Origin: Deltaproteobacteria bacterium
GTDB lineage: Bacteria > Desulfobacterota > Desulfobacteria > Desulfobacterales > SpSt-501
Direction of reading: 5' to 3'
Length of the DNA: 64,000 nucleotides
Assembly: GCA_016219005.1 (NCBI GenBank)
Contig: JACRCN010000084.1
Span: forward strand, 73,042 to 137,041
In this document: one piece after another, positions 1-64,000 of the stretch
How the letters are laid out: every line of letters begins with the position of its first letter
How positions within the stretch are numbered: position 1 is the first letter of the stretch
Notes under the pieces: generated by a model
Seen by the model: only the letters and a program-made list of their open reading frames with translations
What the model was told of the DNA's origin: nothing
Databases searched by the model: none
Translations under genes and position numbers: made by a program

Positions 1-635
1 TGTCACAGACCAAGCCTTCCCTGCATTACGTGGAAAAGCACTCCGGCCTGAAGGGCTACATCCTGAGGCCCATGAGCGCCAAGCTGCTTCCGGAAACCAT
101 CCCGGAGCAAAACGGCCAGGTGGACCGGGAAAAACTCCTGGCCATCAGCGGCAGGGGCCGCAAGGATCAAATCCGCCTGGCCGAGAGGTTCGGGCTCACC
201 GACTACCCGGCCCCGGCCGGCGGGTGCCTGCTCGCCGAGAAAGGGTTCAGCGTGCGGCTGAGGGACCTGTTCGAGCACCAGGGCGACTGCACCGAGGAAG
301 AGGTGCATCTGCTGAAGTTCGGCCGGCACTTCCGGTTGACCCCCCGCGCCAAGCTGATCGTCGGCCGCACCGAACAAGACAACGCAAGCATCCTGACCTA
401 TCACAATTGCGAGCGGGATGTGGTGATCGACGTCAAGGACCACCCCGGCCCCGTCGGCCTGCTGCCGGGTGGTGCGGATGAGAGCAGCCTCCTGCTTGCC
501 GCCGCCATCTGCGTCGGCTACAGCAAGGCCCCCAAACTGTCGCCGGTGCAGGTGGCCGTGAAGCGGCCCGCGGGCGAGACGACCATCCAGGTCATCGCCA
601 TCCCGCCCGAGGATGTGCGGAAGCTGATGATATAA
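1..635 (+). CDS. C-terminal part of a PP-loop/ATP-pyrophosphatase-type (ThiI/tRNA-thiolation-like) protein; 5' end lies off the window
   Basis: The frame is open from the window edge to the stop at 633-635. The motif 'DYPAPAGGCLL' and the overall look recall PP-loop family proteins. The assignment is from memory only. Confidence 0.35.
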   Translation, partial: SQTKPSLHYVEKHSGLKGYILRPMSAKLLPETIPEQNGQVDREKLLAISGRGRKDQIRLAERFGLTDYPAPAGGCLLAEKGFSVRLRDLFEHQGDCTEEEVHLLKFGRHFRLTPRAKLIVGRTEQDNASILTYHNCERDVVIDVKDHPGPVGLLPGGADESSLLLAAAICVGYSKAPKLSPVQVAVKRPAGETTIQVIAIPPEDVRKLMI

Positions 636-673
636 AAAAAGACCTTCGAAGCTCAGAGCTGGAAGATCGAAGG
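634..673 (-). terminator. Rho-independent terminator candidate downstream of rlmN
   Basis: Stem CCTTCGA (643-649) pairs with TCGAAGG (667-673). On the minus strand the hairpin is followed by a T-run (the A-run at 634-640 on plus). Confidence 0.5.
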
Positions 674-774
674 AACAGATTGAAAATCGGCCCAGCCTTC
701 AGCCTCGCGTTTCTGGCCCGGAGTTGTGCCACGCAGCGCCTGCGCGCTGAAGTGCAACGCCGGAATTGGGTTGT

Positions 775-1872
775 TCACGAAGCCTCCGAGCTTCGGGCGC
801 GCAGCTGTCCGCAGGCGGCGGAAATGTCCCCGCCTTTGCTCTGGCGGATGATGACGGTGTAGTGTTTTTGGAGCAGCACCTCCCGGAAGGCCAGGATGGC
901 CTCCTCCGCCGGGCGTTCAAATCCGCTGCCCGCGTGGGGGTTGAAGGGGATGAGGTTGACCTTGCAGCGAATGCCCCGCAGCAGTCGGGCAAGCTTGCGG
1001 GCGTCCTGGGGCGAGTCGTTGACCCCCTGGATCAGGATGTACTCGAAGGTGATGCGACGGCCGGCCGGCAGGGGGTAGTTGCGGCAGGCCTCGAGCAGTT
1101 CCTCCAAAGGATACTTGCGGTTGATGGGCATGAGTCGGCTGCGGGTCACGCTGTCCACCGCGTTCAGGGACACGGCGATGTTCACCTTGGTGCGGCGGCC
1201 GAATTCCACCATCTTCGGCACCAGACCCGCGGTGGACACCGTCACGTGCCGGGTCGAAAACCCCAGGCCCGCGTCGGCGTCGGTGATGATCCCCAGGGCG
1301 CTCATGAGGTTTGAAAAGTTGGCCAGCGGCTCGCCCATGCCCATGAACACGAGGTTGGAGAGCCGGCCCGGCTCGGGCAGGTCGTGGCGCACGTCGCGGA
1401 CCTGGGCGAGGATCTCCCCCGGAGTGAGGTTTCGAATCAACCGGCCCTGGGCGGTGAGGCAAAAGCGGCAGTCCTGGGCGCAGCCCACCTGGCTCGAGAC
1501 GCACAGCGTGGAGTGGTCGCGCTCCGGGATGAGGACACTTTCGATGCTATTTCCATCGGCCAGTCCGAACAGGTACTTGCGGGTGCCGTCCGCGGAGGTT
1601 TCAACCGCCCTGCGCTCCAGGCGTTTAAGCGTGAAGTGCTGCGGCAGAAGGGCGCGGATATCCTTGGACAGGTCCGTCATTTCGTCGAAGCTGTCCAACT
1701 GGCGCAGGTAGATCCAACGCAGGATCTGTCCCGCCCGGTAAGGGGCGATGCCGTGCTCCTCCAGCCAGGCTGCGAGCTGCGCGCGCGAGAGGTCCAGGAT
1801 GTCGCCTGGCCCGGGTCCGGTGGTCATGGTCTTGGTGCGCTCCGGTTGCAATGCTCTTTCGTTCACGATCAA
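775..1872 (-). CDS. rlmN: 23S rRNA/tRNA adenine-C2 methyltransferase RlmN (radical SAM)
   Basis: Radical-SAM motif 'GCAQDCRFCLT', plus 'GMGEPLAN' and a C-terminal 'ACGQL'. The start is uncertain: TTG at 1872 or ATG at 1827. Confidence 0.9.
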   Translation of the reverse strand: MIVNERALQPERTKTMTTGPGPGDILDLSRAQLAAWLEEHGIAPYRAGQILRWIYLRQLDSFDEMTDLSKDIRALLPQHFTLKRLERRAVETSADGTRKYLFGLADGNSIESVLIPERDHSTLCVSSQVGCAQDCRFCLTAQGRLIRNLTPGEILAQVRDVRHDLPEPGRLSNLVFMGMGEPLANFSNLMSALGIITDADAGLGFSTRHVTVSTAGLVPKMVEFGRRTKVNIAVSLNAVDSVTRSRLMPINRKYPLEELLEACRNYPLPAGRRITFEYILIQGVNDSPQDARKLARLLRGIRCKVNLIPFNPHAGSGFERPAEEAILAFREVLLQKHYTVIIRQSKGGDISAACGQLRARSSEAS

Positions 1873-1976
1873 AATAGGGTATAGAGAGCGGCAGGGCCCT
1901 GCCGCTCTCGCCCCTGCGGGTTGTTAGGATCCCTCCAACCCGGCAGCATGAATCTTTCCCGCCGATCATCTTTTTG

Positions 1977-2005
1977 TTGACATAGCACCGATGGAATTGT
2001 AATTT
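1977..2005 (+). promoter_or_regulatory. Sigma-70-type promoter candidate for ffh
   Basis: TTGACA (1977-1982), a 17-nt spacer, then TAATTT (2000-2005), about 30 nt upstream of the ffh start. Confidence 0.4.
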
Positions 2006-2032
2006 CAAGAATTTGTAAAGCATGGGCAACGC

Positions 2033-3358
2033 GTGATGTTCGAGAACCTCAGCGACAAACTTGAATCCGCCTTCAAGAAGCTCCGGGGGCACGGCAAGCT
2101 CGACGAGAAGAATATCGATGAGGGCCTCAAAGAGGTCCGCATGGCGCTTCTCGAAGCCGACGTCCACTACCGGGTCGTGAAAAGCTTTATCGAAGGCGTC
2201 CGCAGCCGTGCCCTGGGGCAGGAGGTGATGGGCAGCCTCACCCCCGGCCAGCAGGTGGTCAAGATTGTCAACGAGAAGCTCACCGAGCTGATGGGCTCGC
2301 GTCACGAAGAGCTGAACCTGGCGGGGGTGGCGCCCGCATCCGTGATGCTGGTGGGGCTGCAGGGCTCCGGCAAGACCACCACCGCCGGCAAGCTGGCGGT
2401 CCTGCTGCGGAAGAAGGGCCGGCGGCCATTCCTGGTACCGGCGGACGTCTACCGCCCGGCGGCCATCGACCAGCTCAAGACCATCGGCGAGCAGGTCGGG
2501 GTGCCGGTGTTTCCGTCCGCGACGGGCCAGGACCCGGTGCAGATCTGCCTGAACGCCAAGGCGGCGGCGTTCCAGAACAGTTGCGACACCCTGGTGCTCG
2601 ACACCGCCGGCCGGCTGCACATCGACGAGGAGCTCATGACCGAGCTCGGCCGCATTAAAGATGCCATGCGGCCCTCGGACATTCTGCTCGTCGCCGACGC
2701 CATGACCGGCCAGGATGCGGTCAACATCGCCGCGGCTTTCAACGAGCGGCTGGACATCGGCGGCGTTGTGCTGACCAAGATGGATGGCGATGCCCGCGGC
2801 GGCGCGGCCTTGTCCATCAAGTCCATCACCGGCAAGCCGATCAAGTTCGTCGGCGTCGGCGAAAAGCTGAGCGCCCTGGAGCCGTTCCACCCCGAGCGGA
2901 TGGCCGCGAGCATTCTCGGGATGGGGGACGTGCTCGGCTTGATCGAGAAGGCCCAGGCGGTGGTGGACGAGAAGAAGGCCGCCGAACTCGAAAAGAAACT
3001 GCGCAAGAGCCAGTTCAGCCTGGAGGACTTCCGGGACCAACTGGTACAGGTGCGCAAGATGGGCTCCCTGTCGGACATTCTGAAGATGGTCCCGGGGATG
3101 GGCAAAATCAAGCATCTCAAGAACCTCGAGATCGATGACCGCGAGTTCGTCAGGATCGAAGCCATCATCAATTCCATGACGGCCCAGGAGCGCCGGAAGT
3201 ACGCCATCATAAACGGCAGCCGCCGCCGCCGGATTGCCACGGGCAGCGGGACGCGGGTCCAGGACGTCAACAACCTGTTGAAAAACTACACCCAGATGTT
3301 GAAAATGCTGAAAAAGATCAACCAAGGCGGCATCCGCAGGGGGATGCTGCCGTTTTGA
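2033..3358 (+). CDS. ffh: Signal recognition particle protein Ffh
   Basis: N-terminal 'MFENLSDKL', P-loop 'GLQGSGKTTTAGKLA', 'DTAGR', and a Met-rich M domain. The true start is probably the ATG at 2036. Confidence 0.95.
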   Translation: MMFENLSDKLESAFKKLRGHGKLDEKNIDEGLKEVRMALLEADVHYRVVKSFIEGVRSRALGQEVMGSLTPGQQVVKIVNEKLTELMGSRHEELNLAGVAPASVMLVGLQGSGKTTTAGKLAVLLRKKGRRPFLVPADVYRPAAIDQLKTIGEQVGVPVFPSATGQDPVQICLNAKAAAFQNSCDTLVLDTAGRLHIDEELMTELGRIKDAMRPSDILLVADAMTGQDAVNIAAAFNERLDIGGVVLTKMDGDARGGAALSIKSITGKPIKFVGVGEKLSALEPFHPERMAASILGMGDVLGLIEKAQAVVDEKKAAELEKKLRKSQFSLEDFRDQLVQVRKMGSLSDILKMVPGMGKIKHLKNLEIDDREFVRIEAIINSMTAQERRKYAIINGSRRRRIATGSGTRVQDVNNLLKNYTQMLKMLKKINQGGIRRGMLPF

Positions 3359-3373
3359 AGGAGAATGCACGAC

Positions 3374-3628
3374 ATGGCAGTTAAAATCAGACTGGCCCGA
3401 CACGGTGCCAAGAAAAAACCCTATTACCGGATCGTGGTCGCCGACAGCGAGAGCCCGCGGGACGGACGGTTTTTGGAAAACGTGGGGACCTATGACCCCC
3501 AGTTCAACCCGGTCAAGCTGACCGTGAAGCCGGAGCGGGTGCGCTACTGGCTGGACAAAGGGGCCACCCCCACCGACACGGTCAGGACTCTTTTAAGAAA
3601 AGAAGGGGTGCTGGCCCGCAAGGCTTAG
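3374..3628 (+). CDS. rpsP: 30S ribosomal protein S16
   Basis: '[22 protein letters not shown]'. An AAGGAG sits about 10 nt upstream of the ATG at 3374. Confidence 0.95.
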
Positions 3629-3770
3629 CCGTTGCTTCAAGCCCCAGATCCGGTGACGGCGCCGCGACACCGTGCGCAGGCGTCTGAGTGTAGTTCGGGA
3701 TTTTGAAGCCGCTTTCGCTTGGGTCGATCCATTTCCGTTGCTTTCAGCCACCCGAAAAGGAGCCGGAGCC

Positions 3771-4001
3771 ATGAAAGAGCTGATCACCCGTATTGCACAG
3801 GCGTTGGTGGATAACCCGGACCAGGTCCTGGTCAGCGAGATCGAAGGAAACCAAACCACCGTTCTCGAGCTCAAGGTCGCCAAGGAGGATCTGGGCAAAG
3901 TCATCGGCAAGGAAGGCCGGAATGCCAGGGCCATGCGCACCATTCTCGGCGCCGCTTCGGCCAAGCTGAAGAAGCGCACGGTTCTGGAGATCCTCGAGTA
4001 G
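3771..4001 (+). CDS. KH-domain RNA-binding protein (YlqC/UPF0109 family)
   Basis: '[18 protein letters not shown]' KH motif and the conserved position between rpsP and rimM. The internal ATG at 3771 is preceded by AAGGAG. Confidence 0.8.
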
Positions 4002-4526
4002 ATGGTGCCGGATTCGCGCTATGTCCTCATAGGCCAGATCGTCGGAGTCCACGGCATGGGCGGCAACCTGAAACTGCGCTCTTACGCGGAGTCAGAGGAT
4101 ATTTTCGCGCCCGGCCGTTTGCTGCTGGCCGCCCGGGGCGACGGGACGGAGAAGATCTATGAGGTCAACTGGGTCCAGGCCCATGGGCGTACGATGTTGC
4201 TGTCCCTGAAAGGGGTTGCAGACCGCCGCCAGGCCGAGGACCTTGTCGGATGGGATCTGTTCATTGAAAAGGCGATGCTGCCGGAACTGGACCCCGGCAC
4301 GTACTATTGGGACGACTTGATCGGCATGGATGTCTACGACGGCAATGGCGTCCGCCTCGGCCGCCTCGAATCCATTTTTCGGACCGGCAGCAACGATGTC
4401 TACGTGGTGGCGGATGCCGGCCGGGAGCTCTTGGTCCCGGCAATCGCGTCGGTGGTGACGGCCGTCGACCTCACGGCGCGCCGCATCGACGTGAATCTGC
4501 CCGAGGGCCTGGAGTGGCAGGGCTGA
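4002..4526 (+). CDS. rimM: 16S rRNA processing protein RimM
   Basis: Size, synteny (rpsP-KH-rimM-trmD) and an N-terminal 'IGQIVGVHGMGGNLKL' typical of RimM. Confidence 0.85.
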   Translation: MVPDSRYVLIGQIVGVHGMGGNLKLRSYAESEDIFAPGRLLLAARGDGTEKIYEVNWVQAHGRTMLLSLKGVADRRQAEDLVGWDLFIEKAMLPELDPGTYYWDDLIGMDVYDGNGVRLGRLESIFRTGSNDVYVVADAGRELLVPAIASVVTAVDLTARRIDVNLPEGLEWQG

Positions 4527-4533
4527 GCGTCTC

Positions 4534-5325
4534 ATGCAGATCGCGGTGCTGACGATTTTTCCGGAGATGTTCGACCTCTTCTGGTCGCACGGCATCGTTC
4601 GCCGGGCCATCGAGCAGCAGATCGTCTCGGCGGCGGCCGTCAACATCCGGGACTTCGCCCCCGACAGGCACCACGTCACCGACGACCGGCCCTACGGCGG
4701 CGGATGCGGCATGGTGATGAAGCCCGAGCCGCTGGCGGGAGCCATTCGGGCTGCGCGCGAGAAGGCCCCCGGGGCGCGCACCATTCTAATGACGCCCCAG
4801 GGCCGCGTGTTCGCCCAGGCAGTGGCCGCCGAGTTGGCAGAGCTGCCGGGCCTTATCCTGGTATGCGGACGTTACGAGGGGGTGGACGACCGCCTCTACG
4901 GGACACTCATCGACGAGGAACTCTCGATCGGGGATTACGTTCTGACCGGTGGGGAACTGCCCGCCATGGTGGTGATCGATGCGGTGACGCGCCTCATCCC
5001 CGGCGCGCTGGGCGGAGAAGACTCCGCCGAGCGTGATTCCTTTTCCGCCGGGCGCCTGGAGCATGCGCACTACACGCGGCCGCCCGTGTTCGAGGAGTCC
5101 GAGGTCCCCGGGGTGCTGTTGACCGGGCACCACCGCAACATCGAGCGCTGGCGGCTTGCGTCGTCGCTGATGCGGACCTTTGTCAACCGGCCGGACCTCT
5201 TGCGGGACCGGCCGCTGACGGACGCGGAGGCGGCGGTGCTCCGGGGCTGGCACGCGGACATCGCGAGGCTTCTCGGCGATGACCGCGCGGCGGCGCCGGT
5301 CCGCCCGGGAAACGGGCAGCGATAG
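4534..5325 (+). CDS. trmD: tRNA (guanine37-N1)-methyltransferase TrmD
   Basis: 'VLTIFPEMF', 'LVCGRYEGVDDR', 'SIGDYVLTGGELPAMVVIDAV'. Confidence 0.92.
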   Translation: MQIAVLTIFPEMFDLFWSHGIVRRAIEQQIVSAAAVNIRDFAPDRHHVTDDRPYGGGCGMVMKPEPLAGAIRAAREKAPGARTILMTPQGRVFAQAVAAELAELPGLILVCGRYEGVDDRLYGTLIDEELSIGDYVLTGGELPAMVVIDAVTRLIPGALGGEDSAERDSFSAGRLEHAHYTRPPVFEESEVPGVLLTGHHRNIERWRLASSLMRTFVNRPDLLRDRPLTDAEAAVLRGWHADIARLLGDDRAAAPVRPGNGQR

Positions 5326-5886
5326 ATGCCCCGGCTCTACATGGCGCTGGTGCATTATCCGGTGGTGAACCGCAAGGGTGAGGTCATCGCCTCGGCGCTG
5401 ACCAACCTCGACCTGCACGACATCGCCCGGGCGGCGAAGACGTTCGGGGTGCAGGCGTACTTTGTGGTTACCCCGCTGGACGACCAGCGGATTTTCGCCG
5501 GGCGGATTGTGGCCCACTGGACGACGGGCCCGGGTGCGGAACTGGTGCCCGACCGGCGTCGGGCCTTGGAACTGGTGCGGGTGACGGGGTCGATCGAGGA
5601 GGTCATCGACGCCATCGCGGGCATCGAAGGCGAACGACCGCTGGTGGTTGCCACCTGCGCCCGGCCGCAGCCCGCCGCCATCGATTGCGCGGCGCTGCGC
5701 GCCACGGTCGCGGGCGGGCGACCGTGTCTCCTGGTGTTCGGCACCGCCTGGGGGCTGGCCCCCGAGGCGATTGCCGGCGCCGACCGCGTGTTGTTGCCGA
5801 TCGCCGGCGCGGCCGACTACAATCACCTGGCGGTGCGCTCGGCCGCGGCGATCGTGCTGGATCGCTTGTTGGGAGAACGCAATTAG
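5326..5886 (+). CDS. Small conserved protein between trmD and rplS, probably a SAM-dependent RNA methyltransferase-like (SPOUT-like) protein
   Basis: The start abuts the trmD stop. '[29 protein letters not shown]' resembles the predicted RNA-methyltransferase family seen at this locus in other genomes (from memory). Confidence 0.45.
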
Positions 5887-5954
5887 ATGACTTCGTAACA
5901 ACTCCATTTGGCAAACTTATCTTACATCTGAAAAGAATCGGTATAGGAGGAACC

Positions 5955-6302
5955 ATGAACAAGATTGAATTGCTCGAACGCGAACAGATACGGATGGACT
6001 TGCCCCATTTCATCCCGGGCGACACGGTCAAAGTCCACGTGAAGATAAAAGAGGGTGAAAAGGAACGTGTCCAGGCCTTTCAGGGTGTCGTGATCGCCAA
6101 GCACAAAGGCGGCACCAGCGCCACCTTCACGGTGCGCAAGGTCTCTTACGGCGTCGGGGTCGAGCGCATCTTTCCGATGCACTCGCCTACGATCGACCGG
6201 GTTGAAATCATCACGCGCGGCCGCGTGCGCCGCGGCAAGCTGTATTACCTGCGCAACCTCAGGGGCAAAGCCGCGCGCATCCGAGAAAGGCGCGTCAGCT
6301 GA
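5955..6302 (+). CDS. rplS: 50S ribosomal protein L19
   Basis: '[30 protein letters not shown]'. AGGAGG at 5945-5950 precedes the ATG at 5955. Confidence 0.95.
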
Positions 6303-6366
6303 CGAGCGGAGGCGGATGCCGCGGGCGGAGTGCGCGCTGCGGCGTCCCTGCCTCGGGTTGACCGCC

Positions 6367-6996
6367 ATGGATCGGTGGAGTTACGAAAATCGGGCTGCGC
6401 TGAAAGGCCACCGCCGCATCGCCGGGACCGACGAGGTCGGACGGGGCCCGTTGGCCGGCCCGGTGGTCGCCGCCGCCGTCATCCTGCCGGCGGGGTTTCC
6501 GGATGAGCACGTCGTCGACTCGAAGAAACTCACGCCATCCCAGCGTGAGCGCCTCTACGGCGTTATTTACCGCCATGCCGTCTCCGTCGGGATCGGCATC
6601 ATCGATGCACTGGAGATCGACCGCATCAACATCCTGCAGGCCTCGCTCCAGGCCATGGCCATGGCGGTGAACAACCTCAGCCCACGCCCCGACTACCTCC
6701 TCATCGACGGCACCTTCCCGATACCGGTCCCGCAGCCCCAGGAGCCGATAGCGAAGGGCGACGTTCTGAGTGTCTCCATCGCCGCCGCCTCCATCGTCGC
6801 CAAGGTTACGCGGGACCGACTGATGGGCGTCTACCACTTGTATTACCCGGACTTCGGTTTCGCCCGCCATAAAGGCTACCCCACCCGGGAGCACCAGGCG
6901 GCGATCTGCCGCTTGGGCTGTTCCCCCATTCACCGGCGCACGTTCCGGGGCGTGCGGGAGCATCTGACGGCGCGTCCACCGGTTCGTTCATGCTGA
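6367..6996 (+). CDS. rnhB: Ribonuclease HII
   Basis: 'IAGTDEVGRGPLAGPVVAAAV' and 'DSKKLT'. The internal ATG at 6367 gives a normal length. Confidence 0.9.
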   Translation: MDRWSYENRAALKGHRRIAGTDEVGRGPLAGPVVAAAVILPAGFPDEHVVDSKKLTPSQRERLYGVIYRHAVSVGIGIIDALEIDRINILQASLQAMAMAVNNLSPRPDYLLIDGTFPIPVPQPQEPIAKGDVLSVSIAAASIVAKVTRDRLMGVYHLYYPDFGFARHKGYPTREHQAAICRLGCSPIHRRTFRGVREHLTARPPVRSC

Positions 6997-7361
6997 ACCT
7001 CCGGCAGCAATACGGCGCGCAGAGCGAGTCCTTGGCCGCCCGGCTGCTCAAACGGCGTGGCTACGCGATCCTGGAAACCAATTACCGTACCCCCTTGGGC
7101 GAGATCGACATCATCGCCCGGGACCGGGACACCATCGTGTTCGTCGAGGTCAAAGCCCGTCGCTCCCTCGGGTTCGGGGGCCCGAAATGGGCGGTCACGC
7201 CGAAAAAGCAGCGCAAAATATCCATGGTGGCCCTCTACTACCTCAAGACCACACGGCAGAGCCAGGCCAAGGCCCGTTTCGACGTCGTGGCCATCCGCTC
7301 CCTGACGGAGCCGCCTCAGGTGGAAATCATTCAGAATGCCTTCGACCTGCTCTACGGATAA
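6990..7361 (+). CDS. yraN: YraN-family (UPF0102) endonuclease-like protein
   Basis: 'GEIDIIARDRDTIVFVEVKAR'. It overlaps the rnhB stop. Confidence 0.8.
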   Translation: MLNLRQQYGAQSESLAARLLKRRGYAILETNYRTPLGEIDIIARDRDTIVFVEVKARRSLGFGGPKWAVTPKKQRKISMVALYYLKTTRQSQAKARFDVVAIRSLTEPPQVEIIQNAFDLLYG

Positions 7362-8232
7362 CCGCGGCCTCACGCCGGAGGCCGGGGTGCTCTACGTGGT
7401 GGCAACCCCCATCGGGAACCTGGAGGACATCACCCTGCGGGCCCTGGCCGTGCTGCGATCGGCGGATCTCGTCGCGGCCGAGGATACCCGCAAGACCGCG
7501 CAGTTGCTCAGCCGTCACGGCATCACGAAATCCCTGGTATCCTATCATGACCACAACGAGAGCCGGCGCACCCCGGAGCTGATGCAGCGGCTGCAGCGGG
7601 GGGCCTCGATCGCGCTCGTTTCGAACGCCGGTACCCCGGGGATATCCGACCCGGGTTACCGGCTGGTGTCCGCGGCGGCCGAGGCCGGCCTCCGGATCGT
7701 TCCCGTGCCCGGGGCATCGGCCGCCGCCGCCGCCCTATCGGCCTCGGGCCTGCCCACGGACGCCTTCGTGTTCGTGGGGTTTCTGTCCAAGAAGGCCGGC
7801 AAACGCCTGACCCAGATAAAGGCGCTTGCCTCGGAGGTGCGAACCGTCATATTATATGAATCGCCCCAGCGCATCGTCGCGCTGGTGGCCGAGTTGCGGC
7901 AAGCCCTCGGTGACCGGCGCGCGGTGCTGGCCCGGGAGCTGACTAAAATCCACGAGGAGTTCATCCGGGGCCGGCTGAGCGGGATTCTCGAAACGCTCCA
8001 GGACCGGCCCGAGGTCAAGGGCGAGTGCACGCTGCTCCTGTCGGGCGCGGAGCCGCGGGAGACGCCGGCCTGGGATGAAGCCCGCGAGGATATCCGGCGG
8101 GCGCTGGAATTGGCCTCCGGCGGGCTTTCCGAACTGGCGCGAGAACTGGCACACAAGCACGGGCTGCCGCGCAAGGCGGTCTATGCGGAAGCGATGCGGA
8201 TCAAAGCGGAGCGGATAAAGACAGACGGCTGA
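7336..8232 (+). CDS. rsmI: 16S rRNA (cytidine1402-2'-O)-methyltransferase RsmI
   Basis: 'LYVVATPIGNLEDITLRAL', 'AEDTR' and a tetrapyrrole-methylase-like fold signature. The exact start is uncertain. Confidence 0.88.
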   Translation: MPSTCSTDNRGLTPEAGVLYVVATPIGNLEDITLRALAVLRSADLVAAEDTRKTAQLLSRHGITKSLVSYHDHNESRRTPELMQRLQRGASIALVSNAGTPGISDPGYRLVSAAAEAGLRIVPVPGASAAAAALSASGLPTDAFVFVGFLSKKAGKRLTQIKALASEVRTVILYESPQRIVALVAELRQALGDRRAVLARELTKIHEEFIRGRLSGILETLQDRPEVKGECTLLLSGAEPRETPAWDEAREDIRRALELASGGLSELARELAHKHGLPRKAVYAEAMRIKAERIKTDG

Positions 8233-8254
8233 AACGACCAATTCATCGATCCGA

Positions 8255-10468
8255 TTGGAAATGAAAGGGAGGAGTATGGAAAACGATTCATCGATTAACC
8301 CGTTGGATGCCATTTTTGCGCCGAAATCCGTGGCAGTGATCGGTGCCTCGACCACGCCCGGAAAAGTCGGTCACGACATTTTCGTCAACATCCTGAAAGG
8401 GGGATACAACGGCACTCTTTACCCCATCAACCCCAGCGCTCGGTCCATCTCCAGCGTCAGGGCCTACAAGTCCCTGACGGAGATCCCCGACGAGATCGAC
8501 CTCGGGATCGTCATCCTGCCGCCGAAGGCCGCGCTGCAGTCCGTCCAGGAGGCCGTGGCAAAGGGAGTCAAGGGCATCGTCATCGTTTCGGCCGGGTTCC
8601 GCGAGATCGGCTCCGAGGGGCGCGCGATCGAGGACCGCCTCGTCGCCACCTGCCGCGAGGCAGGGGTGCGGCTGATCGGGCCGAACTGCCTCGGCGTCAT
8701 CAACCCGCTGCCGGCCGTGCAGTTGAACGCGAGCTTCTCCGCGCGCATGCCCAAGGCCGGCAACGTCTCGTTCATCTCCCAGAGCGGCGCGCTGTGCACG
8801 GCGGTTCTGGATTTTGCCGCCGACCGCAACTTCGGGTTCTCGAAGTTCATCTCCATCGGCAACAAGGCGGATGTCGACGAGCTGGACCTGCTGCGTTACC
8901 TGCACCAGGATCACGACACGGAAGTCATCTTGATTTACGTGGAGGAGCTGCGGCGGGGGCCCGAGTTCATCGAAGCCGTCAAGGAGATCACCTGCGGCGA
9001 CTACCGGCCCAAGCCGGTGCTCGTCATCAAGTCCGGCCGCACCAGCGCCGGCGCCCAGGCGGCGGCCTCCCACACGGGCTCGCTCGCCGGCACCGAGGGC
9101 GTCTACGATGCGATTTTCGTGCAGTCCGGCATCATCCGTGTCGCCTCGATCGACGAGCTCTTTGATTTCGCAACGGCCTTCGCCTACAAGAACGAAAGCG
9201 AGCTCGGCAAGATGCGCCGCAAGGTGCCGGCGGGAAACCGCGTGGCTATCGTCACCAACGCCGGCGGGCCGGGCATTGTCGCCACCGACATGACCATGTT
9301 TTCGGGGCTGCAGCTGGCCAAGTTCAAGGACGAGACGCTCGAAACCCTGGCGAGCCACCTGCCGAGCACCGCCAACCTGCACAATCCGGTGGACATCATC
9401 GGCGACGCGTCGATCGATCGCTACGAAAACGCGCTGGGTGCGGTCATCCGTGACGAGGGTGTGGACGGCGCGCTGGTGATCCTCACGCCGCAGTCCATGA
9501 CCGATGTCCTGGGCACGGCCGAGGCCATCGCGCGCATCGCCCGCAAGTCGTTCAAGCCGATCATGTGCTGCTTCATGGGGGTCATCGACGTTTCCCATGG
9601 CGTCAAATACCTCCAGGAGCACGGCATCCCCGTCTACCGGTTCCCCGAAAACGCCGCCAAGGCCTTCGGGGCGCTCTACCGCTACTCCAATTGGCTCAAC
9701 CGCCAGCACCTGGCGCAGTACAACTTGAAGTTCGACCGGGAGCGCGCCGCCAAGATCATCCAGGACTGCCTGGCGCGCGGCAAGAACCGGATCGGCGAAC
9801 TGGACGGGATCGGAATCCTCGAATCCTACGGGTTCAAGGTGCTGCCGACCCGGCTGGCAACTACCGGTGACGAAGCCGCCGCCATCGCCGCCGAAATGGG
9901 GTTTCCGGTGGTGATGAAAATCGTCTCGGAGCAGATCCTGCACAAGTCGGACGCCGGCGGGGTGATCGTCGGCTTGGCCACCGCCGCCGAGGTAAAGGAG
10001 GCCTTCGATACCATCCTCACCCGCGCCCGGGGTTACAAACCCGATGCCCAGATCGAGGGGGTGCTGGTCCAGAAGATGGCATCCGCCGGGACCGAGGTCA
10101 TCATGGGGCTGAACCGCTACCCCATCTTCGGACCGTTGCTGATGTTCGGCAGCGGCGGCATTTTCGTCGAGGTCTTCCAGGACGTGACCTTTCGCCTGGC
10201 GCCCATCGGCCGCAACGAGGCCCGCCGCATGGTGCGGGAGATCAAGGGCTACAAGCTCCTGCAGGGCTTCCGGGGCAAAGCGAAGGGGGATATCGAGTCC
10301 ATCGAGAAATGCCTGGTGAGTCTGTCGAATATGGCCATGAACCATCCGGAGATCGTGGAGCTCGACATCAACCCGCTCCTGGTGCACGCCGAGGGCCAAG
10401 CCGCCACCGCCGCCGACTGCCGGATGATCCTCAAGACCCCGGGAGGCGACCCGACGCCGGCGCATTAA
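8255..10468 (+). CDS. ADP-forming acetyl/acyl-CoA synthetase, fused alpha+beta (CoA-binding, ligase-CoA and ATP-grasp domains)
   Basis: 'VAVIGASTTPGKVG', 'GPNCLGVINP', 'SQSGAL', and a C-terminal ATP-grasp region ('FPVVMKIVSEQILHKSDAGGV'). No GNAT domain is present. The start is uncertain (8255 TTG or 8276 ATG). Confidence 0.85.
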   Translation: MEMKGRSMENDSSINPLDAIFAPKSVAVIGASTTPGKVGHDIFVNILKGGYNGTLYPINPSARSISSVRAYKSLTEIPDEIDLGIVILPPKAALQSVQEAVAKGVKGIVIVSAGFREIGSEGRAIEDRLVATCREAGVRLIGPNCLGVINPLPAVQLNASFSARMPKAGNVSFISQSGALCTAVLDFAADRNFGFSKFISIGNKADVDELDLLRYLHQDHDTEVILIYVEELRRGPEFIEAVKEITCGDYRPKPVLVIKSGRTSAGAQAAASHTGSLAGTEGVYDAIFVQSGIIRVASIDELFDFATAFAYKNESELGKMRRKVPAGNRVAIVTNAGGPGIVATDMTMFSGLQLAKFKDETLETLASHLPSTANLHNPVDIIGDASIDRYENALGAVIRDEGVDGALVILTPQSMTDVLGTAEAIARIARKSFKPIMCCFMGVIDVSHGVKYLQEHGIPVYRFPENAAKAFGALYRYSNWLNRQHLAQYNLKFDRERAAKIIQDCLARGKNRIGELDGIGILESYGFKVLPTRLATTGDEAAAIAAEMGFPVVMKIVSEQILHKSDAGGVIVGLATAAEVKEAFDTILTRARGYKPDAQIEGVLVQKMASAGTEVIMGLNRYPIFGPLLMFGSGGIFVEVFQDVTFRLAPIGRNEARRMVREIKGYKLLQGFRGKAKGDIESIEKCLVSLSNMAMNHPEIVELDINPLLVHAEGQAATAADCRMILKTPGGDPTPAH

Positions 10469-10469
10469 G

Positions 10470-11051
10470 ATGACCGCGGTGATATATCCGGTGATCCTGC
10501 CCGTTCCGGCGGAGGTTCAACGACTCCGACCGAAGCAGCGGGTGCAGTCTCTGAGCGACTGCGCCCGGCAGGCGCTTGCGCTATCGGCCGAACGGCTCGG
10601 GGTCCGCCTGGGTCCGTTGGAAAAGGATGACCGGGGCGCCCCGGTCCCCTGCCGTGGCAATTTCTGGTCGCTGAGCCACAAACCGGATTATGTCGGCGGC
10701 GTGGTCGCGCCGTCCGCCATCGGGCTGGACATCGAAAGACTCCGCCCGTGCTCTCCGGGCCTGCGCCGTAAGACGGCCGACGCCGCCGAATGGGCCCTCA
10801 TGGGCCACGGCGACGTGCAGACGACATTTTTTCGCTACTGGACCGCCAAGGAAGCCGTCCTGAAGGCCCGGGGCGAAGGCCTCCGGGACCTGTCCCGGTG
10901 TCGGATCGACCACATCCTCGACACCACGCACCTGCGGGTGGATTACGCCGGTAAAACCTGGACCGTCGAACATTTCTTTTTCGAAGACCACGTGGCCGCC
11001 GTTGCCGCCGGCGGGTTCCGCGTGGAGTGGACGCTTGCGCGCCCGGGGTGA
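10470..11051 (+). CDS. 4'-phosphopantetheinyl transferase (Sfp-type)
   Basis: 'GLDIERL' and 'WTAKEAVLKARGEGL'. It starts 1 nt after the preceding stop, which suggests translational coupling. Confidence 0.75.
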   Translation: MTAVIYPVILPVPAEVQRLRPKQRVQSLSDCARQALALSAERLGVRLGPLEKDDRGAPVPCRGNFWSLSHKPDYVGGVVAPSAIGLDIERLRPCSPGLRRKTADAAEWALMGHGDVQTTFFRYWTAKEAVLKARGEGLRDLSRCRIDHILDTTHLRVDYAGKTWTVEHFFFEDHVAAVAAGGFRVEWTLARPG

Positions 11052-11228
11052 ACGCCGGTTCTCCGCGGGGTCGTCCCGGTTGACACGCGGGCCTGTTTCC
11101 GTTTAAAAATTGAAAAAGTGGAACGAAATCCCCCTTGACCGCCTTCAGCAAAGGAGGTTGGGAGATAGGGGAGGCGACGTCATCGGAAGTCATCAAGGTT
11201 GCCGCGATCACACCATCGGGGAAACCAT

Positions 11229-12920
11229 ATGATCATCGGGCTGGATGTCGGGGGCACCCACACGGATGTTGTTCTGCTGGACAACGCCGGTCTGCTGCGA
11301 GAGGTCAAAGTCGCCACCGATGCGTCGGATCTCTTCCGCTCGGTTTTTAAGGGCCTGAATGCGATCACGGAAGGCGTGGATACCGGCGCCATCCGACGCA
11401 TCGTCCTCAGCACCACGCTGACCACCAACGCCATCATTCAGAACACAATCCCGCCCGTGGGCATGATCGTGTCGGCCGGCCCCGGAATCGATCCCGAGCA
11501 TTTTCGCACCAATCCCCACTACGTCTGCGTGAAGGGATCCATCGACCACCGCGGCCGCGAGGTGGAGCCGGTTCAGCCGGAGGAAACCCAAGCCGCCGCC
11601 GAGCGCTTCCGGAAAGACGGGATCCGTCAGGTGGGGGTGGTGGGGAAATTCTCGGTCCGCAACCCCGCCCACGAAATCCGCATCGGGGAGCTGCTGGGGA
11701 ATTCCTTCGATAAAATTTTTCTGGGCCACCGCGTTTCCGGCGGCCTGAATTTTGCCCGCCGCATCGCCACCACCTTCCTGAACGCGGCCGTCTACCCGAT
11801 CCACAAGACGTTTTTCGATGCCGTGCTGAACAGCCTGAGCGTCAAGGGGCTGCGCCTGCCACTGCGCCTGCTCAAGGCCGACGGCGGCAACATGAAGCTG
11901 GAGGCGTCCGTGGATTTCCCGGCCCAGACCATCCTCTCGGGGCCGGCGGCGAGCGTCATGGGGGCCGTTGCCATGGCCGCGAGGGACGAAGACGCGATCG
12001 TGATGGACATCGGCGGCACCACCACCGACCTGGCGGTCCTGATCGGCCGCGCGCCGGCGCTCGCCCCCCACGGCATAGACATCGGCCCCTACCGGACCCT
12101 GATCCGGTCCCTTGAGACCCTTTCGATCGGCATGGGGGGCGACAGTGCCGTTCGGCTGAAAAACGGTTGCCTGACCGTCGGCCCGGACCGGGAAGGTCCG
12201 GCGATACTTTTCGGCGGAAGCGTGCCCACGCCCACCGATGCTTTGGCGGTTATCGGAGACCTTGCCCACGAGGATCGCGCGCGCGCGCGCGCCGGCCTCA
12301 AGCCCGTGGCGGACAAAATGGGGATTCCCATCGAGACCCTCGCGGACCAGGTGGTTGAAACCGCCTGCCGGGCGATGCTGGAGGCTGCCGGGCGGCTCAC
12401 GGCGCATATCAACGGCAAGCCTGTCTACACGCTGCACGAATTCAAGGAAGGCTATCAGGTGCGGCCCCGATCCATTCTGGTCCTGGGCGGCCCTGCCCCC
12501 TGTTTCGCCAAACACCTTCAGCGCCTGACCCCGATGCAGGTCCGGGTTGTGCCGAGATGGCAGGCCGCCAACGCCATCGGAGCGGCTCTCGCGCGCACCA
12601 CGTGCGAGGTGGGGCTTTTTGCCGACACGGAACAGCGGGTGGCGAGCGCACCGGCGGAGAAGTTCCTGCAGCCCATCATGGACGGCTACGGCCTGGAGGC
12701 CGCCACGGCACAGGCCCTGGGCCTGCTGCGGGTCAAGGCCCTGGAGCGCGGCGCCAATCCCGACTACCTCGAAATGGAAGTGGTGGAAAGCCAGCAGTTC
12801 AACATGGTGCGGGGGTTCAATACCTCCGGGAAAAATATCCGCGTCCGGGTGCAGGTCAAGCCGGGGCTGATCCACGGCTATGACGACCTGCTTAGGAGCT
12901 TGGCAGCGCCGGCGCCATAA
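11229..12920 (+). CDS. Hydantoinase/oxoprolinase (HyuA-like, ASKHA-fold) family protein
   Basis: 'MIIGLDVGGTHTDVVLL' and 'MDIGGTTTDLAV'. The ATG at 11229 was chosen over the upstream start. Confidence 0.7.
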   Translation: MIIGLDVGGTHTDVVLLDNAGLLREVKVATDASDLFRSVFKGLNAITEGVDTGAIRRIVLSTTLTTNAIIQNTIPPVGMIVSAGPGIDPEHFRTNPHYVCVKGSIDHRGREVEPVQPEETQAAAERFRKDGIRQVGVVGKFSVRNPAHEIRIGELLGNSFDKIFLGHRVSGGLNFARRIATTFLNAAVYPIHKTFFDAVLNSLSVKGLRLPLRLLKADGGNMKLEASVDFPAQTILSGPAASVMGAVAMAARDEDAIVMDIGGTTTDLAVLIGRAPALAPHGIDIGPYRTLIRSLETLSIGMGGDSAVRLKNGCLTVGPDREGPAILFGGSVPTPTDALAVIGDLAHEDRARARAGLKPVADKMGIPIETLADQVVETACRAMLEAAGRLTAHINGKPVYTLHEFKEGYQVRPRSILVLGGPAPCFAKHLQRLTPMQVRVVPRWQAANAIGAALARTTCEVGLFADTEQRVASAPAEKFLQPIMDGYGLEAATAQALGLLRVKALERGANPDYLEMEVVESQQFNMVRGFNTSGKNIRVRVQVKPGLIHGYDDLLRSLAAPAP

Positions 12921-12979
12921 GGCGCGGCGGGCGCCCGCACCGATGCGGGGCGAGCTCATCACGCTGGGAGCTTTAATCC

Positions 12980-14296
12980 ATGCTGTGCGCGCAAAAAAAA
13001 GTCGGACTGGTTTTCTTTCCGGCTTACGACTGGGCCATCAGTCCGAACCATCCCGAACGGGAGGAGCGGTTGCTCTACACCCAGGACCAGATCCTCGAAG
13101 AAGGCCTGTTCGACATCGCGGGGGTCGTCGAGCTCAAGCCGGACCCCGTGGTTCCGGCCGACATCCAGCGCGTCCATTTCTGCGTTCCGGACGTCTGGAG
13201 CATCGCCACCGAATCCCATTTCATCAGCGCCGGCGGGGCCAAAACCGTCGGCATAGCGGTCTCGGAGCGACAGGTCGACAAGGGCTTCGCCCTGGTGCGG
13301 CCACCGGGGCATCATGCCATGCGCGTCGCCCACGGTTCGCGCGGCTTCTGCAACATCAACATCGAGGCCGTCATGATCGAGTTCCTGCGGTGCCAATACG
13401 GCGTGGACCGGGTGGCCATCGTCGACACGGACTGCCATCACGGCGACGGCACCCAGGACATCTACTGGCACGACCCCGACACCCTGTTCATCTCCCTGCA
13501 TCAGGACGGCCGGACCCTCTACCCCGGCAGCGGGTTTCCCGGCGAACTAGGCGGGCCGAATGCCGTGGGCTACACCCTCAACGTCCCGCTGCCGCCCCAC
13601 ACCACCGAAGAAGGATTCCTGCACGTCATCCGCAGCGCCGTCCGGCCGATCCTCGACGATTTCAAGCCACAGCTCATCGTCAACTCGGCCGGCCAGGACA
13701 ATCATTACACGGACCCCATCACCAACATGAATTTTTCGGCTCAGGGCTATGCGGAGTTGACCTCGCTCCTGAATGCCGACATCGCCGTGCTGGAGGGGGG
13801 CTACTCCATCGAGGGCGCCCTGCCTTACGTCAACCTGGGGATCGTACTCGCCATGGCCGGCCTGGACTACAGCAAGGTCCGGGAGCCGGACTACGATCGC
13901 TGCCAAATCCGCCAGTCGGAGGCAGTGACCGATGCGGTCAAGAGCGTCAGCGACCTCATCCTGGCCGGCTGGCAGGGGCGGAACCAGTTGCGTGAAAAGA
14001 TGCTGGAAAAAAGGCAAAGCCACCGCCGCACCCGTCGCATCTACTACGACACCGACGGCTTTTCCGAGTCGCAGCAGGAGGAGATCACGGCCTGCGACAC
14101 CTGCGGCGGCGCCTTGAAAATCGATTCGACCTCGGACCGGGGCGCGCACATCCTGGCGGTCCACATCCCCCGCAAGGCCTGCCCGCGCTGCCAGGAGACC
14201 GGGCACGGCTGGTATGACGACGCTTCCGTCCGGCGTTTCGACCAGGTCTTCCTGCAGGACCGGCCGGGCGACAAATACCACGTCAAGAAAAAATAG
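12980..14296 (+). CDS. Histone-deacetylase-family amidohydrolase (protein/polyamine deacetylase) with a C-terminal CxxC...CxxC zinc-ribbon-like tail
   Basis: 'RPPGHHA' and 'DTDCHHGDGTQDIY'. The C-terminus carries 'CDTCGG...CPRCQ'. Confidence 0.85.
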   Translation: MLCAQKKVGLVFFPAYDWAISPNHPEREERLLYTQDQILEEGLFDIAGVVELKPDPVVPADIQRVHFCVPDVWSIATESHFISAGGAKTVGIAVSERQVDKGFALVRPPGHHAMRVAHGSRGFCNINIEAVMIEFLRCQYGVDRVAIVDTDCHHGDGTQDIYWHDPDTLFISLHQDGRTLYPGSGFPGELGGPNAVGYTLNVPLPPHTTEEGFLHVIRSAVRPILDDFKPQLIVNSAGQDNHYTDPITNMNFSAQGYAELTSLLNADIAVLEGGYSIEGALPYVNLGIVLAMAGLDYSKVREPDYDRCQIRQSEAVTDAVKSVSDLILAGWQGRNQLREKMLEKRQSHRRTRRIYYDTDGFSESQQEEITACDTCGGALKIDSTSDRGAHILAVHIPRKACPRCQETGHGWYDDASVRRFDQVFLQDRPGDKYHVKKK

Positions 14297-14298
14297 GA

Positions 14299-15873
14299 TT
14301 GACTCCTCCCATGGAAAGCCATCACAGCCAGAACCGTTTCCGCACTGTCTTCGACATCGCTCCGATGGGGATCGCCATCGCCGACCGCGAGGGGTGCTTT
14401 CTCGAAGCCAACCCGGCCGCCTGCCGGATGTTCGGCTGCAGTCGCGCAGAGCTCATTGGCCCGGCCGTGGATGAAAGGCACCCGGCCGAGTCGATGCCGG
14501 CGATCCGGCAGCTTTTCCAGTCCATGGCCCGGGGCGAACAATCATCCGTCGAGCGGATCCCGATTACCCGACCGGACGGCACCACGATCAACTGCAGCAT
14601 CACCGCCACCGTGACGGAGATCGACGGGCGGCAGGTCATCGTCGCTTTCGTGGCCGACGTCACCGATCAGCTCCTGTCGGAAAATGAGCTCGAGCGCCGG
14701 GCGATTCAGACGCAGCAGGCCCAGAAAATGGAAGCCATCGGCACGCTCGCCGGCGGCGTTGCCCACGACTTCAACAACCTGCTGATGGGGATCCAGGGCA
14801 ATGTCTCCCTGATGCTGCTCAACAAGGCACCCGATGACCGCGACGTGGCCTATTTGAAAAACATCGAAAAGGGGATCATGCATGGCGCCGAGCTGACGCG
14901 CCAGGTGCTGGGCTTTGCCCGAGGCGGGAAATACGAGGTGCAGGCCACCGACCTCAACCACCTGATCGATCGGGTGGCCAGCATGTTCAGCCGTTCCCGA
15001 AAAGAGATCTCCGTCCGCAAGACCTTGCAGGAGAGCCTCTGGGCGGTCGAGGTAGCCCAGGGGCCGATGGAGCAGGTTTTGCTGTGCTTGTTCGTCAACG
15101 CCATGGAAGCCATGCCAGGCGGGGGTGAGCTGATTCTCGAGACCGCCAATGTCAGCGTCGAGGAAGGCACGTCCGGCCGGCCGCCGGATGCGGCCCTCGG
15201 GCGCTACGTCTGCATCACGGTCACGGATACGGGTATCGGCATGGACGCACAGACCCAGGTGCGCATTTTCGAGTCGCCTTTCGCCCCCTCGAAAACCGGC
15301 ACCTCAACCGGCCCCGGTCTTTCTTCGGCATATGGCATCGTGCAGAGCCACCATGGCTTTATCACGGTGCGGAGTAGAAAGGGGCGCGGATCGACATTCC
15401 GGGTGTTCCTGCCGGCCTCCGCGCCGGCGGCGACGCACGCACAGCCGGCCATCCCGCCCGGGCGCGAAGAACGGAAGACCCTGATGCTGGTGGAGGACGA
15501 GGACATGGTGGCCGTCATCTCCGATCAAATGCTGACCCGGCTCGGACACAAAGTCTTCGTGGCCCGCAGCGGCCCCGACGCCCTGTCGATTTTCCAGGAA
15601 CATCGCGAAAAGATCGACCTCGTTATCCTGGACATGATCATGCCGGGGATGAGCGGGGCAGAGACCTTTGAGAGATTGAAAGCCATCGACCCGAGGGTGA
15701 ACGTGCTGCTTTCCAGCGGCTACGCCCTGAACGGCCCGGCGGAAGACATCCTGCGGCGCGGCTGCCGGGGGTTCATCCAAAAGCCCTTCACCATCGAGCA
15801 GCTGTCGCAGAAAATCCGCGAGATTCTTTCCTCCGGCCAAGACCAAACCGGCTGTACCGGCAAACCGTCTTGA
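14299..15873 (+). CDS. PAS-domain hybrid sensor histidine kinase with C-terminal receiver
   Basis: A PAS region, H-box 'AHDFNNLL', 'GIGMD', 'GTSTGPGLS', and a receiver 'DLVILDMIMPGMSG'. It starts 3 nt after the HDAC stop (ATG alternative at 14311). Confidence 0.85.
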   Translation: MTPPMESHHSQNRFRTVFDIAPMGIAIADREGCFLEANPAACRMFGCSRAELIGPAVDERHPAESMPAIRQLFQSMARGEQSSVERIPITRPDGTTINCSITATVTEIDGRQVIVAFVADVTDQLLSENELERRAIQTQQAQKMEAIGTLAGGVAHDFNNLLMGIQGNVSLMLLNKAPDDRDVAYLKNIEKGIMHGAELTRQVLGFARGGKYEVQATDLNHLIDRVASMFSRSRKEISVRKTLQESLWAVEVAQGPMEQVLLCLFVNAMEAMPGGGELILETANVSVEEGTSGRPPDAALGRYVCITVTDTGIGMDAQTQVRIFESPFAPSKTGTSTGPGLSSAYGIVQSHHGFITVRSRKGRGSTFRVFLPASAPAATHAQPAIPPGREERKTLMLVEDEDMVAVISDQMLTRLGHKVFVARSGPDALSIFQEHREKIDLVILDMIMPGMSGAETFERLKAIDPRVNVLLSSGYALNGPAEDILRRGCRGFIQKPFTIEQLSQKIREILSSGQDQTGCTGKPS

Positions 15874-15923
15874 CGATCTGCCATGTGGGTTACGCCTGTG
15901 ATCGAGGTGCTGCGAATATCCGG

Positions 15924-15940
15924 TTCACCACTATGGTGAA
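15924..15940. promoter_or_regulatory. Operator-like inverted repeat TTCACCA-CTA-TGGTGAA
   Basis: Perfect 7-bp arms read directly, in the AT-richer gap upstream of the binding-protein gene. Confidence 0.25.
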
Positions 15941-16148
15941 TACCATCCGACGTATCTGGAAGTTTGGTAAATTTGTGAGAGTCTCAGCTGATCAGATCGA
16001 ATTCGCAAATATGTCTCTATGGTACCATCCGCTAATTTTGCGTCACTGGAAGCCTTCGGGCGAATTTCCACCATGTGCAATCTTATAAGCGCAGATCTTA
16101 AGCAGGCTGTCCCGGCGTCGTGAACATTATTCGATAAGGTGAGATACC

Positions 16149-17138
16149 GTGAAAGGTATTCTAATTAAAACATTGGTTTTTCTCGCCGTGCTCTCGTCCG
16201 GATTTGGGTGCTCGCCTTCCTCCGAAAGAATGGATTCGATCGTCATAGCGCAGGCGCAGTTTGAGTCCGTCGCACTCCCTTGCATTGCCGAAGACCAGCA
16301 GTTTTTCAGCCGCAACGGCCTCAAGGTAACCTCGCGCAAGTATGATAGCGGAGTAGGTGCATTAGACGGAATGGTGAACGGTGAAGCGGATATCGCGGTC
16401 GGAACAGCCGAGTTTCCCCTGGTTGGAAGGTCATTCCGGAAAGAAAGAATTCGCACAATCGGAAGCATCGCTAAAAGCGAGCTGATATATCTTGTTGGAC
16501 GGAGGGACAGGGGAATCGAGAAGGTTTCAGACCTCAAGGGGAAAAGGGTTGGGACTATGTTAAGAACGATAGCCCATTTCTATCTCGGCAGGTTTATGGA
16601 ACTTCATGCCATGAATATGCAGGACATAACCCTTGTTGACCTCGGTACACCGGCCGAATGGGTGGACGCCATTGTCAATGGCGACATCGATGCAGTTGCA
16701 GTCGCCCAACCGTATGCTAATTCAGTCAAAGACCGTTTGGGCGCCAACGCCGCCTTCTGGTCAGCACAGAGTAGTCAGCCTCTGTATACGCAGGCGATTT
16801 CTACCGACGAGTGGATTACAAAGCATCCTGACCTGGCCGTCAGATTCCTCGAGTCCCTGGCACAGGCCGAAGAGTATGTCATGCTTAATCCTGCCGAAGC
16901 AAAAGCGATCATACAGAAGCGGCTGAATCTGGATGCGGCGTATATGGAAACCGTGTGGTCTCAAAATCAGTACTCGCTTTCTCTCGACCAATCACTCATT
17001 GTCGCGATGGAAGACGAAGCGCGGTGGATGATAAGCAACGGTCTGACGACCGAAAAGCAGGTTCCCGATTTCTTGAATTATATCTATGAAGATGGTCTGA
17101 GAGCGATAAAGCCCGAAACAGTGACCATTGTCCGATGA
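16149..17138 (+). CDS. Periplasmic substrate-binding protein (NMT1/THI5-like, NitT/TauT-type ABC binding-protein fold), orphan
   Basis: A signal peptide with 'SSGFGCS' and binding-protein-like sequence. There is no cognate permease or ATPase nearby. The start is GTG. Confidence 0.65.
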   Translation: MKGILIKTLVFLAVLSSGFGCSPSSERMDSIVIAQAQFESVALPCIAEDQQFFSRNGLKVTSRKYDSGVGALDGMVNGEADIAVGTAEFPLVGRSFRKERIRTIGSIAKSELIYLVGRRDRGIEKVSDLKGKRVGTMLRTIAHFYLGRFMELHAMNMQDITLVDLGTPAEWVDAIVNGDIDAVAVAQPYANSVKDRLGANAAFWSAQSSQPLYTQAISTDEWITKHPDLAVRFLESLAQAEEYVMLNPAEAKAIIQKRLNLDAAYMETVWSQNQYSLSLDQSLIVAMEDEARWMISNGLTTEKQVPDFLNYIYEDGLRAIKPETVTIVR

Positions 17139-17279
17139 AGCAGCGAACATGCGGAAGCGCCACACTCAACCGGCGGTCAGGATCACACCGATTTTTGATT
17201 TTGGAGACCACATCCGCAATGGCTGCCTCAAAGCGGTAAAGCCGAAAGCGCTGAGCACAGTTTACACAGGGGATCGACC

Positions 17280-20186
17280 ATGAAACTCAGAGCGCAATTC
17301 CTTATAACCATGTTCCTATTTGGCATTATCCTGGTAGTTGTTGCGGCCTCGGCAATCATCACGAATCAGCAGTTGGAGAAAGCTGGCCAACAGGAAAGAA
17401 TAGCCGGTAACATCGCTCAGGGAGCAAGCGAGCTGAGCTACTTGTCCAATGATTATCTGATTTACCGCGAAAGCCAGCAGCTAAAGCGATGGCAATCCAG
17501 GTTTGCCTTGTTTTCCGAACAAGTAGCCGGTCTGAACGTGGACAAACCGGAGCAGCAAGCCCTTGTCCGCAACATTCGGGGAAATCAAAACCGATTTAAA
17601 GAGGTATTCGACAGTGTGGCATCTGCTCCGGGAAAGCCGTCTCAGAGTCAGAGTGTAGCACTTGACCCGGCGTTTCTTCAGGTATCATGGACCCGGATGG
17701 CGGTTCAGGGTCGAGAGCTCGTATCGGATGCTTCACGCTTGTCTCAGCTACTACATCAACAGATGGATCAGCTGACGAAAACAGACACCATGCTTATGTA
17801 CGTCATGGTGGGTTTGTTTGGGGTGTTTCTTTTAGCCAGCTATTTGCTGACCTACCGACGCATCTTGAGATCCATAGCTATCCTTCAGGCCGGTACTGTT
17901 GTCGTCGGTTCCGGAAAGCTTGATTTTGTCATTGAAGAAGGAAAGAAGGATGAAATCGGCGAGTTGTCCCGCGCCTTCAACCAGATGACCACTGACCTGA
18001 AGGCCGTGACGGCGTCCAAAGCAGACCTTGAGAGGGAAGTCATCGAACGCAAGCGGGTGGAGGAGGAGCTGCACCGGCAGCGCGAATGGCTCCAAGTCAC
18101 CCTTACGAGCATCGGCGATGCCGTGATGACGACCGACGCCTCCGGCCGGATCACCTTCCTCAACCCCGTCGCCCAAGCCTTGACCGGCTGGAAGCCGGAA
18201 GAAGCCGTGGGGCAGCCTAGTCAGAGCGTCTTCCGGATCATCAACGAGCAGAACCGTGAACCGGGAGAGGATATCGTTCAACGGGTGCTGCAGGAAGGGT
18301 CCGTCGTTACCCTCGCCAACAACACGGCCATTATCACCCGAGAGGGACTGACCATCCCCATCGAGGACAGTGCGGCGCCGATCAAGGACGACCGAGGCAA
18401 CATCTGCGGGGTGGTCCTTGTCTTCCACGATGTGACCGGGAAGCGGCGAGCGCAGGAGGCGCTCCGGGAGAGCGAAAAACGCTACCGGAGTCTTTTCGAG
18501 ACCATGAATGAGGGGTTCGCCCTCCACGAGATCATCTGTGACGACGGGGATCGGCCCAGCGACTATCGGTTTCTGGAGGTGAACCCCGCCTTCGAGCGTC
18601 AGACGGGTCTCAAGGCCGCAGACGTGGTGGGTCGTACGCTTTACGAGGTCCTGCCCCAATCGGAGAGCCATTGGGTGGAGCGGTACGGATCGGTGGCATT
18701 GACCGGCCGGCCCCTCCGCTTCAACCAGTGGAGCGAGGCTCTCGGGCGGCTTTATGAGGTGAGCGCTTTTCAGACCGAGCAGGGGCGATTTGGAGTGCTC
18801 TTTCTGGACGTAACGGAGCGCAAGAGGGCCGAGGAAGCCTTGCGCCAGGCCAATGAACAGCTGGAGCAAAGGGTGCAGGAGCGCACGGGCGCGCTGACTC
18901 AGACGGTTGAAGCTCTCCAAAAGGAAGTCAAGCAGCGCGAGTGGGCCGAATGCGAGTTAAAGCTGGCCAACGAGCAGTTGGCCTCCAGGGCGAACCAGCT
19001 GCGGGCGTTGGCGGGCGAGCTGACCATGGCCGAGCAGGCCGAACGCAAGCGCTTATCAAGGATTTTGCATGATGGCCTCCAACAGCATCTGGCTTCGGCG
19101 AAGATTCGGCTGGGAGGCGTCGCGGAAAAGATCGGCGATGTCGATCTCAAGCAGGCCGTCGATGAGATCGACAAAATAATGGGTGAATCCGTAACGATGT
19201 CACGGTCGTTGAGCGCCGAACTCAGTCCTCCCATTCTGCACGAGAGCGGCCTTTCGGCGGGCCTGGAATGGCTTGCCCGCTGGATGCGGGATAACTACAA
19301 TTTGGCTGTCGATCTCTCGATCGAAGATAAGCCCCGGTTGCCGGAGGATGTGAAGATTTTTCTATTCGAATCGGTGCGCGAATTGCTGTTTAACACCGTC
19401 AAGCATGCGCGGGTCCTCCGGGCACAGGTGAGAATGCGGCAGATGGACGGGGCCGGGTTGCGGATCACCGTGAGCGATGAGGGTGCGGGGTTCGATCCCT
19501 GCCAGCTGAAATCGGCGGGAGAAAACGGCGGAGGATTCGGGTTGTTCAGCATCCGGGAGCGTATCGGTCTGATCGGGGGCAGCGTCGAAATCGACAGTGC
19601 CCGCGGCAAGGGCAGCCGTTTGGCGTTGACGGTACCCCATGGCCAAGCGCCTGCTGCACCGCTTGCGGCCGATTGTATGTGCACTCTATCTGGCCAACCC
19701 GAAGAGGTCGCTTTGAAGGATCAGGGGGCTACGATCCGAGTGTTGCTTGCCGACGACCATGCCCTTTTCCGCAACGGTCTTGGCCGCCTGTTGAAGAATG
19801 AGCGGGGTCTCGAGGTCGTCGGCCATGCCAATGACGGCAAGCAGGCGATCGAGCTCGCGCAGCAGCTTAAGCCGGACGTCATCCTGATGGACATCAGCAT
19901 GCCCAGGGTCAATGGAATTGAGGCTACGCGGGTCATTCATCGGCAGTACCCGGAAATCCGTATCATTGGCCTTTCGATGTACGAAGACCAGGAGCACGCG
20001 CAGGCCATGCGCGACGCAGGCGCGACCGACTATAAGACCAAGGGGTGTGCTGCTGCTGAACTCGTTGCGGCCATTGGGGGTGTCCGCAAGAGAGAGAAGC
20101 CTTCACCGGAACAAAAACCCCACGGGGATGAAAAGGGCCGGGGGATGCGTTCGAAACGAACGGCAGGTGTGCCGACGGTTGATTAA
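17280..20186 (+). CDS. Large hybrid sensor kinase: TM sensor, HAMP, 2 PAS, HisKA_3/HATPase, NarL-type receiver without an HTH
   Basis: 'EIGELSRAFNQMTTDL' (HAMP), 'RKRLSRILHDGLQQHL' (HisKA_3), 'GGFGLFSIRERI', and a receiver 'DVILMDISMPRVNG'. Confidence 0.85.
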   Translation: MKLRAQFLITMFLFGIILVVVAASAIITNQQLEKAGQQERIAGNIAQGASELSYLSNDYLIYRESQQLKRWQSRFALFSEQVAGLNVDKPEQQALVRNIRGNQNRFKEVFDSVASAPGKPSQSQSVALDPAFLQVSWTRMAVQGRELVSDASRLSQLLHQQMDQLTKTDTMLMYVMVGLFGVFLLASYLLTYRRILRSIAILQAGTVVVGSGKLDFVIEEGKKDEIGELSRAFNQMTTDLKAVTASKADLEREVIERKRVEEELHRQREWLQVTLTSIGDAVMTTDASGRITFLNPVAQALTGWKPEEAVGQPSQSVFRIINEQNREPGEDIVQRVLQEGSVVTLANNTAIITREGLTIPIEDSAAPIKDDRGNICGVVLVFHDVTGKRRAQEALRESEKRYRSLFETMNEGFALHEIICDDGDRPSDYRFLEVNPAFERQTGLKAADVVGRTLYEVLPQSESHWVERYGSVALTGRPLRFNQWSEALGRLYEVSAFQTEQGRFGVLFLDVTERKRAEEALRQANEQLEQRVQERTGALTQTVEALQKEVKQREWAECELKLANEQLASRANQLRALAGELTMAEQAERKRLSRILHDGLQQHLASAKIRLGGVAEKIGDVDLKQAVDEIDKIMGESVTMSRSLSAELSPPILHESGLSAGLEWLARWMRDNYNLAVDLSIEDKPRLPEDVKIFLFESVRELLFNTVKHARVLRAQVRMRQMDGAGLRITVSDEGAGFDPCQLKSAGENGGGFGLFSIRERIGLIGGSVEIDSARGKGSRLALTVPHGQAPAAPLAADCMCTLSGQPEEVALKDQGATIRVLLADDHALFRNGLGRLLKNERGLEVVGHANDGKQAIELAQQLKPDVILMDISMPRVNGIEATRVIHRQYPEIRIIGLSMYEDQEHAQAMRDAGATDYKTKGCAAAELVAAIGGVRKREKPSPEQKPHGDEKGRGMRSKRTAGVPTVD

Positions 20187-20247
20187 TCTTAGACGATAGA
20201 TGTAGCCTCAGGGGAAATACGGTTTTTAATGGCGTTCGTTTTCTTTT

Positions 20248-20267
20248 ATTTTTGAGATGGCTTCTAT
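20248..20267. repeat. Direct repeat copy A (ATTTTTGAGATGGCTTCTAT)
   Basis: 19/20 identical to 24769-24788. It lies just 3' of the last efflux gene's stop. Confidence 0.6.
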
Positions 20268-20269
20268 CC

Positions 20270-21436
20270 TTAGGCCTCCCGCAGGGCCGCGACGATATTC
20301 ATCCGCGCCGCCCGGAAGGCCGGCAGAAGCCCCCCGGTAAGCCCCATGATCAGCGCGAAGGCAAGCCCTTCGATCACGATTCCCGGACTCAGCCTGAACT
20401 GAAAGGCCAGTTCGGCGAAGGTCTGGAAGTTGGTGGTGGACACCGTGAAGAATTGCAGGAAGGAGGCGAGAAAGAGTCCTGCGAGCCCGCCCACCCAGCC
20501 GAGCAGCAGGGCCTCTGCCAGGAAGGCGGTCAGGATCGCCGAGCGCTTGAAACCAACGGCCCTAAGCGTTCCGATTTCGGCCGTGCGGTTGGCCACGGCC
20601 GAATACATGGTGATCATAGCGCCGACCACGGCGCCGATGGAAAAGATGATCGTGAGTGACATGCCGAGGACGCGCAGGAAGGTGGCGGTCGCCTCGGATT
20701 GGTCCTGGTAATAGGTGACCTCCCGCTTGGACTCCAACGACAGGCGGGGGTCTCCCTCGATGCGCGCTTTCACGGCCGCAAACGCTGCGGGGTCCCGCAG
20801 GCGGAAGATCACCGAGGAGTAGGCCTGCCGCCGAAACGCCTGCATGAACTGCTCCGCATCCCCCCAAATTTCGGAGTTGAAGCCGGTGTTGCCTGCGTCA
20901 AACACGCCGACCACCGTCCAATCGCGGTTGGCGAATGAGAGCGTCTCGTTATGGCCCGCATTCTGGAACCGCTGGGCGATCCCTTCGCCCACCATGATTT
21001 CGGACAACCCCGGCCGCGGCATGCGTCCGGTCGTCATGCGGACCTGGGGCCGCAGCGCGAGGGAGTATTCCGAGGTCCCGCGGATGGTGACGTTGGAGGT
21101 GCTGTCCGAGCCCCGCTTGCGCAGGTTGATGAGCACCACCACCTCCCGGGCCGCGAGCGGCCGGCCGCCGGGGCCGCCGGCGATTTCCGGTTGCGTCTCG
21201 ATGATGGCCGCCTCAAGGCGCGACACCGGGCTTTGAACTTCCGAGTTCGAGGACTTGCGGATGGCAATGACGTTGTCATAGGAACCGGAATCCACCAGGG
21301 TACGCTGCAACCCCTCGGCCAACATGAGGATGGCCGCGAAGGCAAACACCACGAGCGCCATGCCCCCGGCGGTCAGGACCGTGGTCATTCGCCGGGCCAG
21401 CAGGTTGCGCAGGCTATAGGCCAATAGAAGCTTCAC
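20270..21436 (-). CDS. ABC efflux permease (MacB/FtsX-like)
   Basis: It has an N-terminal TM segment, a periplasmic domain and a C-terminal FtsX-type 3-TM region. The gene is paired with a paralogue upstream. Confidence 0.8.
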   Translation of the reverse strand: MKLLLAYSLRNLLARRMTTVLTAGGMALVVFAFAAILMLAEGLQRTLVDSGSYDNVIAIRKSSNSEVQSPVSRLEAAIIETQPEIAGGPGGRPLAAREVVVLINLRKRGSDSTSNVTIRGTSEYSLALRPQVRMTTGRMPRPGLSEIMVGEGIAQRFQNAGHNETLSFANRDWTVVGVFDAGNTGFNSEIWGDAEQFMQAFRRQAYSSVIFRLRDPAAFAAVKARIEGDPRLSLESKREVTYYQDQSEATATFLRVLGMSLTIIFSIGAVVGAMITMYSAVANRTAEIGTLRAVGFKRSAILTAFLAEALLLGWVGGLAGLFLASFLQFFTVSTTNFQTFAELAFQFRLSPGIVIEGLAFALIMGLTGGLLPAFRAARMNIVAALREA

Positions 21437-22599
21437 GCCATCCTTCCCAAGGCATCGACGATCCGCACCGTCAGCACCTTCTGGATCGGGAACGCCGCGG
21501 CCACCAGCGCCACGGTGACGACAGCCAGCACGTCCAACCAGAGCGTCGTCGGGCTGATGTCCATAATCGGGAAAATGTTCCCCACATAGCCCGTCAGGAT
21601 CTTCAGGGCGGGAAAAGTGCAGGCGATGCCGAGGGCCCCGCCCGCCACGCAGACCACCAGAGACTCTCCCAGAATCAGGCTCGTCAGGTGGAAGGCCCGG
21701 TAACCGAGCGTCTTGAATATGGCGAACTCGTGCATGCGCTCGCGCACCGACATGATCATGGTGTTCGCGACGACAGCCATGATGATGCCGATGATCACGA
21801 GCGAAACCATGCGGATGGCCATGAGGATGGCTTCGCTCATGGTCACGAACCCCAGTTGAAAGGCGCGCTCGGTTTCAGTCAGGGTTTCGGCCAGAGAGTT
21901 CTTGAAAACGGCGTCCACGGCTCCGGCAACCGCCGGGGCATCATCGGCATGGGTGATCTCGATGACGAAGAGACCGGTCCGGTTGGCTCGCCGGAGATAG
22001 CGCTCCTTGAGCCGCTCGTTCAGGTAGTCCCAGTGAAAGAACAGCTGGTTTTCGTCGGTGCTCTTGTCGCGCCCCTGGTAAATGCCCCGCACGACCATCG
22101 GCCAGTCTCCGGAGTAGATGGTCCCCTGAAGGGGCACGGTGTCGCCCACTTTCCAGCCGAAGCGCTCGGCCAGCCCGCGGCCGGCGACACAGCCCCTGCG
22201 GTCCTTGAGAAAGGCCGATCTCTGGTCCTCGGGCAGAACAAACTCCGGGTACAGGTCCAGGAAACTCTTGGGGTCCACGGCAAAGTTCGCGAAGAAATTC
22301 TTGCGGTCGATGTAGATGCCGCCGAACCATGTCATATGGGAGACGGCCTTGACGCCGTCGACCGCCCGGATTTTTTCCATGTAGGCGATCGGCAGGGAAA
22401 AGGTGAGGGATATCGCATGGCGGATGACGAGACGGTTGGCGGCGGCCGCTGAAACCCCCGCATACCAGGCATCCACGAGCGTGCTCAGCATGCCGAAGGC
22501 CAGCACTGCCACGGCAACGCCGAAAACGGTCAGCACGGCGCGCAGCGTGTGTCTAAACGCGTTCCGGAACAGCAGCTTCCAGAGCATTGGCCAGGACAC
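21433..22599 (-). CDS. ABC efflux permease (MacB/FtsX-like), second copy
   Basis: Same architecture as its neighbour, with a 4-nt overlap with the downstream gene. The start is uncertain because it overlaps the ATPase 3' end. Confidence 0.8.
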
Positions 22600-23269
22600 C
22601 CTTGTCGAGGTGTTTGACGGTGGCGGCCCGCCGGGCGGCCCGCGGGTCGTGGGTTACCATGATGATCGTCTTGCCCAGTTCCCGGCTCAAGCGCTCCATG
22701 AACACGAGCACATCTTCGGCCGCGGCGCGGTCCAGGTCGCCTGTGGGCTCGTCGGCCACTACGATGGTGGGGTCGGTGACCAGCGCGCGCGCGATGGCCA
22801 CGCGCTGCTGCTGGCCGCCGGAAAGCTGCCGCGGGTAGTGGTCCATGCGGTCCTGGAGATTGACCAGGCCCAGGACCGTCCGGACATGCTCCCGGCGCTC
22901 TCGGCGCGACAGATCCGTCAGGATCAGCGGCAGCTCCACGTTTTCAAAGGCCGTCAACACCGGGATCAGGTTGTAGAACTGGAAGATGAAGCCGACATGC
23001 GCGGCGCGCCAGGCGGCAAGCTGCGTTTCGGACAACGCCGCGATGTCGACGCCGCCCACGCGGATCGTGCCCGAGTCTGCCCGGTCCAGGCCCGCGATGA
23101 GGTTGAGCAGCGTGCTCTTGCCCGAGCCCGAGGGCCCCATGAGGGCCAAGAACTCCGATGCGGCGATGGTGAGGGAAATGTCCTCCAGCACCGGGATGAC
23201 CTGGTTCCCACGGCGGTAGGATTTCGTGATGTTACGGATATCGACGATGATCGGGCGCGTGGTGCTCAT
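22553..23269 (-). CDS. ABC transporter ATP-binding protein (MacB/LolD-type)
   Basis: Walker A 'GPSGSGKST', signature '[15 protein letters not shown]', Walker B 'ADEPTGDLD'. Confidence 0.9.
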
Positions 23270-23272
23270 TCG

Positions 23273-24490
23273 TCACTGTTTCGGAACCGACACGCGGGTT
23301 CCGTCCGTCAATTTTTCCACCGGTGCGACAGCGATGCGGCTTCCAATCGCCGGCCCCTCCAGCAGTTCGACGATCTCGCCCAGGCGCCGGCCGAGTTGCA
23401 CCGGGACCTCCCGAACTCGGTCGCCCTGGATGAGGAACACCCGGGGGGGACCGTTGCCCTGGGCCACGGCTGCCGCCGGCACCGCGCGCAAGGGCGCCTG
23501 CTCCCCCGGGCCGGTTTCGCGCGAAAGAAACGCCACCTTGGCGCTCATCTCAGGCAGAATCCGCGGGTCGCGCTCGAGAAAAGCGACCTTCACTGAAATC
23601 GAGGCCTTGCTGCGGTCGGCGGTCGGCAGGATCATGTGCACCCGGCCGGGGAAACGCGAATCCGGGAAGGCGTCCAGACGGATTTCGCAGGGCTGGCCGG
23701 TCTTCACTTGAGCGATGTTTGATTCCGATACATCCACCGCCACCAGGAGCGATTCCATGTCGGCGATGGTCACCACGGCCGCCTTGGCATCGGCCGTGGC
23801 CGCCAGCGGAGTCACGATGTCGCCGATGTCGGCGTTCTTGGTGAGCACCACCGCATCGAAGGGTGCGCGGATGTTGGTGTAGTCGAGGAGCACGGTCGCC
23901 TCCTCGAGGGCGGCCTGATTTGCGCGCAAGGCGGCGGACTGGCCCTCCACGGCCGCCATGGCGGTCCGGTGGCGGGCCTCGGCCGTGTCAAAGACCGAGC
24001 GAGCGATGGTCCCTTTTTCGGCGAGCGTTTTTTTGCGCGTGTAGTCCAGACGTGCGTTCGTCAGTTCGGCCAGCATCTGCTCCAGACTGTGTCGGGCGAC
24101 GGCGACGTTCTGGGCTGCCCGGTCCCGGGCGGCCACGGCGTCTCGGTTCTCCAGCCGGGCGATGACTTGGCCCTCCTTCACCCGGCTGCCCTCCTCGATG
24201 CCCAGGTACACCAGTCGTCCGGTCAGCTTGGAGGCCACGGCGGATTTGCGGTCGGCTACGACATAGCCGCTCGCGTTCAGCTGAGTCAGCGTCTGGGACG
24301 GGTAGATGTTCTGAACGGTGGTTGCCTGGATCGGCACCGCGGGCGTGAGGAGCCCCTGCCGGTAGAGCACGCCTAACGCTACGAGCAAGAGGAGCAGCGG
24401 AACGCCCCACGCCAGCCACTTCTTCTTTCGGGCCTTCGGTCGCAGGGCTGATTTTTCGATACGCAGCTTTTCCAGTTCCATCTCGGGCAT
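23273..24490 (-). CDS. Efflux periplasmic adaptor (HlyD/MacA family)
   Basis: A membrane anchor, coiled-coil and barrel-sandwich regions. The start was moved to the ATG at 24490 ('MPEMELEKL'), because the upstream extension looks non-protein-like. Confidence 0.8.
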   Translation of the reverse strand: MPEMELEKLRIEKSALRPKARKKKWLAWGVPLLLLLVALGVLYRQGLLTPAVPIQATTVQNIYPSQTLTQLNASGYVVADRKSAVASKLTGRLVYLGIEEGSRVKEGQVIARLENRDAVAARDRAAQNVAVARHSLEQMLAELTNARLDYTRKKTLAEKGTIARSVFDTAEARHRTAMAAVEGQSAALRANQAALEEATVLLDYTNIRAPFDAVVLTKNADIGDIVTPLAATADAKAAVVTIADMESLLVAVDVSESNIAQVKTGQPCEIRLDAFPDSRFPGRVHMILPTADRSKASISVKVAFLERDPRILPEMSAKVAFLSRETGPGEQAPLRAVPAAAVAQGNGPPRVFLIQGDRVREVPVQLGRRLGEIVELLEGPAIGSRIAVAPVEKLTDGTRVSVPKQ

Positions 24491-24768
24491 GGCCGACACT
24501 CCTCGCCGGGCAGATAGGGGGTTAACCGCCTTTCTACCACGGCTGCCAGGCCGTGCACAATACAAACCGCAGTCGCTTGGCAGTTCTCGCTGAACTGTTT
24601 TTTGACCAGACCGGGGGGTGCGGGTATGCTGAGTGGTGTTAGAAGCTATCTCAAAATAGCATCTGGCAGTCGAGGGCGGCGTTTTACGCCTCTGAAAAAT
24701 GCTCACCACCTGACGCGGTTGCGGCACTTTTTCAGCGGCGTGCGCCTTGCCCTCGGCTGTGATCTGCC

Positions 24769-24788
24769 ATTTTTGAAATGGCTTCTAT
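24769..24788. repeat. Direct repeat copy B (ATTTTTGAAATGGCTTCTAT)
   Basis: 19/20 identical to 20248-20267. It overlaps the wrbA stop codon. Confidence 0.6.
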
Positions 24789-25387
24789 GCTGATTGCTTC
24801 TTAGCTACTTCCGCAACGTGGGCTCCCTGGAATCGAGCGATTTTTATTTCGTTCTCTGACGGTTGACGACTGCCATCGACGCCAGCAAGAGTGCTCGCTC
24901 CATAGGGGGATCCGCCGGTGATTTCACTCATGTTCATGATTTCCTGGCAGGAATAGGGAACTCCCACCACTATCATGCCGTGATGCAACAAGGTGGAGTG
25001 AAACGAGGTGATCGTGGTTTCCTGTCCGCCGTGCTGCGTGCCCGTGGACGTGAACACGCTGCCCACCTTGCCGATCAAGTCGCCTTTCAGCCACAACCGG
25101 CCGGTCTGGTCGAGAAAATTGCGCATCTGCGCGCACATGTTGCCAAAACGTGTCGGCGTGCCAAAAATGATGGCATCGTAGTTCGGCAACTCGTCAACCG
25201 CCGCGATCCCCGCCGCCTGATCGAGCTTGGCACCGGCTTTTCGTGCCACGTCTTCCGGCATCAGATCGGGCACGCGCTTGATGATGACCTCGGCGCCTTT
25301 GACGCTGCGCGCGCCCTCAGCCACCGCTTTCGCCATGGTTTCTATGTGGCCATACATGCTGTAGTAAAGAACGAGAACTTTTGGCAT
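24785..25387 (-). CDS. wrbA: NAD(P)H:quinone oxidoreductase WrbA (flavodoxin-like)
   Basis: '[22 protein letters not shown]' and '[10 protein letters not shown]'. A GAGGAG ribosome-binding site sits upstream. Confidence 0.9.
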
Positions 25388-25410
25388 GCTGTATCTCCTC
25401 TAGTGGTTTT

Positions 25411-25426
25411 TTGCGCAATTTGCAAA
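25411..25426. promoter_or_regulatory. Two abutting 8-bp palindromes TTGCGCAA and TTTGCAAA upstream of wrbA
   Basis: Read directly, 24-39 nt upstream of the wrbA start codon. Confidence 0.3.
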
Positions 25427-25890
25427 CGACTGCCACTTGGGACAGGAATTACCCCAACGGTCCGTGTTTGTTTGTTGGTTCTGCATCCCGGCACAGCTAA
25501 ATAAAAAAAATGAGATGAGCACAACCCACGCCACTGGCATAAATGTTTTCATTTTAGCAGCCCTATTGCCGGATGGTTATCGAATGGCTTCCTACCGGAG
25601 CTCAAACGGAGAACATCAGGCACGCTCGGAATTGCAGCGATCGTTCCTTGGCGGTAAATCTGGGGCATTACCCAATCCCTGTCAAGGGGGGATGATGATA
25701 GAAATTTATGGATTCTGCAGGGTTATCGGGAGAAGGAAGATGTCCGCCTCGGCCGATGGGTCCGGTTCGATGAAGTTTCACTGCCGAGTAGGTGGTCAGA
25801 AGGTCTTTTTCGAATACTGCTTTGGGCGGTTCACAATTCCATGTCTCCGGCTTCGCCGGAAGTCACTGACTTTTGGATTGACCCGCGACA

Positions 25891-26343
25891 TCAAAGGCTT
25901 CGTTCCAAGTTAATGATTTTGGAGGGGCTGAATTGGTTCGCGCTAAAGAAATGAATCAGTTTGGTATCATTCCAGTCGACCAAGGTGTTGATTTTTTGAA
26001 CGCCGAGTGTTCTCAAATGATCCATAAATTCATTGATCAACTGCTTACCGATACCCTTATGCTGGCAATAGGGATCGACGCCGATGGTATCCAGTGTTGC
26101 TTTTTCCTTGGAAATACCATATTCTCCTATGTAGAGTTCCCCCATTACAAAACCCACCACCGTGCCATCTTGGTCCTCGGCCACCAGCGACGCGGGCAAA
26201 TAATCTTTGGTTTGAAAAAGCTTTTCAAACTTCAGCTCATAGTACTCCGGCCGGGGCGTTTTAAGCACTTTCTCGTCAATCCCAACCACAGCGTCAAAAT
26301 CGCCGGCCTTCATGAGTCTGATTTTAATGGCGCTCTCGTTCAT
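25891..26343 (-). CDS. GNAT-family N-acetyltransferase
   Basis: 'VGFVMGE' and the 'QHKGIGKQLI' acetyl-CoA-binding motif. Its ATG overlaps the upstream stop (ATGA at 26340-26343). Confidence 0.8.
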   Translation of the reverse strand: MNESAIKIRLMKAGDFDAVVGIDEKVLKTPRPEYYELKFEKLFQTKDYLPASLVAEDQDGTVVGFVMGELYIGEYGISKEKATLDTIGVDPYCQHKGIGKQLINEFMDHLRTLGVQKINTLVDWNDTKLIHFFSANQFSPSKIINLERSL

Positions 26344-27185
26344 GAAGCTCCTTTCTCTTTACTCTTTCTGATGATGGTTCTTTCTGCTTCAGGAAGAGGA
26401 GGCGGAACAGGCTCGCCGGAAATCGTCTTCACCGCACCAAAGCGAGGGGGGCAGGCATCAAAGCAAGTTCCGCATTTTATGCATTTTTCCTGGTCAATTA
26501 CATGGATCCGGTTTTTGCCGCCCGCAATTGCCTCTACCGGGCATTTTTTAAGGCAAATCATACAGGCCTGGCACTTTTCCGGATCAATATGGTACGAGAT
26601 TACTTCACGAAATAACCGGTCTACCTCCTCACGGGTGAAAAGACCGTCATATTCTGCCTTGTTTTCAAGGCGTGACTCCAGCTTCTCCCTTTTAACTATC
26701 TTGATGTAGGGGGTGAGCTTTGCAACTTCTTGAATTTTAGACTTTAATTCATTTTTATCTATTCCTTCGCTTTTGCCAAGCGGTCCTAACTCCTTCACCT
26801 TTCGGCCAAAATCATTAATAACGTCGGCAAAGAGGATTCCTTCGCCGCCCGACATAAATTCAATCCTTAACCGTTCTGGGTTCAACCCTATGTGCTCCAA
26901 TATTTTTTTACCTAGAAGCACCATGTTAAGTGCATGATAATTTCCATGAGTAATATAATTGCATTCCTTTAAACGGCAACCACCAATAAACACCCCGTCC
27001 ATCCCATTTGAGAAAGCCCGGAGCACGAAGGACAGGTCGACTCTACCGGAACACATGACACGAACAAGCCTGATTTCAGGCGGATATTGCAGTCTGGAAA
27101 CTCCAGCCAGGTCAGCCGCGCCGTAGGCTCACCAATGGCATACAAAACCTATCATTTTGGGTCTGAATACAAGTCCTGCACTCAT
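26340..27185 (-). CDS. bamF: BamF-like MvhD-domain protein fused to a 2x[4Fe-4S] ferredoxin; predicted selenoprotein (in-frame TGA at 27129-27131)
   Basis: Reading from the ATG at 27185 (GGTGA ribosome-binding site upstream) gives 'MSAGLVFRPKMIGFVCHW-TGA-AYGAADLAGVSRLQYPPEIRLVRVMCSGRVD...', in frame with the 26340..27056 ORF. This matches the MvhD 'CxWC-SYxGAD' N-terminus with the second Cys replaced by TGA. C-terminal motifs are 'CQACMICLKKCP' and 'CIKCGTCFDACP'. Confidence 0.8.
27094..27106 (-). other. Hairpin downstream of the bamF-like TGA (bacterial SECIS candidate)
   Basis: On the minus-strand RNA, CUGGA-GUU-UCCAG starts 22 nt after the UGA. Only the core stem is reported; the extended structure was not resolved by eye. 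Confidence 0.35.
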
Positions 27186-27237
27186 TCGTTCTCACCTTCG
27201 TCTTTTAGAAATCCCGGGTTTATTCATGCGTATACTT

Positions 27238-30200
27238 CTACACATCCCCAAGCGCTGCATCAATTTGGCTCAAGAGCTCTGCATCGGTGAAATGCTTTAG
27301 GGTAATAGCGCCTGTCGGGCACCGTGCATTACAGAGACCATCTCCTTTGCAGATGACAGGATTAACTACTGCTTTTTTGCCCTGTCGTGTCTCGCGAAAC
27401 TCTATGGCATCATACGTACAGGCGGATATACATGCCCCGCACCCCGTACACTTTTTCTGATCCACTTCGCAAACAGAACCGGAGGCGATGACCGTATCGT
27501 GTGAGAGAAGCGTTAAGACCCGGCCGGCCGCTCCATACGCCTGGCTGATCGCTTCCGGCATATGCTTGGGATATTGAGCCATTCCACAAAGATAAACGCC
27601 GTCTGCCGCAAACTCCACCGGTTTCAATTTGACATGGGCTTCTTTGAAAAAATCATCCGGTCCCAAAGAGACCTTGAATAATCCTGCTACTTCCTTGGCT
27701 CCCGCGGAAGGAATAACGGCGGCAGCCAGGGCGAGGCAATCGGCATCTATCGCAAGCTTCTTGCCCAAAATATAATCGGTCACGGCAATCCTCAGGCGAG
27801 ACGTGCCACCCTCCTTAACGGTCTCCACCAGAGGCTTATCCAGCGGATCATAGCGGATGAACTTCACCTCCCTATTCGACGCTTCCCGGTAATAATCCTC
27901 ACTGAACCCATATGTCATCATGTCCCGATAGAGGATGTAGATATCCATCAGGGGATTTATCTCTTTCAGTTTCAATGCGTTCTTTATCGACACGCTGCAA
28001 CAGATCCTGCTGCAGTAATTTCTGTCTTCATTTCTGCAGCCTACGCATTGGATCATCACGAGACTTTCTGCGCTAATTATCTTTTCGTCTCCTTTGCTGA
28101 TCCGCTCCTCCAACTCAAGGTGGGTTATTACCCGGTCATCTTCCCCATATAGGTATTCGGTGGGCTTATATATATCAGCACCTATAGCAATGACGGCGGC
28201 ACCATGTTTTATCTCTTCGACCCCTCTTTCAGAATTCACCTTGGTTACGAAATTCCCAACATAACCCGTAGCCTCCGTGATGGTGGCATCCGTATATACA
28301 TGTACGGAGGGGTGTCGATATACTTTTTCTACAAGATCACGCAAATACGCCTGAACATCACGCCCATCCAGGGTGTAATGAATTCTGCGTGCCATTCCCC
28401 CCAGGTCCTTATTCTTTTCCACCAGGAAAACCTCGTGTCCCTGGTTGGCAATGGAAAGAGCACACGTCATGCCGGATACACCGCCACCCACCACTAACGC
28501 CGTCTTGTTTACGGGTAGGTCCAATTCCTGCAATGGCTCCAAATGGCACGCGCGTGCCACCGACATCCGGATTATATCCTTTGCCTTCTGTGTGGCTTCT
28601 TCCTTTTCTTTAGAATGGACCCAGGAGTTATGTTCCCTTATATTGGCCATTTCGAAGTAATACTGATTGATTCCCGCCTCCCGAAGGGTGTCCCGGAATA
28701 ACGGTTCAAGGGTCCTGGGGCTGCAGGCAGCGACTATCACCCGATTGAGCCCTTTTTCCTTTATAATGTCCGTTATTTCTTTGGCACAATTTGAAGCGCA
28801 TGAAAACAGCTGTTCCTGAGCGTAGACAACATGGGGTAAGGTCAAGGCATATTCAACTGTGGAAGGAACACTTACGACTCTTCCGATATTCGCCCCGCAA
28901 TGGCACACAAAGACCCCTATCCGGGGTTCTTCCCTGGAGACATCCTTCTCCGGCGGATAAATCCTTTCCTGGGTCAGCTTCCCTCGCCGGTAGTCAAGGA
29001 GTTCACCACATTGGGAGCCGGCTCCGCTGGCGGTAAAAACCGACTCGGGAATATCGGTGGGACCCTGGAAGGCCCCGCTTACAAAGATCCCGGGCCGGGT
29101 GGTCGAAAGGGGATTGGAAGGAATTGCTTTACAGAATCCGTGTGAATTGAGCTCGATTCCGAACTTATCCGCCAGATCCTCATAATCCGCAGGTGGATTC
29201 AATCCAACGGATAATACCACAAGATCGAATTCTTCCTCCTTTACCCCGTCCTCGGTCGTAGCGTATCGTATCGTTACATTCTTGCTTTCCTGGATCTCTT
29301 TCCCGATTGAGACATAGCTTCTTATAAATCGGACCCCGGGAAGGTTCTCCGCTCTTTGGTAAAAGCGTTCGAAATCTTTTCCGTAGGAACGAATATCGTT
29401 ATGGAATATGGTACACTCCGCCCCGGCGTCATGATCCTTTGTCAAAATCACCTGTTTCTGGGTATAAGTGCAGCATACGGCTGAGCAATAGCTGTTATCG
29501 CCCGGGGTAACCCGTCTGGAACCGACGCATTGAATCCAGGCTGTTTTATGGGGATGCTTTTTGTCGGAAGGGCGCAGGATCTCACCTTCGTATGGCCCGG
29601 TGGAGCATAACAGTCGTTCATAGTCCATACTGGTGACCACGTTCTGCATCTTCCCGTAGCCATAGTCGCCCTTCACCCCAGGGTCAAATGGCTCAAGCCC
29701 GGGAGACAGAATTATCGAAGCAACCTTAATTTCTATCTTCTCCGGCTTTTGCTGAAAATCAATGGCATCATTTTTACAGACGCCTTCGCAGATACGACAC
29801 TTCTTCTCTTTAAGGTAGAGACAGCTTTCATCGATATATGCGACAAGGGGAATCGCTTGGGAGTAGTATATATGGACGGCTTTATTTTTCGATATTTCCT
29901 GATTAAAAGAATCAGGGTATTTGACGGGGCAGTATTCTACACATGTAGTACAACCCGTGCATTTGTCTTCTAAAATGTATCGGGGTTTTTTAAGCAGGGT
30001 TACCTTGAAGTCCCCTGCCTCTCCTTCGACACTGTCGATTTCAGTTAACGTCAGGATCTCTACATTGGGATGCCGGCCGACCTCGACCAGTTTGGGCGAG
30101 AGTATTCACATGGAACAGTCGTTGGTTGGAAAGGTCTTGTCAAGCTGCGCCATATGGCCGCCGATGGCTGGTGCTTTCTCAACCAGGTAAACCTTGAAAC

Positions 30201-30336
30201 CGGCAATGGCAAGATCGAGGGAGGCCTGAATACCGGAAATTCCTCCACCCACCACCATTACATCCCCAAAATTAGTATTCACAAGACCTTTACAAAACAG
30301 TTGAACTTTTTCTTCAAGCAACAGTTCTTTTTGCAC
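27238..30336 (-). CDS. bamE: BamE-like double HdrA-type flavoprotein/FeS protein (about 1030 codons); predicted selenoprotein (in-frame TGA at 30106-30108)
   Basis: I translated 30336 to 29676 by hand. It reads '...[16 protein letters not shown]...[33 protein letters not shown]...[12 protein letters not shown]...[11 protein letters not shown]...' with no other stop and runs into the 27238..29676 ORF in the same frame. There are two FAD GxGxxG sites, the HdrA motifs 'CSAVCC' and 'CSRICC', and a C-terminal 2x[4Fe-4S]. The GTG start has a GAGGTGA ribosome-binding site. Confidence 0.85.
30073..30090 (-). other. Hairpin downstream of the bamE-like TGA (bacterial SECIS candidate)
   Basis: On the minus-strand RNA, CUGGUC-GAGGUC-GGCCGG forms a 6-bp stem (including G-U pairs) starting 15 nt after the UGA. 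The loop contains GGUC, reminiscent of the E. coli fdhF SECIS apical loop. Confidence 0.45.
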
Positions 30337-30404
30337 TTCCGATCACCTCATCCAATATTTTAAGCCCGCAATGTCCGGGCTGGCCGGGGTTAACCGCACT
30401 GACT

Positions 30405-31556
30405 CTAAATAACTTCCTGTATGATCTCGGTGATGTCCTTAATTTCTATTTTATCGGCAACACCAATGGTTGACCTGCTATCCTCGAAATTGGCGATGCA
30501 ATAAGGGCAGGAAGTAACCAGCACCTCGGCTCCGACACCGATCGCCTGTTCCAACCTCAAATCGGAGAATCTTTCACCCTTTGGAGTTTCCATCCAAATC
30601 CGGCCGCCTCCCCCTCCGCAACAGAGGCTATCACTGCGCGATTCTGGCATCTCAATCAGTTCCAGACCAGGTACCTTCTTCAAGACCTCCCGGGGTTCGT
30701 CATATATGCCGTTGTGCCGACCCAGGTAACATGGGTCGTGATAAGTAACTTTCTTCCGATACGCCTTGTTAAGCTCAAGCCTTCCTGCATTCATGAGCTG
30801 GAATAAATATTGCGCGATATGAACCACCTCAAAGTCCACCCTAAATTCGGGATACTCGTTCTTGAAGCTATGGTAGCAATGAGGGGAAGAAACAAGGATT
30901 TTTTTCACCCCATTATCGATAAACGCTTTGATATTTTCCTTGGCCAAGCGTTTGAATAAATCCTCATCGCCGGTCTTGCGGATGCTCTCTCCGCAGCAAT
31001 TCTCCTTGGATCCCAGTATGCCGTAATGAACAGCCGCTCGGTTAAGAATAGTGGCGGTAGCCGCCGCCGCCTTTTTCAATCTTGGGTCATAGCTGGGGTA
31101 GCAGCAGGGGAAATATAATATTTCGGTGCCCTCGGCGAAGGTTTTTACAGAAAGACCTTCAGCCCAATTTGACCTATTATTGCGCTCTTCATTCAGAGGG
31201 TTACCGCGGCCACGGAGGCTCGCGCTCACGGTGCGGATAGGTCGAACCGGACCCGGGAAAACCCCGTATTCCGTGGCAAGCTTGCGTAAGGCTACCCCGG
31301 ATTCGATCTGTTTTACGTCCCGGGGGCATTGCTGAGGGCATCTTCCGCAGGTCGTACAACGCCAAATATCTTCACTTTCTATATCCGTCAAACCGAACGC
31401 AGCTTCGCGGACTATCTTGCGCATGCTGAAGATTCTAATCCTATTCCATGGGCAAACCACATCGCATAAGCCGCATTGAAAGCACGATTTGAAGGCTTCT
31501 CCACCTTTGGCTTTGATGGCATCTACGATCTCTTTAAAATCAGCTACATTCTCCAC
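30405..31556 (-). CDS. bamD: BamD-like HdrD-type FeS protein (2x[4Fe-4S] plus two CCG domains)
   Basis: 'CFQCGLCDVVCP', 'CTTCGRCPQQCP'; CCG-domain motifs 'PCCY', 'CCGES', 'DPCYLGR', 'CCGGGGG'. Confidence 0.8.
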   Translation of the reverse strand: MENVADFKEIVDAIKAKGGEAFKSCFQCGLCDVVCPWNRIRIFSMRKIVREAAFGLTDIESEDIWRCTTCGRCPQQCPRDVKQIESGVALRKLATEYGVFPGPVRPIRTVSASLRGRGNPLNEERNNRSNWAEGLSVKTFAEGTEILYFPCCYPSYDPRLKKAAAATATILNRAAVHYGILGSKENCCGESIRKTGDEDLFKRLAKENIKAFIDNGVKKILVSSPHCYHSFKNEYPEFRVDFEVVHIAQYLFQLMNAGRLELNKAYRKKVTYHDPCYLGRHNGIYDEPREVLKKVPGLELIEMPESRSDSLCCGGGGGRIWMETPKGERFSDLRLEQAIGVGAEVLVTSCPYCIANFEDSRSTIGVADKIEIKDITEIIQEVI

Positions 31557-31591
31557 GGTCGTTCTTAACCCTCTATTTTCGACGGATGGTT

Positions 31592-32140
31592 TTAGCCCTT
31601 CTTGGAGATTGACATCCGGGCGACGGTTTCCATTATCTTGTCAAGTCCAAATTTGTTTACCAACGATTCCAATCCTGTCTTCAACTCTTCTGCGTTCGCT
31701 TCTTCTTCTACTTCCTCTTCTCTTTCTTCGTAGATCAGGGCATCCGTTATGCACCACTGAACGCACAAGGGCTCTGATAAAGGCGGATCGCTTAAACACA
31801 TATCGCATTTTAGCGGCAGACCGGAATCGGGCTCCTTGAAAAGATCCCTGGATGGGCAGGAAGCCCTGCAGAAGGCACACTCTTCGTATTCCTTTCCGTC
31901 AATCGTGTACTTGTCTCGGCCCATGCATTCGGCTTTAGCATACTCACCCGCATATACAGGAACATATATGTCTTTTAACGGTTCATGAATAACACGAATA
32001 CGAGACCTCGCTGGATTGTTGCTGCTGTATTTCGGCGCAGCGTGGAAGGCGGAGCAGGCTAGCTCACATGCCCGGCAACCGTTGCATTTATCAACATCAA
32101 CTTTTATTGATTTAACAATTTTCTTTTTTTTCTCACCCAT
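31592..32140 (-). CDS. bamC: BamC-like polyferredoxin subunit
   Basis: 'CNGCRACELAC', 'CAFCRASCP', 'CDMC...CVQWC'. Size and position directly after the AOR-like gene fit. Confidence 0.75.
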   Translation of the reverse strand: MGEKKKKIVKSIKVDVDKCNGCRACELACSAFHAAPKYSSNNPARSRIRVIHEPLKDIYVPVYAGEYAKAECMGRDKYTIDGKEYEECAFCRASCPSRDLFKEPDSGLPLKCDMCLSDPPLSEPLCVQWCITDALIYEEREEEVEEEANAEELKTGLESLVNKFGLDKIMETVARMSISKKG

Positions 32141-32161
32141 GATAGTTAGCGCCTCTTCACT

Positions 32162-34165
32162 TTAATTCTCTCTGCTTCCGCTGAAGTCTTTGGCGGGCTC
32201 GTCTTGACTATCCGCCAAGATCCCCCGCTTAACAAAGTCTTCGATCACGTAATCCAAACCAAGATCATGCAAGGATTCCTTAGTAGGAATACCCTGATGA
32301 TTCCACCCCTTGAATTTGTAATACGCATCCAGGAGCTCTTTTTCAAGGTCGGGAAATCTTTTCTTCCAATGGTTCACTGGAGGCTTATCATCTTTTCTCC
32401 GCATGCCTCTTCTTATATTAATGGCCCTAACTAAAGTTCGGTACCTTTTGACTGCTTGCGTCAGTTTAGCTTCATCCATATCGATCCCGGCACCGGATGA
32501 GATAAATTGCGGGAAATTGTGCATATGATATGGAGGCTTCAGAGGAAATGATGACAAACCGGCGCACATCCCGAGGGCGTCATCGATATAGTGCATCCGC
32601 TCCTGCCAGTCGACAATGTTACAACTCATTTCAACCGTCGGATAATAGGGGATCGATTTTTCTCCGCGTGGTTCCCAGTCCAAGAAATATTGCTTAAACT
32701 TTTCATCAGGAACCTGGACCCAATCCTTTACAAACGCTTCTCTCTCTTCTCTGGTAGCAAAAGGCGCCTGGGGGAACTGGCCTTCGATTTGGGTAATGTT
32801 TATCTTCTCACCGGTGGAATACATAAGAAAATAAATTGGATTCAGCATGGATAGCTTGAGAGGCAGCTGCTCATGTTTTTTGATGTTATTATGAGCATAT
32901 GCTTCTGCGCCCTTACCAATCTGTTGGGCCGCCCAATAGGTGCCTTTGGCTAAAACATCCCCTATCCCTTCACGCCGAACAATTCTGTCAAGTAACCAAT
33001 AAAATTTCCCCTCGTTATCGGACGGCATTCCCGACATGTCATCGTCAGTTAAAATGGCGGCTTCGTAGAGCTCAAGGGCGAAGGCCATAACTTGCGGGGT
33101 TGAGTATGCGTCCACTCCATACTCCGTAGCACGTTGAGCGATTTTTAAGCCAAAATCCAAATCAGACATGGCCGCCATTGTATAAGTAAGTTTCGAGAAG
33201 CATTTCATCATGTAGGTTGGAAGCCCTGGGACGGAAAGGGTTGCCCCGCATTTCATCGGACAGTTATAGCAGCTGATTAGCCGCGTCCGCGCGCTTTCCA
33301 TGGTCCCCGTCCACTTCTTTTCGACTTCCTCGTTCCAAAAATCTTTTCTGCGAATGCGGGAATTTCCCCACATGAAATTCTCGGTATGCCACTTCTCATC
33401 ATGCACTTTCATCTCTTGCGGTGACCCCAGCCCAGCTAAAATGGGCATTACCCCCGGAATTGGGTTTTTTTCGCGGTGTTTTATGTATTTCAGCACTTCG
33501 TTGCAAAGCTCCATGAATGCATCCGGTCGGGCAATATGGACATCTTTTGTTCCACGAACGACTATGGCCTTTAACCCTTTGTCTCCCATTACGGCGCCTA
33601 TTCCGCCTCGGCTGGCGCTGGACCGGCCCTGCTCGATGGAAGCAAAATAAACCCTGTTTTCACCGGCCAAACCGATAGCCGCCACCTGGGCTTTCGGCTC
33701 CTTCAACTCCTGTCGGATGAGTTCCGCAGTTTCAACAGCGCCTTTACCCCGCAAATGCGAGGCGTCACGTAATTCTACCTTGTCGTTGTTTATCCACAGA
33801 TAAACCAGACTGGCGGACTTGCCGCGAAGGATCACTTTGTCGTAACCGGCATACTTCAATTCCGGTGCCCAAAATCCACCCATCATTGAAAATGCCATTA
33901 ACAACGTCTGAGGCGAAATGGTGGAAACAATGGTACGATTACAACCGGTAGCCGGTGTACCGCATAAAAGACCGGCGCTGAATATGAGTAGATTATCGGG
34001 AGAAAAAGGTTCAACTTCAGGAGGAACCCTGTCCCACAATATCTTGGCGTTAGTGCCTAGCCCCCCCAGATAAAGTTCGGTATCCCTTGGGTCGGTTGCG
34101 ACCCTCTCAATGTTTCCTCGGGATAGGTCAACTTCTAAATTAAACCCTGTCTCTGCGTACCTCAA
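32162..34165 (-). CDS. bamB: BamB-like tungsten/molybdopterin aldehyde:ferredoxin-oxidoreductase-family subunit (class II benzoyl-CoA reductase active-site subunit or close paralogue)
   Basis: The N-terminus 'MRYAETGFNLEVDLSRGNIERVATDPRDTELYLGGLGTNAKILWDRVPPEV' matches my recollection of Geobacter BamB closely. The AOR-family length is 667 aa. The TTG start at 34165 has a GGAGAAAG ribosome-binding site. Confidence 0.8.
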   Translation of the reverse strand: MRYAETGFNLEVDLSRGNIERVATDPRDTELYLGGLGTNAKILWDRVPPEVEPFSPDNLLIFSAGLLCGTPATGCNRTIVSTISPQTLLMAFSMMGGFWAPELKYAGYDKVILRGKSASLVYLWINNDKVELRDASHLRGKGAVETAELIRQELKEPKAQVAAIGLAGENRVYFASIEQGRSSASRGGIGAVMGDKGLKAIVVRGTKDVHIARPDAFMELCNEVLKYIKHREKNPIPGVMPILAGLGSPQEMKVHDEKWHTENFMWGNSRIRRKDFWNEEVEKKWTGTMESARTRLISCYNCPMKCGATLSVPGLPTYMMKCFSKLTYTMAAMSDLDFGLKIAQRATEYGVDAYSTPQVMAFALELYEAAILTDDDMSGMPSDNEGKFYWLLDRIVRREGIGDVLAKGTYWAAQQIGKGAEAYAHNNIKKHEQLPLKLSMLNPIYFLMYSTGEKINITQIEGQFPQAPFATREEREAFVKDWVQVPDEKFKQYFLDWEPRGEKSIPYYPTVEMSCNIVDWQERMHYIDDALGMCAGLSSFPLKPPYHMHNFPQFISSGAGIDMDEAKLTQAVKRYRTLVRAINIRRGMRRKDDKPPVNHWKKRFPDLEKELLDAYYKFKGWNHQGIPTKESLHDLGLDYVIEDFVKRGILADSQDEPAKDFSGSREN

Positions 34166-34290
34166 TTCTTTCTCCTTCTATATTACCTGAATTCGTGGCA
34201 TGCTTTTTGGCCAATCATGATGGAGCCGATTTGTTTATGATTTTACTGACGATCCGCGTCGGCCCGGAGGTCAGGGCGGAGCGTTTTCAG

Positions 34291-34329
34291 CTATAAATTA
34301 ACTATAAAATAGCTATATTGTATTTATAG
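34291..34329. promoter_or_regulatory. AT-rich nested palindrome / operator-like element at the predicted bamB transcription start
   Basis: Outer arms are CTATAAA (34291-34297) and TTTATAG (34323-34329). The central perfect palindrome is ATAGCTAT (34309-34316). Confidence 0.35.
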
Positions 34330-34351
34330 GAGGTTCCTCGGATTTTGTCAA
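34323..34351 (-). promoter_or_regulatory. Sigma-70-type promoter candidate for the bamB-like operon
   Basis: On the minus strand: TTGACA (34351-34346), a 17-nt spacer, then TATAAA (34328-34323). It lies about 150 nt upstream of the bamB-like start. Confidence 0.5.
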
Positions 34352-34618
34352 GAAAAAAACTCATCGGAGGGGAATTGCGGAATTCAGGAATCGACGGCTC
34401 TGGATCAGCGCCAGTTCCGCTATCGAAGGCGACGAACTTCCGTATGGCAGGTGAAATGTGGTGGCCAAATCGGCTGTAAGCGGAAGCCGACTGCGGGGGC
34501 GCATGCCTACCGCTTATGGCCAGAGCCTGAGAAAGGACCTCGCAGCCTCTGCCCTCCAGCCTGCGGCGAATCGCAACCGCCTTCCAAGCCGCACCAGCAG
34601 ACGGGGTTTTATAACAGC

Positions 34619-34960
34619 CTATTTGGCCCGGCTGCGGGCATAGGTCAGCCCGCCGGTCACCTCGATCGTGGTCGCGTTGATGGCATCGTTTTCGATGCAG
34701 TGCATGATGCTGGCCGCGATCTCCTCGGGTTCCACCAGTCTTCCGCTGTGGACGTCCTTCAGGATGGCCGCGAGCGCTTCCGGGTTCATGCCTCTCAGGA
34801 TCGCCGTGTTGACATAGCCCGGCGCGATCGCCACCACCCGGATGTTGCGGATCTTGCGGATCACGAACTCGCCCACCAGGATCTTCGGCATCAGGGCCAC
34901 GGCCGCCTTGGTGGCGCTGTAGTTGAGCTGGCCGACCTGGCCCTCCTTGTTGATGGAGGA
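34619..34960 (-). pseudogene. 3' remnant of a short-chain dehydrogenase/reductase (SDR) gene
   Basis: The open frame '..SSINKEGQVGQLNYSATKAAVALMPKIL...IRVVAIAPGYVNT...' contains the SDR YxxxK catalytic motif and the C-terminal half only. An in-frame TGA at 34961-34963 stops it, and no Rossmann TGxxxGxG region lies upstream. The fragment is high-GC, unlike its surroundings. Confidence 0.65.
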
Positions 34961-34986
34961 TCAGCATGGCCTCCGTAAGCAGCCAT

Positions 34987-35024
34987 AAAAAAGGGGAGAG
35001 CAGGTCTTATTTCCGCTCTCCCCC
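34987..35024 (-). terminator. Rho-independent terminator ending the TRAP/CoA-transferase operon
   Basis: On the minus strand: GGGGAGAGC, a 13-nt loop, GCTCTCCCC, then TTTTTT (the A-run at 34987-34992 on plus). Confidence 0.75.
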
Positions 35025-35081
35025 GGGTTCCAAAACATGACAGGGATGTTCACCATGGCAGCAATTACTCTGATCTATTTT

Positions 35082-35216
35082 TCATTTGTGCTTTTGGATC
35101 AGCTCGATATACACCCCGTTCAGCTCTCTTTGTTCGATCACCGCAATCTTTGTACCTCTCGACCCATCGACGATCTTGCCCCATACGAATTCCATGTGAA
35201 AGGATTCAGCGGCCAT
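35082..35216 (-). pseudogene. Possible 3' remnant of a methylmalonyl-CoA-epimerase/VOC-family gene
   Basis: The tail 'FHMEFVWGKIVDGSRGTKIAVIEQRELNGVYIELIQKHK' resembles VOC/epimerase C-termini ('..G.KIAF.....GV.IEL..'). The upstream part of the frame overlaps dctM and is not VOC-like. Confidence 0.3.
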
Positions 35217-36531
35217 ACATGCTGGCCGGTATGACGGTTGAAATCCACGGGAAAGCAAAGAGAATGGCAATGCCGAAAGCCTCGAAGAGCAAAAACCAGA
35301 AACAACCCCTGAAGATCTCGTGCATGGGTACATCCCGGACGACACCGGCTAAGACATAGACATTGAGCCCCACCGGCGGCGTCATCAGCCCGACTTCAGC
35401 CATCTTGACGCACAGGACCCCGAACCAGATGGGATCGTAACCCAGCTGGGTGGTGACGATCGGAAACATGATGGGTTGGGTGATGATGAGCATTGAGAAA
35501 GTATCCATGAACATTCCCAGGGGTATATAGACGATCAAGAAACCCGTCACGATCATCCAGGGCGATACCGGCAGACCGCCCACCCAACCCGATATGACTT
35601 GGGGAACCTGGGCCAGGGTAAGAAACTTGGCGTAGAGTCCGGCGCCGATCAGGATCATGAAAACCATGCAGCTCGTGCGGAGGGTGTCGAAGAAACAGAG
35701 CTTGATGTTTCCCCCCATCATCCCCTTCTCCACTCGCCCCCCGAACAGCATCATCAGCAACGCGACAAAAGCGCCCACGGAAGCGGCTTCGGTAGGGGTG
35801 AACCAGCCGATGTACATGCCCCCGATCACCAGGAAGAACAAAAGGGCCATTCCCCAAACCCCTTTGAGGGAAGCAAACCGCTCCCGCCAGGTGTAGTTCT
35901 CCGGCGCGGGACACAGGTTGGGATAGATCCGGGTCAGGAAGAAAAGCCCAATGACGTAAACAAATACGCTCAACACCCCGGGCAGGATCCCGGCGATGAG
36001 TTGCGCGCCGGCCGAGACATCGTTGATCGATGCATAAAAAACGGAGACAACGCTCGGCGGGATCAGAATGGCCAGGGTCCCGGAAGCGGCCACGATGCCG
36101 CAGGCCAGTTTCCGATCGTACCCCAAGGCTCGCATTTCGGGGATGGCAATCGCCCCCATGGTAGCGGCGGAGGCAACGCTCGATCCGCAGCAGGCGCCAA
36201 ATCCCGCCGAAGCGATGAAGGTGGCGATGCCGAGCCCGCCCGGGAGTTTGGAAAACCACTTCCGGCCGATGGTGTAAAGATCGCTGCTGATGCCGGCTTT
36301 GAATCCGAAATGCCCCATAATGATAAAAAGCGGCACCACGGCTAAGAGGTAATTGGCCGTATTCGCGTAAGGAGAGACCTTCAATACGGTCAGGGCATAG
36401 TAGGGGCCTTTCAAGGCAAGGATACCCAGAACACCAGTGATACCCAGAGAGGCATAAATCGGCATCCCCATCCACATCAGAGCCAGCACCAAAAAGACGC
36501 TGAGAATAGACGCAGTTCCGGGTTCGATCAT
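35206..36531 (-). CDS. dctM: TRAP transporter large permease (DctM family)
   Basis: A polytopic membrane protein of typical DctM sequence. The start was moved to the ATG at 36531, preceded by GGAGG. Confidence 0.88.
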   Translation of the reverse strand: MIEPGTASILSVFLVLALMWMGMPIYASLGITGVLGILALKGPYYALTVLKVSPYANTANYLLAVVPLFIIMGHFGFKAGISSDLYTIGRKWFSKLPGGLGIATFIASAGFGACCGSSVASAATMGAIAIPEMRALGYDRKLACGIVAASGTLAILIPPSVVSVFYASINDVSAGAQLIAGILPGVLSVFVYVIGLFFLTRIYPNLCPAPENYTWRERFASLKGVWGMALLFFLVIGGMYIGWFTPTEAASVGAFVALLMMLFGGRVEKGMMGGNIKLCFFDTLRTSCMVFMILIGAGLYAKFLTLAQVPQVISGWVGGLPVSPWMIVTGFLIVYIPLGMFMDTFSMLIITQPIMFPIVTTQLGYDPIWFGVLCVKMAEVGLMTPPVGLNVYVLAGVVRDVPMHEIFRGCFWFLLFEAFGIAILFAFPWISTVIPASMYGR

Positions 36532-36593
36532 CTTATTCCCTCCATAAACAGTCAGATGTTGGACCAATCATCTCGAACCGATAGGGATACCGC

Positions 36594-37124
36594 TCAATCA
36601 CCGATCTGACGCAGGTCGGGCAGATCGAGAGGTAATGCCCCCATGAGCCGGCGGAAGTTCACCCAAATGTCGACCACCAACTGGAGGCAGGTCAGCCAGC
36701 ACCCCAGGGGGACGAGAGCTTTGGCCCACCAGATCTGCATTTGCACCGAACCCCAGCGGAATTCGTTGATTTCATAAGACCGAAGAGCTTCCCTGGCGCT
36801 TTGCCATCCCATGACAGCCAGAAAAATAAAACAGAGGACCCAGCAGAGCGTATCCAGTTTGATCGCGCTGCGGATTGAAAACCTTCTCAGCCCCAGGACA
36901 ACCCGCGTGTGTCCTCTGGCCTCTTGGGTCCAGCTGAGGGTCATAAACACGGCGATGACCAACAGTACCTCATTGAACTCGAAGACCCCGGCAATAGGAT
37001 AATTGAAAACGTAACGACTGGTAGTATCCAGGGTGGTGCTTATCATCATCATGGCGATCGCGGCCGCAGCAATGAAGCTGAAGAATATATTGATTTTATT
37101 GAGCCAGCGCGCAAGGTTCTCCAT
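36594..37124 (-). CDS. dctQ: TRAP transporter small permease (DctQ family)
   Basis: A 4-TM protein of about 176 aa between the dctP-like and dctM-like genes. Confidence 0.8.
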   Translation of the reverse strand: MENLARWLNKINIFFSFIAAAAIAMMMISTTLDTTSRYVFNYPIAGVFEFNEVLLVIAVFMTLSWTQEARGHTRVVLGLRRFSIRSAIKLDTLCWVLCFIFLAVMGWQSAREALRSYEINEFRWGSVQMQIWWAKALVPLGCWLTCLQLVVDIWVNFRRLMGALPLDLPDLRQIGD

Positions 37125-37204
37125 CTCGCAATATACCTCCCCTTGGGAAGGCAGCCGGAACGAATTAGGACATCCGCCCGGCTACCTTCATAGCACCATC
37201 GTTT

Positions 37205-38338
37205 TTACTTTTTTTCGTACTTCGCCTGATAGATTTCATAGGGATTTTTGAGCTTGCCCTGCGGCTCATACTTGGCGATGAGGCTGCGTGCTTTATCGAT
37301 GAATTCGACCCCATTGTACTTCGCTGGCTTGGCGACCTTTTCGGCCCAGTCGTTCACCTGCGCCGGCTGCACCATGCTGGTGGCCTTTTTGATCTCTTCA
37401 TCCGACCACTTTGTGAATTTGGCACCGTTCTTGACCATGACATCGAGGCTTTCTTCCAGAAGCTTGTTGTACAACTCGACATACTTGTATTTGTAAACGT
37501 CATCCGCGGTTTTTTTAAATACATCCTTCAGGTCGTCGGGCAGGGAATTCCACACGTCCAGGCCCATGACCACCGTGGTGGGCGCATGGGCCCCGGCGCC
37601 GACTTCGATAATGTTGGGAGCCTGCTCATAGAGCTTCGCTTTTTCGGCCGTGACAAAGCAAAACGCGAAGACTCCGTCGAGAATCCCGCGCTCCAACGAC
37701 TGATAGACTTCCGCGGCCACCACGGGCATTCCCCTTCCTCCCAGGCGGTCGATGGTTTCAGCACCAATTCCGTAGCCTCGGATTCTCATCCCCTTGAGTT
37801 CGGAGACTTGAGTGAGGGGCTTTTTGGAAAAAAGCGGGCAATAATCCCAGTTGGTGAAATACAGGACTTTGCAGCCGTTTCTTTTTTCCCACTCATCCTT
37901 CAGAGGGGGATAGGTATCGTACATTTCCTGGCAGACCTTCAGCAGGGTGTCGGCGTGGTTGCAGCCCATGAAGTACCACTCCAATCCTCGGCTGAGCGGC
38001 ACCTGGGCAGGATAATAGCCGTAAGAAATCAGGGATAATTCTGAAAGCCCGTCCCTGACCGCCTGCAAATGTTCTCCCACTTTGTGAAGGGAGGATGCCC
38101 AATATTTTTCGATTTTGATCCGGCCGCCGGATCGTTCCACCACTGTGTCGAGATACCAGTTGTCAAGCTGGGCCGGGGCCGCTGACGCTTGGATGTAGCA
38201 GTCGTACTTCATGGTAATGACTTTGCCCGACTGCGGTGCGGCGTGCAAGATGCCCCGGGCCGGGCCCATGAGGAGTCCCCCCATGGCGGCTGCAGCGGTT
38301 GATTTCAGAAATGTCCTTCGATCCATTCCCTTGCCCAT
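37205..38338 (-). CDS. dctP: TRAP transporter substrate-binding protein (DctP family)
   Basis: Twin-arginine-like signal 'MDRRTFLKSTAAAAMGG' and DctP-like length and sequence. Confidence 0.85.
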   Translation of the reverse strand: MGKGMDRRTFLKSTAAAAMGGLLMGPARGILHAAPQSGKVITMKYDCYIQASAAPAQLDNWYLDTVVERSGGRIKIEKYWASSLHKVGEHLQAVRDGLSELSLISYGYYPAQVPLSRGLEWYFMGCNHADTLLKVCQEMYDTYPPLKDEWEKRNGCKVLYFTNWDYCPLFSKKPLTQVSELKGMRIRGYGIGAETIDRLGGRGMPVVAAEVYQSLERGILDGVFAFCFVTAEKAKLYEQAPNIIEVGAGAHAPTTVVMGLDVWNSLPDDLKDVFKKTADDVYKYKYVELYNKLLEESLDVMVKNGAKFTKWSDEEIKKATSMVQPAQVNDWAEKVAKPAKYNGVEFIDKARSLIAKYEPQGKLKNPYEIYQAKYEKK

Positions 38339-38397
38339 GTTTCATTCCTCCTTCCTTGGGTTAAAGGCTCAGTGAAGCCCAGTCCAATTTCCCGAAA

Positions 38398-38811
38398 TCA
38401 GGGTTTAAAAACCAAAGAGGTCTGCCGCGCATGCCCCTCCCCCTTGGAAGCAAAATCAGCTTGGAGCGGCATTCCCACCCGGATCTGATCGGGGTTCCTT
38501 GCATCCACGCCTGTGATCCGCGACACGGCCTTGACACCTTCGTCCAATTCCACCACACCGACAACGTATGGATTGTTCCGGCCGAAGCCTTCCCGGGCCA
38601 TCGCCGGCGGGGCCACCACGATGCTGGTGAAGCCCGCCAGCTTGCCCTTACCTTTCAATTCCACCCATTCCAGATCGCTGCCATGGCACGAAACGCAGAT
38701 GGGTCGTGGCGGCAGCGCGAGTGCGCTGCACTTTTTACAGCGCGAGCCCATGATCCGGCGGTCGTTGAGATACTGCTCGTAGGAGGCGTCATTAAAAGGC
38801 CTTTTCTCCAT
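38398..38811 (-). CDS. Zn-ribbon/OB-fold protein (DUF35 family), thiolase partner
   Basis: 'CKKCSALALPPRPICVSC' zinc ribbon followed by an OB fold. The ATG at 38811 has a GGAGAGGAGG ribosome-binding site. It directly follows the thiolase-like gene. Confidence 0.8.
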   Translation of the reverse strand: MEKRPFNDASYEQYLNDRRIMGSRCKKCSALALPPRPICVSCHGSDLEWVELKGKGKLAGFTSIVVAPPAMAREGFGRNNPYVVGVVELDEGVKAVSRITGVDARNPDQIRVGMPLQADFASKGEGHARQTSLVFKP

Positions 38812-38815
38812 GATG

Positions 38816-40081
38816 TTACCTCCTCTCCAGAATGGTGAAGGTGCAGGTCCCGCCGGTTCCCCCGAGGTTATGCGCCGCGCCGATGCGCAGGTTGGGGTTG
38901 GGGACCTGTCTATTGCCGGCCTGGCCCCGCAACTGGGTCCAGACCTCGTAGAGTTGGGCAACCCCTGTTGCACCCACGGGATGGCCTTTCGATTTGAGGC
39001 CTCCTGAAGTATTGATGGGCCTGGGGCCGTCGAGGCGGGTCATCCCGTCGGCCACGGCTCTGTGGGCTTGCCCCGGTTTAACAAAACCCAGATCCTCCAT
39101 GGTCACGAGTTCGGCGATGGAGAAGCAGTCGTGGACCTCTGAAAACTGTATGTCGTTCGGGGTCAGGCCGGACATTTCATAGGCCGCGTTGCCTGCCGCA
39201 CGGGTGGCCTCATAGCTTGTGAGATCTTTTTTGGCATGGAGGCTGTAACCGCTGCCCTGGCCCAATCCGGCCACGTGGATCGGCACATCCGTGAAGTTGC
39301 GAGCCATGTCTTCGGCTACCAGGAGCATGCAGGCCGCTCCGTCGCTGATGGGACAGCAGTCAAAGAGATGCATGGGCCAGGCTACCGGCGGGTTCGCCGC
39401 AGGGTCCGCAAGATAGGCCTTCTCGTCCTTCCAGGCGGGGACGGGCTCTGCCTTTTTCTTGGACCTTTCGATCCGGGCGTTCATGAAATCCCGGACGGTC
39501 ATTGGAAACTGGGCCTTGGGGTTAAGCGGGGCGTTATTGTGGCTTTTGATGGTCACGTTAAAAAGCGCTTCCCGGGTGGCCCCGTACTTGGCGAAATAGG
39601 CGGTCGCCATCGTCCCGAAAACCCCGGGGAAGGTGAATCCCGCCGCCACTTCGTACGGACTCGCCGCCATCGCTAATCCCTCGGCCACTTCTTCGGTCGA
39701 ACATTTTGACATCTGCTCGAAGCCGCCTACCAGCACGATGTCATACATTCCCGAGGCGATGGCCAGCACCCCTTCCCGGAACGCCAGGGCGCTGGACGCG
39801 CAGGCGCCTTCCGTGCGGGTGACGGGCTTGGGCACGTTCCCCAGCAGATCGGCTATGATCGGGGCCCAGTGGGATTGTTTCACAAAAAAATCATTGGTAA
39901 AGTTTCCGACATAGACCGCATCGATATCTTTCGGGTCGATGCCCTTGTCCACGGAGTTGACCATTTCCGTGTAGGCTTCGGCAAAGAAATCCTTGCAGTT
40001 GCGGTCTTTGAAAAGGCCCAACTTGGTCAGTCCGCCGCCGACAACCGCAACTCCCCGGGCCAACTTTCGTTTTCTTGCCAT
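38816..40081 (-). CDS. Thiolase-superfamily protein (SCP-x/BbsB-like non-canonical thiolase)
   Basis: 'RGVAVVGGGLTKLG', active-site 'EGACASSALAF', C-terminal 'HNLGGTGG'. The start was moved to the ATG at 40081, preceded by AGGAGG. Confidence 0.85.
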   Translation of the reverse strand: MARKRKLARGVAVVGGGLTKLGLFKDRNCKDFFAEAYTEMVNSVDKGIDPKDIDAVYVGNFTNDFFVKQSHWAPIIADLLGNVPKPVTRTEGACASSALAFREGVLAIASGMYDIVLVGGFEQMSKCSTEEVAEGLAMAASPYEVAAGFTFPGVFGTMATAYFAKYGATREALFNVTIKSHNNAPLNPKAQFPMTVRDFMNARIERSKKKAEPVPAWKDEKAYLADPAANPPVAWPMHLFDCCPISDGAACMLLVAEDMARNFTDVPIHVAGLGQGSGYSLHAKKDLTSYEATRAAGNAAYEMSGLTPNDIQFSEVHDCFSIAELVTMEDLGFVKPGQAHRAVADGMTRLDGPRPINTSGGLKSKGHPVGATGVAQLYEVWTQLRGQAGNRQVPNPNLRIGAAHNLGGTGGTCTFTILERR

Positions 40082-40156
40082 CGGCTCCTCCTTAACTGCA
40101 CTATGAAAATGCCATGTGGAAGATAATAAGAGTGCTCGCAACTGTTTCCGGTCGGC

Positions 40157-40936
40157 TCATCCCTTGCGGATAATATATCCATCCGGATCAACCTCTTTCC
40201 GAAGGACGTCAAGTTCTTTTTCGGTCGGAGGCGGGGTCGCGACAATATTCTTGGCCTTGAGCAGGGGGAACCCACAATTTTTCTGCACATCCTCGAAGGT
40301 GAAGCCGTGGTGGATGGATTCCACCTGCATGCGCTTGGTCTCCTCATCGTACCCCAGAATGGCCATGTTGGTAATCACTTTATGGGGGCCGCTCTCTTCC
40401 GGCAAACCGGCTTTCTCGCGTGCTCCCGGCCCGTCCAGATAGCCAGGGGAGGTGATGAAGCTGACCTTCTCGACGAAACGCCGGGCATCCTGCGGAGTGA
40501 TCACCAGAATCCTCCAGCAGAAGGAGGCAAAATCGTTGGCACCTCCTGATCCGGGCAGGCGCGCTTTAGGCTTTTCCCAATCCCCGATAACCGTGGAGTT
40601 GAGATTGCCATACATGTCGATTTGGGCCCCCCCGAGAAATGTGTAATCCACCATTCCCCGCTGGCAGCTCTCCATGATATCGCACATGCCGCTGGCCATG
40701 ACACTCCTGTAATAGGACCGAGAGTCTCCCACGGATATGGGCATTTTGCAGAGCACGGGAGCGATTCCCCCGGCCTCAAACATGATGACGAGATCCGGGG
40801 CATGCATCTTATGGGCAAGCATCGAGGCGGCCAGTGGCGCCCCCGTGCCAACCCCTACGGTGGCTCCGTTTTCCAGAATGCGGGAAGCCGCTATCACCAT
40901 CAGTTCCATCGTATTGAATTCAGGCATGGCATTCAC
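40157..40936 (-). CDS. Family I CoA-transferase subunit B (glutaconate CoA-transferase beta-like)
   Basis: 'VGVGTGAPLAA', 'FEAGGI', 'GGAQIDMYGN'. It overlaps the subunit A stop. Confidence 0.8.
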   Translation of the reverse strand: MNAMPEFNTMELMVIAASRILENGATVGVGTGAPLAASMLAHKMHAPDLVIMFEAGGIAPVLCKMPISVGDSRSYYRSVMASGMCDIMESCQRGMVDYTFLGGAQIDMYGNLNSTVIGDWEKPKARLPGSGGANDFASFCWRILVITPQDARRFVEKVSFITSPGYLDGPGAREKAGLPEESGPHKVITNMAILGYDEETKRMQVESIHHGFTFEDVQKNCGFPLLKAKNIVATPPPTEKELDVLRKEVDPDGYIIRKG

Positions 40937-41933
40937 TCCTTTTTGTTCTCAAATCGATCATGTGCTCTTCGGCACGGAGTTGATTGATACGTTTGATGCC
41001 GCCGCAGAGTTCCAGGTACCCCTCGAAGTCCTGCACTCCATAGATGTATTGATCCATGAACTTTTTGAAAGACGCAGGCTCCTTCTCGCTTTCCAACCAG
41101 AGCTTTAGTTGCTCTTCGTCGGAAAAGTACTCATCCACCATGTTTCCCGGGTAGGCGCCGAAGGGGACTTCGCAAACGGCATCGACCAGGAAGTAAGGAA
41201 TCTGGGTGGCTGACGGATCGCGACGGATCTCATCGTTGTGGATCAACCGTTCGCAGGTGATGATCAGCCGCTTGGAAGCCCGGGCCAATTCCAAATCGCA
41301 GACCGATATTCCCTTGAATCGGGCGTTGCCGTAAATGTCCGCCTCGTGAACGTGGATGACCGACACGTCCGGCCATACGGCCGGGTACAGGCAGTAAAGC
41401 TTTCCGGTAAATGGGCACCGGGCGACCTTGGCGGCGCTTCGTTTGAACGTATCCGTCCCCATGACATTGCGCCCCGGAAGGTACGACACGCCCATCGCTG
41501 CCGCCTTCAACCGGAGGGCCAGGGCGTAATTGGTCCATTCACAGAACTGCACCTTTCCGCTCTCGGAGTAACGGCGGGCATTGGGGGAGAGCCCGCGAAT
41601 CTCAACGCCGATGATGTAGGCGATGTCGCAGCGATTGAAGGTTTCTCCCGCAGCCAGAATCTGGTAATCGTGGGTGGAGGTGTGGCCGAAGAAAGCCAGA
41701 TTTTTTCTTCTTTGCCGGACGATTTCGTGGCACGCAGCCACCGGCGTACGGTTGGCGCCGAATCCGCCGATGCACAGATAATCTCCGTCATGAACGAATT
41801 GGGCGATGGCGTCTTTCAGGGGTATCACCTTGTTAGCAAGGGCTCTCTTTTTCTTACGGAAGAATGCTCGCGCCTTGTCAGCGTCCGGGTCCATGAAAAG
41901 AGGCCCTTCACCTTGAGCGATGACTTCATACAT
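40920..41933 (-). CDS. Family I CoA-transferase subunit A (glutaconate CoA-transferase alpha-like)
   Basis: A 337-aa protein with 'GDYLCIGGFG', paired with subunit B. An AAGGAGG ribosome-binding site lies upstream. Confidence 0.8.
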   Translation of the reverse strand: MYEVIAQGEGPLFMDPDADKARAFFRKKKRALANKVIPLKDAIAQFVHDGDYLCIGGFGANRTPVAACHEIVRQRRKNLAFFGHTSTHDYQILAAGETFNRCDIAYIIGVEIRGLSPNARRYSESGKVQFCEWTNYALALRLKAAAMGVSYLPGRNVMGTDTFKRSAAKVARCPFTGKLYCLYPAVWPDVSVIHVHEADIYGNARFKGISVCDLELARASKRLIITCERLIHNDEIRRDPSATQIPYFLVDAVCEVPFGAYPGNMVDEYFSDEEQLKLWLESEKEPASFKKFMDQYIYGVQDFEGYLELCGGIKRINQLRAEEHMIDLRTKRSECHA

Positions 41934-42132
41934 AAAAAAACCTCCTTTGTTGATGTTGCCAGCGGGTGGACAATAGGATCGCTTTTTTTCGGGGTGCCGG
42001 GAGCGGCTGGGTGCGGGGCATCATCTTGGCAGTTGCTCCTTGCTCAGCAGGAGGAGATATCCGCAGTTCGGTCTGCTTCGGACCGTCTTGCCCCTTGCAG
42101 GAGCCAAGGGGGATGGTTAAACCGGTCACTGG

Positions 42133-42148
42133 AGCAATTGGCGTGCCA
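42133..42148 (-). promoter_or_regulatory. Sigma-54 (-24/-12) promoter for the CoA-transferase/thiolase/TRAP operon
   Basis: The minus strand reads TTGGCACGCCAATTGCT, a near-perfect match to YTGGCACGrNNNTTGCW, about 200 nt upstream of the CoA-transferase A start. Confidence 0.75.
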
Positions 42149-42212
42149 ATCCCATGGAAATCATGGCCGTAACAAAACGAGATGAATTATCAATACATTT
42201 CCGCATTCGAAA

Positions 42213-42227
42213 GGTTTTCCGAAAACC
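42213..42227. promoter_or_regulatory. Inverted repeat GGTTTTC-C-GAAAACC upstream of the sigma-54 promoter
   Basis: Perfect 7-bp arms read directly, about 70 nt upstream of the -24 element. Confidence 0.35.
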
Positions 42228-42253
42228 GAAGGGTGCTAAAAAATGCATGGGGG

Positions 42254-42290
42254 TTTTGCAGGCTTGCGAAACATTCGCAGGTTTGCAAAA
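42254..42290. promoter_or_regulatory. Candidate enhancer (UAS) palindrome for the adjacent sigma-54 activator
   Basis: TTTTGCAGGCTTGCGAA-ACA-TTCGCAGGTTTGCAAAA has a perfect core TGCGAA-ACA-TTCGCA and matching outer TTTTGCA/TGCAAAA arms. It lies about 110-140 nt upstream of the -24 element. Confidence 0.45.
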
Positions 42291-42331
42291 AAACGTCCGG
42301 GGGAAAAACAACGCTGCGGAAAGGAACCGGG

Positions 42332-43708
42332 TCACTTGGAAAGGGCGTGCTGCTTCAACTTTCGGTAAAGGGTCGCCGGGTGAACCTGGGCAAAATGGGA
42401 GGCGTCTTCAAAATTTCTGGAAAACTTGCGCAAAAGATTTTCTAGATATTTCCTTTCGAAGATCTCCTTGGCCTTCTCGTAGGATAAATCCATGAAGTCG
42501 CATTCTTCATCCGAGCGCAGAATGGTGAGATGCTCTTGGATGTCTATTTCGGTAATGACATCCGCCCCGTGCAGGGCCACAATTCTCTCGATCACGTTCT
42601 GAAGTTCTCTCACGTTGCCTGGCCAATCATGGTTCATCAGGACTTGCAGGGCTTTGGGATCAAAGGTCTTTTTGCCCTTATTCATGCGGGAACAATAATT
42701 TTCTACAAAATGGTCGGTGAGCAGGGCAATGTCATCCCGCCGGTCTTTGAGCAGGGGAAGATCGATTTTAATCACATTGATCCGGTAAAACAGGTCCTTG
42801 CGGAACCGCCGCTTGACCACCTCCTCCTTGAGATCTTTATTGGTGGCCATAATCATGCGCACATCCATTGGATAGGACTTCGTTCCTCCCACCCGGACCA
42901 CTTCTCTTTCCTGCAGGGCCCGGAGCAGGCGGATCTGCAGGGAAGAGCTGGCCTCGCCAATTTCGTCCAGGAAGAGAGTCCCCCCGTCAGCCTCCTCGAA
43001 ATATCCCTTGGTGGTCTTCGTTGCCCCGGTGAAGGCTCCCCTTTCATAACCGAAAAGTGTGGATTCTAGAAGACTTTCAGGCAAGGCCCCGCAATTAACA
43101 GTTAGGAATCCATATTTTTTACGTCCGCTGTTTGAGTGAATGGCTCGGGCCACCAATTCTTTGCCTGTGCCGCTCTCACCCTGTATGAGAACATTGCTTT
43201 CAACTTCGGAGGCCTTTTTGATGAACTCGAAAACTCTCTTCATACCGGCGCTTCGGCCGATGATTTGCGGGAACAGGCCTTCCGTCTTGATCTGTTGCCT
43301 GAGCGAAAGGTTTTCTTTTTCGAGTTGCCCCTGGTAGATCGCGTTTTTGATCGTGATCAGCACCTTGCCGGTCTCTTCAAAAGGCTTCATTAAAAAATCG
43401 AAAGCCCCCAGTCTCATGGCACGGACCGCATCCTCCACGGTCCCGTATGCGGTTATCATGATGACCGGCATCAAAGGGTTCATTTCGCGGATTTGTTTGA
43501 GAATGTCGATCCCGTTTGCATCTGGAAGGCGGATATCGAGGATTACCAAAGAATAGGAGGCTTGTTGAAGGGCTTGCATCCCCTCGACGCCGCTGTCCAC
43601 TGTATGTATGTGAGCGACGGTTTTTTCAAGGAGCTTCCGGAAGAATTCCCGGGCAAAAGGTTCGTCGTCGATGACAAGGACTTTTTCTTCATTGCTATTG
43701 GTGCTCAA
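42332..43708 (-). CDS. Sigma-54-dependent response regulator (NtrC family: receiver, AAA+, Fis-type HTH)
   Basis: 'LVILDIRLPDANG', 'GESGTGKELVARAIH', 'GAFTGA', and a C-terminal HTH 'ATLYRKLKQH'. Confidence 0.92.
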   Translation of the reverse strand: MSTNSNEEKVLVIDDEPFAREFFRKLLEKTVAHIHTVDSGVEGMQALQQASYSLVILDIRLPDANGIDILKQIREMNPLMPVIMITAYGTVEDAVRAMRLGAFDFLMKPFEETGKVLITIKNAIYQGQLEKENLSLRQQIKTEGLFPQIIGRSAGMKRVFEFIKKASEVESNVLIQGESGTGKELVARAIHSNSGRKKYGFLTVNCGALPESLLESTLFGYERGAFTGATKTTKGYFEEADGGTLFLDEIGEASSSLQIRLLRALQEREVVRVGGTKSYPMDVRMIMATNKDLKEEVVKRRFRKDLFYRINVIKIDLPLLKDRRDDIALLTDHFVENYCSRMNKGKKTFDPKALQVLMNHDWPGNVRELQNVIERIVALHGADVITEIDIQEHLTILRSDEECDFMDLSYEKAKEIFERKYLENLLRKFSRNFEDASHFAQVHPATLYRKLKQHALSK

Positions 43709-45194
43709 GGCAACTCCTCAGGGGCAGAACGACTGCGAAAGTGGTGCCCTTTCCCGCTTTGCTTTCCGCTTTCAAATGCCCATCGTGGTTTTTGATGATC
43801 TGATATGCAAAACTCAATCCAAGCCCATGCCGTCCCGGATTATTACCCACTGTGAAAAAGGGCAGGAAAATCTTATTCAGATATTCCTTCGGAATTCCCC
43901 GACCCGTATCAGAAAAAAGAATCTGCAATTCATTTTTTTTCTCATTCATTGCGGTTGCAACCCGCAACTGCCCTCCTTTGGGCAGCATCGCCTGAGCCGC
44001 GTTGGTGAGAATGTTCAGGAATGATTGCTTCAGTTGGATGCCATCCCCGGAGATCAGCGGGACTTTTGTATCGAAATTCACGTTTATGCGGATGGTGCCA
44101 AGCTTATCGCCGAACTGTTCCTTAAGCGTGCGGATGGAATCCCTCAAGACGTCGTGGATATCCGTCTGGGTAAACGTGAGGTGGGGATCCTTAAAACAGT
44201 TGAGCACGCTGGTTATGATCTTGAGGCATTCCTTGCCGGCACGGTGGATCGTTCGTGCCATTTCTTTCTTGGTATCCTCCTCGTCCATCTGGCGCAGGAG
44301 CATCTCTGAAAAATTAACCACCCCGATGAGCGGGTTGTTCAACTGGTGGGCAATTCCACCCATCAACTCGGAATAAAGGGCCAGTTTTTCGGTCAGAAAA
44401 AGCCTCTCTTCCAGGGCTTTCTGCTCGGTCAGGTCGCTCAGCAGCATCATTTTGGCGATCTTCCGGCCGGCGGCATTTTCAACCTCCGAAGCCAGCATTG
44501 AAGCCGGGAACAGGTTCCCGTCTTTCTTGATGCATAAGACCTCGGGTCGAAACGCCTGGCCCTCCTTTCCCGAGAAAAACATGGGTTCCTTGAACAAACG
44601 ATCAACCTTCTTTTTGAGCAACTCCCGCCTGCGGTAGCCGAAAATCCTCTCTGCCGTGCGGTTGAAGATCAGAATTTTGCCTTCCAAATCGGTGCTGATC
44701 ACAATGTTGGGGGAGGATTCTATTATGGACTTGAGGAATTTTTCGGACACCTGCAACTCGTCTGTCCGGGCTTCGACAAGCCGTTTTTCATAATAGAGTT
44801 CCTTTTCGAGCTCGTTGATCAGAATGAAATACCGGCCTGACGAAAAACGGGCTCCCCGGGCACGATAGGTCATCTGCTCGGGGTTGTATTGAGGGATATA
44901 CCGGTCAATGACGAAATTGAAAGGGGTCCCTTTTTTCAATAGATTGGCGTAGTGCTTTTTCAATCCCTGTTCCATCGTTTTGGGGAAAGTTTCGGCAAAG
45001 GTTTTCCCCAGGATATTTTTACGGGGTATCCGTGAGGTCTCCTCCTGCTTCCTGTTCATCCTCAAGACCCTTCCATCCTGATCCAGGATCATGAGACCGA
45101 TGGGCAGGTTTTCAATCAAGTCTTCGACGAAGCTCATCTTTCTGGAAGTGAGTGGTTTATAGGGCCTCATGCATTTCCCCTTTGCTATACGCAT
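43695..45194 (-). CDS. PAS-domain sensor histidine kinase (cytoplasmic)
   Basis: Two PAS-like regions, H-box 'AHQLNNPL', 'NAAQAM', 'GHGLGLS'. It overlaps the regulator start. Its own start is uncertain (45194, 45170 or 45137). Confidence 0.88.
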   Translation of the reverse strand: MRIAKGKCMRPYKPLTSRKMSFVEDLIENLPIGLMILDQDGRVLRMNRKQEETSRIPRKNILGKTFAETFPKTMEQGLKKHYANLLKKGTPFNFVIDRYIPQYNPEQMTYRARGARFSSGRYFILINELEKELYYEKRLVEARTDELQVSEKFLKSIIESSPNIVISTDLEGKILIFNRTAERIFGYRRRELLKKKVDRLFKEPMFFSGKEGQAFRPEVLCIKKDGNLFPASMLASEVENAAGRKIAKMMLLSDLTEQKALEERLFLTEKLALYSELMGGIAHQLNNPLIGVVNFSEMLLRQMDEEDTKKEMARTIHRAGKECLKIITSVLNCFKDPHLTFTQTDIHDVLRDSIRTLKEQFGDKLGTIRINVNFDTKVPLISGDGIQLKQSFLNILTNAAQAMLPKGGQLRVATAMNEKKNELQILFSDTGRGIPKEYLNKIFLPFFTVGNNPGRHGLGLSFAYQIIKNHDGHLKAESKAGKGTTFAVVLPLRSCLEHQ

Positions 45195-45299
45195 CGAAGC
45201 GCATCGATAAAAACCGGCATGGGCGTTGGCAGGCTCGCTGTCCGGGCGGATTTCCGTTCCTCAAAAATTCAGGATGTGACTCTGTGCTCTGTGCCTTTT

Positions 45300-46193
45300 T
45301 CAGACGCGGCCGCCGCTCCAGCGCAACTTCGATTTGAGGACGTCGAAGTAGGGGCGGCCCGGCACGTTGATGAGGTTCAGGGGGTGGCTGCTCTGGCGCA
45401 CCGTGATCACGTCCCGATCGGTGAGGTCGAGCCCTTTCTGCCCGTCGAAGGTCAACAGGATGTCCGAAGATCCCTTCTCCAGCCGGATGCTGATTTCGGC
45501 GGTGTCCGGAACGACGAGCGGGCGGTTGGTGAGGGTGAACGGGCAGATCGGGGTGATGATGATGCCCGGCACCTCCGGGTGGATGACGGGTCCGCCCGCG
45601 GCGAGCGAATAGGCCGTGGAGCCGGTGGGGGTGGAGACGATGAGGCCGTCCGCCCGGAACGTGGTGAGAAAGTAACCGTCGATGTGGGTGTCGATGTTCG
45701 CCAGCCGCGCGAGAGCCCCCTTGTTGATCACGATGTCGTTCAGCACGGTCTCCCGGGCAATCTCCTGCTTGCCCCGTGTCACCTGGACGTCCAGGCGCAT
45801 GCGCCGGGTAAGGGTGAACTTGTTGGCCAGGACGCGTGCCGCGGCCGTGTAGAGATGCTCGGCGGCGGTTTCCGCCAGGAAGCCGACCACCCCGAACTTC
45901 ACCCCCAGGACAGGTGTATCCCGGTCCCCGATCCAGCGCACGGCGCTCAGGAACGTGCCATCGCCTCCCAACACGAACACGCAGAGCAGGTCCTCGGGCG
46001 CTACGGCATTGCGGCGTTGGAAACCCCGCGGCACGGGCGACGGGCTCTGCCTCCGAAAGACCTCGACCCCTCTGGCCTGCAGCCAGGTTTCGAACTTTCT
46101 GGCTGTCGCGGTGGTGCGGGGGTCCTTCTTGACGTACACACCGACCCGGCAGACGCCGGAAGGCACATTTTCCCGGGGTTGTTTTTTTTCCAC
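45300..46193 (-). CDS. nadK: NAD+ kinase
   Basis: '[13 protein letters not shown]', 'GFLA', '[16 protein letters not shown]'. Confidence 0.9.
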
Positions 46194-46264
46194 GCGGTGA
46201 GCGTCCTTCCTGTAAGGGAGTTCACGTCTGTTTATATATGGTGCAACGGTGAATCACAAGGGAG

Positions 46265-49200
46265 TCATTCCTCGGAAAACTCGCTCGCCCGGAAACCGAG
46301 GTTGCCGTAGCGGTGGTAGCTGGTGCACACGCTCTGCTGACGGTAGTACTGGAGCAGCTCGATGCGGCCTTCCATGACGACCGGCGCGCGTGCGATGTGG
46401 AAGCCGGTTGCGGCTGCCGCCGCGAAGACTTCGGGCGGGACACGGTCCGGTGCGGCGTAGCGGATGCGGTCGAGCTTGGGCATGCCGGCGATGAGGTCGG
46501 CGTCCGACTCCTGGAACACCGGGTCGCGGCCGGTGAGCCGCAGGCCCTCGGGCCCATACAGGAATCGAGCCGCCTGGGTGTCCAACGCCTTCGGGACACT
46601 GACGCGCAGGCGGTTTCCGGTGGCCTTGACCGCCGCAATGCGGGCCAGGGCGTCGAAAAGCGTGTCCGCGGGGTGCAGGCGCACGGCGACAGTGCCCACC
46701 GGCAAATGACGCAGCACGTTGTCCTGGCCGCGCAGGCTCACGTGGTCTAGCTCGCGCGCGAACTCGCGTTCGACATGGTAGAGGTAGCTGCGGATGGCGA
46801 GGATGGTCTTGCGAATATCGCCGGCCTCAGCGCCGAATCTTTCCCCGTCCAGCCCAAGCTGCCAGCGCTGGGCAAGGCGCAGCAGGGGCTGCGGGCGCGT
46901 CAGCGGACCCGTCGACGGGGCCGACGCGTCCGCAGCTTCCAGGAACTGGGTCACGTAATGCGGGCCGCCGACCTTAATGCCGGCGCCTATGGCCGATTTG
47001 CCCATGCCGCCGAAGGGCTGGCGCAGGACGCTGGCGCCGGTCGTACCGCGGTTGATGTAGAGGTTCCCGGCCTGGACGCGCTCCTGCCAGAACGCCTGCT
47101 CCCGGCGATCGAGGCTCTCGATTCCCGAAGTGAGGCCGTAGCCGGTCTGGTTCACGAGGTCGGCGGCTTGTTTCAGGTTCTCCGCGCGCATAACCCCGAG
47201 GACGGGGCCGAAGAATTCCGTCAAGTGCGTTGTGCTGCCGGCCCGTACGTCCCACTTGACTCCCGGCGTCCACAACTGCGGGTTGTCGGCTATCATCCGC
47301 GGCTCAAGGGCCCAGGACTCCCCGGGTTCAAGCCCCGTCAACGCCTCCCTGAGCGGGCTCCCCGGAGGCCTCACCAACGGGCCCATTCGGCTGGTGAAGT
47401 CCCAAGCCGAGCCGGTCTTGAAGGTAGCGGCGGCATCCGTCAACTGCCGTCTGAATTCTTCGTCGTCGTAGATCTCTCGTTCCAGGACCAGCAGCGAGGT
47501 GGCCGAGCATTTCTGGCCGGCGTTGCCGAAGGCCGAATAAACGACGTCGGCGATGGCCTGGTCCCGGTCGGACATGGCGCTGACCACGGTGGCGTTCTTG
47601 CCGCCGGTTTCGGCCGTCAGCGGCAGGTCGGGCCGGGCCTTGAGGATCTTCAGCCCGGTCTCGGTGCCGCCGGTAAGGATGGCGAAGTCTACATCGGGGT
47701 GGCCCGCGAGGAGGGCGCCGGCGCTGCCGCCCTCGCCGGGCAGGAACTGCAGGGTGTTTTTCGACACCCCGGCGCGCCAGAAACACTGGCAGAGCAGCCA
47801 CCCGACCAGGATGGCGTCCGAGGACGGCTTAAAGATAACGGTGTTGCCGGCGGACAGGGCGGCCGCGATGCCGCTGCAGGGGATGGCGATGGGGAAGTTC
47901 CATGGCGCGATCACGAGCCCCACTCCCTTGCCCCGACAGCGCAGGTTTTTCATTTCAAAGTAGGCCCGGGCGGCGTGCGGATAGAACTCGGCGAAGTCGA
48001 CGCCTTCCGAGACTTCCGGGTCGGCCTCCGTGAACACCTTGCCCGTGCTGGCAGCCGCCGCGCCGATGAGGTCCCCGCGGGCCCGTCGGATTTCGTCGGC
48101 CGCCGCACAGAGAATGCGGTGACGCCGGCGGAACGTCATGGTCCGCCACCCGTCCGGGTCGGCTCTGGCCGTTTCAACCGCCCGCTTCGCATCCCCGGCG
48201 GTGGCCATGGCGCAGCGGGCCACGACCACGGTTTCAGGCAGTTGGTTGGGGTCACAGGCCTTGAGCGTCTTCCGGCCTCGCTGCAGATTTTTTCCCGCCA
48301 CCACCACCGGCACCTCCAGCGGCTTGTCCCCCGGCCCTTTCATCCACGCGCGGCGGATGCCCTCGGCCCAGGTGCGGTTTGCCACGAGCGACCAGTCGGT
48401 ATTCGGTTCGTTGCGGAACTCGCCCGTGGCGTAAGTCCCTCGGCCGGTGGGAAAGGTTTCGGTGATCCGGTTCTGGGTGCGGTGGCGCACGGTGCCGGCA
48501 GCGGGCATACGCCGGACCGAGGCCTTGAAATGTTCGGCCAGCATCGTCCACGCGGCAGACCGGGTGTTGAGATGGTTCAGGTGGCGCAGGAAGTTCCGGG
48601 GGCCGGTGTTTTCGTCCAGGCGCCGGATGAGGTAGGCGACGGCATTGATGAAGTGCCGATCTTCCGCCACCGGCGCGTACGCCAGCAGGTCTTGCCCGGT
48701 TTCTCGCACGGCGCGCCGCACGTGGTTCGCCATGCCCTCGATCATCTCGAAGGTGAAAAATTCCGTCACCTGGTTCCGGCGGGCCAGCAGGAAGGCGAAG
48801 GCGACATCGAAGAGGTTGTGTGAAGCCACACCGAGACGCACGGCGCGGATGTGGTCCGGCTCGAGGCCATAGGAAATCATGCGCTTCCAGTTGGCATCCA
48901 CATCGAGCTTGTTGTCGAAGGGGGCGAGCGGCCAGCCGCAGAGGGAGGACTCGATCAGTTCCATCTCCATGTTGGCGCCCTTGACGATGCGCACCTTGAC
49001 CGGGCTGCCGCCGGCATCCACCCGGCGTATAGCCCAGGCGGTGATCTCCTGCAGCATGCCGAAGGAGTCCGGCAGATAGGCCTGAAGCGCCATGCCGGCA
49101 AAGGCATTCCTGAACTCCGGTTGGTCTAAGGTGCGCATGAAGGCGGCCGCCGTCAGTGCAAGGTCGCGGTAGGCCTCCATGTCGAGTGTGACGGATTTGG

Positions 49201-49879
49201 GGACCCGGGTGCCGTCCAGGCGCGTGTAGGTCTGGGCCGCGGCTTCGCGGCAGAGAATCGACAGGCGTTCCGATATGCGATCAACCGTCTGCGCGAAGGG
49301 CAGGGGGTGGATTTGGGCGCAGATGGTGGAGATCTTGACGGCGATGCTCTCGATGCGCGGGTCCCGCAGGTCAGCGAGGTAGGCGTCCATGCGGGTGAGA
49401 GCCTCTTTCTCCCCGAGGACCTCCTCGCCCAGACGATTCACATTGACCCGCAGGTCTTCTGCCCGCCGCTCCTGCAGGTAGGCGCCGAACGCCGCGTGCT
49501 CCCCGGCGATAATGACGTGGCGACTGTCGGCCCGCATTTTCGCGATGATGCGGGGTACGGTGTAGGCCGGCAGGAAACGGCCGAAAAGCAAAAACAGCTG
49601 TATCAGCGCTTTTTCGGAAAAAGAGAAAAAGCGCGGGATGCCGTGAGAAGACAGCAGGTGATGGATCTGATCCGCGACGCGGCGTGCGTCCCGGGACCGG
49701 AAGCCCTGGTCGATGAGTGCGGTGAGAATGATTTTGTCATCGGCGTTGGCCACGAGCCGCGTCAGTTGTCGGTAGCGACGCTTTTCCGCCGGTTCCAGCA
49801 AGACGTTGGCGCGATCCTGCCAGTTTTTGGCCAGGGAAACGGCGTCTTCTGTGAAGCGGTCATCGATCGCTGGGCCCAC
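46265..49879 (-). CDS. putA: Bifunctional proline dehydrogenase / 1-pyrroline-5-carboxylate dehydrogenase PutA (long form)
   Basis: A 1204-aa protein with an N-terminal PRODH barrel region, an ALDH domain ('ETGGKNA', 'FGNAGQKCSA') and a C-terminal extension. The GTG start has an AGGAG ribosome-binding site. Confidence 0.88.
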   Translation of the reverse strand: MGPAIDDRFTEDAVSLAKNWQDRANVLLEPAEKRRYRQLTRLVANADDKIILTALIDQGFRSRDARRVADQIHHLLSSHGIPRFFSFSEKALIQLFLLFGRFLPAYTVPRIIAKMRADSRHVIIAGEHAAFGAYLQERRAEDLRVNVNRLGEEVLGEKEALTRMDAYLADLRDPRIESIAVKISTICAQIHPLPFAQTVDRISERLSILCREAAAQTYTRLDGTRVPKSVTLDMEAYRDLALTAAAFMRTLDQPEFRNAFAGMALQAYLPDSFGMLQEITAWAIRRVDAGGSPVKVRIVKGANMEMELIESSLCGWPLAPFDNKLDVDANWKRMISYGLEPDHIRAVRLGVASHNLFDVAFAFLLARRNQVTEFFTFEMIEGMANHVRRAVRETGQDLLAYAPVAEDRHFINAVAYLIRRLDENTGPRNFLRHLNHLNTRSAAWTMLAEHFKASVRRMPAAGTVRHRTQNRITETFPTGRGTYATGEFRNEPNTDWSLVANRTWAEGIRRAWMKGPGDKPLEVPVVVAGKNLQRGRKTLKACDPNQLPETVVVARCAMATAGDAKRAVETARADPDGWRTMTFRRRHRILCAAADEIRRARGDLIGAAAASTGKVFTEADPEVSEGVDFAEFYPHAARAYFEMKNLRCRGKGVGLVIAPWNFPIAIPCSGIAAALSAGNTVIFKPSSDAILVGWLLCQCFWRAGVSKNTLQFLPGEGGSAGALLAGHPDVDFAILTGGTETGLKILKARPDLPLTAETGGKNATVVSAMSDRDQAIADVVYSAFGNAGQKCSATSLLVLEREIYDDEEFRRQLTDAAATFKTGSAWDFTSRMGPLVRPPGSPLREALTGLEPGESWALEPRMIADNPQLWTPGVKWDVRAGSTTHLTEFFGPVLGVMRAENLKQAADLVNQTGYGLTSGIESLDRREQAFWQERVQAGNLYINRGTTGASVLRQPFGGMGKSAIGAGIKVGGPHYVTQFLEAADASAPSTGPLTRPQPLLRLAQRWQLGLDGERFGAEAGDIRKTILAIRSYLYHVEREFARELDHVSLRGQDNVLRHLPVGTVAVRLHPADTLFDALARIAAVKATGNRLRVSVPKALDTQAARFLYGPEGLRLTGRDPVFQESDADLIAGMPKLDRIRYAAPDRVPPEVFAAAAATGFHIARAPVVMEGRIELLQYYRQQSVCTSYHRYGNLGFRASEFSEE

Positions 49880-49966
49880 GGGACACTCCTGGTGAGATTT
49901 GAAATTCAGAGATTGGGAGGAGTTGGACGCTTGATACTGGATTCTCGATAAAAAGAAAAGACCGGC

Positions 49967-50584
49967 TCACACCGCCGCCTGCCACAGGGCCAGCGCTCCG
50001 AACGAGAGCAGGATGACCCCGGATAACCGGTTGACCCAGCGCAGCGCGGCTGAACCCACCTTCTCGCGCAGCAGGCTGACGCCCATGCTCAGTAACAGCC
50101 ACCAGGCTGCGGAGCCGAGAAACACCCCCAAGACAAGCCAGCAGGCGGCCGCGAGATCACCGCCGCTGGCGACCACCCCGAGGCCGGCGAAAATGGCTGC
50201 AAATGACAGGATGGTCATCGGGTTGGTGATCGTCAGGAAAAACGTAGAGACATAGCTGGATAGAAGCCCGTTTCCCCCGGCAGAGGCCGCTTCGGTGGCC
50301 GGTTGCGATCGGAGGGTTCGGGCGCCGAGATAGCAGAGAAAAATGCCGCCGATCACCTGCAGCCAGAACCGCTGCTCGATGAGGAACGCGGAAATGACGG
50401 TCAGCCCGAATCCGGCGACACACCCATAGAATGCGTCGGCGGTGGCCGCCCCCATGCCGGAGAAAAAACCGGACACCCGGCCTTCGGCGAGCGTGCGACG
50501 AATGCACAGGATACCGATGGGGCCGACCGGGGCGGCGATGGAGAACCCGATGACGAGGCCTTGAAGAAACAGCGAAACGCTCAT
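49967..50584 (-). CDS. LysE/RhtB-family amino-acid exporter
   Basis: 'GFSIAAPVGPIGILCI' and a 6-TM protein of about 205 aa. Confidence 0.8.
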   Translation of the reverse strand: MSVSLFLQGLVIGFSIAAPVGPIGILCIRRTLAEGRVSGFFSGMGAATADAFYGCVAGFGLTVISAFLIEQRFWLQVIGGIFLCYLGARTLRSQPATEAASAGGNGLLSSYVSTFFLTITNPMTILSFAAIFAGLGVVASGGDLAAACWLVLGVFLGSAAWWLLLSMGVSLLREKVGSAALRWVNRLSGVILLSFGALALWQAAV

Positions 50585-50659
50585 AATAATTCAGACAGGC
50601 ATCTCGCCCCGGGTACCGGCATCGCCGCAACCCCCGGAGCGTACCCTCTAAGTGTGGTC

Positions 50660-51373
50660 TTATCCTTCACCCAGGTAGGCTTTGCGCACCATCTCGTTGT
50701 CAGCCAGCTTATCGGCCGAGTCGCTCATCATGATGGTCCCGGATTGCAACACATAGCCGCGGTTTGCTACCTGAAGCGCCATGCGGGCGTTCTGCTCGAC
50801 CAGGAGAATGGTGGTGCCCGCGGCATGCAGCCGGCGGATGGTGTCGAAGATGCCATCCACCAGGATCGGCGCAAGCCCCATCGAAGGTTCATCCAGAAGC
50901 AGGACCCGAGGGTCGGACATCAGGGCGCGTCCCATGGCGAGCATCTGTTGCTCGCCGCCGCTCAGAGTGCCGCCCACCTGCTTGCTGCGCTCCTTGAGCC
51001 GCGGGAACAGGGTGAATACGCGCTCAATGTTTTCATGGTTCTTGCGGCTGTCCAAGCTGGTGAAGGCGCCCATTTCAAGGTTTTCCCTCACGGTGAGTCG
51101 GCCGAAGATCCGCCGACCCTCGGGAACCTGGACCACGCCCTTCATGACGATTTCATGCGGACGCAGACGGGTCAGATCCTCGCCCTCAAGACGAATGGAG
51201 CCGGTGCGCGGTTTCAACAAGCCGCTGGTGGTTTTCAGCATGGTGCTCTTGCCGGCGCCGTTGGCACCGATGATGGTGACGACCTCGCCCTTCTCGACTT
51301 CGATGGAGACGTCTTTCAGCGCATGGATGTTGCCGTAATAGGTGTTCACACCTTGGACTTCCAGCATGGGCAT
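50660..51373 (-). CDS. livF: Branched-chain amino-acid ABC transporter ATP-binding protein LivF-type
   Basis: 'GANGAGKST', 'LSGGEQQMLAMGRAL', 'LLLDEPS'. Confidence 0.88.
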   Translation of the reverse strand: MPMLEVQGVNTYYGNIHALKDVSIEVEKGEVVTIIGANGAGKSTMLKTTSGLLKPRTGSIRLEGEDLTRLRPHEIVMKGVVQVPEGRRIFGRLTVRENLEMGAFTSLDSRKNHENIERVFTLFPRLKERSKQVGGTLSGGEQQMLAMGRALMSDPRVLLLDEPSMGLAPILVDGIFDTIRRLHAAGTTILLVEQNARMALQVANRGYVLQSGTIMMSDSADKLADNEMVRKAYLGEG

Positions 51374-51402
51374 TGTCGCGTTTCCTCCTCAGGGGCTCCC
51401 TA

Positions 51403-52188
51403 TCAGGCGGCGCAAGGCTGTGTGGCGCTCCCCCGGCCGAGGTATGCCTCGATCACCCGGGGGTCGCACTGGACCTCCGTCGGTGTGCCCTCGGCGATTT
51501 TCTTGCCGTAGTCGAGCACCGTCACTTTTTCAGAAATGCCCATCACCACCCGCATCTGATGTTCGATCAGCAGGATGGTGATTCCGAGGACATCCCGCAG
51601 GTGACGGATGAAGTCCATCAGGTCCTGGGACTCTTTGGGGTTCATTCCTGCGGCCGGCTCGTCCAGGCACAGCACTTTGGGCCGAGTGGCGAGGGCTCGC
51701 GCAATCTCGAGCCTTCTCTGATTTCCGTAAGGAAGGTTTTTCGCCAGCAGATCCCCCTTGCCGGCCAGATTGACGAATTTCAGCAGCCGCAGTGCTTCTT
51801 CGTTGGCCTTCTGCTCCTCTTTGCGCGTGGTCGGCAATCCCAGAACGATGCCGAAGTATCCGGACCGAAGATGGCTGTGCATGCCGACCAGGATGTTTTC
51901 CATGGCCGTCAAATCGGGGAACAGACGTATGTTCTGATAGGTCCGTGCAATCCCATGGCGGACGATCTGATCCGGGAGCAGGCCTACCAGCGAGTGGTCA
52001 TCGAGACGGATATCGCCAATTTCAGGGCGGTAAAAACCTGTCATGCAATTAAAAAGGGTGGTTTTGCCGGCGCCGTTGGGTCCGATGACACTGTGGATGC
52101 TCTGCTCCTTGACCTCGATATCCAGGTTCTCGATGGCAATCAGTCCGCCGAATTGCTTGGTGAGCTTTGTGATGGTGATAACCGCCAT
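51403..52188 (-). CDS. livG: Branched-chain amino-acid ABC transporter ATP-binding protein LivG-type
   Basis: 'GPNGAGKTTLFN', 'LPYGNQRRLEIARAL', 'LCLDEPAAG'. Confidence 0.88.
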   Translation of the reverse strand: MAVITITKLTKQFGGLIAIENLDIEVKEQSIHSVIGPNGAGKTTLFNCMTGFYRPEIGDIRLDDHSLVGLLPDQIVRHGIARTYQNIRLFPDLTAMENILVGMHSHLRSGYFGIVLGLPTTRKEEQKANEEALRLLKFVNLAGKGDLLAKNLPYGNQRRLEIARALATRPKVLCLDEPAAGMNPKESQDLMDFIRHLRDVLGITILLIEHQMRVVMGISEKVTVLDYGKKIAEGTPTEVQCDPRVIEAYLGRGSATQPCAA

Positions 52189-52197
52189 GCGTTTCTC

Positions 52198-53901
52198 CTA
52201 ACTGCGGGGTCCCGCCGACCCCTCCGCTAACTTAGACGCTCTCACCGCGTCCTCCTCTTCATGGAGTTCGCGTTGCCGCGTGGCCTCCGGCCACAACCCT
52301 TCGGGTCTCAAGAGCATCATGGCCATCAGTGCGGCTCCGTAAACCAGGAGGCGATATTCGGCAAACTCCCGCAAGAGCTCGGGCAGCCCCACCAGCGCTA
52401 TGGCTCCCACCGCGACCCCGGGCATGCTGCCCATGCCGCCGACAATGATCACGCAAAGGATGTTGATGGAGATCATGACGTTGAAGCTGTGCGGATACAC
52501 CGAGCCCAACTTGGTGGCGAAGATTGCCCCGCTCAAGGCCGAAAACCCGGCGCCGGTGGCGAACGCCAGCAGTTTGGTTGCCACCAGCTCGATGCCCATG
52601 GCCTGGGCGACATCCTCATCCTCACGAACGGCCATCCAGGCCCGGCCGAGACGGGAATCGCGCAGCCGCCAGGAGATGAATCCGACCAGAGCACAACCGG
52701 CCAGGATCAGATAGTAGATCTCCTGCGGGGTTGCAAATTCAAAACCGCCGATTGCAGCCTTGGGGATCTTGCCGATGCCTTGGGCGCCTCCCAGCCAGGG
52801 CCTCAGAAAGTCGGAGAGTACCATGATGCGGATGATTTCGCCGAACCCCAGAGTGGCGATGGCGAGATAATCGCCGCGCATTTTTAAAACTGGAACACCC
52901 AGGATGACTCCGGCGAGCACACCGAAGAGAACGGCCAGCGGCAGGGCCTGCCAGAAATTCCAGTCGAAGAAACCCAGCTCGGGCGAGGTCAGAATCGCCA
53001 CCGTATAGGACCCAATGGCAAAAAAGGCCACATACCCTAGATCCAGCAAGCCGGCGAACCCGACGACGATGTTCAGCCCCAGACCCAGCAGGATGTAAAG
53101 CCCCACGATCGTCATCACTTCGCTCAAGAAAAGCCCCAAGACCTGAGGCAGTACCAGCATAACAAGCGCGCCGGCCAGTAGGGCAGCGAAGTTCAGCCCG
53201 CGCCGGCTTTGCGGGGGCAAAGCCTTGATGCGGGTTTGGAGCGCCTGACCCCTGAATGACCAGAGGGCTGACAGAGCGGCCACCACGATAAACAGGCCCA
53301 CCGCACCGGAAATCGAAAGGCCGTTGCCGGGAAAGAGCAGGTCGGTGAAGTCTGCCAGTAGACTCCAATCGGATAGGATCGGAGCAATCAGGTCCTGGAG
53401 CAAGCCGACGCCGGCCACGCTGCAGAGGCCGGTCGTTATCACGCGCCGCAGCCAGTGGGGCAGAAGGCACAGCAGGGCGGCTGAAAATCCGATCAGGGCA
53501 CCTGCCAGCAGCAACAGCCCGATTCCGGCCCAGAGTTCTTCCTGCTGGAAGATAAGGATCTGAAAAAGCACCGGTGAGGCATTGATGAACACCTGCCGCA
53601 TGTTGATGGCTTGGCCGAGCAGTACCAGCAGGGTCAGCATGCCGGCCATGATCAGGCCTGCAGTGATGCTGGCTCCGAAAACCTGAGCCCGCCCGTGCTC
53701 CCGCCCGCGCTTGGCCGCCAAGTAGGCGATGAACACCGCAGTGAGCAGCAGAAGGGTCTGGCCCATGGAGATGAGGTCGCTGATGATCTCGCGTTGGTTG
53801 AAGGTCTCGACCATGCCGATCAGGGAAAGAAGCACCAGGCTGACCCCGCCGATCAGACCCAGTCGTATGCCGGGAAACCGCTGAGTGAGAGCCGGGTTCA
53901 T
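52198..53901 (-). CDS. livM: Branched-chain amino-acid ABC permease LivM-type with an extended N-terminal membrane domain
   Basis: The C-terminal half is LivM-like and the N-terminal half adds extra TM helices. The start was moved to the ATG at 53901 (GGAAAGGA ribosome-binding site). Confidence 0.82.
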   Translation of the reverse strand: MNPALTQRFPGIRLGLIGGVSLVLLSLIGMVETFNQREIISDLISMGQTLLLLTAVFIAYLAAKRGREHGRAQVFGASITAGLIMAGMLTLLVLLGQAINMRQVFINASPVLFQILIFQQEELWAGIGLLLLAGALIGFSAALLCLLPHWLRRVITTGLCSVAGVGLLQDLIAPILSDWSLLADFTDLLFPGNGLSISGAVGLFIVVAALSALWSFRGQALQTRIKALPPQSRRGLNFAALLAGALVMLVLPQVLGLFLSEVMTIVGLYILLGLGLNIVVGFAGLLDLGYVAFFAIGSYTVAILTSPELGFFDWNFWQALPLAVLFGVLAGVILGVPVLKMRGDYLAIATLGFGEIIRIMVLSDFLRPWLGGAQGIGKIPKAAIGGFEFATPQEIYYLILAGCALVGFISWRLRDSRLGRAWMAVREDEDVAQAMGIELVATKLLAFATGAGFSALSGAIFATKLGSVYPHSFNVMISINILCVIIVGGMGSMPGVAVGAIALVGLPELLREFAEYRLLVYGAALMAMMLLRPEGLWPEATRQRELHEEEDAVRASKLAEGSAGPRS

Positions 53902-53923
53902 TCGTGTATCCTTTCCTGCGTCA

Positions 53924-54985
53924 TCATGCCTTCTTGACCGCAAGCCGCTCACCGAGAATACCGGTCGGGCGGAAGATCAGGACCAGCACCAGAAGGCTGA
54001 AGGCAATGGCGTCCTTCAGTTGGTAGGGGGCCACGATTCCCAGACCGTCCAGGAACAAGCTCGGCCCTACCGATTCCACAAGGCCCAGGAAAATCCCGCC
54101 CAGCATGGCGCCCGGGATATTGCCGATTCCACCCAGGACTGCGGCGGTGAAGGCTTTGATGCCCGGGATGAACCCCATGAAAAAGTGCACCTGCTTGAAC
54201 ATGATGGCGTAGAGCACTCCGGCGGCCCCGGCGGCGGCGCCGCCGATCATGAACGTCATGGAGATCATCCGGTCCACGTCGATACCCATCAGGGCGGATG
54301 CCTCCTTGTCCTCGGACACGGATCGGAGAGCCTTTCCCAGCCGGGTCCGCTGTGTGAACTGGTAGAGCGCGACCATCAGGATGGCCGCGGCGACGATGAC
54401 CAGAATCTGGAATTTGAGGATGCGGATGGGTCCGACCATCAAATGGCCCTCCAGGGCTTTGACCACCGGGTAGGCTTGGAACCCGGACCCGTAAAGGCCT
54501 TTGAAGACATATTGCAGGAAAAACGAAGCGCCGATGGCGGTGATCAGCGGTACCAGGCGCGGCGCTCCGCGCAGGGGGCGGTAGGCGATCAACTCCAGAA
54601 GATAGGCAATGAGGGTGGATGTCGCCATGGAAATGATGAACACCAGCACCATGCTGATCACCGGATGGGACTCCAGCAGGCCGCTGCGGTAGAAATAGGC
54701 GGCGAAATAGTAGGCCGTGTAGGGCCCGCTCATGAAGACTTCGCTGTGGGCGAAGTTGATCATGCGCAGGACCCCGTACACCATGGTGTACCCCATGGCG
54801 ATCAAAGCATAGACGCTGCCCTGGGCCAGGCCGAAGATGATAAAGTCGATCCAATGGTGCGTGGAGTAAACGCCCTTCACCAACGTCGCCACCGATCCCC
54901 AACAAATCATGATCAGCAGAATCCCGCCGATCGACCACATGACGATGTCGGTGGGATTCAGTCGTTCTCGGATGCGCTGCAGCAT
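53924..54985 (-). CDS. livH: Branched-chain amino-acid ABC permease LivH-type
   Basis: A polytopic LivH-like sequence ('NFAHSEVFMSG', 'GGIGNIPGAMLGG'). Confidence 0.85.
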   Translation of the reverse strand: MLQRIRERLNPTDIVMWSIGGILLIMICWGSVATLVKGVYSTHHWIDFIIFGLAQGSVYALIAMGYTMVYGVLRMINFAHSEVFMSGPYTAYYFAAYFYRSGLLESHPVISMVLVFIISMATSTLIAYLLELIAYRPLRGAPRLVPLITAIGASFFLQYVFKGLYGSGFQAYPVVKALEGHLMVGPIRILKFQILVIVAAAILMVALYQFTQRTRLGKALRSVSEDKEASALMGIDVDRMISMTFMIGGAAAGAAGVLYAIMFKQVHFFMGFIPGIKAFTAAVLGGIGNIPGAMLGGIFLGLVESVGPSLFLDGLGIVAPYQLKDAIAFSLLVLVLIFRPTGILGERLAVKKA

Positions 54986-55091
54986 AGGCTCAGATCCTGG
55001 TCTTCTTCCGGCGATTCGGAAAAAGCATCAAAGGAATTTTGGAAGATCCAACATTCCAATCGATGGCCTCAAAGGCTTACCTTCCATTAGA

Positions 55092-55191
55092 CCAAGAGCC
55101 GGGCCCTCAGGCGGTGCCCGGCTCTTGGGACACGCACGACCTCTTCACCCCGCGTCCTCAAAAACGGACGCGGGATGAAAACCCGCGGGTT
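55092..55191 (-). other. Cluster of three intercistronic stem-loops between the binding-protein gene and livH
   Basis: Three stems were read directly. First, CCAAGAGCCGGGC/GCCCGGCTCTTGG (13 bp, 55092-55128). Second, CCCGCGTCC/GGACGCGGG (55149-55174). Third, the palindrome AACCCGCGGGTT (55180-55191), followed on the minus strand by a short T-run. Confidence 0.55.
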
Positions 55192-55206
55192 GCGTTGCCG
55201 TTAGGG

Positions 55207-56436
55207 TCAATACGGCTTCCAGAACGGAACTTCGGGGTTCACCAGCTTTTTGATGTTGTCGGCGGTCTGCTGATACACCGCGATGCGGGGATCGGCACAG
55301 TCGCCGTATTGGTTGCAGGTGATGGTTCCGGTCAGGCCCTTCATGCCCTTGGTGGCATAGAGAGCATCGCGCAGCTTCTGGCGGCAGATATAGAGGATGT
55401 CGCCGTCCTTTACTGCCGTTTTTTCAATGGCGTTGAAGATCATCATGGCTGCGTCATAGCCATGGGCATGGAACGGCGCGATGGGCTTCTCGCCGTATTT
55501 CTTCTGGTGCTTGGCGAGGAAGTCCTTGTACCCGCCCGCAAATGCCGAGAAATCCGGGCTGGAGTGGAACATGCCGATCGCGGTTTCACCGGCGGCCTTG
55601 TAAAAGTCCGGCGAGAATGATCCGTCGGCGCTCATCAGGTAGGTTTTCTCCAGACCGGCGACTTCCTTGGCTTGGCGGGTGATATGTCCGGCAGCGGCGA
55701 TGAAGATCGGGTAGTAGATGAACTGGGGCTTGCCGGTGGCGATCTTGGTCAGCACCGGCCGCATGTCGGTGTCGGTGGGGGCCACGGCTTCCTGAGCCGT
55801 GATGGTTCCGCCCAGCTTTTTGAACTCTTCAGCGAACACCGCCTGCAGTTGCTCGGCGTAGACGCTGCCGTCGTGAATGGTGGCGGCGGTCTTGACTCCC
55901 ATTTTTTTGATGGCGAACTGGGCGGCGACAGCGCCCTGAATCTTGTCGTTGTGGGCGGTGCGCAGGTAGCCGTCATATTCCTTGCCGCGTTTGGGGTCGG
56001 TCAGGTACGGCGCGGTGTTGGAGGGCGACACGGTGGAAATGCCGGCTTTCCATAGAATGGGCGCGCCCGGCCGTGCCTCGCTGGAGCAGTTGGATCCGAC
56101 GGCGGCAACGACGGTCGGGTCGGAGGCGATCTTGGTGGCCGCCGCCTGTCCGCCTTCGGCGTTGCAGGCCGTGTCCTGGCCGCTCAGCTTGATCGGGTAG
56201 CCGAGCAGTTTGCCGCCCTTGTCGGCCATGGCGAGTTCAATGCCGCGCCGGGTGTCGATGCCGAGGGATGCATCCGGGCCGGCCACCACCATCCAGTAGG
56301 CGATGTGGATCGGCTGGCCTTTCTTGATGGCCACGCACCCTAGCGGGTCCTTGGGCGGGGCGGCCTGGGCGATCGTCATTACTGCTAATCCAACGAACAA
56401 AACCAGAACGACAACGAGAGCAAAATTACGTTTCAT
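55207..56436 (-). CDS. livK: Amino-acid ABC transporter periplasmic binding protein (LivK/LivJ family)
   Basis: A signal peptide and a type-I periplasmic binding fold sequence. An AAGGAGG ribosome-binding site lies upstream. Confidence 0.85.
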   Translation of the reverse strand: MKRNFALVVVLVLFVGLAVMTIAQAAPPKDPLGCVAIKKGQPIHIAYWMVVAGPDASLGIDTRRGIELAMADKGGKLLGYPIKLSGQDTACNAEGGQAAATKIASDPTVVAAVGSNCSSEARPGAPILWKAGISTVSPSNTAPYLTDPKRGKEYDGYLRTAHNDKIQGAVAAQFAIKKMGVKTAATIHDGSVYAEQLQAVFAEEFKKLGGTITAQEAVAPTDTDMRPVLTKIATGKPQFIYYPIFIAAAGHITRQAKEVAGLEKTYLMSADGSFSPDFYKAAGETAIGMFHSSPDFSAFAGGYKDFLAKHQKKYGEKPIAPFHAHGYDAAMMIFNAIEKTAVKDGDILYICRQKLRDALYATKGMKGLTGTITCNQYGDCADPRIAVYQQTADNIKKLVNPEVPFWKPY

Positions 56437-56577
56437 GGCTGCCTCCTTACTTGATGGTTGATAAATGGAGAGTTCATAGCCCTTCCCGCCGACAGGGGAG
56501 GTGACTCACACAGGTCCATGGCCCGAACGCGCAACACCTACTAAATGAACTTCATTCTGTCAAGGATTCATTAATGT

Positions 56578-57753
56578 CTAAACAATCCCGTTTTCGCTCA
56601 AGGCCCGCTTGTCCAGGATGCGTTGCGGGGTGAAAATCGAGAGGTCCAGCGACACCGGCTGCTTCAGGATGAGCTCGGAAAGGTAGCGGCCCACCCCCGG
56701 CCCCTGCTGCAGGCCGTGCCCGGAGAATCCGGTGGCGAGGTACAATCCCTTGATCTCGGGCCATTCCCCCAGGATGGCGTTGCCGTCCAGGGTGTTGACG
56801 TCGTAGAGCCCGGCCCATCCGCGTACGAGCTTAAGGCGGTCCCAAGCCGGCACGAACTCGGCCAGTTCCGGCCAGAGAACTTCCGTGAATCGCTGATCGT
56901 CCCAGGTGAAGTTGAAGCCCACCGGGTCCTCCGGCATGGATTTGCCGAGCAGGATCAGGCCGCCGGTTTCAGTGCGGAAATAAAGCCCCGACAGCAATAC
57001 CGTGAGCGGCAAGGGGCGGTCGGGCTTCACGGCGGTGTCCAGTGCGAACACCTGGCGCTTGACCGCTGCCACCGGCAGCTTCACCCCGGCGGTTTCGGCG
57101 ATCTGGGCCGCCCACGCGCCGCCGCAATTGACGACGCAACCGGCCGCGAGGGTTCGGCCGTCGGCAAGCTCGACCCCGGCGGCCCGGCCGGATTCGGTTC
57201 GGATCTTGACCACTTCGCCGGCGAGGTAGTCCGCCCCGAACGACCTGGCCTTGGCCTTGTAGGCCATCAGGGCGGCGTAGGCATCGAAATGCCCGTCGTC
57301 GGGGCCGAAGGTGGCGCCGATCAGTCCTGCCGTGTCATACAAAGGATAGTGCCGCTTGATCTCGTCCGGCGACCACCACTCGATCCGGCATCCCAGGCTG
57401 CGTTGCAGATCGAAGGCGCGCCGGGCGGCTGCCAGGTTTTGTTCCCCCACCAGGAACAGGTTGCCCTCGCGGTGAAAATAAATTCGGGGTATCCGGTCCT
57501 CAATCGCCATGTCCTCCTCGAAGCGTTCCAGCACCTGGAACGCGTACTGGGAGATCTGGATGTTCTCCTTGAGACTGAACTGGATGCGGACATTGCTCAT
57601 GGAAAGAGTGGTCGAGGCGCGGGCATAGGAGGGATCGCGTTCTACCACCGCGACCTTGAGCGCCGGGTCGGCTTTCGTCAGGTAATAGGCCGTGGCGCTG
57701 CCCATGATGCCGCCGCCGGTGATGATGACGTCCAGGGTTTGGCTATTCTTCAT
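56578..57753 (-). CDS. FAD-dependent oxidoreductase (DAO family; D-amino-acid / sarcosine / opine oxidase-like)
   Basis: 'DVIITGGGIMGSATAYYL' dinucleotide-binding motif and a DAO-family length. Confidence 0.8.
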   Translation of the reverse strand: MKNSQTLDVIITGGGIMGSATAYYLTKADPALKVAVVERDPSYARASTTLSMSNVRIQFSLKENIQISQYAFQVLERFEEDMAIEDRIPRIYFHREGNLFLVGEQNLAAARRAFDLQRSLGCRIEWWSPDEIKRHYPLYDTAGLIGATFGPDDGHFDAYAALMAYKAKARSFGADYLAGEVVKIRTESGRAAGVELADGRTLAAGCVVNCGGAWAAQIAETAGVKLPVAAVKRQVFALDTAVKPDRPLPLTVLLSGLYFRTETGGLILLGKSMPEDPVGFNFTWDDQRFTEVLWPELAEFVPAWDRLKLVRGWAGLYDVNTLDGNAILGEWPEIKGLYLATGFSGHGLQQGPGVGRYLSELILKQPVSLDLSIFTPQRILDKRALSENGIV

Positions 57754-57865
57754 GTTGATCGGCTTCTTTCTCGATGAGGTAATATTGAGGTGATTGAAAA
57801 GAGATGCTTGATGCTGGCTTCTCGATAACGGGTGAAAATGGGGGCGAGATCTCTATCCGAGATCT

Positions 57866-57889
57866 TCGCGGCTGGCAGCCGCTCCCGCA
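57866..57889. repeat. REP-like element (single arm) related to the 62.55-kb palindrome
   Basis: The minus strand reads TGCGGGAGCGGCTGCCAGCCGCGA. It shares GGGAGCGGC-N5-GCCGCGA with the arms at 62554-62606 and contains an internal GCGGC/GCCGC hairpin. Confidence 0.45.
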
Positions 57890-57952
57890 ATAAGTTTCCG
57901 ACCTTTTGTCCGACATCGGGCATCTTCCGGGTTGTTTTTTTTGCGGACCGGC

Positions 57953-58930
57953 CTATAGCGGCAACCAGGTCCCGATCCCTTTCTCCTTGGCCCGTGCGAA
58001 GATCAGCGGGGCCACCGCCATATCGTCGATGGCCAGCCCCAGGTTGGCGGTCATGGTGCGCTCCCTGGGGTTTTCGCGGCCCTTCTTCTTGCCGGTGACC
58101 AGCTCCCCGAGGTCGGCATGGATCGGCGGGATATTCTGGAAATACCCCATGGACTGGTAGTGCTTGAGCTGGGGGATGTCATCCGTGCAGAACCGGGCGG
58201 CCTGGGCCAGGGCCTCGCGGCTCCAGTAGGAATCGTAGTCCACGAGCGAGGCAAAGGCCCCCTCGTCCAGCCAGCCCGCCTGAATGGTGGCATGCGGTAC
58301 CTTCAGGATCGGTCCGGCCGTCGCCACGATGTCGCAGCCGCTCACGGCCTCGCGGGGTGTTTGCACCGCGACCACCTCCAGCTTGAGCCGCCGGGTCATT
58401 TCCGCGGCGTAGCGCCGCGCCGATTCGGCATCCTTGTCGTAGGCCAGAATTTTTTTCAGCGGGAAGGTTTCCTTGAAGGCCTCGGCGTGGCTCTGACCCT
58501 GGACCCCGCATCCGAGCATGCCCATCACCGAGGACTCCGGCCGGGCCAGGCGGCGGGCGGCGACGGCGCTGGCGGCCCCCGTGCGCTTGGCGGTGATCCA
58601 CACGCAGTCCATGACGGCCAGCGGCAGCCCGCTCTCGACGTCGTTGTAAATCAAAAGCCCGGTGATGTAGGGCAGCCCCCGTTTGGGGTTTTCGGGATAC
58701 CCGCTCACCCATTTGACGCCAGCGGACTTCAGGTCCTGGATGTAGGCCGGCATGGCATGGATGAAGTTGTCACCGCCGCCGGGGTGGACGCCCGGCTTGG
58801 GCGGCATCTCGGTGCGGCCCGCGCTCTTGGCGCAGAACGCGGTCTCGATGGCCGCGATAATCTCGGACATGGAAATACCCACGGCAACCACATCCGCTTG
58901 CGACAGGTAGAGCAGTCGATTTTCTGCCAT
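57953..58930 (-). CDS. Ornithine cyclodeaminase / mu-crystallin family protein
   Basis: 'MGMLGCGVQGQSHAEA' Rossmann motif and family-typical length and sequence. Confidence 0.85.
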   Translation of the reverse strand: MAENRLLYLSQADVVAVGISMSEIIAAIETAFCAKSAGRTEMPPKPGVHPGGGDNFIHAMPAYIQDLKSAGVKWVSGYPENPKRGLPYITGLLIYNDVESGLPLAVMDCVWITAKRTGAASAVAARRLARPESSVMGMLGCGVQGQSHAEAFKETFPLKKILAYDKDAESARRYAAEMTRRLKLEVVAVQTPREAVSGCDIVATAGPILKVPHATIQAGWLDEGAFASLVDYDSYWSREALAQAARFCTDDIPQLKHYQSMGYFQNIPPIHADLGELVTGKKKGRENPRERTMTANLGLAIDDMAVAPLIFARAKEKGIGTWLPL

Positions 58931-59049
58931 AGGGCCTCCTGTATTTCAAAAGGTGAAGTGAGGTGCAATTCGGCCTGAGCTATACCGGCAGAGCGCTTGA
59001 CGTGTCAAGGGTTAAGCGATCCACGGCACTGATGATTCGATGGTTTGTC

Positions 59050-59079
59050 TTGACCCTGCCGCTGGCGTGATTCTATATT
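59050..59079 (+). promoter_or_regulatory. Sigma-70-type promoter candidate for glpK
   Basis: TTGACC (59050-59055), an 18-nt spacer, then TATATT (59074-59079). Confidence 0.35.
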
Positions 59080-59160
59080 CACCCTGCGGATGAATGGGTC
59101 GCTCCCCGTCCGTGTTTGCGGGCTGAATTTCACTCACTACCAACGGGCAGGAGGTTGAAG

Positions 59161-60678
59161 ATGGAGCGGTTCATCATGGCCATCGACCAGGGGACCACCG
59201 GCACACGCGTTTTGATCGTCAACCCGGCCGGGCGCATCGTGGCGAACGCCTACGCCGAGCTTCCCCAGATATATCCGCGGCCGGGCTGGGTCGAGCATGA
59301 CGCCGAGGTTATCTGGGGTACGGTGCGGACCGTCATGAGCCGGGCGCTGGCGACGGCCGCGCTCACCGCGGACCGCATCGCGGCCCTGGGCATCACCAAC
59401 CAGAGGGAATCCACCGTGCTGTGGGACCGCAGGACCCTCGCGCCCGTGCACAACGCCATCGTCTGGCAATGCCGGCGTTCCGCCGGCATATGCGAAAAGC
59501 TCAAGGCCGAGGGTCTGGCGGGAGCCTTCCGGGAACGGACCGGGTTGCTTCTGGATGCCTATTTTTCGGGTACGAAGATCAAATGGATGCTGGATGAAGT
59601 CCCGGGTCTGCGGGCGCGGGCGAGGTTCGGCGAGATCGCCTTCGGGACCATCGACGCCTGGCTCATCGCCCGCCTGACCAACGGCCGGCTGCACGTGACC
59701 GATTACACCAACGCCTCGCGCACGCTGATGTTCAACATTCACGACCGCATCTGGGACCCTGACCTGCTGCAGTACCTGGACGTGCCGGCGGCCGTGTTGC
59801 CCGAGGTGATGCCGTCGGCGCATGTGGCCGGACACACCGACGCAGCCGTGGTGGGAGCCGAAATCCCCATCGCCGGAGTCGCCGGCGACCAGCAGGCCGC
59901 TCTCTTCGGGCAGGCTTGCTTCGAGGCGGGCCAGGCGAAGAACACATACGGGACCGGGGGTTTCCTGCTGGTCAACGCCGGCCGGCAGCGGCCCGACCCC
60001 GGTCCGGGCCTGCTCCTGACGCTGGCCTGCGACCGCGGCGGACGGCCCTGCTATGCGCTGGAGGGCTCGGTGTTCATCGCCGGGGCTGTGGTGCAGTGGC
60101 TGCGGGACGGGTTGGGTCTGATCCAGAAAGCCGATGAGACCCAAATGCTGGCGCAGAGCGTTCCCGACACCCAGGGGGTTTACCTGGTACCCGCGTTTGC
60201 GGGGCTCGGGGCGCCCCACTGGGACATGTACGCCCGCGGCGCGATTCTGGGGATAACGCGCGGTACCACGCGTGCGCACATCGTGCGGGCAGCCCTGGAA
60301 AGCATCGCCTACCAGACCCGGGACCTCGTGGGCGCACTGGCAGACGCTGCCGGCATTGCCCTGAGCGAGCTGCGGGTGGACGGCGGGGCGTGCCGGAACG
60401 ATTTCCTCATGCAGTTCCAGGCCGATCTCCTCGGCTGCCCGGTTAACCGTGCCAACACCCTGGAGTCAACTGCGATGGGGGCCGCGTTCCTGGCGGGACT
60501 CGGCGTCGGATTCTGGGATTCAGCCGACGACATTGCCGCGCTGCGGCAGACGGAGAAGGTCTTTCGCCCGCAAATGTGCGACGAAGATCGTGAGCGCATG
60601 TTCCGGGGATGGTGCGAGGCGGTCGAGCGGGTAAAAAGCCACCGGCAGGGTGTTGAAAAACCGCGCCTGAGGCCGTGA
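59161..60678 (+). CDS. glpK: Glycerol kinase
   Basis: '[10 protein letters not shown]', '[13 protein letters not shown]', '[10 protein letters not shown]'. The ATG at 59161 is preceded by AGGAGG. Confidence 0.93.
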
Positions 60679-60802
60679 ACCGACTTGGTGCGGCGTTTGT
60701 AAATGTTCACCTATCGCCGAATAGGCTGCGCTTTTCAAAACGCCGCACGTCTTGGCGGACGGCCTGAAGCTTGTTTTTCGACATCTTGATAGAAGCGGCT
60801 TT

Positions 60803-62320
60803 TTAGCGCAGCCCCTTCAACCGGTCCATCCGGCTCGTAATTTCGGTGATGCGGATGCCGTATTTCTCGCTGCGGACCACCACTTCGCCGCGGGCGATCA
60901 GGACGTCGTTGGCCAGGATATCGACTGGCTCGCCCTCGAGCTTGGCGAGCTTGACCGGCGCCCCGGGGCCGAGCCGCAGAAGATCCTGGATCGCGATCTT
61001 GGTGCGGCCCAGCTCCACCGTGAGATCCACCGGGATGTCGAGCAGGATTTCGAGGCCGAAATCCTCCAGCGCGGGGGCGGGCTCGGCCGTGGCTGGTGCG
61101 GCCGGGGACGGCGGAGGTTGCGCGGCGGGGCGGGATGCGGCGGAGGGTATCGGCCGCTTGGCCCCCGCAGGGGCCTGCGACGTTGCGGCCGAGGCGGTTT
61201 TTTTCGGCTGGGCCTGCGGTTCTTCGCCGCCATCGCCTTGGGCGTCCACGACCTCGTAGTGGATGCCCTTGCCCGCCTGGACGGCGCTTTTCACCAGGTC
61301 GGAGATCTTGATGCCCATCTCCACGAACACTGTCCGGCCTTCGCACTGGAACGCGTAGCGTTCGTACCGTTCGAGATTGAGCGATTCGATCATGAAGTCC
61401 GTCCCGGTGGTGAAGGACGGTGTGGAGAGGGCGCAGCGCAGTCCGGCGTCCGTCAGGGCGGATTTGAGGTTGCCGCCGACGATGTTGCCGAGCTCGCCGA
61501 GAAGGTCTTCGATCTCGGCATGCCCTTCGATCTCCTCCGGCTCCATGCCCAGCATGTTTGCCGCCATGATGCGCGCCAGGTCCTCGGGGACATGCACGCT
61601 GACGATGCCGTTGGCATCGCCGGCAAAACACACCGAGGACACGTCACGGATTCCGGTGAGGCTGGCTGATGCCACGGCCTCCATGGACTCCAGTTTGAGC
61701 GACAGCATGGTGTCAAACACGTTCGCCGCCGCCTCTGAGAGTCGGGTCTTGTAATCCAGGGCATTGAGTTTTTCGATGTCCACATCCGGCAGGCGGCTCA
61801 TCGCGTCCGGCGAGCTCAGATCGATACCGCCGTCGGCGCCCGCTACCGATTTCAGCCCAACCTCAACGATCAGCGCGTGCTCGGCATGCTGGAAGGCGAA
61901 CCGCGCGAAGCGGTCCATGCTCAGAGATTTGATGGTGAAGTCGGTGCCGTAGGTGATGGAGGGTGTCGAGAGTATACAGGCATGGCCCGCGTCATTGAGG
62001 GCGGATTTGAGGTTGCCGCCAATGATGTTGGTTATTTCGGCGAGCAGGTCCCGGATGTCGCTGGCGGGGTTTACCTCCTCGGGTGCCATTCCGAGCAGGC
62101 CGGATGCCATCAGGCGCCCGAAATCGATGGTCGTCTGGACGTTGAAAATGCCGCTGACGTTGCCGGCGAAATTGAGGGTACCCACCATGCGCGGAACACC
62201 GCTTCCCGGCGGCGGCTCCACGTCGACCGGCTTGATGTCCAGTGTCATCATGGTAGCGAACGTCTCTACGACGGAGGCGTTTACATGGCTCTGGAGGTCG
62301 AAATTCTCGATTGTGCTCAT
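60803..62320 (-). CDS. Fusion protein: two CheX/CheC-like phosphatase-type domains, a Pro/Ala-rich linker, and a FliN (SpoA) C-terminal domain
   Basis: The pattern '...NIIGGNLKSAL(N/T)DAG...LSTPS(I/F)T(Y/T)GTDF' occurs twice. The C-terminal 'VDLTVELGRTKIAIQDLLRLGPGAPVKL...VLIARGEVVV' is FliN-like. The start was set to the ATG at 62320. Confidence 0.75.
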   Translation of the reverse strand: MSTIENFDLQSHVNASVVETFATMMTLDIKPVDVEPPPGSGVPRMVGTLNFAGNVSGIFNVQTTIDFGRLMASGLLGMAPEEVNPASDIRDLLAEITNIIGGNLKSALNDAGHACILSTPSITYGTDFTIKSLSMDRFARFAFQHAEHALIVEVGLKSVAGADGGIDLSSPDAMSRLPDVDIEKLNALDYKTRLSEAAANVFDTMLSLKLESMEAVASASLTGIRDVSSVCFAGDANGIVSVHVPEDLARIMAANMLGMEPEEIEGHAEIEDLLGELGNIVGGNLKSALTDAGLRCALSTPSFTTGTDFMIESLNLERYERYAFQCEGRTVFVEMGIKISDLVKSAVQAGKGIHYEVVDAQGDGGEEPQAQPKKTASAATSQAPAGAKRPIPSAASRPAAQPPPSPAAPATAEPAPALEDFGLEILLDIPVDLTVELGRTKIAIQDLLRLGPGAPVKLAKLEGEPVDILANDVLIARGEVVVRSEKYGIRITEITSRMDRLKGLR

Positions 62321-62553
62321 ATGATGAGAAACACGCCCGCTCTGCTGGGGATGACCGCCGTGTATCCGTTCCAATCGGAATGCCAGGTCGTCGCGGGGGG
62401 CCCGCTCCGGCGGCAGACACCCATGAAGTGCCGAATTTACTTAAAATTTATGATATTACAATGGGGCGAAAACCTCAACATCAAATTTGAAGACGTCATA
62501 AAAAGCAGGTTACGGCGCGTCGCGCCGACCGATCGGTAAGGATGTGGCCCCCT

Positions 62554-62606
62554 TGTGGGAGTGGCTTCCCGCCACGATACTATCGCGGCCAGATGCCGCT
62601 CCCACA
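62554..62606. repeat. REPIN-like element: two REP-like arms in inverted orientation
   Basis: The left arm is TGTGGGAGTGGCTTCCCGCCACGATA. The reverse complement of the right arm is TGTGGGAGCGGCATCTGGCCGCGATA, which matches at 21/26 positions. Each arm has its own small internal hairpin (GTGGC/GCCAC and GCGGC/GCCGC). Confidence 0.6.
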
Positions 62607-62838
62607 GATTGCGAGGTGATCAATCGAGCGAGCCGCGTGCGGCACTGGGCCCCGGCGAAGGGAACCGGATGGGGCAGCAAGCGCGATGGAACGAGGAAAC
62701 CGGGAGCGGCGCGCAGATGCGCACGGGTTGGGATGTGCAATCGGGCGGTTTTTCCGGCGGCGGGTCGATTTTTTCGAGAACCCGGACCCAGCCGGCAGGG
62801 TTGATGGGCGGTAGCGTCGGCGCAGCCCGCGCCCCTCG

Positions 62839-63270
62839 TTATTTGCCCTTGGGGTACTTCGCCGCCAGCGAATTCATCTGCTTCGCAAAGTTCGCTGGGC
62901 TGTGGTCTCCCGCAAGTTTCATGACCATCTCGCCCGCGGGGGAGAGGAAGAAGACTGCGGGAATGCCCCGCACCTTGTACGCGGCCAGGGTGTCCGTGTC
63001 TTGGTCCACATCCACGTAGATGTTTATCAGCTGTTTCGAAGCCTCGATGACCCGCTTGTCCGACCAAACGTATTTTTTAAGCTCCACACACGGCCCACAC
63101 CAATCGGCCGTGAAATAGACCATGGCAGGTTTCCCCGATTCCCTGGCCAGGCGCAGCCCGTCGGGGTAATTTTTGACCCAGTCCATTTTTGCGGCGGAGT
63201 CTTGCCCGGACGCGGCAAAACAGCCGGCGGCTGTCAGCGCCAGCAAAATCAGCGCGAGTCCTTCTTTCAA
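62839..63270 (-). CDS. Exported thioredoxin-fold protein (possible lipoprotein)
   Basis: 'WCGPC' active site and the signal sequence 'LALILLALTAAGC'. The start was moved to the TTG at 63270 (GGAGGG ribosome-binding site), because the upstream extension is Arg/Gly-rich and unlikely. Confidence 0.75.
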   Translation of the reverse strand: MKEGLALILLALTAAGCFAASGQDSAAKMDWVKNYPDGLRLARESGKPAMVYFTADWCGPCVELKKYVWSDKRVIEASKQLINIYVDVDQDTDTLAAYKVRGIPAVFFLSPAGEMVMKLAGDHSPANFAKQMNSLAAKYPKGK

Positions 63271-63374
63271 TCGATACCCTCCCCGGTCGGCGGGGGGCCG
63301 GCCGTTGCCAACGAGCGCAGCGCCGCCGGCACGGTCGGTACTGCCTCGAGCTTCCATCGAATTGTCCTGGCGAT

Positions 63375-63734
63375 TCAGGGCTTGAGCCGCTCAAAAGGGT
63401 CCCGCTCCCATTCCGGAGTGCCTGCTTCCGTGGCAGCGGAATCCGATCCGTAAAAATCGGCGGTGATCAGGCTGTCGCACATGGCCTTGATCTTCTCCGC
63501 CACCGGCAGGTGGTCCGGATGCTTCTGGTAACGCTCCAGCGCCGGGAGATTGGCGAAGAGAGACACCAGGCTGAAATCGTAGGAGCGCTCCGAACGGACG
63601 ACGTCCCGGCCGAACTCGTACATCTTGATGTCCATGATCTTGTTCGGAAGCTCATCAAGGCGTTGCTCGAGCTCGCGGATCTCCGCATCTCCGACTCCGG
63701 GTTTGAATTTCATCAGGACCACGTGGGTGATCAT
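63375..63734 (-). CDS. Dabb (stress-responsive alpha/beta-barrel) family protein
   Basis: 'MITHVVLMKFKPG' and 'HPDHLPV'. The ATG at 63734 has a GAGGTG ribosome-binding site. Confidence 0.75.
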   Translation of the reverse strand: MITHVVLMKFKPGVGDAEIRELEQRLDELPNKIMDIKMYEFGRDVVRSERSYDFSLVSLFANLPALERYQKHPDHLPVAEKIKAMCDSLITADFYGSDSAATEAGTPEWERDPFERLKP

Positions 63735-64000
63735 CGGCACCTCTTCATTTTTTGCTGGGGACATCGCGCCCGCGCATCTTCGACCCTTCGAGCCACCCGG
63801 CTCGATAGAGTTTTTCCCGGCTACTCAGACCGGGACCCAACGGATTCGGCCGGCAAGCAGAGGCGGCCCCGGGAAATAGAACCGGGCAGGGCTTCACTCA
63901 AAAGGCTGACTTTCTGTCCAACTCGCCGGGGAGATCGATAGCCGAACGGCCACGTCGGTGAACCACACGCGAAAGCTGGCATCCGGGCCCTGGTGGTTCA

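Follow-up and report, generated by a model that had tools for sequence, protein, structure and literature searches.

A probable composite genomic island of two catabolic cassettes downstream of the NAD kinase gene in an uncultured, high-GC member of the Desulfobacterales

The AT-richer segment at positions 24785-45299 of the window (the whole 64-kb stretch of DNA that was analysed) is probably, with a likelihood that we put at roughly 0.7, a composite genomic island in which two acquired catabolic cassettes lie side by side at a recombination-prone site directly downstream of the NAD kinase gene of a high-GC, uncultured, sulfate-reducer-type member of the Desulfobacterales (Table 1). This reading draws on how the block is composed and bounded, on finding both cassettes elsewhere, on the lack of the island at this locus in relatives, and on valid middle and right junctions, all of which are shown below. 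Overall, the island is a well-resolved and ordinary case of gene transfer.

Table 1. Features of the segment and its surroundings (positions counted from the first nucleotide of the window)
Feature	Position	Strand	Remarks
Second low-GC patch, outside the block	15771-17960	+	50.5% GC; change-points 15770, 17960
Left junction spacer	24492-24784	.	Homology to relatives' MacAB operon stops at 24480-24491
wrbA, type IV NAD(P)H:quinone oxidoreductase	24785-25387	-	NF002999, 357 bits
Noncoding low-GC spacer, wrbA to cassette	25388-25889	.	Polymorphic
bam cassette (cassette 1)	25890-34399	-	48% GC; bamBCDEF and GNAT
GNAT	25891-26343	-	Domain annotation
bamF	26340-27187	-	MvhD-like; predicted Sec-TGA at 27131-27129
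bamE	27238-~30336	-	HdrA-like; predicted Sec-TGA at 30108-30106
bamD	30405-31556	-	HdrD-like, CCG x2
bamC	31592-32140	-	Fer4 protein
bamB	32162-34165	-	AFOR_N and AFOR_C domains
Conserved region upstream of bamB	34166-34399	-	Shared with other bam loci as far as ~34397
Strain-specific scar	34400-35083	-	Replaced in strains X2/X4
SDR remnant, C-terminal half, high GC	34619-34960	-	YxxxK motif kept, Rossmann half missing
Intrinsic-terminator hairpin with U-tract	~34987-35024	-	Predicted
Module 2 (cassette 2)	35084-45179	-	54% GC; homology to L087
Glyoxalase remnant, last ~40 codons	35084-35205	-	Intact gene adjoins dctM in L087 and conspecific strains
dctM	35206-36567	-	TRAP subunit
dctQ	36594-37124	-	TRAP subunit
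dctP	37205-38338	-	TRAP subunit, Tat signal
DUF35/OB-fold protein	38398-38811	-	Domain annotation
SCP-x-type thiolase	38816-40081	-	Domain annotation
Family I CoA-transferase B	40157-40936	-	Domain annotation
Family I CoA-transferase A	40920-41933	-	Domain annotation
Putative sigma54 -24/-12 site	42134-42148	-	TGGCACGCCAATTGC; sole perfect match within the window
Sigma54-dependent response regulator (REC-AAA+)	42332-43708	-	Domains; ~50% GC
PAS histidine kinase	43695-45194	-	Domains; ~50% GC
Right junction	45195-45299	.	L087 homology stops at 45179; close-relative homology starts at 45292-45298
NAD kinase, native	45300-46193		Stop codon at junction

The block contains 51.9% GC, compared with 62.6% in each of the flanks (1-24784 and 45300-64000). 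In 1-kb windows, the mean GC was 0.519 within the block (n = 20; maximum, 0.593; z = -1.5 to -6.8) and 0.633 in native DNA (n = 38; sd, 0.026; minimum, 0.585), and the two sets were clearly separated (Mann-Whitney p = 3.6e-10). GC3 per gene was 0.77-0.87 in the flanking genes, 0.46-0.57 in the bam genes and GNAT, 0.62-0.64 in the regulators, 0.68-0.73 in the TRAP, thiolase and CoA-transferase genes, and 0.89 in the SDR remnant. Tetranucleotide correlation with host DNA was 0.73-0.75 for the bam cassette and 0.87-0.90 for module 2 (0.95 between the native flanks), and module 2 deviates only mildly in composition. Both base composition and codon usage of the block deviate from the baseline, which consists of the remaining window and the relatives' loci at 0.60-0.675 GC. 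The sequence-only reading had described an AT-richer segment of about 20 kb with a coherent catabolic and regulatory gene set; bulk GC, 1-kb windows, GC3 and tetranucleotides confirm the former, and the gene content matches the latter. The contrast that it drew from single sequence lines (32-47% GC inside, 68-73% outside) is real, although these values are local extremes and not means. Jensen-Shannon segmentation placed change-points of the block at 25340, 34390, 42170 and 45300. Thus, the right edge proposed earlier matches a change-point, but on the left the composition changes about 550 bp to the right of 24785, because wrbA is intermediate in composition (GC, 0.567; GC3, 0.69). The second low-GC patch, outside the block, comprises the gene for an NMT1-like binding protein (16149-17138) and, from a hybrid kinase gene (17280-20186), the 5' part encoding the sensor; at this site, a relative with 91% identity carries a VapBC pair.

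Judged from its sequence, cassette 1 is the core of a class II, ATP-independent W/Se benzoyl-CoA reductase, encoded by a short-form operon with BamE and BamF as predicted selenoproteins. BamB matched PDB 4Z3W over its full length (residues 1-651; 1255 bits), its homologs are labelled BamB by JGI, and it is the ortholog of BamB of Geobacter metallireducens, a catalytic subunit of the AOR family with a W-pterin. The electron-transfer subunits BamC, BamD, BamE and BamF follow in order. The in-frame TGAs of BamE and BamF, at conserved Cys sites, are kept in 7/7 homologous cassettes, across which the sequence downstream of these codons is near-invariant. Sec-containing BamE of Desulfococcus multivorans and the BamB-I model have been documented (PMC5109826). 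The B-C-D-E-F order is the same as in the Bam systems of G. metallireducens (BamBCDEFGHI; BamBC, PDB 4Z3W) and D. multivorans, as are the HdrD-like BamD with two CCG domains, the HdrA-like BamE, the MvhD-like BamF and the Sec-UGA at conserved Cys sites. Unlike in those systems, the cluster is compositionally foreign to its host, and no bamGHI (NuoEFG-like) module was found within the 64-kb window; in its place, bamF is followed by GNAT, whose start overlaps the bamF end and which is presumably cotranslated with it, and then by wrbA.

Copies of both cassettes, 83-89% identical in DNA, exist in other genomes, where their neighbourhoods are unrelated and in some cases have matching low GC. The bam cassette of loci L081-83 is about 85-86% identical in DNA to that of the window (85% over 26358-34219), has low GC (0.50) inside flanks of 0.60-0.67, and lies between GntR/amidohydrolase genes on one side and Mrp/complex-I-like genes on the other. 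The cassette of L092/L095, in a background of about 48% GC, is 89% identical, with GNAT included down to its stop at 25890. In ENA, L081 and L002 both occur in the same two assemblies, and they have in common a repeat of family B as well as their tetranucleotide signature. We infer that L081 and L002 are from one organism, a sister species, which would then also possess a bam cassette at a different site. A maximum-likelihood tree, (L092,(L163,L165),(window,(L081,L083))), grouped the window with L081/83 with a support of 0.999. Furthermore, GC3 of the bam genes is graded: low-GC hosts have 0.48-0.49, the window 0.53-0.55 and L081 0.58-0.64. This sister placement and the graded rise in GC3 point to a single acquisition before the species split, followed by partial amelioration and relocation, and not to a recent insertion. 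Indeed, a recent arrival of the cassette is contradicted by the sister-species copy, the tree, the partly ameliorated GC3, and a dS (0.53-0.75) within the range of native genes (0.2-1.2), the overlapping ranges being wide.

Alternatively, the window species and its sister might each have gained the bam cassette in a separate and fairly recent event from closely related low-GC donors. Independent integration at different sites would explain why synteny is lacking and would require no relocation, and the sites in the window and in L081-83 are wholly different; besides, GNAT is present in the window copy and missing from L081-83, and the window copy shares more raw DNA identity with L092 (89%) than with L081 (86%). 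BamB-clade proteins are also 86-92% identical across many phylum labels, which suggests frequent transfer. However, the tree unites the window with L081/83, the higher identity of L092 being attributable to its short branch, both high-GC hosts show elevated GC3, and bam and native genes have comparable dS. Since the dS ranges are wide and BamB is conserved everywhere, independent acquisitions from close donors retain some small probability, and we regard them as unlikely.

Module 2 joins a catabolic operon to its own regulators. Three neighbouring genes carry the TRAP domains PF03480, PF04290 and PF06808. The TRAP proteins are 88-94% identical to those of L087, the DUF35, thiolase and CoA-transferase proteins 85-93%, and the regulators 86-88% in unchanged order. 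The whole module is 83-88% identical in DNA to its counterpart in L087, with the same gene order and with flanks there that are likewise 55% GC; an integrase fragment and AbiEii lie upstream of that copy, the only one with an integrase fragment beside it, and the module is also present in the lower-GC L171. The description of the segment as a mosaic of modules holds, but the contrast between regulators (~50% GC) and enzymes (~57% GC) is intrinsic to module 2, since L087 (a genome of ~55% GC) shows the same pattern.

The best solved relative of the thiolase was the DUF35-associated acetoacetyl-CoA thiolase 6ESQ (E, 3e-74), and the match to BbsB (7PXP) was weaker (E, 5e-44). Identity with BbsB was rejected because the NCBIfam BbsB model scored 162.7 bits, far below its cut-off of 750. 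The succession of an SCP-x-type thiolase and a zinc-ribbon/OB-fold DUF35 protein is shared with the 6ESQ complex and BbsAB; what sets the pair apart from them is that it occurs here alongside a GctAB-like family I CoA-transferase and a TRAP transporter. The putative sigma54 site (TGGCAC-N5-TTGC) lies in the gap that separates the activator gene from the CoA-transferase operon, with the CoA-transferase gene 200 nt downstream. Matches with one mismatch were no more numerous than expected by chance, and the argument is the position of the single perfect site. Thus, a kinase, a REC-AAA+ activator and a predicted -24/-12 promoter at the putative target operon are all present, as expected of a sigma54 two-component regulon. 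BamVW of G. metallireducens is a PAS kinase and sigma54-dependent regulator pair that controls aromatic degradation. The pair in the window has the same PAS-HisKA-HATPase kinase and REC-sigma54 AAA+ activator, with the predicted promoter before the adjacent operon; unlike BamVW, it travels with the CoA-transferase/thiolase/TRAP operon (also in L087 and L171) and not with bam.

Between the cassettes lies a scar. In strains X2 and X4 (~97% identical), 519 other nucleotides replace 34400-35086 and the glyoxalase gene is intact. The high-GC gene remnant noticed at 34.6-35.0 kb is real, being the C-terminal half of an SDR gene, but it is strain specific and so does not prove that host backbone separates two insertions.

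At the right junction, homology to close relatives ends exactly at the NAD kinase stop codon (45292-45298), beyond which the NADK-PutA-LysE-Liv order is kept in L002-L008. Eight relatives extend past the NAD kinase gene (L001-L005 and L007-L009, with 78-94% DNA identity over the gene; the L006 contig ends there), and in none of the eight do island genes follow; in the relatives that keep the NADK-PutA-LysE-Liv order, the stretch compared past the NAD kinase gene was 10 kb. Close relatives thus lack the island at this locus. The DNA past the NAD kinase gene differs in each relative, and in relatives an ABC-2 operon precedes the left-flank MacAB operon, which implies that the flanks themselves have been rearranged. 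The proposal that catabolic modules were inserted into native DNA consequently stands as to foreign composition and discrete units found elsewhere, but not as a simple insertion. Conservation of the block in synteny across the lineage, which the sequence-only reading had named as evidence against acquisition, was not found: the block is partly conserved but not syntenic.

At the left junction, a lineage-specific hairpin repeat of about 130 nt (family A; ~24638-24770; fold, -67 kcal/mol) was found, with copies in L002/L084/L085, L005, L008 and L089. A direct repeat (19/20 nt; copy B at 24769-24788) brackets the neighbouring MacAB operon and not the island. No wrbA homolog occurred in any of the loci compared, and 254 nt of the adjoining spacer (25552-25805) are absent from conspecific strains. 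As noted earlier, the edges lack an integrase, transposase or tRNA: no tRNA or Rfam family was detected in the window, and the ORFs annotated in the segment yielded neither integrase nor transposase domains. Nor were direct repeats found that bracket the island.

It might be argued that no transfer took place and that ancestral genes kept a low GC under selection (codon usage, SECIS or regulatory constraints), given that at least two species of the clade have the bam cassette and that the tetranucleotide signature of module 2 is near that of the host. We consider this very improbable, as GC3 is 0.3 off that of neighbouring genes, the knife-sharp borders at gene ends coincide with the loss of homology to relatives, DNA 80-89% identical occurs in genomes of 41-55% GC with matching surroundings, and neither module is at the locus in the eight close relatives reaching past the NAD kinase gene.

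Independent assemblies cross the middle and right junctions: a contig from X1 covers 34135-45637 with 0 mismatches, contigs from the unrelated studies X2, X3 and X7 also cross the right junction, and independent-study contigs of 12.7-18.2 kb (~97% identity) cross both the kinase-NAD kinase and the bam-module 2 boundaries. No independent contig crosses the left junction at 24705-24750, because of the repeat there; word depth is very high, and every Logan assembly breaks at this point, owing to the multicopy hairpin repeat and a 40-nt tandem duplication, with similar depth on either side (47.9/49.5 in X2; 26.7/24.7 in X3). An assembly or binning chimera of low-GC DNA with a high-GC contig, although suggested by the metagenomic source, the sharp GC steps and this common break, is therefore ruled out at the middle and right junctions and scarcely credible overall.

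The composite island resembles catabolic genomic islands in its deviating GC, GC3 and tetranucleotides, sharp borders, absence from relatives, coherent catabolic and regulatory cargo and variable hotspot. Unlike these, it has no integrase, tRNA target or flanking direct repeats, and its two cassettes have separate histories, at least one being shared with the sister species and partly ameliorated. In which direction and when the genes were transferred, what substrate they serve and whether the cassettes work together we infer as follows. A Desulfobacterota-like organism with about 47-50% GC is the most likely donor of the bam cassette, which most likely entered before the window species and its sister split; it would then have drifted partway to host GC while its neighbourhood was reshuffled. 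No recombinase gene was found in the window, and our favoured guess for integration is that interspersed hairpin repeats served as sites of homologous or illegitimate recombination. The PAS kinase and sigma54 activator most likely drive the operon from the sigma54 promoter, and the operon would provide TRAP uptake of an organic acid, activation by the family I CoA-transferase and thiolysis by thiolase/DUF35.

A more speculative reading, which we hold to be rather improbable, joins the two cassettes. In it, bamBCDEF(-GNAT) may be a recombinase-less mobile cassette, a discrete 8.5-kb unit with conserved ends that crosses phyla, relocates within genomes and lands at intergenic hotspots with lineage-specific hairpin (REP/MITE-like) repeats, and its stable pairing here with module 2 may point to a peripheral route not yet described. 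If so, the TRAP/CoA-transferase/thiolase-DUF35 route would import a beta-oxo or aryl-substituted acid and yield benzoyl-CoA for the reductase.

Base composition and comparison with related loci identify the block at 24785-45299 as a real, well-delimited composite genomic island, composed of two predicted foreign cassettes that carry no mobility genes and lie at a hotspot of rearrangement. The compositional shift that the sequence-only reading had claimed is large: GC content is 62.6% in 1-24784, 51.9% in 24785-45299, and 62.6% in 45300-64000. With the remainder of the window and the relatives' loci as the baseline, native 1-kb windows (n = 38) had a mean GC of 0.633 (sd 0.026) versus 0.519 for those of the segment (n = 20), all 20 of which lay under the native mean, by 1.5 to 6.8 sd (Mann-Whitney p = 3.6e-10). 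GC3 per gene likewise separated native and segment genes cleanly. Jensen-Shannon segmentation placed change-points at 25340, 34390, 42170, and 45300; the right edge matches the one proposed exactly, whereas on the left the composition changes about 550 bp further in than the proposed start, at the wrbA 5' end. As had been noted earlier, no integrase or transposase domain occurs among the segment's ORFs and no tRNA in the window, nor were Rfam families detected there; direct or inverted repeats flanking the island on both sides were looked for, and none were found. A second low-GC patch (15771-17960; 50.5% GC), outside the block, spans the gene for an NMT1-like periplasmic binding protein and, of a 968-aa hybrid histidine kinase, no more than the 5' sensor part; the GC step inside the kinase ORF suggests domain-level replacement.

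Coordinates and composition of the island's parts and of the repeats
Feature	Locus	Position	GC	GC3	Content
Flanking native genes	window			0.77-0.87	
wrbA	window			0.69	
Cassette 1	window	25890-34399	48%	0.46-0.57 (bam genes and GNAT)	bamB, bamC, bamD, bamE, bamF, GNAT
Inter-cassette stretch	window	34400-35205			last ~40 glyoxalase codons, terminator hairpin, C-terminal half of high-GC SDR
Small SDR remnant	window			0.89	
Cassette 2	window	35084-45179	54%		
Two regulators	window			0.62-0.64	
TRAP, thiolase, CoA-transferase	window			0.68-0.73	
Family A repeat	window	24638-24770			
Family A repeat	L002	16240-16307			
Family A repeat	L005	5388-5475			
Family A repeat	L008	5013-5101			
Family A repeat	L089	19040-19132			
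Family B repeat	window	60645-60793			about 145 nt
Family B repeat	L081	3915-4474			2 copies
Family B repeat	L001	3052-3188			
Family B repeat	L002	11406-11544, 17992-18052			
Family B repeat	L046	10871-10990			

The block is not an assembly artefact, its middle and right junctions being crossed by independent contigs. A Logan contig from X1, probably the source run, covers 34135-45637 without a mismatch, and contigs of 12.7 to 18.2 kb with ~97% identity from unrelated studies (runs X2, X3, and X4) cross the histidine kinase-NAD kinase and bam-cassette 2 junctions. At the left junction, every short-read assembly breaks at 24705-24750, a repeated, multi-copy stretch where word depth is very high, because of the family A repeat, a ~130-nt long imperfect hairpin (-67 kcal/mol) interspersed in the clade's intergenic DNA. 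Sequencing depth is equal on either side of this break, and in X2 and X3 a 40-nt stretch (24747-24786) is duplicated in tandem; it is plausible that the left junction is correctly assembled.

Family B copies lie immediately 3' of the NAD kinase gene in L002 and L046, contigs of relatives, at the variable hotspot. Besides, a 19/20-nt direct repeat (ATTTTTGA[G/A]ATGGCTTCTAT; copy A, 20248-20267; copy B, 24769-24788), with no other such pair in the window, precisely brackets the native-GC MacAB operon rather than the island, and copy B abuts the stop of wrbA. At copy A, 25 nt are missing from strain X2. A 64-kb sequence would by chance contain about 0.1 to 0.2 such matches (an estimate), and we therefore give this pair little weight. 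Together, these repeats may be regarded as candidate recombination substrates. Elsewhere in the window, a 172-nt direct repeat (61346-61517 and 61889-62060; 71% identity, 543 nt apart) was observed where ORF frames are ambiguous.

Cassette 1 encodes the predicted core of a class II benzoyl-CoA reductase. Its BamB aligned with the solved BamB of Geobacter metallireducens (PDB 4Z3W) over the entire length with 1,255 bits, and the GNAT start codon overlaps the bamF stop. BamE is HdrA-like and BamF is MvhD-like, with in-frame TGA codons in NDCSM-U-ILSPK and FVCHW-U-AYGA, respectively, both of which were kept in all seven homologous cassettes examined (7/7). About 25 nt 3' of these codons are near-invariant, synonymous sites included, as expected of SECIS elements; since the folding energies by themselves were not significant (z about 0), the case for SECIS is one of conservation. 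A selenocysteine-containing BamE has been reported from Desulfococcus multivorans (PMC5109826). Annotators should be aware that standard gene calling makes both selenocysteine-containing bam genes appear broken. In BamF (26340-27187), the MvhD domain is fused to a 2x[4Fe-4S] ferredoxin domain at the C terminus, in a cluster without bamGHI, which are absent within the 64-kb window.

The same cassette was found at 85% DNA identity in L081 to L083, where it is again low in GC (0.50) amid flanks of 0.60 to 0.67 GC and lies between GntR/amidohydrolase genes on one side and Mrp/complex-I-like genes on the other. These contigs sit in the same two ENA assemblies as L002's NAD kinase contig, their tetranucleotide signature matches the window's native DNA (r = 0.90 to 0.93), and L081-type contigs share the lineage-specific family B repeat with the window, which ties them to a sister lineage. 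In JGI contigs L092 and L095, the cassette including GNAT is present at 89% identity and homology stops precisely at the GNAT stop; the remaining DNA of L092 has ~48% GC. (On L095, 1.6 kb past the GNAT end, a high-GC ORF at 4716-5900 on the minus strand resembles a group II intron reverse transcriptase.) GNAT (25891-26343) is unusually conserved, with 80 to 89% identity in 295 metagenome stretches from sediment contigs; among 54 informative loci, 13 have it directly 3' of bamF, and others have it near bam genes in several orientations (loci L091 to L170).

A maximum-likelihood tree of bamB, bamD, and bamE gave (L092,(L163,L165),(window,(L081,L083))), with a support of 0.999 for the clade of window and sister and with longer branches for the high-GC hosts. 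The GC3 of bam genes is 0.48-0.49 in low-GC hosts, higher in the window (0.53-0.55), and highest in L081 (0.58-0.64), and dS between the bam genes of the window and L081 (0.53 to 0.75) falls inside the range for native genes when the window is compared with L002 (0.2 to 1.2). The simplest reading would be that the cassette was acquired once, from a donor of ~47 to 50% GC and before the two species diverged, and that it was later partly ameliorated and relocated; by these comparisons, at least one cassette has been present long enough for a sister species to share it. BamB homologs (P0002 to P0120) with 86 to 92% identity were also seen in MAG proteins of Dehalococcoidia/Chloroflexota, Fibrobacterota, "Ca. 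Glassbacteria," Desulfomonilaceae, and Syntrophobacteraceae, a spread over phyla that implies either very wide, fairly recent sharing or mis-binning. Our literature search found no paper on mobility of the bamBCDEF-GNAT cassette.

Cassette 2 comprises, in order, a PAS histidine kinase, a sigma54-dependent response regulator, CoA-transferase A/B, an SCP-x-type thiolase, a DUF35 protein, DctP, DctQ, and DctM, and it likely serves organic-acid uptake, CoA transfer, and thiolytic cleavage, as judged from its gene content. The closest relative of the thiolase is the DUF35-associated acetoacetyl-CoA thiolase 6ESQ, and its score falls below the BbsB equivalog cut-off. The window has a single perfect sigma54 -24/-12 site, situated between the genes for the activator and the CoA-transferase; with one mismatch allowed, the motif was not enriched in the window. 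Contig L087 carries the entire cassette in the same order at 83 to 88% DNA identity, in flanks of the same 55% GC and with an integrase fragment and AbiEii just upstream. L087 has, in addition, an intact glyoxalase gene, hydantoinase-like genes, and an SDR gene placed between those for DUF35 and DctP, and a more distant copy of the cassette occurs in L171, a contig of ~48% GC. In L087, the regulators (about 50% GC) and enzymes (about 58%) differ as they do in cassette 2, so that this part of the proposed mosaic is intrinsic to the module.

Between the cassettes, a strong terminator hairpin (34987-35024), confirmed by folding, was passed over by the terminator scan because its loop is 9 nt. The high-GC gene remnant noticed earlier is indeed present, but its value as proof that host backbone was left between two insertions is weakened. 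In the ~97% identical conspecific strains X2 and X4, which lack it, 519 other nt replace 34400-35086 and the glyoxalase gene is intact, so the cassettes were adjacent already in the species' ancestor and the scar is strain-specific. That the remnant is a relic of L087's SDR was rejected at 23% identity.

The picture of modules inserted into native DNA did not survive in its simple form. The closest NAD kinase relatives (82 to 94% identity) are uncultured Desulfobacterales/Desulfobacteraceae MAGs with 60 to 67% GC, and the right flank (NADK-PutA-LysE-LivFGMHK) is syntenic in L002 to L008. DNA homology with every close relative ends at 45292-45298, the NAD kinase stop codon, and none of the eight close relatives whose sequence continues past this gene has an island gene there (0/8). 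Instead, sugar-phosphate and trehalose genes stand there in L002, in a stretch of 53 to 57% GC of which L003 has just 0.8 kb in common, and ABC transporter genes in the 82% group; since the relatives differ among themselves, the site is a lineage-wide variable hotspot. An insertion between old neighbors was rejected, as a search of relatives found the window's left flank beside NAD kinase in none. The native-GC MacAB-type efflux operon (20268-24491) has 89 to 92% DNA identity in L089 and L090, where an ABC-2 permease operon, not wrbA, precedes it, which likewise argues against a simple insertion between two former neighbors. In L090, the hybrid-kinase gene (14.4 to 15.8 kb in the window) is joined to MacAB via a VapBC pair that stands in for all of 15.9 to 20.25 kb, implying that this stretch is variable too; a 124-nt duplicate of the MacB gene 3' end beyond that pair (L090, 6228-6351) is another recombination footprint. 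Exact-sequence look-ups with the window's NAD kinase and BamB returned no match.

Such an event is ordinary for catabolic genes. It is well known both that catabolic clusters spread horizontally and that short bam clusters occur, and the general significance is therefore modest. For this uncultured, high-GC groundwater/wetland lineage of Desulfobacterales, the block indicates how a predicted key enzyme of anaerobic aromatic-ring reduction was gained, together with a predicted organic-acid activation regulon. As a dated example, which a sister species also has and which has been partly ameliorated and moved to another site, it may help to calibrate for how long foreign catabolic DNA can be recognized.

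Follow-up and report, generated by a model that had tools for sequence, protein, structure and literature searches.

A predicted short class II benzoyl-CoA reductase operon with two selenoproteins and a chimeric BamF

A minus-strand operon in a 64-kb window (the whole stretch of DNA analysed) is predicted to encode a tungsten- and selenium-dependent class II benzoyl-CoA reductase, which breaks the benzene ring with no need for oxygen or ATP. There is very little doubt that the core of such an enzyme, with two selenoproteins, is present. The best overall explanation, which we hold to be probable, is a short class II reductase that was acquired horizontally and would be fed by ferredoxin without BamGHI. 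The enzyme itself is well known; its short form, bamBCDEF', is widespread and apparently undescribed, and Loeffler 2011, Anselmann 2019 and Huwiler 2019 may cover the variant.

Operon organization

The region (25891-34351) constitutes one transcription unit, promoter-bamB-bamC-bamD-bamE-bamF'-GNAT (Table 1), with intergenic gaps of 21, 35, 68 and 52 nt from bamB through bamF'. A first-pass annotation had described five minus-strand genes with gaps of 20-70 nt; the orientation and spacing hold, but a sixth gene was missed, the GNAT gene that fills the lowest 453 bases (25891-26343) of the interval then assigned to the operon and lies outside bamF'. The upper end of that interval, 34351, is the first base of the promoter, whereas bamB starts at 34165. 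AT-rich TATAGCT/TATAGTT repeats (about 34288-34318) come after the TATAAA box, and the combination of TTGACAAAxTCC...TAtAAA with TATAGCT repeats also lies 5' of bamB in four other loci (L001, L002, L030 and L003). The order B-C-D-E-F recurs in dozens of genomes and, together with the BamB and BamC matches described below, agrees with the class II (ATP-independent, tungsten-type) architecture that had been proposed.

Table 1. Features of the short bam operon (positions in the 64-kb window)
Feature	Position	Strand	Description
Promoter	34323..34351	-	sigma-70-type, putative function; TTGACA (34351-34346), 17-nt spacer, TATAAA (34328-34323)
bamB	32162..34165	-	tungsten-bis-metallopterin catalytic subunit, 667 aa, TTG start; AFOR_N + AFOR_C (Pfam), 4Z3W_A match
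bamC	31592..32140	-	polyferredoxin partner of BamB, 182 aa; 4Z3W_E match
bamD	30405..31556	-	HdrD/HdrBC-like, 383 aa; Pfam CCG x2 + Fer4_8
bamE	27238..30336	-	fused double HdrA-like flavoprotein, 1032 codons; GTG start after GAGGTGA Shine-Dalgarno
bamE UGA	30106..30108	-	predicted selenocysteine codon 77, NDCSM-U-ILSP; CSMU paired with Cys74
bamE SECIS hairpin	30073..30090	-	CUGGUCG-AGGU-CGGCCGG, nt 19-36 from U of UGA
bamF'	26340-27185	-	281 codons; FlpD/MvhD + 2 Fer4
bamF' N-terminal part	26607..27185	-	residues 1 to about 193; MvhD-like [2Fe-2S] adaptor + second domain
bamF' C-terminal part	26343..26606	-	residues about 194-281; 2x[4Fe-4S] ferredoxin domain, BamH/HydB type
bamF' UGA	27129..27131	-	predicted selenocysteine codon 19, FVCHW-U-AYGAAD
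bamF' SECIS hairpin core	27094..27106	-	CUGGA-GUU-UCCAG, nt 26-38 from U of UGA
GNAT	25891..26343	-	N-acetyltransferase, 150 aa; Pfam Acetyltransf_1

The ATG of the GNAT gene overlaps the stop codon of bamF' (ATGA), so that the two genes are translationally coupled. Its homologues (78-82% identity) lie directly 3' of F' in L023, L025, L031, L040, L052 and L054, and others are found near canonical clusters. By presumed orthology, it is probably bamK: Gmet_2077, annotated 'bamK, N-acetyltransferase', was induced 21.8-fold on benzoate (PMC1924859).

A chimeric BamF and the short form of the cluster

Across all 64 kb of the window there are no NuoEFG-like genes (bamG, bamH core or bamI), no dch, had or oah and no benzoate-CoA ligase, as the first-pass annotation had reported, and the window encodes no ETF either. 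The puzzle of the missing bamGHI finds a structural answer in F', almost certainly a BamF whose winged-helix tail has been exchanged for the 2x[4Fe-4S] domain at the end of BamH. F' is colinear with canonical BamF to residue about 193 (...RLF-xE), and this part matches Pfam FlpD (2.5e-46) and, over residues 7-144, MvhD (5ODC_D, 2.5e-43). Past that residue it aligns with the C-terminus of BamH up to a common ...ISGEPVPPPxPExxRTI... tail, with 59-79% identity to the BamH of canonical loci, of which L018 is an example: F (255 aa, with the winged-helix tail), G, H (642 aa) and I. The best PDB matches of the F' ferredoxin domain lie at the very C-terminal ends of bifurcating subunits of the HydB/NuoF-like kind (9BOV_B, 7T2R_B and 8A6T_B), and a neighbour-joining tree separates the F' domains from all BamH domains. 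Its cluster cysteines are invariant across a large fusion family; 7902 database proteins match F' at E<=1e-30, and the best 120 of these 7902 all combine FlpD with Fer4. The predicted structure of F' has a pLDDT of 39. The earlier description of a BamF-like MvhD-ferredoxin fusion is thus right as to the fusion and the BamF-type N-terminal part, but the architecture is not that of canonical BamF and the C-terminus derives from BamH. One alternative offered at the time, a different electron donor, becomes the more likely reading of the gene set with this chimera.

The short form is not peculiar to this window: among 58 readable related loci, 24 are short (plus one that is frameshifted), 31 are canonical and 2 have F-G fusions. 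Its metagenomic relatives number in the thousands and carry no annotation beyond that of hydrogenase subunits. Genes for G, the H core and I are absent from all short loci, over up to 10 kb downstream of bamB and over upstream sequence whose extent varies between less than 1 kb and 10 kb. In the short form a small iron-sulfur domain fused to F' would stand in for the missing three-subunit input module. Short and canonical types are interspersed in the BamE tree, and therefore some genomes probably carry both forms, where sharing of GHI in trans is possible.

Electron input

In the Geobacter complex, the winged helix of BamF docks BamI, and electrons from external reduced ferredoxin enter at the C-terminal clusters of BamH (H1/H2) (cryo-EM preprint 10.64898/2026.04.10.717634). 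For these reasons the short enzyme may well be independent of BamGHI, with ferredoxin as sole donor, a reading to which we give somewhat better than even chances. Reduced ferredoxin would donate directly to the ferredoxin domain of F', with no NADH confurcation, and electrons would pass through the C-terminal clusters of BamE and the [2Fe-2S]/Sec19 site of F' to the bifurcating FAD of BamE. One FAD electron would then take the uphill route, over Cys74-Sec77 and the clusters of BamE and BamC, to the tungsten-pterin in BamB, where benzoyl-CoA would be reduced to 1,5-dienoyl-CoA, while the other would take the downhill route over BamD to an acceptor of high potential (in Geobacter this is ETF; none is encoded in the window). 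As context for the supply of ferredoxin, the short cluster of L083 is found about 4 kb upstream of a four-subunit 2-oxoacid:ferredoxin oxidoreductase and SucCD. On the side of physiology, a BamB-F cluster apart from GHI homologues is induced on benzoate in strain NaphS2 (PMC2988823), and in the BzS1 reconstruction the enzyme is named BamB-F. An input of ferredoxin alone would consume more low-potential electrons than a scheme that uses ferredoxin plus NADH. The ferredoxin domain of F' could also serve to dock another partner in place of free ferredoxin, for example a hydrogenase, formate dehydrogenase or 2-oxoacid oxidoreductase.

It is possible, though rather unlikely, that the operon encodes just the BamBCDEF core of a canonical reductase, with BamGHI elsewhere in the genome and confurcation of NADH and ferredoxin retained. 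The window shows just 64 kb of the genome, two bam clusters adjoin each other in L069 and L051, and the short and canonical BamE of the Desulfobacula type are sisters in the tree, which suggests both forms in one genome. There is also a precedent in strain NaphS2, where a benzoate-induced BamB-F cluster is separate from the BamG-I homologues and both clusters are reported to respond to benzoate (PMC2988823). However, the winged-helix domain through which BamF contacts BamI in the cryo-EM structure is missing from F', and with GHI bound there would be no need for its own ferredoxin-accepting BamH domain. The fusion and its cluster cysteines are, moreover, conserved across a large family, and GHI is missing from the up to 10 kb covered downstream of bamB in the short loci.

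Catalytic module and substrate

By sequence, BamBC is the orthologue of the crystallised catalytic module and retains all known catalytic residues. BamB scores 1252 bits against the G. metallireducens BamB in the crystal (PDB 4Z3W_A), to which it is 79.4% identical over 650 ungapped residues, and ordinary AORs score at most 218 bits; the protein therefore belongs with BamB, as had been proposed, and not among the ordinary AORs. The tungsten ligand specific to BamB, Cys322, is conserved, and so are the CxxCxxxC cluster motif and the proton-relay/Zn site Glu251/His255/Glu257/His260. BamC, likewise correctly recognised as a polyferredoxin of BamC type, matches PDB 4Z3W_E with 268 bits and 64.8% identity.

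A paralogue acting on another aryl-CoA or on an alicyclic CoA ester, which would be compatible with either model of electron input, is improbable. The ligase and dch/had/oah are missing from the window, several BamB paralogues with unassigned substrates exist in G. metallireducens and D. multivorans, and an operon upstream codes for an enzyme of the glutaconate-CoA-transferase family, a TRAP transporter and a thiolase of SCP-x type with a DUF35/BbsA-like partner. That operon has its own sigma-54 promoter, however, and gene fragments and the boundary of a genomic island lie between it and bamB. Known divergent paralogues are just 64-66% identical to Geobacter BamB, whereas the identity of the BamB in the window is at the level of D. 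multivorans BamB2, regarded as the true reductase, and every residue in contact with the ring or involved in its protonation is kept.

Selenocysteine codons and origin of the cluster

Reading one TGA in each of bamE and bamF as selenocysteine, as the first-pass annotation had suggested, is strongly supported: both in-frame UGAs are predicted selenocysteine codons followed by conserved SECIS hairpins, and with TGA 30106-30108 read through bamE forms a single uninterrupted frame. At the homologous codon of bamE, 57 loci have TGA and 11 have TGC/TGT; for bamF the figures are 52 with TGA and 10 with Cys. Each of the 54 distinct Sec-type sequences keeps all seven pairs of the bamE hairpin, but only 2 of 11 Cys-type sequences do so (RNAalifold, -10.4 versus -2.0). 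The bamF' hairpin, which can be extended in the MFE fold by a bulged A and two further pairs, is preserved in all 49 Sec-type sequences and in none of the 10 Cys-type ones. The operon cannot be called 'hidden', because selenocysteine is already in print for both proteins: Geobacter BamF has Sec19, matching codon 19 of bamF' (preprint 10.64898/2026.04.10.717634), and BamE of Desulfococcus multivorans has selenocysteine with a SECIS element (PMC5109826).

The bam module is a putative horizontal acquisition, in an accessory region of a high-GC, Desulfobacterota-like chromosome. The GC content of the cluster is 48%, versus 63% in the remaining window; synteny with L082 stops at 45292, and truncated gene fragments lie at the edge of the island. 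A block at 26174-34398 shares 85-87% identity with L083, L084 and L001.

The aberrant GC and the truncated gene fragments, together with in-frame stops in both genes and the lack of sel genes and tRNA-Sec within the 64-kb window, might suggest that bamE and bamF are pseudogenes with nonsense mutations in a decaying acquired island, or that the low-GC segment reflects a chimeric assembly. This is very improbable: the stops sit exactly at the TGA-or-Cys positions of 60-plus homologues, the hairpins downstream are intact in TGA genes and broken in almost all Cys genes, there are zero other stops and zero frameshifts across 8 kb, and the same block has an equal GC offset in the independent assemblies L083, L084 and L001.

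Hdr-like subunits

BamD has two cubane-cluster motifs and two CCG domains, which with its Fer4 domain bear out its earlier likening to an HdrD-like CCG protein. The first CCG domain ends in CxxS (C227...S230), presumably the same position as the Cys-to-Ser change at the distal cluster of Geobacter BamD (preprint 10.64898/2026.04.10.717634). BamE scores 924 bits against NCBIfam HdrA2, in three stretches, and 635 bits against HdrA (8RVU_a); its double HdrA domains and length accord with the double HdrA-like protein of about 1030 codons described before. That the Hdr-like genes encode a complex of Flox-Hdr or Mvh-Hdr type unrelated to the adjoining AOR-family enzyme is scarcely credible: generic family models name the D, E and F' proteins TfrB/HdrD-like, HdrA2 and VhuD, and database relatives of F' are annotated 'F420-non-reducing hydrogenase iron-sulfur subunit', but none of these family matches reaches the curated cut-off, the five genes keep a constant order at 64-92% identity in all 50-plus loci recovered through BamB alone, a double-HdrA fusion with an MvhD-like Sec19 protein is the BamE/BamF signature of the solved Geobacter complex, and no grouping with Flox-Hdr or Mvh-Hdr is seen on the sequence side.

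Comparison with known systems

The closest characterised system is Bam[(BC)2DEFGHI]2 of Geobacter metallireducens (BamBC crystals 4Z3W-4Z40; cryo-EM preprint 10.64898/2026.04.10.717634), with which the predicted enzyme shares orthologous BamB and BamC with the same tungsten ligand and proton relay in BamB, an HdrD-like BamD with a CxxS-type distal motif, a fused double-HdrA BamE, an MvhD-like BamF with selenocysteine at codon 19, and an N-acetyltransferase gene (bamK) in the cluster. It differs in that the window lacks bamG, the bamH core and bamI, and in that F' carries the BamH-type 2x[4Fe-4S] domain where Geobacter BamF has the winged-helix tail that docks BamI. The selenocysteine of BamE corresponds to Cys62 of the Geobacter Cys59-Cys62 pair, judging by the CxxU spacing. 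Since the short form has no NADH-binding subunit, the serial confurcation-bifurcation scheme of Geobacter would not apply as drawn.

Among sulfate reducers, NaphS2 (NPH_7171-7176) and BzS1 resemble the window in gene set, with B to F not followed by GHI in Desulfobacterota hosts; their papers give no BamF architecture. The BamB-F cluster of NaphS2 is responsive to benzoate, and GHI-like genes are found elsewhere in NaphS2. The BamE of Desulfococcus multivorans (dmul_C24500/10), also of a sulfate-reducer lineage, shares the selenocysteine and SECIS element (PMC5109826), but in that organism bamB-D is duplicated and split by the ETF genes bamOP, whereas the window has no ETF genes.

The MvhAGD-HdrABC complex of methanogens (5ODC, 8RVU and 7BKB) likewise has an HdrA-type bifurcating flavoprotein fed through an MvhD [2Fe-2S] adaptor, with a CCG-domain subunit as the high-potential branch. 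Here, in contrast, two HdrA copies are fused, a hydrogenase is lacking, the adaptor has an additional ferredoxin domain, and the low-potential branch, which ends in free ferredoxin in methanogens, would end in a tungsten enzyme. For F' residues about 193-253, the best structural matches are the C-terminal ferredoxin domains of HydB/NuoF-like subunits of HydABC-type enzymes (8A6T_B, 7T2R_B, 7Q4V_B and 9BOV_B), which share two CxxCxxCxxxCP motifs, the chain-terminal position and clusters proposed to face ferredoxin; in F', however, the domain is grafted onto an MvhD-type protein with no FMN/NADH-binding core.

Gene organization and promoter

The first-pass annotation had described five closely spaced minus-strand genes resembling bamBCDEF, and both the tight packing (gaps of 21, 35, 68 and 52 nt from bamB to the bamF-like gene, here termed bamF') and the domain content, on which Pfam and NCBIfam agree, are borne out, but the cluster has six genes, ending with a GNAT acetyltransferase. 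The upper limit proposed for it, 34351, marks where a TTGACA-17-TATAAA promoter begins, and bamB itself starts at 34165, with a TTG codon here and ATG in relatives. The promoter (TTGACAAAxTCC...TAtAAA) is conserved 5' of bamB in the closest relatives (L001, L002, L003 and L030, named, like other loci below, from a search of GTDB genomes with BamB), and in these as in the window TATAGCT/TATAGTT comes after it in two to three repeats, which may be an operator travelling with the bam block. No sigma-54 promoter was found upstream of bamB, and an Rfam scan of 24.5-35.5 kb (E<=1) yielded no riboswitch or known RNA, the sole match being a chance one to a snoRNA. A 221-aa open reading frame upstream of bamB (34302-34967), with neither family matches nor homologues in related loci, was dismissed as spurious because another frame there encodes the C-terminal 40% of an SDR gene.

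The GNAT gene is translationally coupled to bamF'. Homologues of its product (78-82% identical) directly follow bamF' in six loci, and others lie near canonical clusters, defined here as those with bamF, bamG, bamH and bamI. The bam cluster of G. metallireducens contains an N-acetyltransferase gene, bamK (Gmet_2077), induced 21.8-fold on benzoate (PMC1924859), of which the window gene is probably the counterpart. A WrbA-type NAD(P)H:quinone oxidoreductase gene (357 bits to NF002999) is located 500 bp downstream of the GNAT gene and is followed by a MacAB/RND-adaptor efflux set.

Coordinates of the bam cluster and neighbouring features in the window
Feature	Position	Strand	Remarks
MacAB/RND-adaptor efflux set	20270-24727		
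WrbA-type oxidoreductase	24785-25387	minus	
GNAT acetyltransferase	25891-26343	minus	150 aa; ATG overlaps bamF' stop (ATGA)
bamF-like (bamF')	26340-27185	minus	281 codons; TGA 27129-27131
bamE	27238-30336	minus	1032 codons; TGA 30106-30108
bamD	30405-31556	minus	383 aa
bamC	31592-32140	minus	182 aa
bamB	32162-34165	minus	TTG start, 667 aa
Promoter with TATAGCT/TATAGTT copies	34288-34351	minus	
SDR gene remnant	34620-34958	minus	PF13561 positions 139-236 of 236
Short coding fragment	~35085-35200	minus	43 aa
TRAP transporter	35206-38338		
AtoS/AtoC-like system, sigma-54 promoter and CoA-transferase/thiolase genes	38398-45194	minus	
TGGCAC-N5-TTGC site	42133-42148		
NAD kinase	45300-46193		

Catalytic module

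The AOR-family protein falls with BamB, as had been proposed, and not with ordinary aldehyde oxidoreductases: it scores 1252 bits against G. metallireducens BamB (4Z3W_A) versus 218 bits against the best true aldehyde oxidoreductase. BamB is set apart from those enzymes by the tungsten ligand Cys322 (a thiolate) and the ring-protonating site Glu251/His255/Glu257/His260 (PMC12096430); a cysteine is aligned with the former in the window protein, and the latter four residues are all identical, in the motif SPQEMKVHDEKWHTENF. Identity to 4Z3W_A is 79.4% over 650 ungapped residues, the level of D. multivorans BamB2 (79%), which is regarded as the true reductase (PMC5109826), whereas divergent BamB paralogues of unknown substrate are 64-66% identical to the Geobacter protein. 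By this identity and its conserved residues, the window protein is predicted to belong among the true benzoyl-CoA reductases. BamC, encoded 21 nt downstream, matches 4Z3W_E at 268 bits and 64.8% identity. The BamDEF module is present, with an HdrD-like protein bearing two CCG domains, a fused double HdrA and an MvhD-like adaptor, in a gene order that is kept in related loci. The distal motif of BamD is of the CxxS type, as reported for Geobacter BamD in a cryo-EM preprint on the G. metallireducens complex Bam[(BC)2DEFGHI]2 (10.64898/2026.04.10.717634).

Selenocysteine codons

A scan with BamB of one genome per GTDB species gave at least 600 matched stretches, at least 594 of which encode relatives; the comparisons below draw on the 80 best loci with their flanks. 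Among these, the codon aligned with the in-frame stop of bamE is TGA in 57 loci and TGC/TGT in 11, and that of bamF is TGA in 52 and TGC/TGT in 10. A hairpin in bamE, CUGGUCG-AGGU-CGGCCGG (nt 19-36 counted from the U of the UGA), is intact in all 54 distinct selenocysteine-type sequences, synonymous positions included, and in 2 of 11 cysteine-type sequences; the bamF hairpin CUGGA-GUU-UCCAG (nt 26-38 on the same count) is intact in 49 of 49 and in none of 10, respectively. Their apical loops, AGGU and GUU, do not vary across the selenocysteine-type genes. In the bSECISearch model, a SECIS element is a stem-loop 16-37 nt downstream of the UGA with a G in the apical loop. This pattern, with hairpins intact in selenocysteine-type genes and mostly disrupted in cysteine-type genes, is what comparison of related genes classically shows for a functional SECIS element, and with the alternation of TGA and cysteine codons at both sites, it strongly supports both apparently broken reading frames being selenoprotein genes.

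These selenoproteins are not as hidden as had been thought: Sec19 of Geobacter BamF, at the same codon number as in the window, is modelled in the preprint (10.64898/2026.04.10.717634), and the annotation of D. multivorans includes a selenocysteine-containing BamE that has a SECIS element (PMC5109826). In BamE of the window, selenocysteine takes the second place in a CxxU pair (C74, U77) that, by its spacing and position, would be the counterpart of Geobacter Cys59-Cys62, a disulfide placed by the preprint between the bifurcating FAD and cluster E3. None of selA, selB, selC (tRNA-Sec) and selD is present in the 64-kb window, which is without any tRNA gene.

A fused adaptor and the missing bamGHI genes

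No BamGHI input module (HydBC/NuoEFG-like, binding FMN and NADH) is encoded in the 64-kb window, as had been pointed out earlier, and the structure of F' offers an explanation. In the canonical locus L018, bamF encodes 255 aa with a winged-helix tail and is accompanied by a NuoE-like bamG, by bamH (642 aa, NuoF/HydB-like, with a 2x[4Fe-4S] domain at its end) and by bamI. F' is colinear with canonical BamF through ...RLF-xE (residue ~193), beyond which the C-terminus of BamH aligns, so that F' is a BamF::BamH-C-terminus chimera in which the winged helix alone has been replaced. Canonical F proteins end in ...VRYDESxKxFALA, and the window protein does not; the winged helix-turn-helix tail, which is the dock for BamI, is absent, and in its place is a BamH-type ferredoxin domain that is 59-79% identical to BamH C-termini, shares with them the tail ISGEPVPPPxPExxRTI, and carries two CxxCxxCxxxCP motifs at the chain end. 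Structural databases divide the protein in the same way, the N-terminal part matching MvhD (5ODC_D, E=2.5e-43) and the C-terminal part having its best PDB matches at the extreme C-termini of HydB-type subunits (9BOV_B, 7T2R_B and 8A6T_B). An AlphaFold2 model of F' built on a 36-sequence alignment had a mean pLDDT of 38.9, too low to be of use.

Distribution and ancestry of the short form

Among the best 80 loci, bamF is readable as a whole in 58, of which 24 have F', 31 canonical F and 2 an F-G fusion. The short cluster is present in OY759599.1, OY759590.1 and NZ_CAXXXH010000001.1, among other complete genomes. The additional F' locus L001, the closest GTDB relative among the matches listed (BamB 92% identical), has a bamF' (about 16876-17707) frameshifted near codon 107 in a long-read assembly, most likely an assembly error rather than a pseudogene. 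No G, H core or I gene occurs within up to 10 kb downstream of bamB in any of the 24-25 short loci; on their upstream side, the stretch covered ranges between <1 kb and 10 kb. Selenocysteine is encoded in both E and F' in 23 of 24 F' loci.

A search of 5.8 billion proteins returned 7902 relatives at E<=1e-30; the best 120 of these all combine FlpD and Fer4, are all truncated at the selenocysteine codon, and bear only names such as "F420-non-reducing hydrogenase iron-sulfur subunit". Among the cluster members looked up, none with F' came from a cultured organism. Since the fusion is common to a large conserved family, a recent deletion in this genome is ruled out as its origin. In a neighbour-joining tree of the ~90-residue ferredoxin domain, F' domains stand apart from all BamH domains, with one sequence basal, which argues for an old fusion over repeated recent deletions. 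In the BamE tree, most short-type loci form one clade and several are interleaved with canonical ones, so that paralogous clusters may have recombined or the short form may have arisen more than once; a single clean origin of the short operon is supported by the ferredoxin-domain tree, but the BamE tree interleaves the two types.

Two cysteine-type loci from Aminicenantes-like and Eubacteriales-like MAGs (L050 and L077) have BamF fused to BamG (397 aa), a third architectural variant of the adaptor. Of 25 short-type loci, 11 have a gene for an FdhD-like sulfurtransferase/insertase no more than ~4 kb from the cluster, whereas the window has none. In ten of them it is downstream of F' (L023, L025, L031, L034, L041, L043, L057, L059, L062 and L063), L023 and L062 having it on the opposite strand, and in L051 it precedes bamB by ~3.9 kb; an FdhD-like gene has been reported inside the bam cluster of ORM2a.

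Genomic setting

The host replicon is a chromosome, with rlmN, ffh, rimM and trmD at 0.8-5.3 kb, and the lineage appears Desulfobacterota-like by protein similarity; PutA is 90% and 84% identical to proteins of metagenomic contigs, and the named matches, near 70%, are from "Desulfoba..." MAGs. An accessory segment (~24700-45292) of 48-58% GC is set within the 63% GC chromosome, and the bam block itself has 48% GC versus 63% in the outer window. Window positions 45292-61182 are colinear with L082 at 80-89% nucleotide identity, and colinearity with L081 and L082 stops exactly at 45292, where the GC content drops, beside the NAD kinase gene. The interval from putA to that gene holds a different TRAP transporter in L081 and is thus a variable locus. 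The block 26174-34398 is 85-87% identical to those of L083, L084 and L001, which are in unrelated contexts and are likewise GC-poorer than their flanks. With both a compositional deviation and a break in synteny, the segment is a horizontally acquired island. Neither integrase or transposase domains, nor tRNA genes, nor flanking direct or inverted repeats beyond chance were found in the window, and a plasmid collection contained no BamB relatives. Two gene fragments separate the TRAP operon from the bam promoter, namely the truncated SDR gene, at the island edge, and a 43-aa piece that has no Pfam family and by eye resembles a VOC/glyoxalase C-terminus. The cluster in the window is in itself ordinary biology, a catabolic module gained by horizontal transfer.

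Upstream, an AtoS/AtoC-like two-component system precedes the single perfect TGGCAC-N5-TTGC site of the window, a sigma-54 promoter belonging to an operon that encodes a glutaconate-CoA-transferase-family A/B pair (1POI_A, 1e-39), an SCP-x-type thiolase and a DUF35/BbsA-like protein, after which comes the TRAP transporter. An organic or alicyclic acid may be activated and cleaved by the products of this operon. Some canonical loci (L012, L027, L029, L037 and L045) likewise have genes for a family I CoA-transferase and thiolase-like proteins upstream of bamB.

Electron input and comparison with known systems

[quoted passage not shown] According to the preprint (10.64898/2026.04.10.717634), BamGH of Geobacter is a HydBC-type module that confurcates electrons from NADH and reduced ferredoxin, the external ferredoxin being received by clusters H1/H2 in the C-terminal domain of BamH; BamI, contacted by the winged helix of BamF, passes electrons to the C-terminal clusters of BamE, and the route to the bifurcating FAD in BamE includes the [2Fe-2S]/Sec19 site of BamF. 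From this FAD the low-potential electron reaches BamB by way of the Cys pair and the clusters of E and C, and the high-potential electron reaches ETF through BamD, with a donor at ~-500 mV and acceptors at ~-620 mV and, for ETF, ~+16 mV. Its authors could not demonstrate the coupled reaction in vitro owing to short-circuits.

In the short form, the dock for BamI and the NADH site are lost and only the ferredoxin-receiving domain is kept, wired to the adaptor; reduced ferredoxin would feed the F' domain directly, with HdrA-type bifurcation otherwise unchanged. Direct input from reduced ferredoxin is the most economical reading of a protein set in which the ferredoxin-receiving domain alone has been retained, and it is thermodynamically feasible, at the expense of more low-potential electrons than the scheme with ferredoxin and NADH. 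The CxxS motif of BamD fits this reading, as does the context of L083, a close short-type locus (F' 89% identical) in which the cluster is followed (12955-19504) by genes for a sigma-54 activator and, ~4 kb downstream, for a four-subunit 2-oxoacid:ferredoxin oxidoreductase, which is the kind of ferredoxin-reducing system that feeds the Geobacter enzyme, and succinyl-CoA synthetase. The main alternative, compatible with a view of 64 kb, is that bamGHI are encoded elsewhere in the genome and still used; in NaphS2, a BamB-F cluster with benzoate-responsive expression is separate from the BamG-I homologues (PMC2988823; 2010). The chances are about even that the bamBCDEF' products form a minimal class II benzoyl-CoA reductase that is self-sufficient, has no need of confurcation and has reduced ferredoxin as its sole donor, received by the BamH-derived domain fused to BamF.

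The earlier observation and its main interpretation stand; what is added here is a conserved F::H chimera that would explain the missing bamGHI genes and sets apart a short architectural variant of an enzyme already known, which may work without NADH confurcation. No description of an F-ferredoxin chimera or of an enzyme lacking GHI was found in full-text searches of the open literature; a reconstruction of BzS1 (2026) names the enzyme simply BamB-F. If direct input is correct, a single HdrA-type bifurcation suffices to reach about -620 mV, serial confurcation and bifurcation is an electron-saving option and not a requirement, and a large share of environmental ring reducers (~40% of the closest BamB loci) would use the simpler wiring, with the chemistry of a selenenylsulfide instead of a disulfide at the bifurcation site. 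A natural five-subunit form would alter the interpretation of bam genes in metagenomes, where F' now goes under the name of a hydrogenase subunit, the UGA codons split BamE and BamF, and marker-gene surveys assume a B-I architecture. The only mechanistic model is that of the eight-subunit Geobacter complex, in which BamGHI confurcation feeds HdrA-type bifurcation; the five-subunit form would show which parts of that machine are essential, and may lend itself more easily to biochemical and structural work.

Follow-up and report, generated by a model that had tools for sequence, protein, structure and literature searches.

Two protein families, MvhD/VhuD (PF02662, with the motif CxxU) and HdrA (CxxU), are established prokaryotic selenoproteins according to a 2026 review. 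The closest described counterpart of the gene treated here is BamF of Geobacter metallireducens (Gmet_2083), a subunit of the benzoyl-CoA reductase complex Bam[(BC)2DEFGHI]2. In a 2026 cryo-EM preprint, this protein was described as an MvhD-like adaptor harboring the F1 [2Fe-2S] cluster, and a selenocysteine residue, Sec19, was modelled beside the cluster. Sec19 is the counterpart of a regulatory cysteine residue in the MvhD proteins of methanogens, and a selenenylsulfide intermediate has been suggested. A further described case is Desulfococcus multivorans, one of the Desulfobacteraceae with a genome of the sulfate-reducer type, for which the genome paper reports a UGA codon and a SECIS element in mvhD, hdrA, and bamE, together with the genes selA, selB, and selD. 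The BamF protein of its bam cluster is not among the five Sec genes of that paper, and the likeness to the present locus, where bamE also has a UGA codon at the CxxC/U site, rests on the description given there.

The locus presented here is located in a 64-kb stretch of DNA (64,000 nucleotides; the window) from a metagenome-assembled genome of an uncultured deltaproteobacterium. With a probability of about 0.95, a gene on its minus strand is bamF, encoding the MvhD-like subunit of a class II, tungsten-containing, ATP-independent benzoyl-CoA reductase, and the in-frame TGA at 27131-27129 is a Sec codon. Sec at this position of BamF is already known from Geobacter, and the protein adds one more member to an established selenoprotein family. 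The current understanding is unchanged by this gene, and its value lies in the correction of an annotation, in a clean UGA-linked constraint on a SECIS-type hairpin, and in a ferredoxin-domain variant of BamF with a putative role.

The bam cluster of the window

In the window, bamF is located directly downstream of homologs of bamB, bamC, bamD, and bamE, all of which are encoded on the minus strand. The first three occupy positions 30405-34165 and encode an aldehyde-oxidoreductase-type protein (BamB-like, 32162-34165), a small Fe-S protein (BamC-like, 31592-32140), and an HdrD-like CCG protein (BamD-like, 30405-31556). They were assigned by Pfam matches, by matches to the structure 4Z3W, and by a gene order that is kept in related loci. 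The BamB homolog matches the crystallized BamB from G. metallireducens (4Z3W_A) with 1255 bits and a full-length identity of about 80%, and the BamC homolog matches 4Z3W_E with 268 bits. Because these upstream genes match the crystallized proteins, the five genes are assigned to a class II benzoyl-CoA reductase cluster, of which they form the bamBCDEF portion, and bamF is the last of them. For comparison, a sample of 80 related loci with one genome per species was compiled, and the order bamB-C-D-E followed by bamF is kept in almost all of these loci with sufficient flank.

The gene immediately upstream of bamF (27238-30282, minus strand) encodes a BamE-like double HdrA protein of 1014 residues. 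The original prediction had pointed to two Sec codons in adjacent genes, and an in-frame TGA is indeed also present in this HdrA-like gene, at 30108-30106 on the minus strand in the context NDCSM-TGA-ILSPK. It is followed at 30090-30073 by a hairpin of its own (CUGGUCG-AGGU-CGGCCGG) with a stem of 7 bp and the loop AGGU, at a distance from the UGA similar to that in bamF. The site was found in about 50 related loci, and neither its TGA nor its hairpin varies among them. In the alignment with BamE from G. metallireducens, the TGA falls on Cys62 (TGC), so that the BamE protein of the window would carry Sec at a position at which the Geobacter protein has Cys, and at Cys62 of the Geobacter bamE gene no hairpin was found. 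According to the cryo-EM preprint, Cys62 is part of the redox-active Cys59-Cys62 disulfide of BamE.

Downstream of bamF, the gene content differs from the Geobacter cluster, in which bamF is followed by bamGHI. In the window, bamF is followed by a gene for a GNAT acetyltransferase (25891-26343, minus strand; identified by family match) and then by a gene for a WrbA-type NAD(P)H:quinone oxidoreductase. The stop codon of bamF and the start codon of the GNAT gene overlap in the sequence ATGA at 26343-26340 on the minus strand, suggesting that both genes are translationally coupled. About a dozen of the related loci likewise have bamF adjacent to a gene for a GNAT protein with 75-85% identity, and an N-acetyltransferase gene of this family, bamK, is also part of the Geobacter bam cluster. 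Genes for the NuoE/F/G-like subunits BamGHI were found neither in the 64-kb window nor in the flanks downstream of the sampled loci. In strain NaphS2, however, bamGHI are located at a separate locus, and their absence here is therefore no evidence that the organism lacks them.

Several further observations concern the surroundings of the cluster. In Desulfonema magnum (L073:11228-16552) and in another deltaproteobacterial genome (L053:11770-16016), bamF is followed by genes for the β- and α-subunits of an ETF and by a gene for an HdrD-like CCG/Fe-S protein of 670-710 amino acids. Upstream of bamB, the minus strand of the window encodes at 34302-45194, in the order of increasing coordinates, a 221-amino acid ORF without a family match and the TRAP transporter DctPQM. 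These are followed by a DUF35/OB-fold protein together with a thiolase-like protein, then by two CoA-transferase subunits, and finally by a sigma-54 response regulator and a PAS histidine kinase. Together, these genes look like a module for uptake, activation, and regulation in the metabolism of an aromatic or alicyclic acid.

Reading frame and in-frame TGA of bamF

The reading frame of bamF is opened on the minus strand by an ATG at 27185-27183, runs through the TGA at 27131-27129, which is codon 19, and is closed by a TGA stop codon at 26342-26340. The coding sequence thus comprises 281 codons (26340-27185), and its assignment is based on this frame, on the Pfam FlpD match described below, and on Fer4 domains. 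Upstream of the start codon lies a Shine-Dalgarno-like sequence, AAGGTGAG (27198-27191; initiation region 27183-27198), within which the motif GGTGA at 27196-27192 is placed 6 nt 5' of the ATG, and Met is found at this position in nearly all 80 orthologous loci. The translation reads MSAGLVFRPKMIGFVCHW over 18 sense codons, followed by the TGA and by AYGAADLAGVSRLQYPPEIRLVRV, which leads into MCSGRVD. The original prediction had already placed the opening of this frame upstream of MCSGRVD, at an ATG at 27185 preceded by a GGTGA ribosome-binding site, and all of these elements were confirmed. The mechanically generated ORF list, in contrast, begins the gene at Met44 (27056, MCSGRVD).

With residue 19 filled in, residues 12-134 (26784-27152, minus strand) match positions 2-123 of the 123 positions of the Pfam profile FlpD (PF02662) with an E-value of 2.5e-46 and 157 bits, compared with a cutoff of 22.3. 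[quoted passage not shown] The end-to-end match appears only if codon 19 is read through since profile positions 2-33 fall upstream of Met44, which bears out the earlier claim that the start in the ORF list lacks the N-terminus. The best solved relatives are the MvhD chains of Hdr-Mvh complexes from methanogens (5ODC chain D, E-value 2.5e-43, and other MvhD chains). In the MvhD chain sequence FCCNWCTYGGAD, a cysteine residue is located opposite the TGA of bamF, and Cys also occupies this column in four MvhD chains from the PDB, in 122 metagenomic Cys forms, and in a database protein designated P0027. The TGA thus takes the place of the second Cys of the MvhD CxxC motif, as had been predicted, resulting in the motif C16-H-W-U19. 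BamF shares with MvhD and VhuD, which are subunits of F420-non-reducing hydrogenase/heterodisulfide reductase complexes, the fold family and the conserved cysteine residues, and Sec corresponds to the second Cys of the motif CNWC. It differs from the methanogen MvhD proteins, which comprise about 130-140 amino acids, have no C-terminal extension, and pair with a hydrogenase.

Among the 120 closest database proteins, P0027 is the sole full-length entry and reads CNWCCYAGAD. In the other 119 cases, the protein was called with a truncated N-terminus, either as a product of 238 amino acids from MCSGRVD or as one of about 250-260 amino acids from a M[AS]GVSR start just 3' of the TGA. Gene callers have thus cut these BamF proteins at the UGA, and the CxxU motif beside the [2Fe-2S] cluster has been dropped. 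With the N-terminus restored, the BamF sequence is correct for an enzyme that has a key position in the anaerobic degradation of aromatic compounds. For the organism of the window itself, exact matches at NCBI were found for BamB (MBI5581053), BamC (MBI5581052), the GNAT protein (MBI5581048), and WrbA (MBI5581047). BamF, BamE, and BamD are left with the three accession numbers between MBI5581048 and MBI5581052, and the collection does not contain the truncated BamF of 238 amino acids. Judging from this accession numbering, the NCBI annotation may already have bamF and bamE with Sec in place.

The same arrangement of codons was found when the bam locus of G. metallireducens GS-15 was recovered via the BamB sequence. 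Its bamF gene (L201:16875-17642) follows directly after bamBCDE and reads MSTGRDHKPSVVGFLCTW-TGA-AYGAADLAGVSRLQY, with the TGA at codon 19 and the motif C-x-W-U-A-Y-G-A-A-D. The stretch GGCTGGAGTTTCCAGACTGCAATAT downstream of the TGA and the hairpin GGCUGGAGUUUCCAGACU are identical to those of the window, and the two proteins share 56% identity over residues 1-197, comprising the MvhD domain and a helical linker. The alignment with Sec and Cys forms of VhuD, MvhD, and BamF that had been recommended together with the prediction therefore supports it, as the BamF protein of G. metallireducens has its TGA at the same codon followed by the same hairpin. The comparison with BamF was also apt. Sec19 has been modelled in the Geobacter protein, in a structure that was described in a preprint and belongs to a species other than that of the window.

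In the sample of related loci, the TGA is found at exactly codon 19 of bamF, within FVCHW-TGA-AYGAAD, in all 80 cases. The names attached to these loci are those of Desulfobacterota, Bacillota (Desulfocucumis, Thermincola, Peptococcaceae), and Chloroflexota. In the codons flanking the TGA on either side, the amino acids are conserved whereas the synonymous sites vary, which indicates that the whole frame is translated. Translation of the whole frame bears on two other explanations of the TGA. As the window stems from a metagenome-assembled genome and a single-base change suffices to turn TGC or TGT into TGA, the codon could be an error of sequencing or assembly or a recent inactivating mutation in a pseudogene. 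The occurrence of the same TGA in all 80 independent assemblies as well as in the finished genome of G. metallireducens, the purifying selection on both flanks, and the conserved hairpin specific for TGA genes (see below) already refute this explanation and leave it with a probability next to nil. The original prediction had likewise regarded error or decay as an unlikely reason for two Sec codons in adjacent genes.

Alternatively, the TGA could be a real stop codon that ends a leader peptide of 18 residues, with the functional protein starting at Met44. This explanation agrees with nearly all database entries, which were called in this way or from the M[AS]GVSR start, but a 238-amino acid product would be devoid of the CxxC/U part of the MvhD domain. 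Residues 20-43 are kept as protein with varying synonymous sites, no ATG, GTG, or TTG is present between the TGA and Met44 in the window, and BamF of G. metallireducens was seen in full length with Sec19. A leader peptide with a restart at Met44 is thus excluded by translation of the whole frame and has to be regarded as very improbable.

Some bacteria insert Cys at UGA Sec codons under selenium limitation. A third explanation would be that a standard tRNA for Cys or Trp reads the UGA, or that the genetic code of the organism assigns an amino acid to TGA. In the window, however, TGA is the ordinary stop codon of 24 of the 45 Pfam-supported genes, including bamF itself, and a scan of the window for genes split by a single TGA revealed only the bamE site besides bamF. 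The organism therefore uses the standard genetic code. The two in-frame TGA codons are both located at known Sec positions and are both followed by hairpins, and the hairpin of bamF is linked to TGA and absent from homologs with TGC or TGT. Decoding by a standard tRNA consequently has very little probability compared with the insertion of Sec at codon 19.

The hairpin downstream of the UGA codon

A SECIS-type hairpin, GGCUGGA-GUU-UCCAG(A)CU, is located within the coding sequence of bamF at 27108-27091 on the minus strand. Its core stem and loop (27106-27094) consist of CUGGA (27106-27102), GUU (27101-27099), and UCCAG (27098-27094) and begin 22 nt after the TGA, at the position given in the original prediction. 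Additional G-C and G-U pairs beyond a bulged A can lengthen the stem to 27108-27091, and the stem thus begins 20-22 nt after the UGA. Its size amounts to 5-7 bp in the stem and 3 nt in the loop, and the apical GU is found at +31/+32 from the U of the UGA. Bacterial SECIS elements are characterized by their distance 3' of the UGA and by G-U in the apical loop, and the bamF hairpin shows both features. In archaeal VhuD, which contains two Sec residues, the SECIS element is located outside the coding region, whereas the hairpin of the window is of the bacterial type.

Folding of single sequences did not set the hairpin apart from chance, with z-scores of -0.14, -1.78, and +0.48 for three stretches. 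Thermodynamics alone was therefore dropped as evidence, and the case for the hairpin is a comparative one. RNAalifold and the counting of pairs revealed no covariation, as the five pairs do not vary, apart from being disrupted in 2 of 81 sequences. Rfam searches yielded neither a SECIS element nor any other family, with gathering thresholds over the whole window and with E<=10 over positions 27000-30200.

A clear signal was obtained when the codons of the hairpin were compared between genes with TGA and genes with a Cys codon. As a control, 122 Cys-form MvhD genes that encode the peptide AGVSR at the same distance were collected from metagenome contigs by a degenerate-pattern scan. The hairpin codons GCU GGA GUU UCC AGA, which encode A-G-V-S-R and are each 4- to 6-fold degenerate, show an entropy of 0-0.17 bits in the 81 TGA genes, in which most neighboring degenerate codons reach 0.5-2.3 bits. 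The same five codons have 1.9-2.5 bits in the Cys-form genes. Accordingly, the exact 15-mer GCUGGAGUUUCCAGA is present in 74 of the 81 Sec forms and in none of the 122 Cys forms, and 79 of the 81 Sec forms have all five pairs in register, compared with 5 of the 122 Cys forms. In the remaining two Sec forms, L007 and L047 from Bacillota, GGA GUU is replaced by GGC GUG; the closing A-U pair is thereby lost, while the G and the U are retained in a loop of 5 nt.

Since the codons are frozen in the Sec forms and free in the Cys forms encoding the same peptide, the constraint on the hairpin is tied to the presence of the UGA. This codon-level comparison shows selection on the RNA of the hairpin itself, beyond the encoded peptide, and such a UGA-linked nucleotide constraint is as expected of a SECIS element that would bind SelB. 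The structured element that had been predicted is thus kept in orthologs, with invariant synonymous sites, and is missing from Cys-form genes. The 15-nt hairpin linked to TGA could also be used as a simple marker of Sec-type bamF genes in metagenomes.

Proposed role of Sec19 and the ferredoxin domain of BamF

Based on these features, the following sequence of events is conceivable for the translation of bamF. As the ribosome reaches the UGA, the hairpin located 20-22 nt past this codon would recruit the complex of SelB, GTP, and Sec-tRNA(Sec). The UGA would then be read as Sec instead of stop, leading to the protein of 281 residues with the motif C16-x-x-U19 next to an MvhD-type [2Fe-2S] cluster. 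The genome is accordingly predicted to encode the Sec machinery; within the 64-kb window, selA, selB, selC, and selD were not found, and ARAGORN detected no tRNA and hence no tRNA-Sec.

By analogy to the enzyme from G. metallireducens, the selenol of Sec19 would be located on the electron path from the [2Fe-2S] cluster to the bifurcating FAD and to the redox-active Cys/Sec pair of BamE. There, it is probably active in thiol/selenol chemistry as a step between one-electron and two-electron chemistry. For the uncultured deltaproteobacterium, a need for selenium and tungsten in the reduction of benzoyl-CoA can thus be predicted.

The one distinctive trait of BamF in the window is its predicted C-terminus. 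At residues ~199-250 (26436-26591, minus strand), Fer4 family matches indicate a 2x[4Fe-4S] ferredoxin domain with the motifs CQACMICLKKCP and CIKCGTCFDACP, which has no counterpart in BamF from G. metallireducens. Beyond residue 197, there is no similarity between the two proteins, and that of the window is 26 residues longer. The Geobacter protein ends in a winged helix-turn-helix (HTH_5, L201:17460-17642), which docks BamI according to the cryo-EM preprint. Like the window, the 80 related loci encode the ferredoxin domain, although this sample was retrieved partly via a pattern inside that very domain and is therefore biased towards ferredoxin-type BamF proteins.

A speculative and rather unlikely interpretation of this difference would be that the ferredoxin-fused BamF proteins of the window and the 80 loci represent a distinct wiring of class II benzoyl-CoA reductases. 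The 2x[4Fe-4S] domain would then replace the helix-turn-helix that docks BamI, and ferredoxin or another donor might deliver electrons to BamDEF with no BamGHI arm involved. In such an enzyme, Sec19 of BamF and the Sec of BamE that aligns with Cys62 of the Geobacter protein would provide selenols at both redox-active chalcogen sites.

Near-identical bamBCDEF clusters were also encountered in metagenome-assembled genomes labelled as Hyphomicrobiales, Bathyarchaeota, and Acidobacteriota (L005, L011, and L072). These labels more likely reflect contamination during binning, or possibly horizontal transfer, than the true hosts of the clusters.

Follow-up and report, generated by a model that had tools for sequence, protein, structure and literature searches.

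A probable selenocysteine codon followed by a SECIS-type hairpin in a bamE-like gene of an uncultured deltaproteobacterium

The sulfate-reducing deltaproteobacterium Desulfococcus multivorans DSM 2059 encodes a BamE (dmul_C24500/10), the HdrA-like subunit of its class II benzoyl-CoA reductase, that is reported to be a selenoprotein with an in-frame UGA and a SECIS element; because of that UGA it was annotated under two locus tags (PMC5109826). The same organism has Sec-containing HdrA and MvhD proteins together with selA, selB and selD (PMC5109826), and HdrA is listed among the CxxU selenoprotein families (PMC9312934). In M. maripaludis HdrA, Sec197 takes part in a Cys–Sec selenylsulfide that lies between the FAD and an Fe-S cluster and has been proposed to act as an electron relay (PMC13518236). 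In Geobacter metallireducens, BamE carries a redox-active Cys59–Cys62 disulfide and BamF contains Sec19 and is more than 100 residues longer than MvhD (bioRxiv 10.64898/2026.04.10.717634). Both of these 2026 structural studies propose a Cys-x-x-Cys/Sec electron relay beside the bifurcating flavin (PMC13518236; bioRxiv 10.64898/2026.04.10.717634). The initial annotation of the DNA described here had stated that Sec-containing HdrA and BamE proteins are known from methanogens and sulfate reducers, and examples of both are indeed on record, in M. maripaludis (PDB 9SFI; PMC13518236) and in D. multivorans (PMC5109826). Sec-containing BamE, HdrA and MvhD have already been published, and the gene analysed in this work is a further example, not one new in kind.

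The window, by which we mean the whole 64-kb stretch of DNA analysed, contains a bamBCDEF block in the order bamB, bamC, bamD, bamE, bamF. Its bamE-like gene encodes the same subunit as that of D. multivorans, and from the published description we infer that the two genes share the Sec position and the hairpin, although the window comes from a different and uncultured organism. The features on which our argument depends are the following.

32162..34165, minus strand: bamB, tungsten AOR-family catalytic subunit of class II benzoyl-CoA reductase (phmmer against PDB 4Z3W)
31592..32140, minus strand: bamC-like gene, poly-[4Fe-4S] electron-transfer subunit (NCBIfam ferredoxin-type beta subunits; position between bamB and bamD)
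30405..31556, minus strand: bamD-like gene, HdrD/HdrBC-type Fe-S protein with CCG domains (NCBIfam TfrB, HdrC, HdrB, DsrK)
27238..30336, minus strand: bamE-like gene, start GTG at 30336 after GAGGUGA, stop TAG
30115..30117, minus strand: TGT, Cys74, partner cysteine of the CxxU pair (Cys invariant across all homologues)
30106..30108, minus strand: UGA very probably read as selenocysteine, the U of C-S-M-U (TGA/TGY conservation and alignment with PDB 9SFI)
30091..30105, minus strand: 15-nt spacer between UGA and hairpin, AUA CUC UCG CCC AAA (length fixed in 67/67 sequences)
30073..30090, minus strand: 18-nt SECIS-type hairpin (centroid fold and zero synonymous entropy)
26340..27185, minus strand: bamF-like gene, MvhD/VhuD-type [2Fe-2S] adaptor with a C-terminal 2x[4Fe-4S] ferredoxin domain (translation, NCBIfam, PDB)
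27129..27131, minus strand: second probable selenocysteine UGA, codon 19 of the bamF-like gene, FVCHW-U-AYGAADLAG (aligned codons)
27091..27108, minus strand: hairpin of SECIS type after the bamF UGA, GGCUGGA-GUU-UCCAG(a)CU, one A bulged (RNAfold, window sequence)

Translated from 30336 to 27238, the minus-strand frame comprises 1033 codons, and its sole internal stop is the TGA at 30108..30106, which is codon 77 in the context DCSM-U-ILSPK. If this single UGA is read through, the product is a fused double HdrA-type flavoprotein of 1032 residues and about 113 kDa. Retranslation thus bore out what had first been read by hand, namely an in-frame TGA at the DCSM-x-IL position of an HdrA-like gene and no other stop before the frame enters an 812-aa ORF. 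That ORF, from GTG 29676, is what a mechanical ORF finder returns along with a 76-aa ORF, and this output agrees with true termination at the UGA, by which two genes would specify a 76-aa FAD-binding piece from the N-terminus and, from a start of its own, a second protein downstream. Partial termination at Sec-UGA codons is also usual when selenium is limiting, which lends the two-gene reading some further support. However, the window has no in-frame ATG, GTG or TTG over the 143 codons past the UGA, and the same stretch is stop-free in 60/60 orthologues and encodes a conserved 2x[4Fe-4S] ferredoxin insert that includes CRICEGVC. Codon differences in this stretch amount to 2821 synonymous versus 1828 nonsynonymous. 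The purifying-type synonymous excess and the conserved insert indicate that these codons are translated, which only read-through can accomplish. No conserved start position past the UGA was found among the bamE-like orthologues, and the 76-aa piece would be just half a Rossmann FAD-binding fold. We therefore regard two separate genes as very improbable, and favor a single in-frame UGA within an otherwise intact and conserved ORF.

The codon at this site is strikingly restricted among relatives. Across 80 related loci from species-level genomes, among them that of the cultured Desulfosporosinus lacus DSM 15449, the site carries TGA in 66 cases, TGC in 11 and TGT in 3, and never any other codon; at the closest of them (L001) the protein is 92% identical over the N-terminal 454 residues. 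Full-length protein homologues, as read through by gene callers, have Cys at the aligned column in 83/83 motif matches. The proposal that this position is normally Cys in HdrA is borne out by these counts, and the bamE-like gene displays both the Sec/Cys pairing and the retention of UGA in orthologues. As had also been anticipated, automatic annotation tends to split such genes: of the 120 top-scoring homologues in the database, 32 start past the UGA site, the closest relatives among them. The same comparison bears on the possibility of a pseudogene, in which a nonsense change has replaced the usual Cys codon and inactivated an HdrA-like gene, or of an error in sequencing or assembly. TGA is one substitution from the TGC or TGT carried by 14 related loci, and gene callers handle genes of this kind as broken. 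Yet the same TGA is present in 66 independently assembled species-level genomes with intact downstream frames, and the TGA genes show a synonymous substitution excess and an invariant downstream hairpin. Conservation of the TGA effectively refutes a pseudogene or an error, to which we assign almost no probability.

The bamE-like product contains two Pyr_redox_2/FAD Rossmann modules (from residues 25 and 613) and Fer4 domains. Its top NCBIfam families are HdrA2/HdrA, under the equivalog cut-off, and HdrA chains in the PDB match it with E = 1e-103 to 5e-121. It has the HdrA-type FAD domain, the ferredoxin insert and the CxxU motif of the HdrA-family CxxU selenoproteins. An alignment against Cys- and Sec-containing homologues, a check that had been proposed at the outset, returned Cys or TGA only: codon 77 aligns with X (Sec197) of PDB 9SFI chain A, such that C-S-M-U lies over C-A-M-X, and with Cys in PDB 5ODC, 8RVV and 7BKB. 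The window gene and M. maripaludis HdrA share the motif DC[AS]M-U-IL[AS]PK[ML]V, and the upstream Cys of the latter is also aligned with window Cys74; unlike the window product, the M. maripaludis protein is a single HdrA of 658 aa with an N-terminal Fe-S domain and resides in an Hdr-Vhu-Fwd assembly. Some Cys-type homologues have their second Cys at residue 62. The PDB set searched did not contain BamE of G. metallireducens; from the motif and the numbering, Cys74/Sec77 of the window probably correspond to Cys59/Cys62 of that protein, so that the Geobacter disulfide would occupy the place of the Cys74–Sec77 pair. In the deposited models of the Geobacter enzyme (PDB 29QY, 29RC and 29RN), Sec77 would then be expected to superimpose on Cys62, beside cluster E3.

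A hairpin had been noted 15 nt past the UGA, drawn with six base pairs and a GAGGUC loop. The location stands, and RNAfold adds a single G-C pair to that drawing, which gives a 7-bp stem and a 4-nt loop, with the 5' arm CUGGUCG at 30090..30084, the loop AGGU at 30083..30080 and the 3' arm CGGCCGG at 30079..30073. The loop starts 22 nt past the UGA. The local fold has this hairpin as its centroid structure, and the 18-mer has an MFE of -9.1 kcal/mol (RNAfold). In the window context its pair probability is only about 0.5, and the MFE structure of UGA..+75 does not contain it; the fold of the 73-nt region is not more stable than that of shuffled sequences (z = 0.68). Hairpins within 8–25 nt of a TGA, with at least 7 bp, an energy of -9 kcal/mol or lower and a G in the loop, accompany 42 of the 1968 TGA trinucleotides in the window, a base rate of 2.1%. 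Taken from a single sequence the hairpin is no more than suggestive, and the evidence that it exceeds chance is comparative.

This comparative evidence lies in the contrast between the hairpin and its surroundings. Synonymous positions in the spacer codons vary freely (0.67–1.43 bits). Among 62 TGA-type sequences, third-codon-position entropy is zero at exactly the six hairpin codons, compared to 0.4–1.8 bits at all 53 of the 53 flanking non-Met codons (Fisher p = 2e-8). In Cys-type genes the codons at the hairpin site vary (0.75–1.56 bits) and the hairpin cannot form, the mean 18-mer MFE being -1.05 kcal/mol versus -9.2 kcal/mol in TGA-type genes. Pairing in the 7-bp stem is kept in 399/399 cells across the aligned sequences, and all stem changes preserve pairing: a U.G to U-A change in nine distinct sequences and a C-G to A-U double change in one locus (L077). 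The loop variants AGGC and AGAU occur among L043, L077 and L080. A search for strong covariation found five of the seven pairs invariant and this one double change in one sequence, and the covariation value was reached by 9 of 500 shuffles. The aligned codons show RNA-level selection on the hairpin, in UGA-type genes only.

The E. coli fdhF SECIS is an intragenic hairpin that closely follows the UGA on its 3' side and has a small G/U-containing apical loop at a fixed distance from that codon; the minimal fdhF element has an 11-nt spacer. The window hairpin likewise sits in the coding sequence 3' of its UGA and contains GGU(C) in its loop region, but it is 18 nt long (7 bp and a tetraloop), lacks the bulged U and follows a spacer of 15 nt. 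Archaeal SECIS elements, in contrast, sit in untranslated regions. No Rfam model matched anywhere in the window at gathering thresholds, and at 29900..30250 with E up to 10 the sole match was an irrelevant snoRNA model (E = 8). Since no Rfam family matches, the fdhF-like loop to which the initial annotation had drawn attention is a resemblance only, although the GGUC string is present under either drawing. The bacterial SECIS model of Zhang and Gladyshev (2005) is said to place the apical loop 16–37 nt from the UGA with a G in the loop, and the geometry observed here (22 nt, loop G) fits that model. We presume that the hairpin is a ligand of SelB.

Read-through could also be achieved by insertion of an amino acid other than selenocysteine, either through near-cognate decoding as Trp or Cys or through a lineage-wide reassignment of UGA. 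Consistent with this idea, searches for the Sec machinery found none at the loci covered: selA, selB and selD were not detected in the window (Pfam/NCBIfam, about 50 ORFs) or in 60 related loci, nor was tRNA-Sec (selC) in the 64-kb window (tRNA scan) or in those 60 loci. Against it, the column holds nothing but Cys or UGA, as is characteristic of Sec/Cys pairs; the hairpin lies at SECIS distance and is selected only in UGA-type genes; and a solved HdrA structure models the corresponding residue as Sec. Reassignment is rejected, since TGA serves as the ordinary stop of at least 12 neighbouring genes, including bamF, the GNAT gene, dctM and dctQ, and the code is thus not reassigned. Altogether, decoding of this UGA as anything but selenocysteine has very little probability in our estimation.

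The bamB product aligns with PDB 4Z3W, 'Benzoyl-CoA reductase', over residues 1-651 on 1-651 with 1254.8 bits and E = 0 (phmmer), and the bamE-like gene has both the fused double-HdrA architecture and the position in the gene order that characterize BamE. The neighbouring bamF-like gene encodes 281 aa, about 31 kDa, through one UGA, and its own stop TGA overlaps the ATG of the next gene; its product matches NCBIfam VhuD (5e-39) and PDB MvhD 5ODC_D (2.5e-43). At the internal UGA the aligned column holds TGA in 70 and TGC or TGT in 5 of 75 motif sites from the window and related loci. A hairpin starts 20 nt past this UGA, and its codons GCT GGA GTT TCC AGA have a synonymous entropy of 0.11–0.55 bits versus 0.5–1.8 bits in the flanks. 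The class II reductase of G. metallireducens similarly combines a bamBCDEF module, a fused double-HdrA BamE and an MvhD-like BamF with Sec19. Geobacter BamF exceeds MvhD by more than 100 residues, and the window BamF-like protein consists of MvhD plus a ferredoxin domain. The two loci differ past bamF: in Geobacter bamGHI adjoins it, whereas the window has a GNAT acetyltransferase gene and wrbA there, followed by efflux genes. No NuoE/F/G-like ORF, as expected of bamGHI (NuoEFG/HydABC-like), is present in the window, which accordingly holds bamBCDEF but not a complete bamBCDEFGHI set, and bamGHI may lie elsewhere in the genome. A scan of the window for further ORFs with one TGA interruption yielded nine candidates, none with a Cys-type context, and all of them resemble neighbouring genes or shadow ORFs of the high-GC sequence; the scan is unreliable, having missed both real cases owing to extra upstream TGAs.

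We rely on the TGA/TGY-only column, on a hairpin kept by selection, on downstream codons that require read-through, on the homologous site in other HdrA proteins, on the operon context and on an independent second Sec-UGA in bamF. From these we conclude, with high confidence, that TGA 30108..30106 is a selenocysteine codon, that the downstream hairpin serves as a bacterial SECIS and that the gene encodes a BamE-type selenoprotein. We envision a scenario in which the hairpin CUGGUCG-AGGU-CGGCCGG, acting as a SECIS element from inside the coding sequence, binds SelB with GTP and Sec-tRNA(Sec); once the UGA occupies the A site, SelB would deliver selenocysteine to the ribosome. Elongation would then go on to yield the 1032-aa fused double-HdrA protein, with Sec as the second residue of Cys74-x-x-Sec77 in a FAD-binding, thioredoxin-reductase-like domain; neighbouring bamF would be recoded likewise. 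By homology with M. maripaludis HdrA and G. metallireducens BamE, the Cys74–Sec77 pair could cycle between the selenol/thiol and selenenylsulfide states and serve as a relay for low-potential electrons that connects the bifurcating FAD with a [4Fe-4S] cluster close by, on a path that would lead to the tungsten subunit BamB, the reducer of benzoyl-CoA.

The bamBCDEF block spans 7.9 kb at about 48% GC within a genome of 62–66% GC. It is 77–85% identical in nucleotide sequence to loci binned to Desulfobacterales, Syntrophales, Dethiobacteria, Thermincola, Desulfosporosinus and Chloroflexota, and the flanks of the block are unrelated among those loci. These observations raise the possibility, which we put forward tentatively and consider rather unlikely, that bamBCDEF is a horizontally mobile cassette of two selenoproteins whose invariant 18-nt mini-SECIS is 'universal' and suits the SelB of any host. 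If the cassette is mobile, every recipient's SelB would have to be able to use the 18-nt element, and this would account for its constancy.

Selenocysteine appears to be the majority state in environmental BamE (66/80 species), as opposed to the Cys59–Cys62 disulfide of Geobacter, and on account of this majority selenium availability may bear on anaerobic aromatic degradation. The Sec and Cys variants of environmental BamE could provide a natural test of the disulfide/selenenylsulfide relay in flavin-based bifurcation. For annotation, the bamE-like gene should be called as one selenoprotein of 1032 aa and the bamF-like gene as one of 281 aa, not as pseudogenes or fragments; about one quarter of the closest public homologues (best 120) are visibly mis-called at the UGA.

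Our analysis strongly favors the view that the in-frame TGA of the bamE/HdrA-like gene (30108..30106, minus strand) is a selenocysteine (Sec) codon: the underlying observation is confirmed and the interpretation supported. On the minus strand, 30336..27238 reads as 1033 codons in which this TGA is the only internal stop, and the otherwise uninterrupted frame runs into the 812-aa ORF, as the initial annotation had it. A suitably spaced GAGGUGA precedes the GTG start at 30336, and residue 1 of the product is where the alignment to related loci begins. Automatic annotation had been expected to split such a gene and does so: a mechanical ORF list cuts the frame into a 76-aa ORF (30336..30106) and the 812-aa ORF starting at GTG 29676. 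The closest protein homologues (77-88% identity) come from gene calls that start only after the UGA site and so lack the N-terminus. Sec-type BamE is systematically mis-annotated as truncated in public metagenome/MAG data, with 32 of the 120 best database homologues (proteins P0056, P0077-P0120 and others) affected in this way.

The window contains no in-frame ATG, GTG or TTG in the 143 codons following the UGA. These codons encode a conserved ferredoxin insert with ...CRICEGVC. Across 60 orthologues, the post-UGA codons are free of stops and share no start position, and they differ from the window by 2821 synonymous and 1828 non-synonymous changes. The stretch is thus translated, and since ribosomes can enter it only by decoding the bamE UGA, read-through is required. 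Reassignment of UGA is ruled out as the means of decoding: TGA ends bamF, the GNAT gene, dctM, dctQ, both CoA-transferase genes and others. No tRNA genes lie in the window, no selA, selB or selD was found among the ~50 window ORFs scanned, and no tRNA-Sec in 60 related loci; we infer that the genome holds the Sec machinery and that SelB binding and selenium insertion take place.

One genome per species was scanned for related loci, yielding 80 with DNA. The aligned codon is TGA in 66, TGC in 11, TGT in 3 and nothing else, and the TGA loci include that of the cultured Desulfosporosinus lacus DSM 15449 (L065). Full-length protein homologues read DCSM-C-IESPKF at the site, in agreement with the earlier statement that this column normally carries Cys.

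The UGA is followed by a short hairpin:

30090..30073, minus strand: bamE SECIS-type hairpin CUGGUCG-AGGU-CGGCCGG, 15 nt after the UGA and the centroid of the local fold

Its coordinates and sequence stand as initially annotated, but folding adds a G-C pair, so that the stem has 7 bp and the loop 4 nt rather than 6 bp and 6 nt (MFE of the 18-mer, -9.1 kcal/mol). Judged on the window sequence alone, the hairpin is barely beyond chance: a comparable one stands after 2.1% of the window's TGA trinucleotides (42 of 1968), its pair probability is ~0.5 in the window's own context, and shuffled sequences fold as well as the surrounding 73-nt region (z = 0.68). The element matched none of the curated Rfam models, and it is shorter and simpler than the E. 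coli fdhF SECIS.

The decisive evidence is comparative. Among TGA-type sequences (n=62), third-codon-position entropy is zero at exactly six consecutive codons, CTG GTC GAG GTC GGC CGG, which are the codons that build the hairpin, whereas all 53 flanking non-Met codons from -60 to +122 show 0.4-1.8 bits (6/6 invariant versus 0/53; Fisher p = 2e-8). In Cys-type genes (n=14) the same six codons vary freely (0.75-1.56 bits) and the hairpin cannot form (mean MFE -1.05 versus -9.2 kcal/mol in the TGA type). Scored on the alignment of all 67 TGA-type sequences, the stem has standard pairs in 399 of 399 cells. Covariation is thin (the observed value is reached in 9 of 500 shuffles) because the stem is nearly invariant: five pairs are fixed, one goes on one side from U.G to U-A in nine distinct sequences by a non-synonymous (Gly-to-Asp) substitution, and the basal pair changes on both sides, from C-G to A-U, only in locus L077 (AUGGUCG-AGGC-CGACCGU, 10166..10213). 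L077 also carries a U to C loop change; other loop variants are rare (AGGC in L043, AGAU in L080), and either the loop GU would not be absolutely required or these three copies may be impaired. The case for an RNA element thus rests on synonymous-site conservation that is specific to UGA-type genes, and we predict that the hairpin works like a bacterial SECIS. In codons +1 to +11 after the site (30073..30105 in the window), Sec-type proteins read U-IL[SA]PKLVEVGR, near archaeal HdrA; in Cys-type BamE-like proteins the stretch is C-IESPKF[IV]EC, with an additional Cys nine residues downstream of the site, where the Sec type has a Val forced by the SECIS.

The adjacent gene shows the same arrangement:

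27185..26340, minus strand: bamF-like gene (MvhD plus ferredoxin domain) with its own in-frame TGA
27131..27129, minus strand: in-frame TGA at codon 19 by translation, FVCHW-U-AYGAADLAG
27108..27091, minus strand: conserved bulged hairpin GGCUGGA-GUU-UCCAG(a)CU, 20 nt after the TGA

Geobacter BamF has its Sec at codon 19 too. At the aligned position, 70 sites carry TGA and 5 carry TGC/TGT, and synonymous variation is suppressed in the five core codons of the hairpin, evidence that marks bamF as a predicted second selenoprotein gene. Two independent Sec/Cys-pair UGAs with conserved hairpins in one operon provide strong, if indirect, evidence that the organism decodes Sec. Six related loci (L018, L035, L037, L061, L062, L073) combine Cys in BamE with Sec in BamF, five (L031, L038, L050, L051, L076) have Cys in both, and the reverse combination was not seen among the related loci; the Sec of BamF therefore seems to be retained more stubbornly. 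G. metallireducens likewise has Sec in BamF and a Cys pair in BamE. In L059 (3303, 5465) and L071 (13225, 16878), the Sec-containing bamF-like motif occurs twice in the space of a few kb, which suggests local duplication of the MvhD-like gene.

By alignment, the predicted Sec would fall in a redox site of known structure. Solved HdrA chains align to the N-terminal half of the bamE-like product (E = 1e-103 to 5e-121), and the UGA (DCSM-U-ILSPKLV) aligns with the X of PDB 9SFI, M. maripaludis HdrA (DCAM-X-ILAPKMV), modelled as Sec197 (PMC13518236). Lying between cluster A3 and FAD, Sec197 is joined to a cysteine as a selenylsulfide, and a role as thiol-selenol electron shuttle has been proposed for it (PMC13518236); in methanogens with Cys197 the residue ligates the partner protomer's N-terminal [4Fe-4S] cluster (PMC9012536). 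In the G. metallireducens complex, whose BamF has Sec19, the proposed carrier of the low-potential electron is the BamE Cys59-Cys62 disulfide, at a distance of 3.4 A from cluster E3 and of 13 A from the bifurcating FAD (bioRxiv 10.64898/2026.04.10.717634). From the motif and a 15-residue N-terminal offset, Cys74-x-x-Sec77 of the window probably corresponds to this CxxC pair, and the bamE-like site would be a naturally occurring Sec version of a redox pair now under structural study.

HdrA and MvhD (= FrhD) have long been recognised as selenoprotein families in bacteria and archaea (PMC1794560), and a CxxU motif is listed for HdrA (PMC9312934). For D. multivorans, the genome paper includes BamE, HdrA and MvhD in a set of five genes whose UGA precedes a SECIS, and it also reports selA, selB and selD (PMC5109826). 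The initial annotation's appeal to sulfate reducers and methanogens is thus well founded, with D. multivorans and M. maripaludis Sec197 as examples. Since HdrA, MvhD and BamE selenoproteins are already published, ours is a known kind, recognised in an unannotated genome, and the main value of the finding is correct annotation.

The locus is a bamBCDEF module of class II tungsten-dependent benzoyl-CoA reductase. The bamE-like product has two Pyr_redox_2/FAD Rossmann modules, from residues 25 and 613, plus Fer4 domains; among NCBIfam families HdrA2 and HdrA match it best, with scores under the equivalog cut-offs. Upstream on the same strand lie an AOR-family protein matching G. metallireducens BamB (PDB 4Z3W; 1255 bits, residues 1-651), a BamC-like poly-ferredoxin and a BamD-like HdrD/HdrBC-like protein; downstream is a BamF-like protein, MvhD/VhuD-like with a ferredoxin domain. 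Nucleotide similarity of the window to all 80 loci, which are binned to several phyla, is restricted to this block (26.3-34.2 kb, 77-85% identity). GC content is ~48% in the block against 60-66% in the flanks, and the closest relative, L001, shows the same step (6174..13934). The GC step and the confined similarity therefore suggest a laterally transferred cassette.

The genes bamGHI (NuoEFG/HydABC-like) are not adjacent to bamF. Instead, two other genes occupy 24785..26343 (minus strand): one for a GNAT acetyltransferase, starting at an ATG that overlaps the TGA stop of bamF, and after it one for a WrbA-type NAD(P)H:quinone oxidoreductase. The reductase must therefore have its electron-input module encoded at another place or use a different one. 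Upstream of the bam genes, on the same strand, lie:

34300..45200, minus strand: TRAP transporter DctPQM, a DUF35/OB-fold gene, a thiolase-like gene, two CoA-transferase subunits, and a sigma-54 activator with its histidine kinase
42148..42134, minus strand: perfect sigma-54 -24/-12 consensus TGGCACGCCAATTGC, ~200 nt upstream of the first CoA-transferase gene

The genes in 34300..45200 may form a regulated uptake/activation pathway feeding the reductase.
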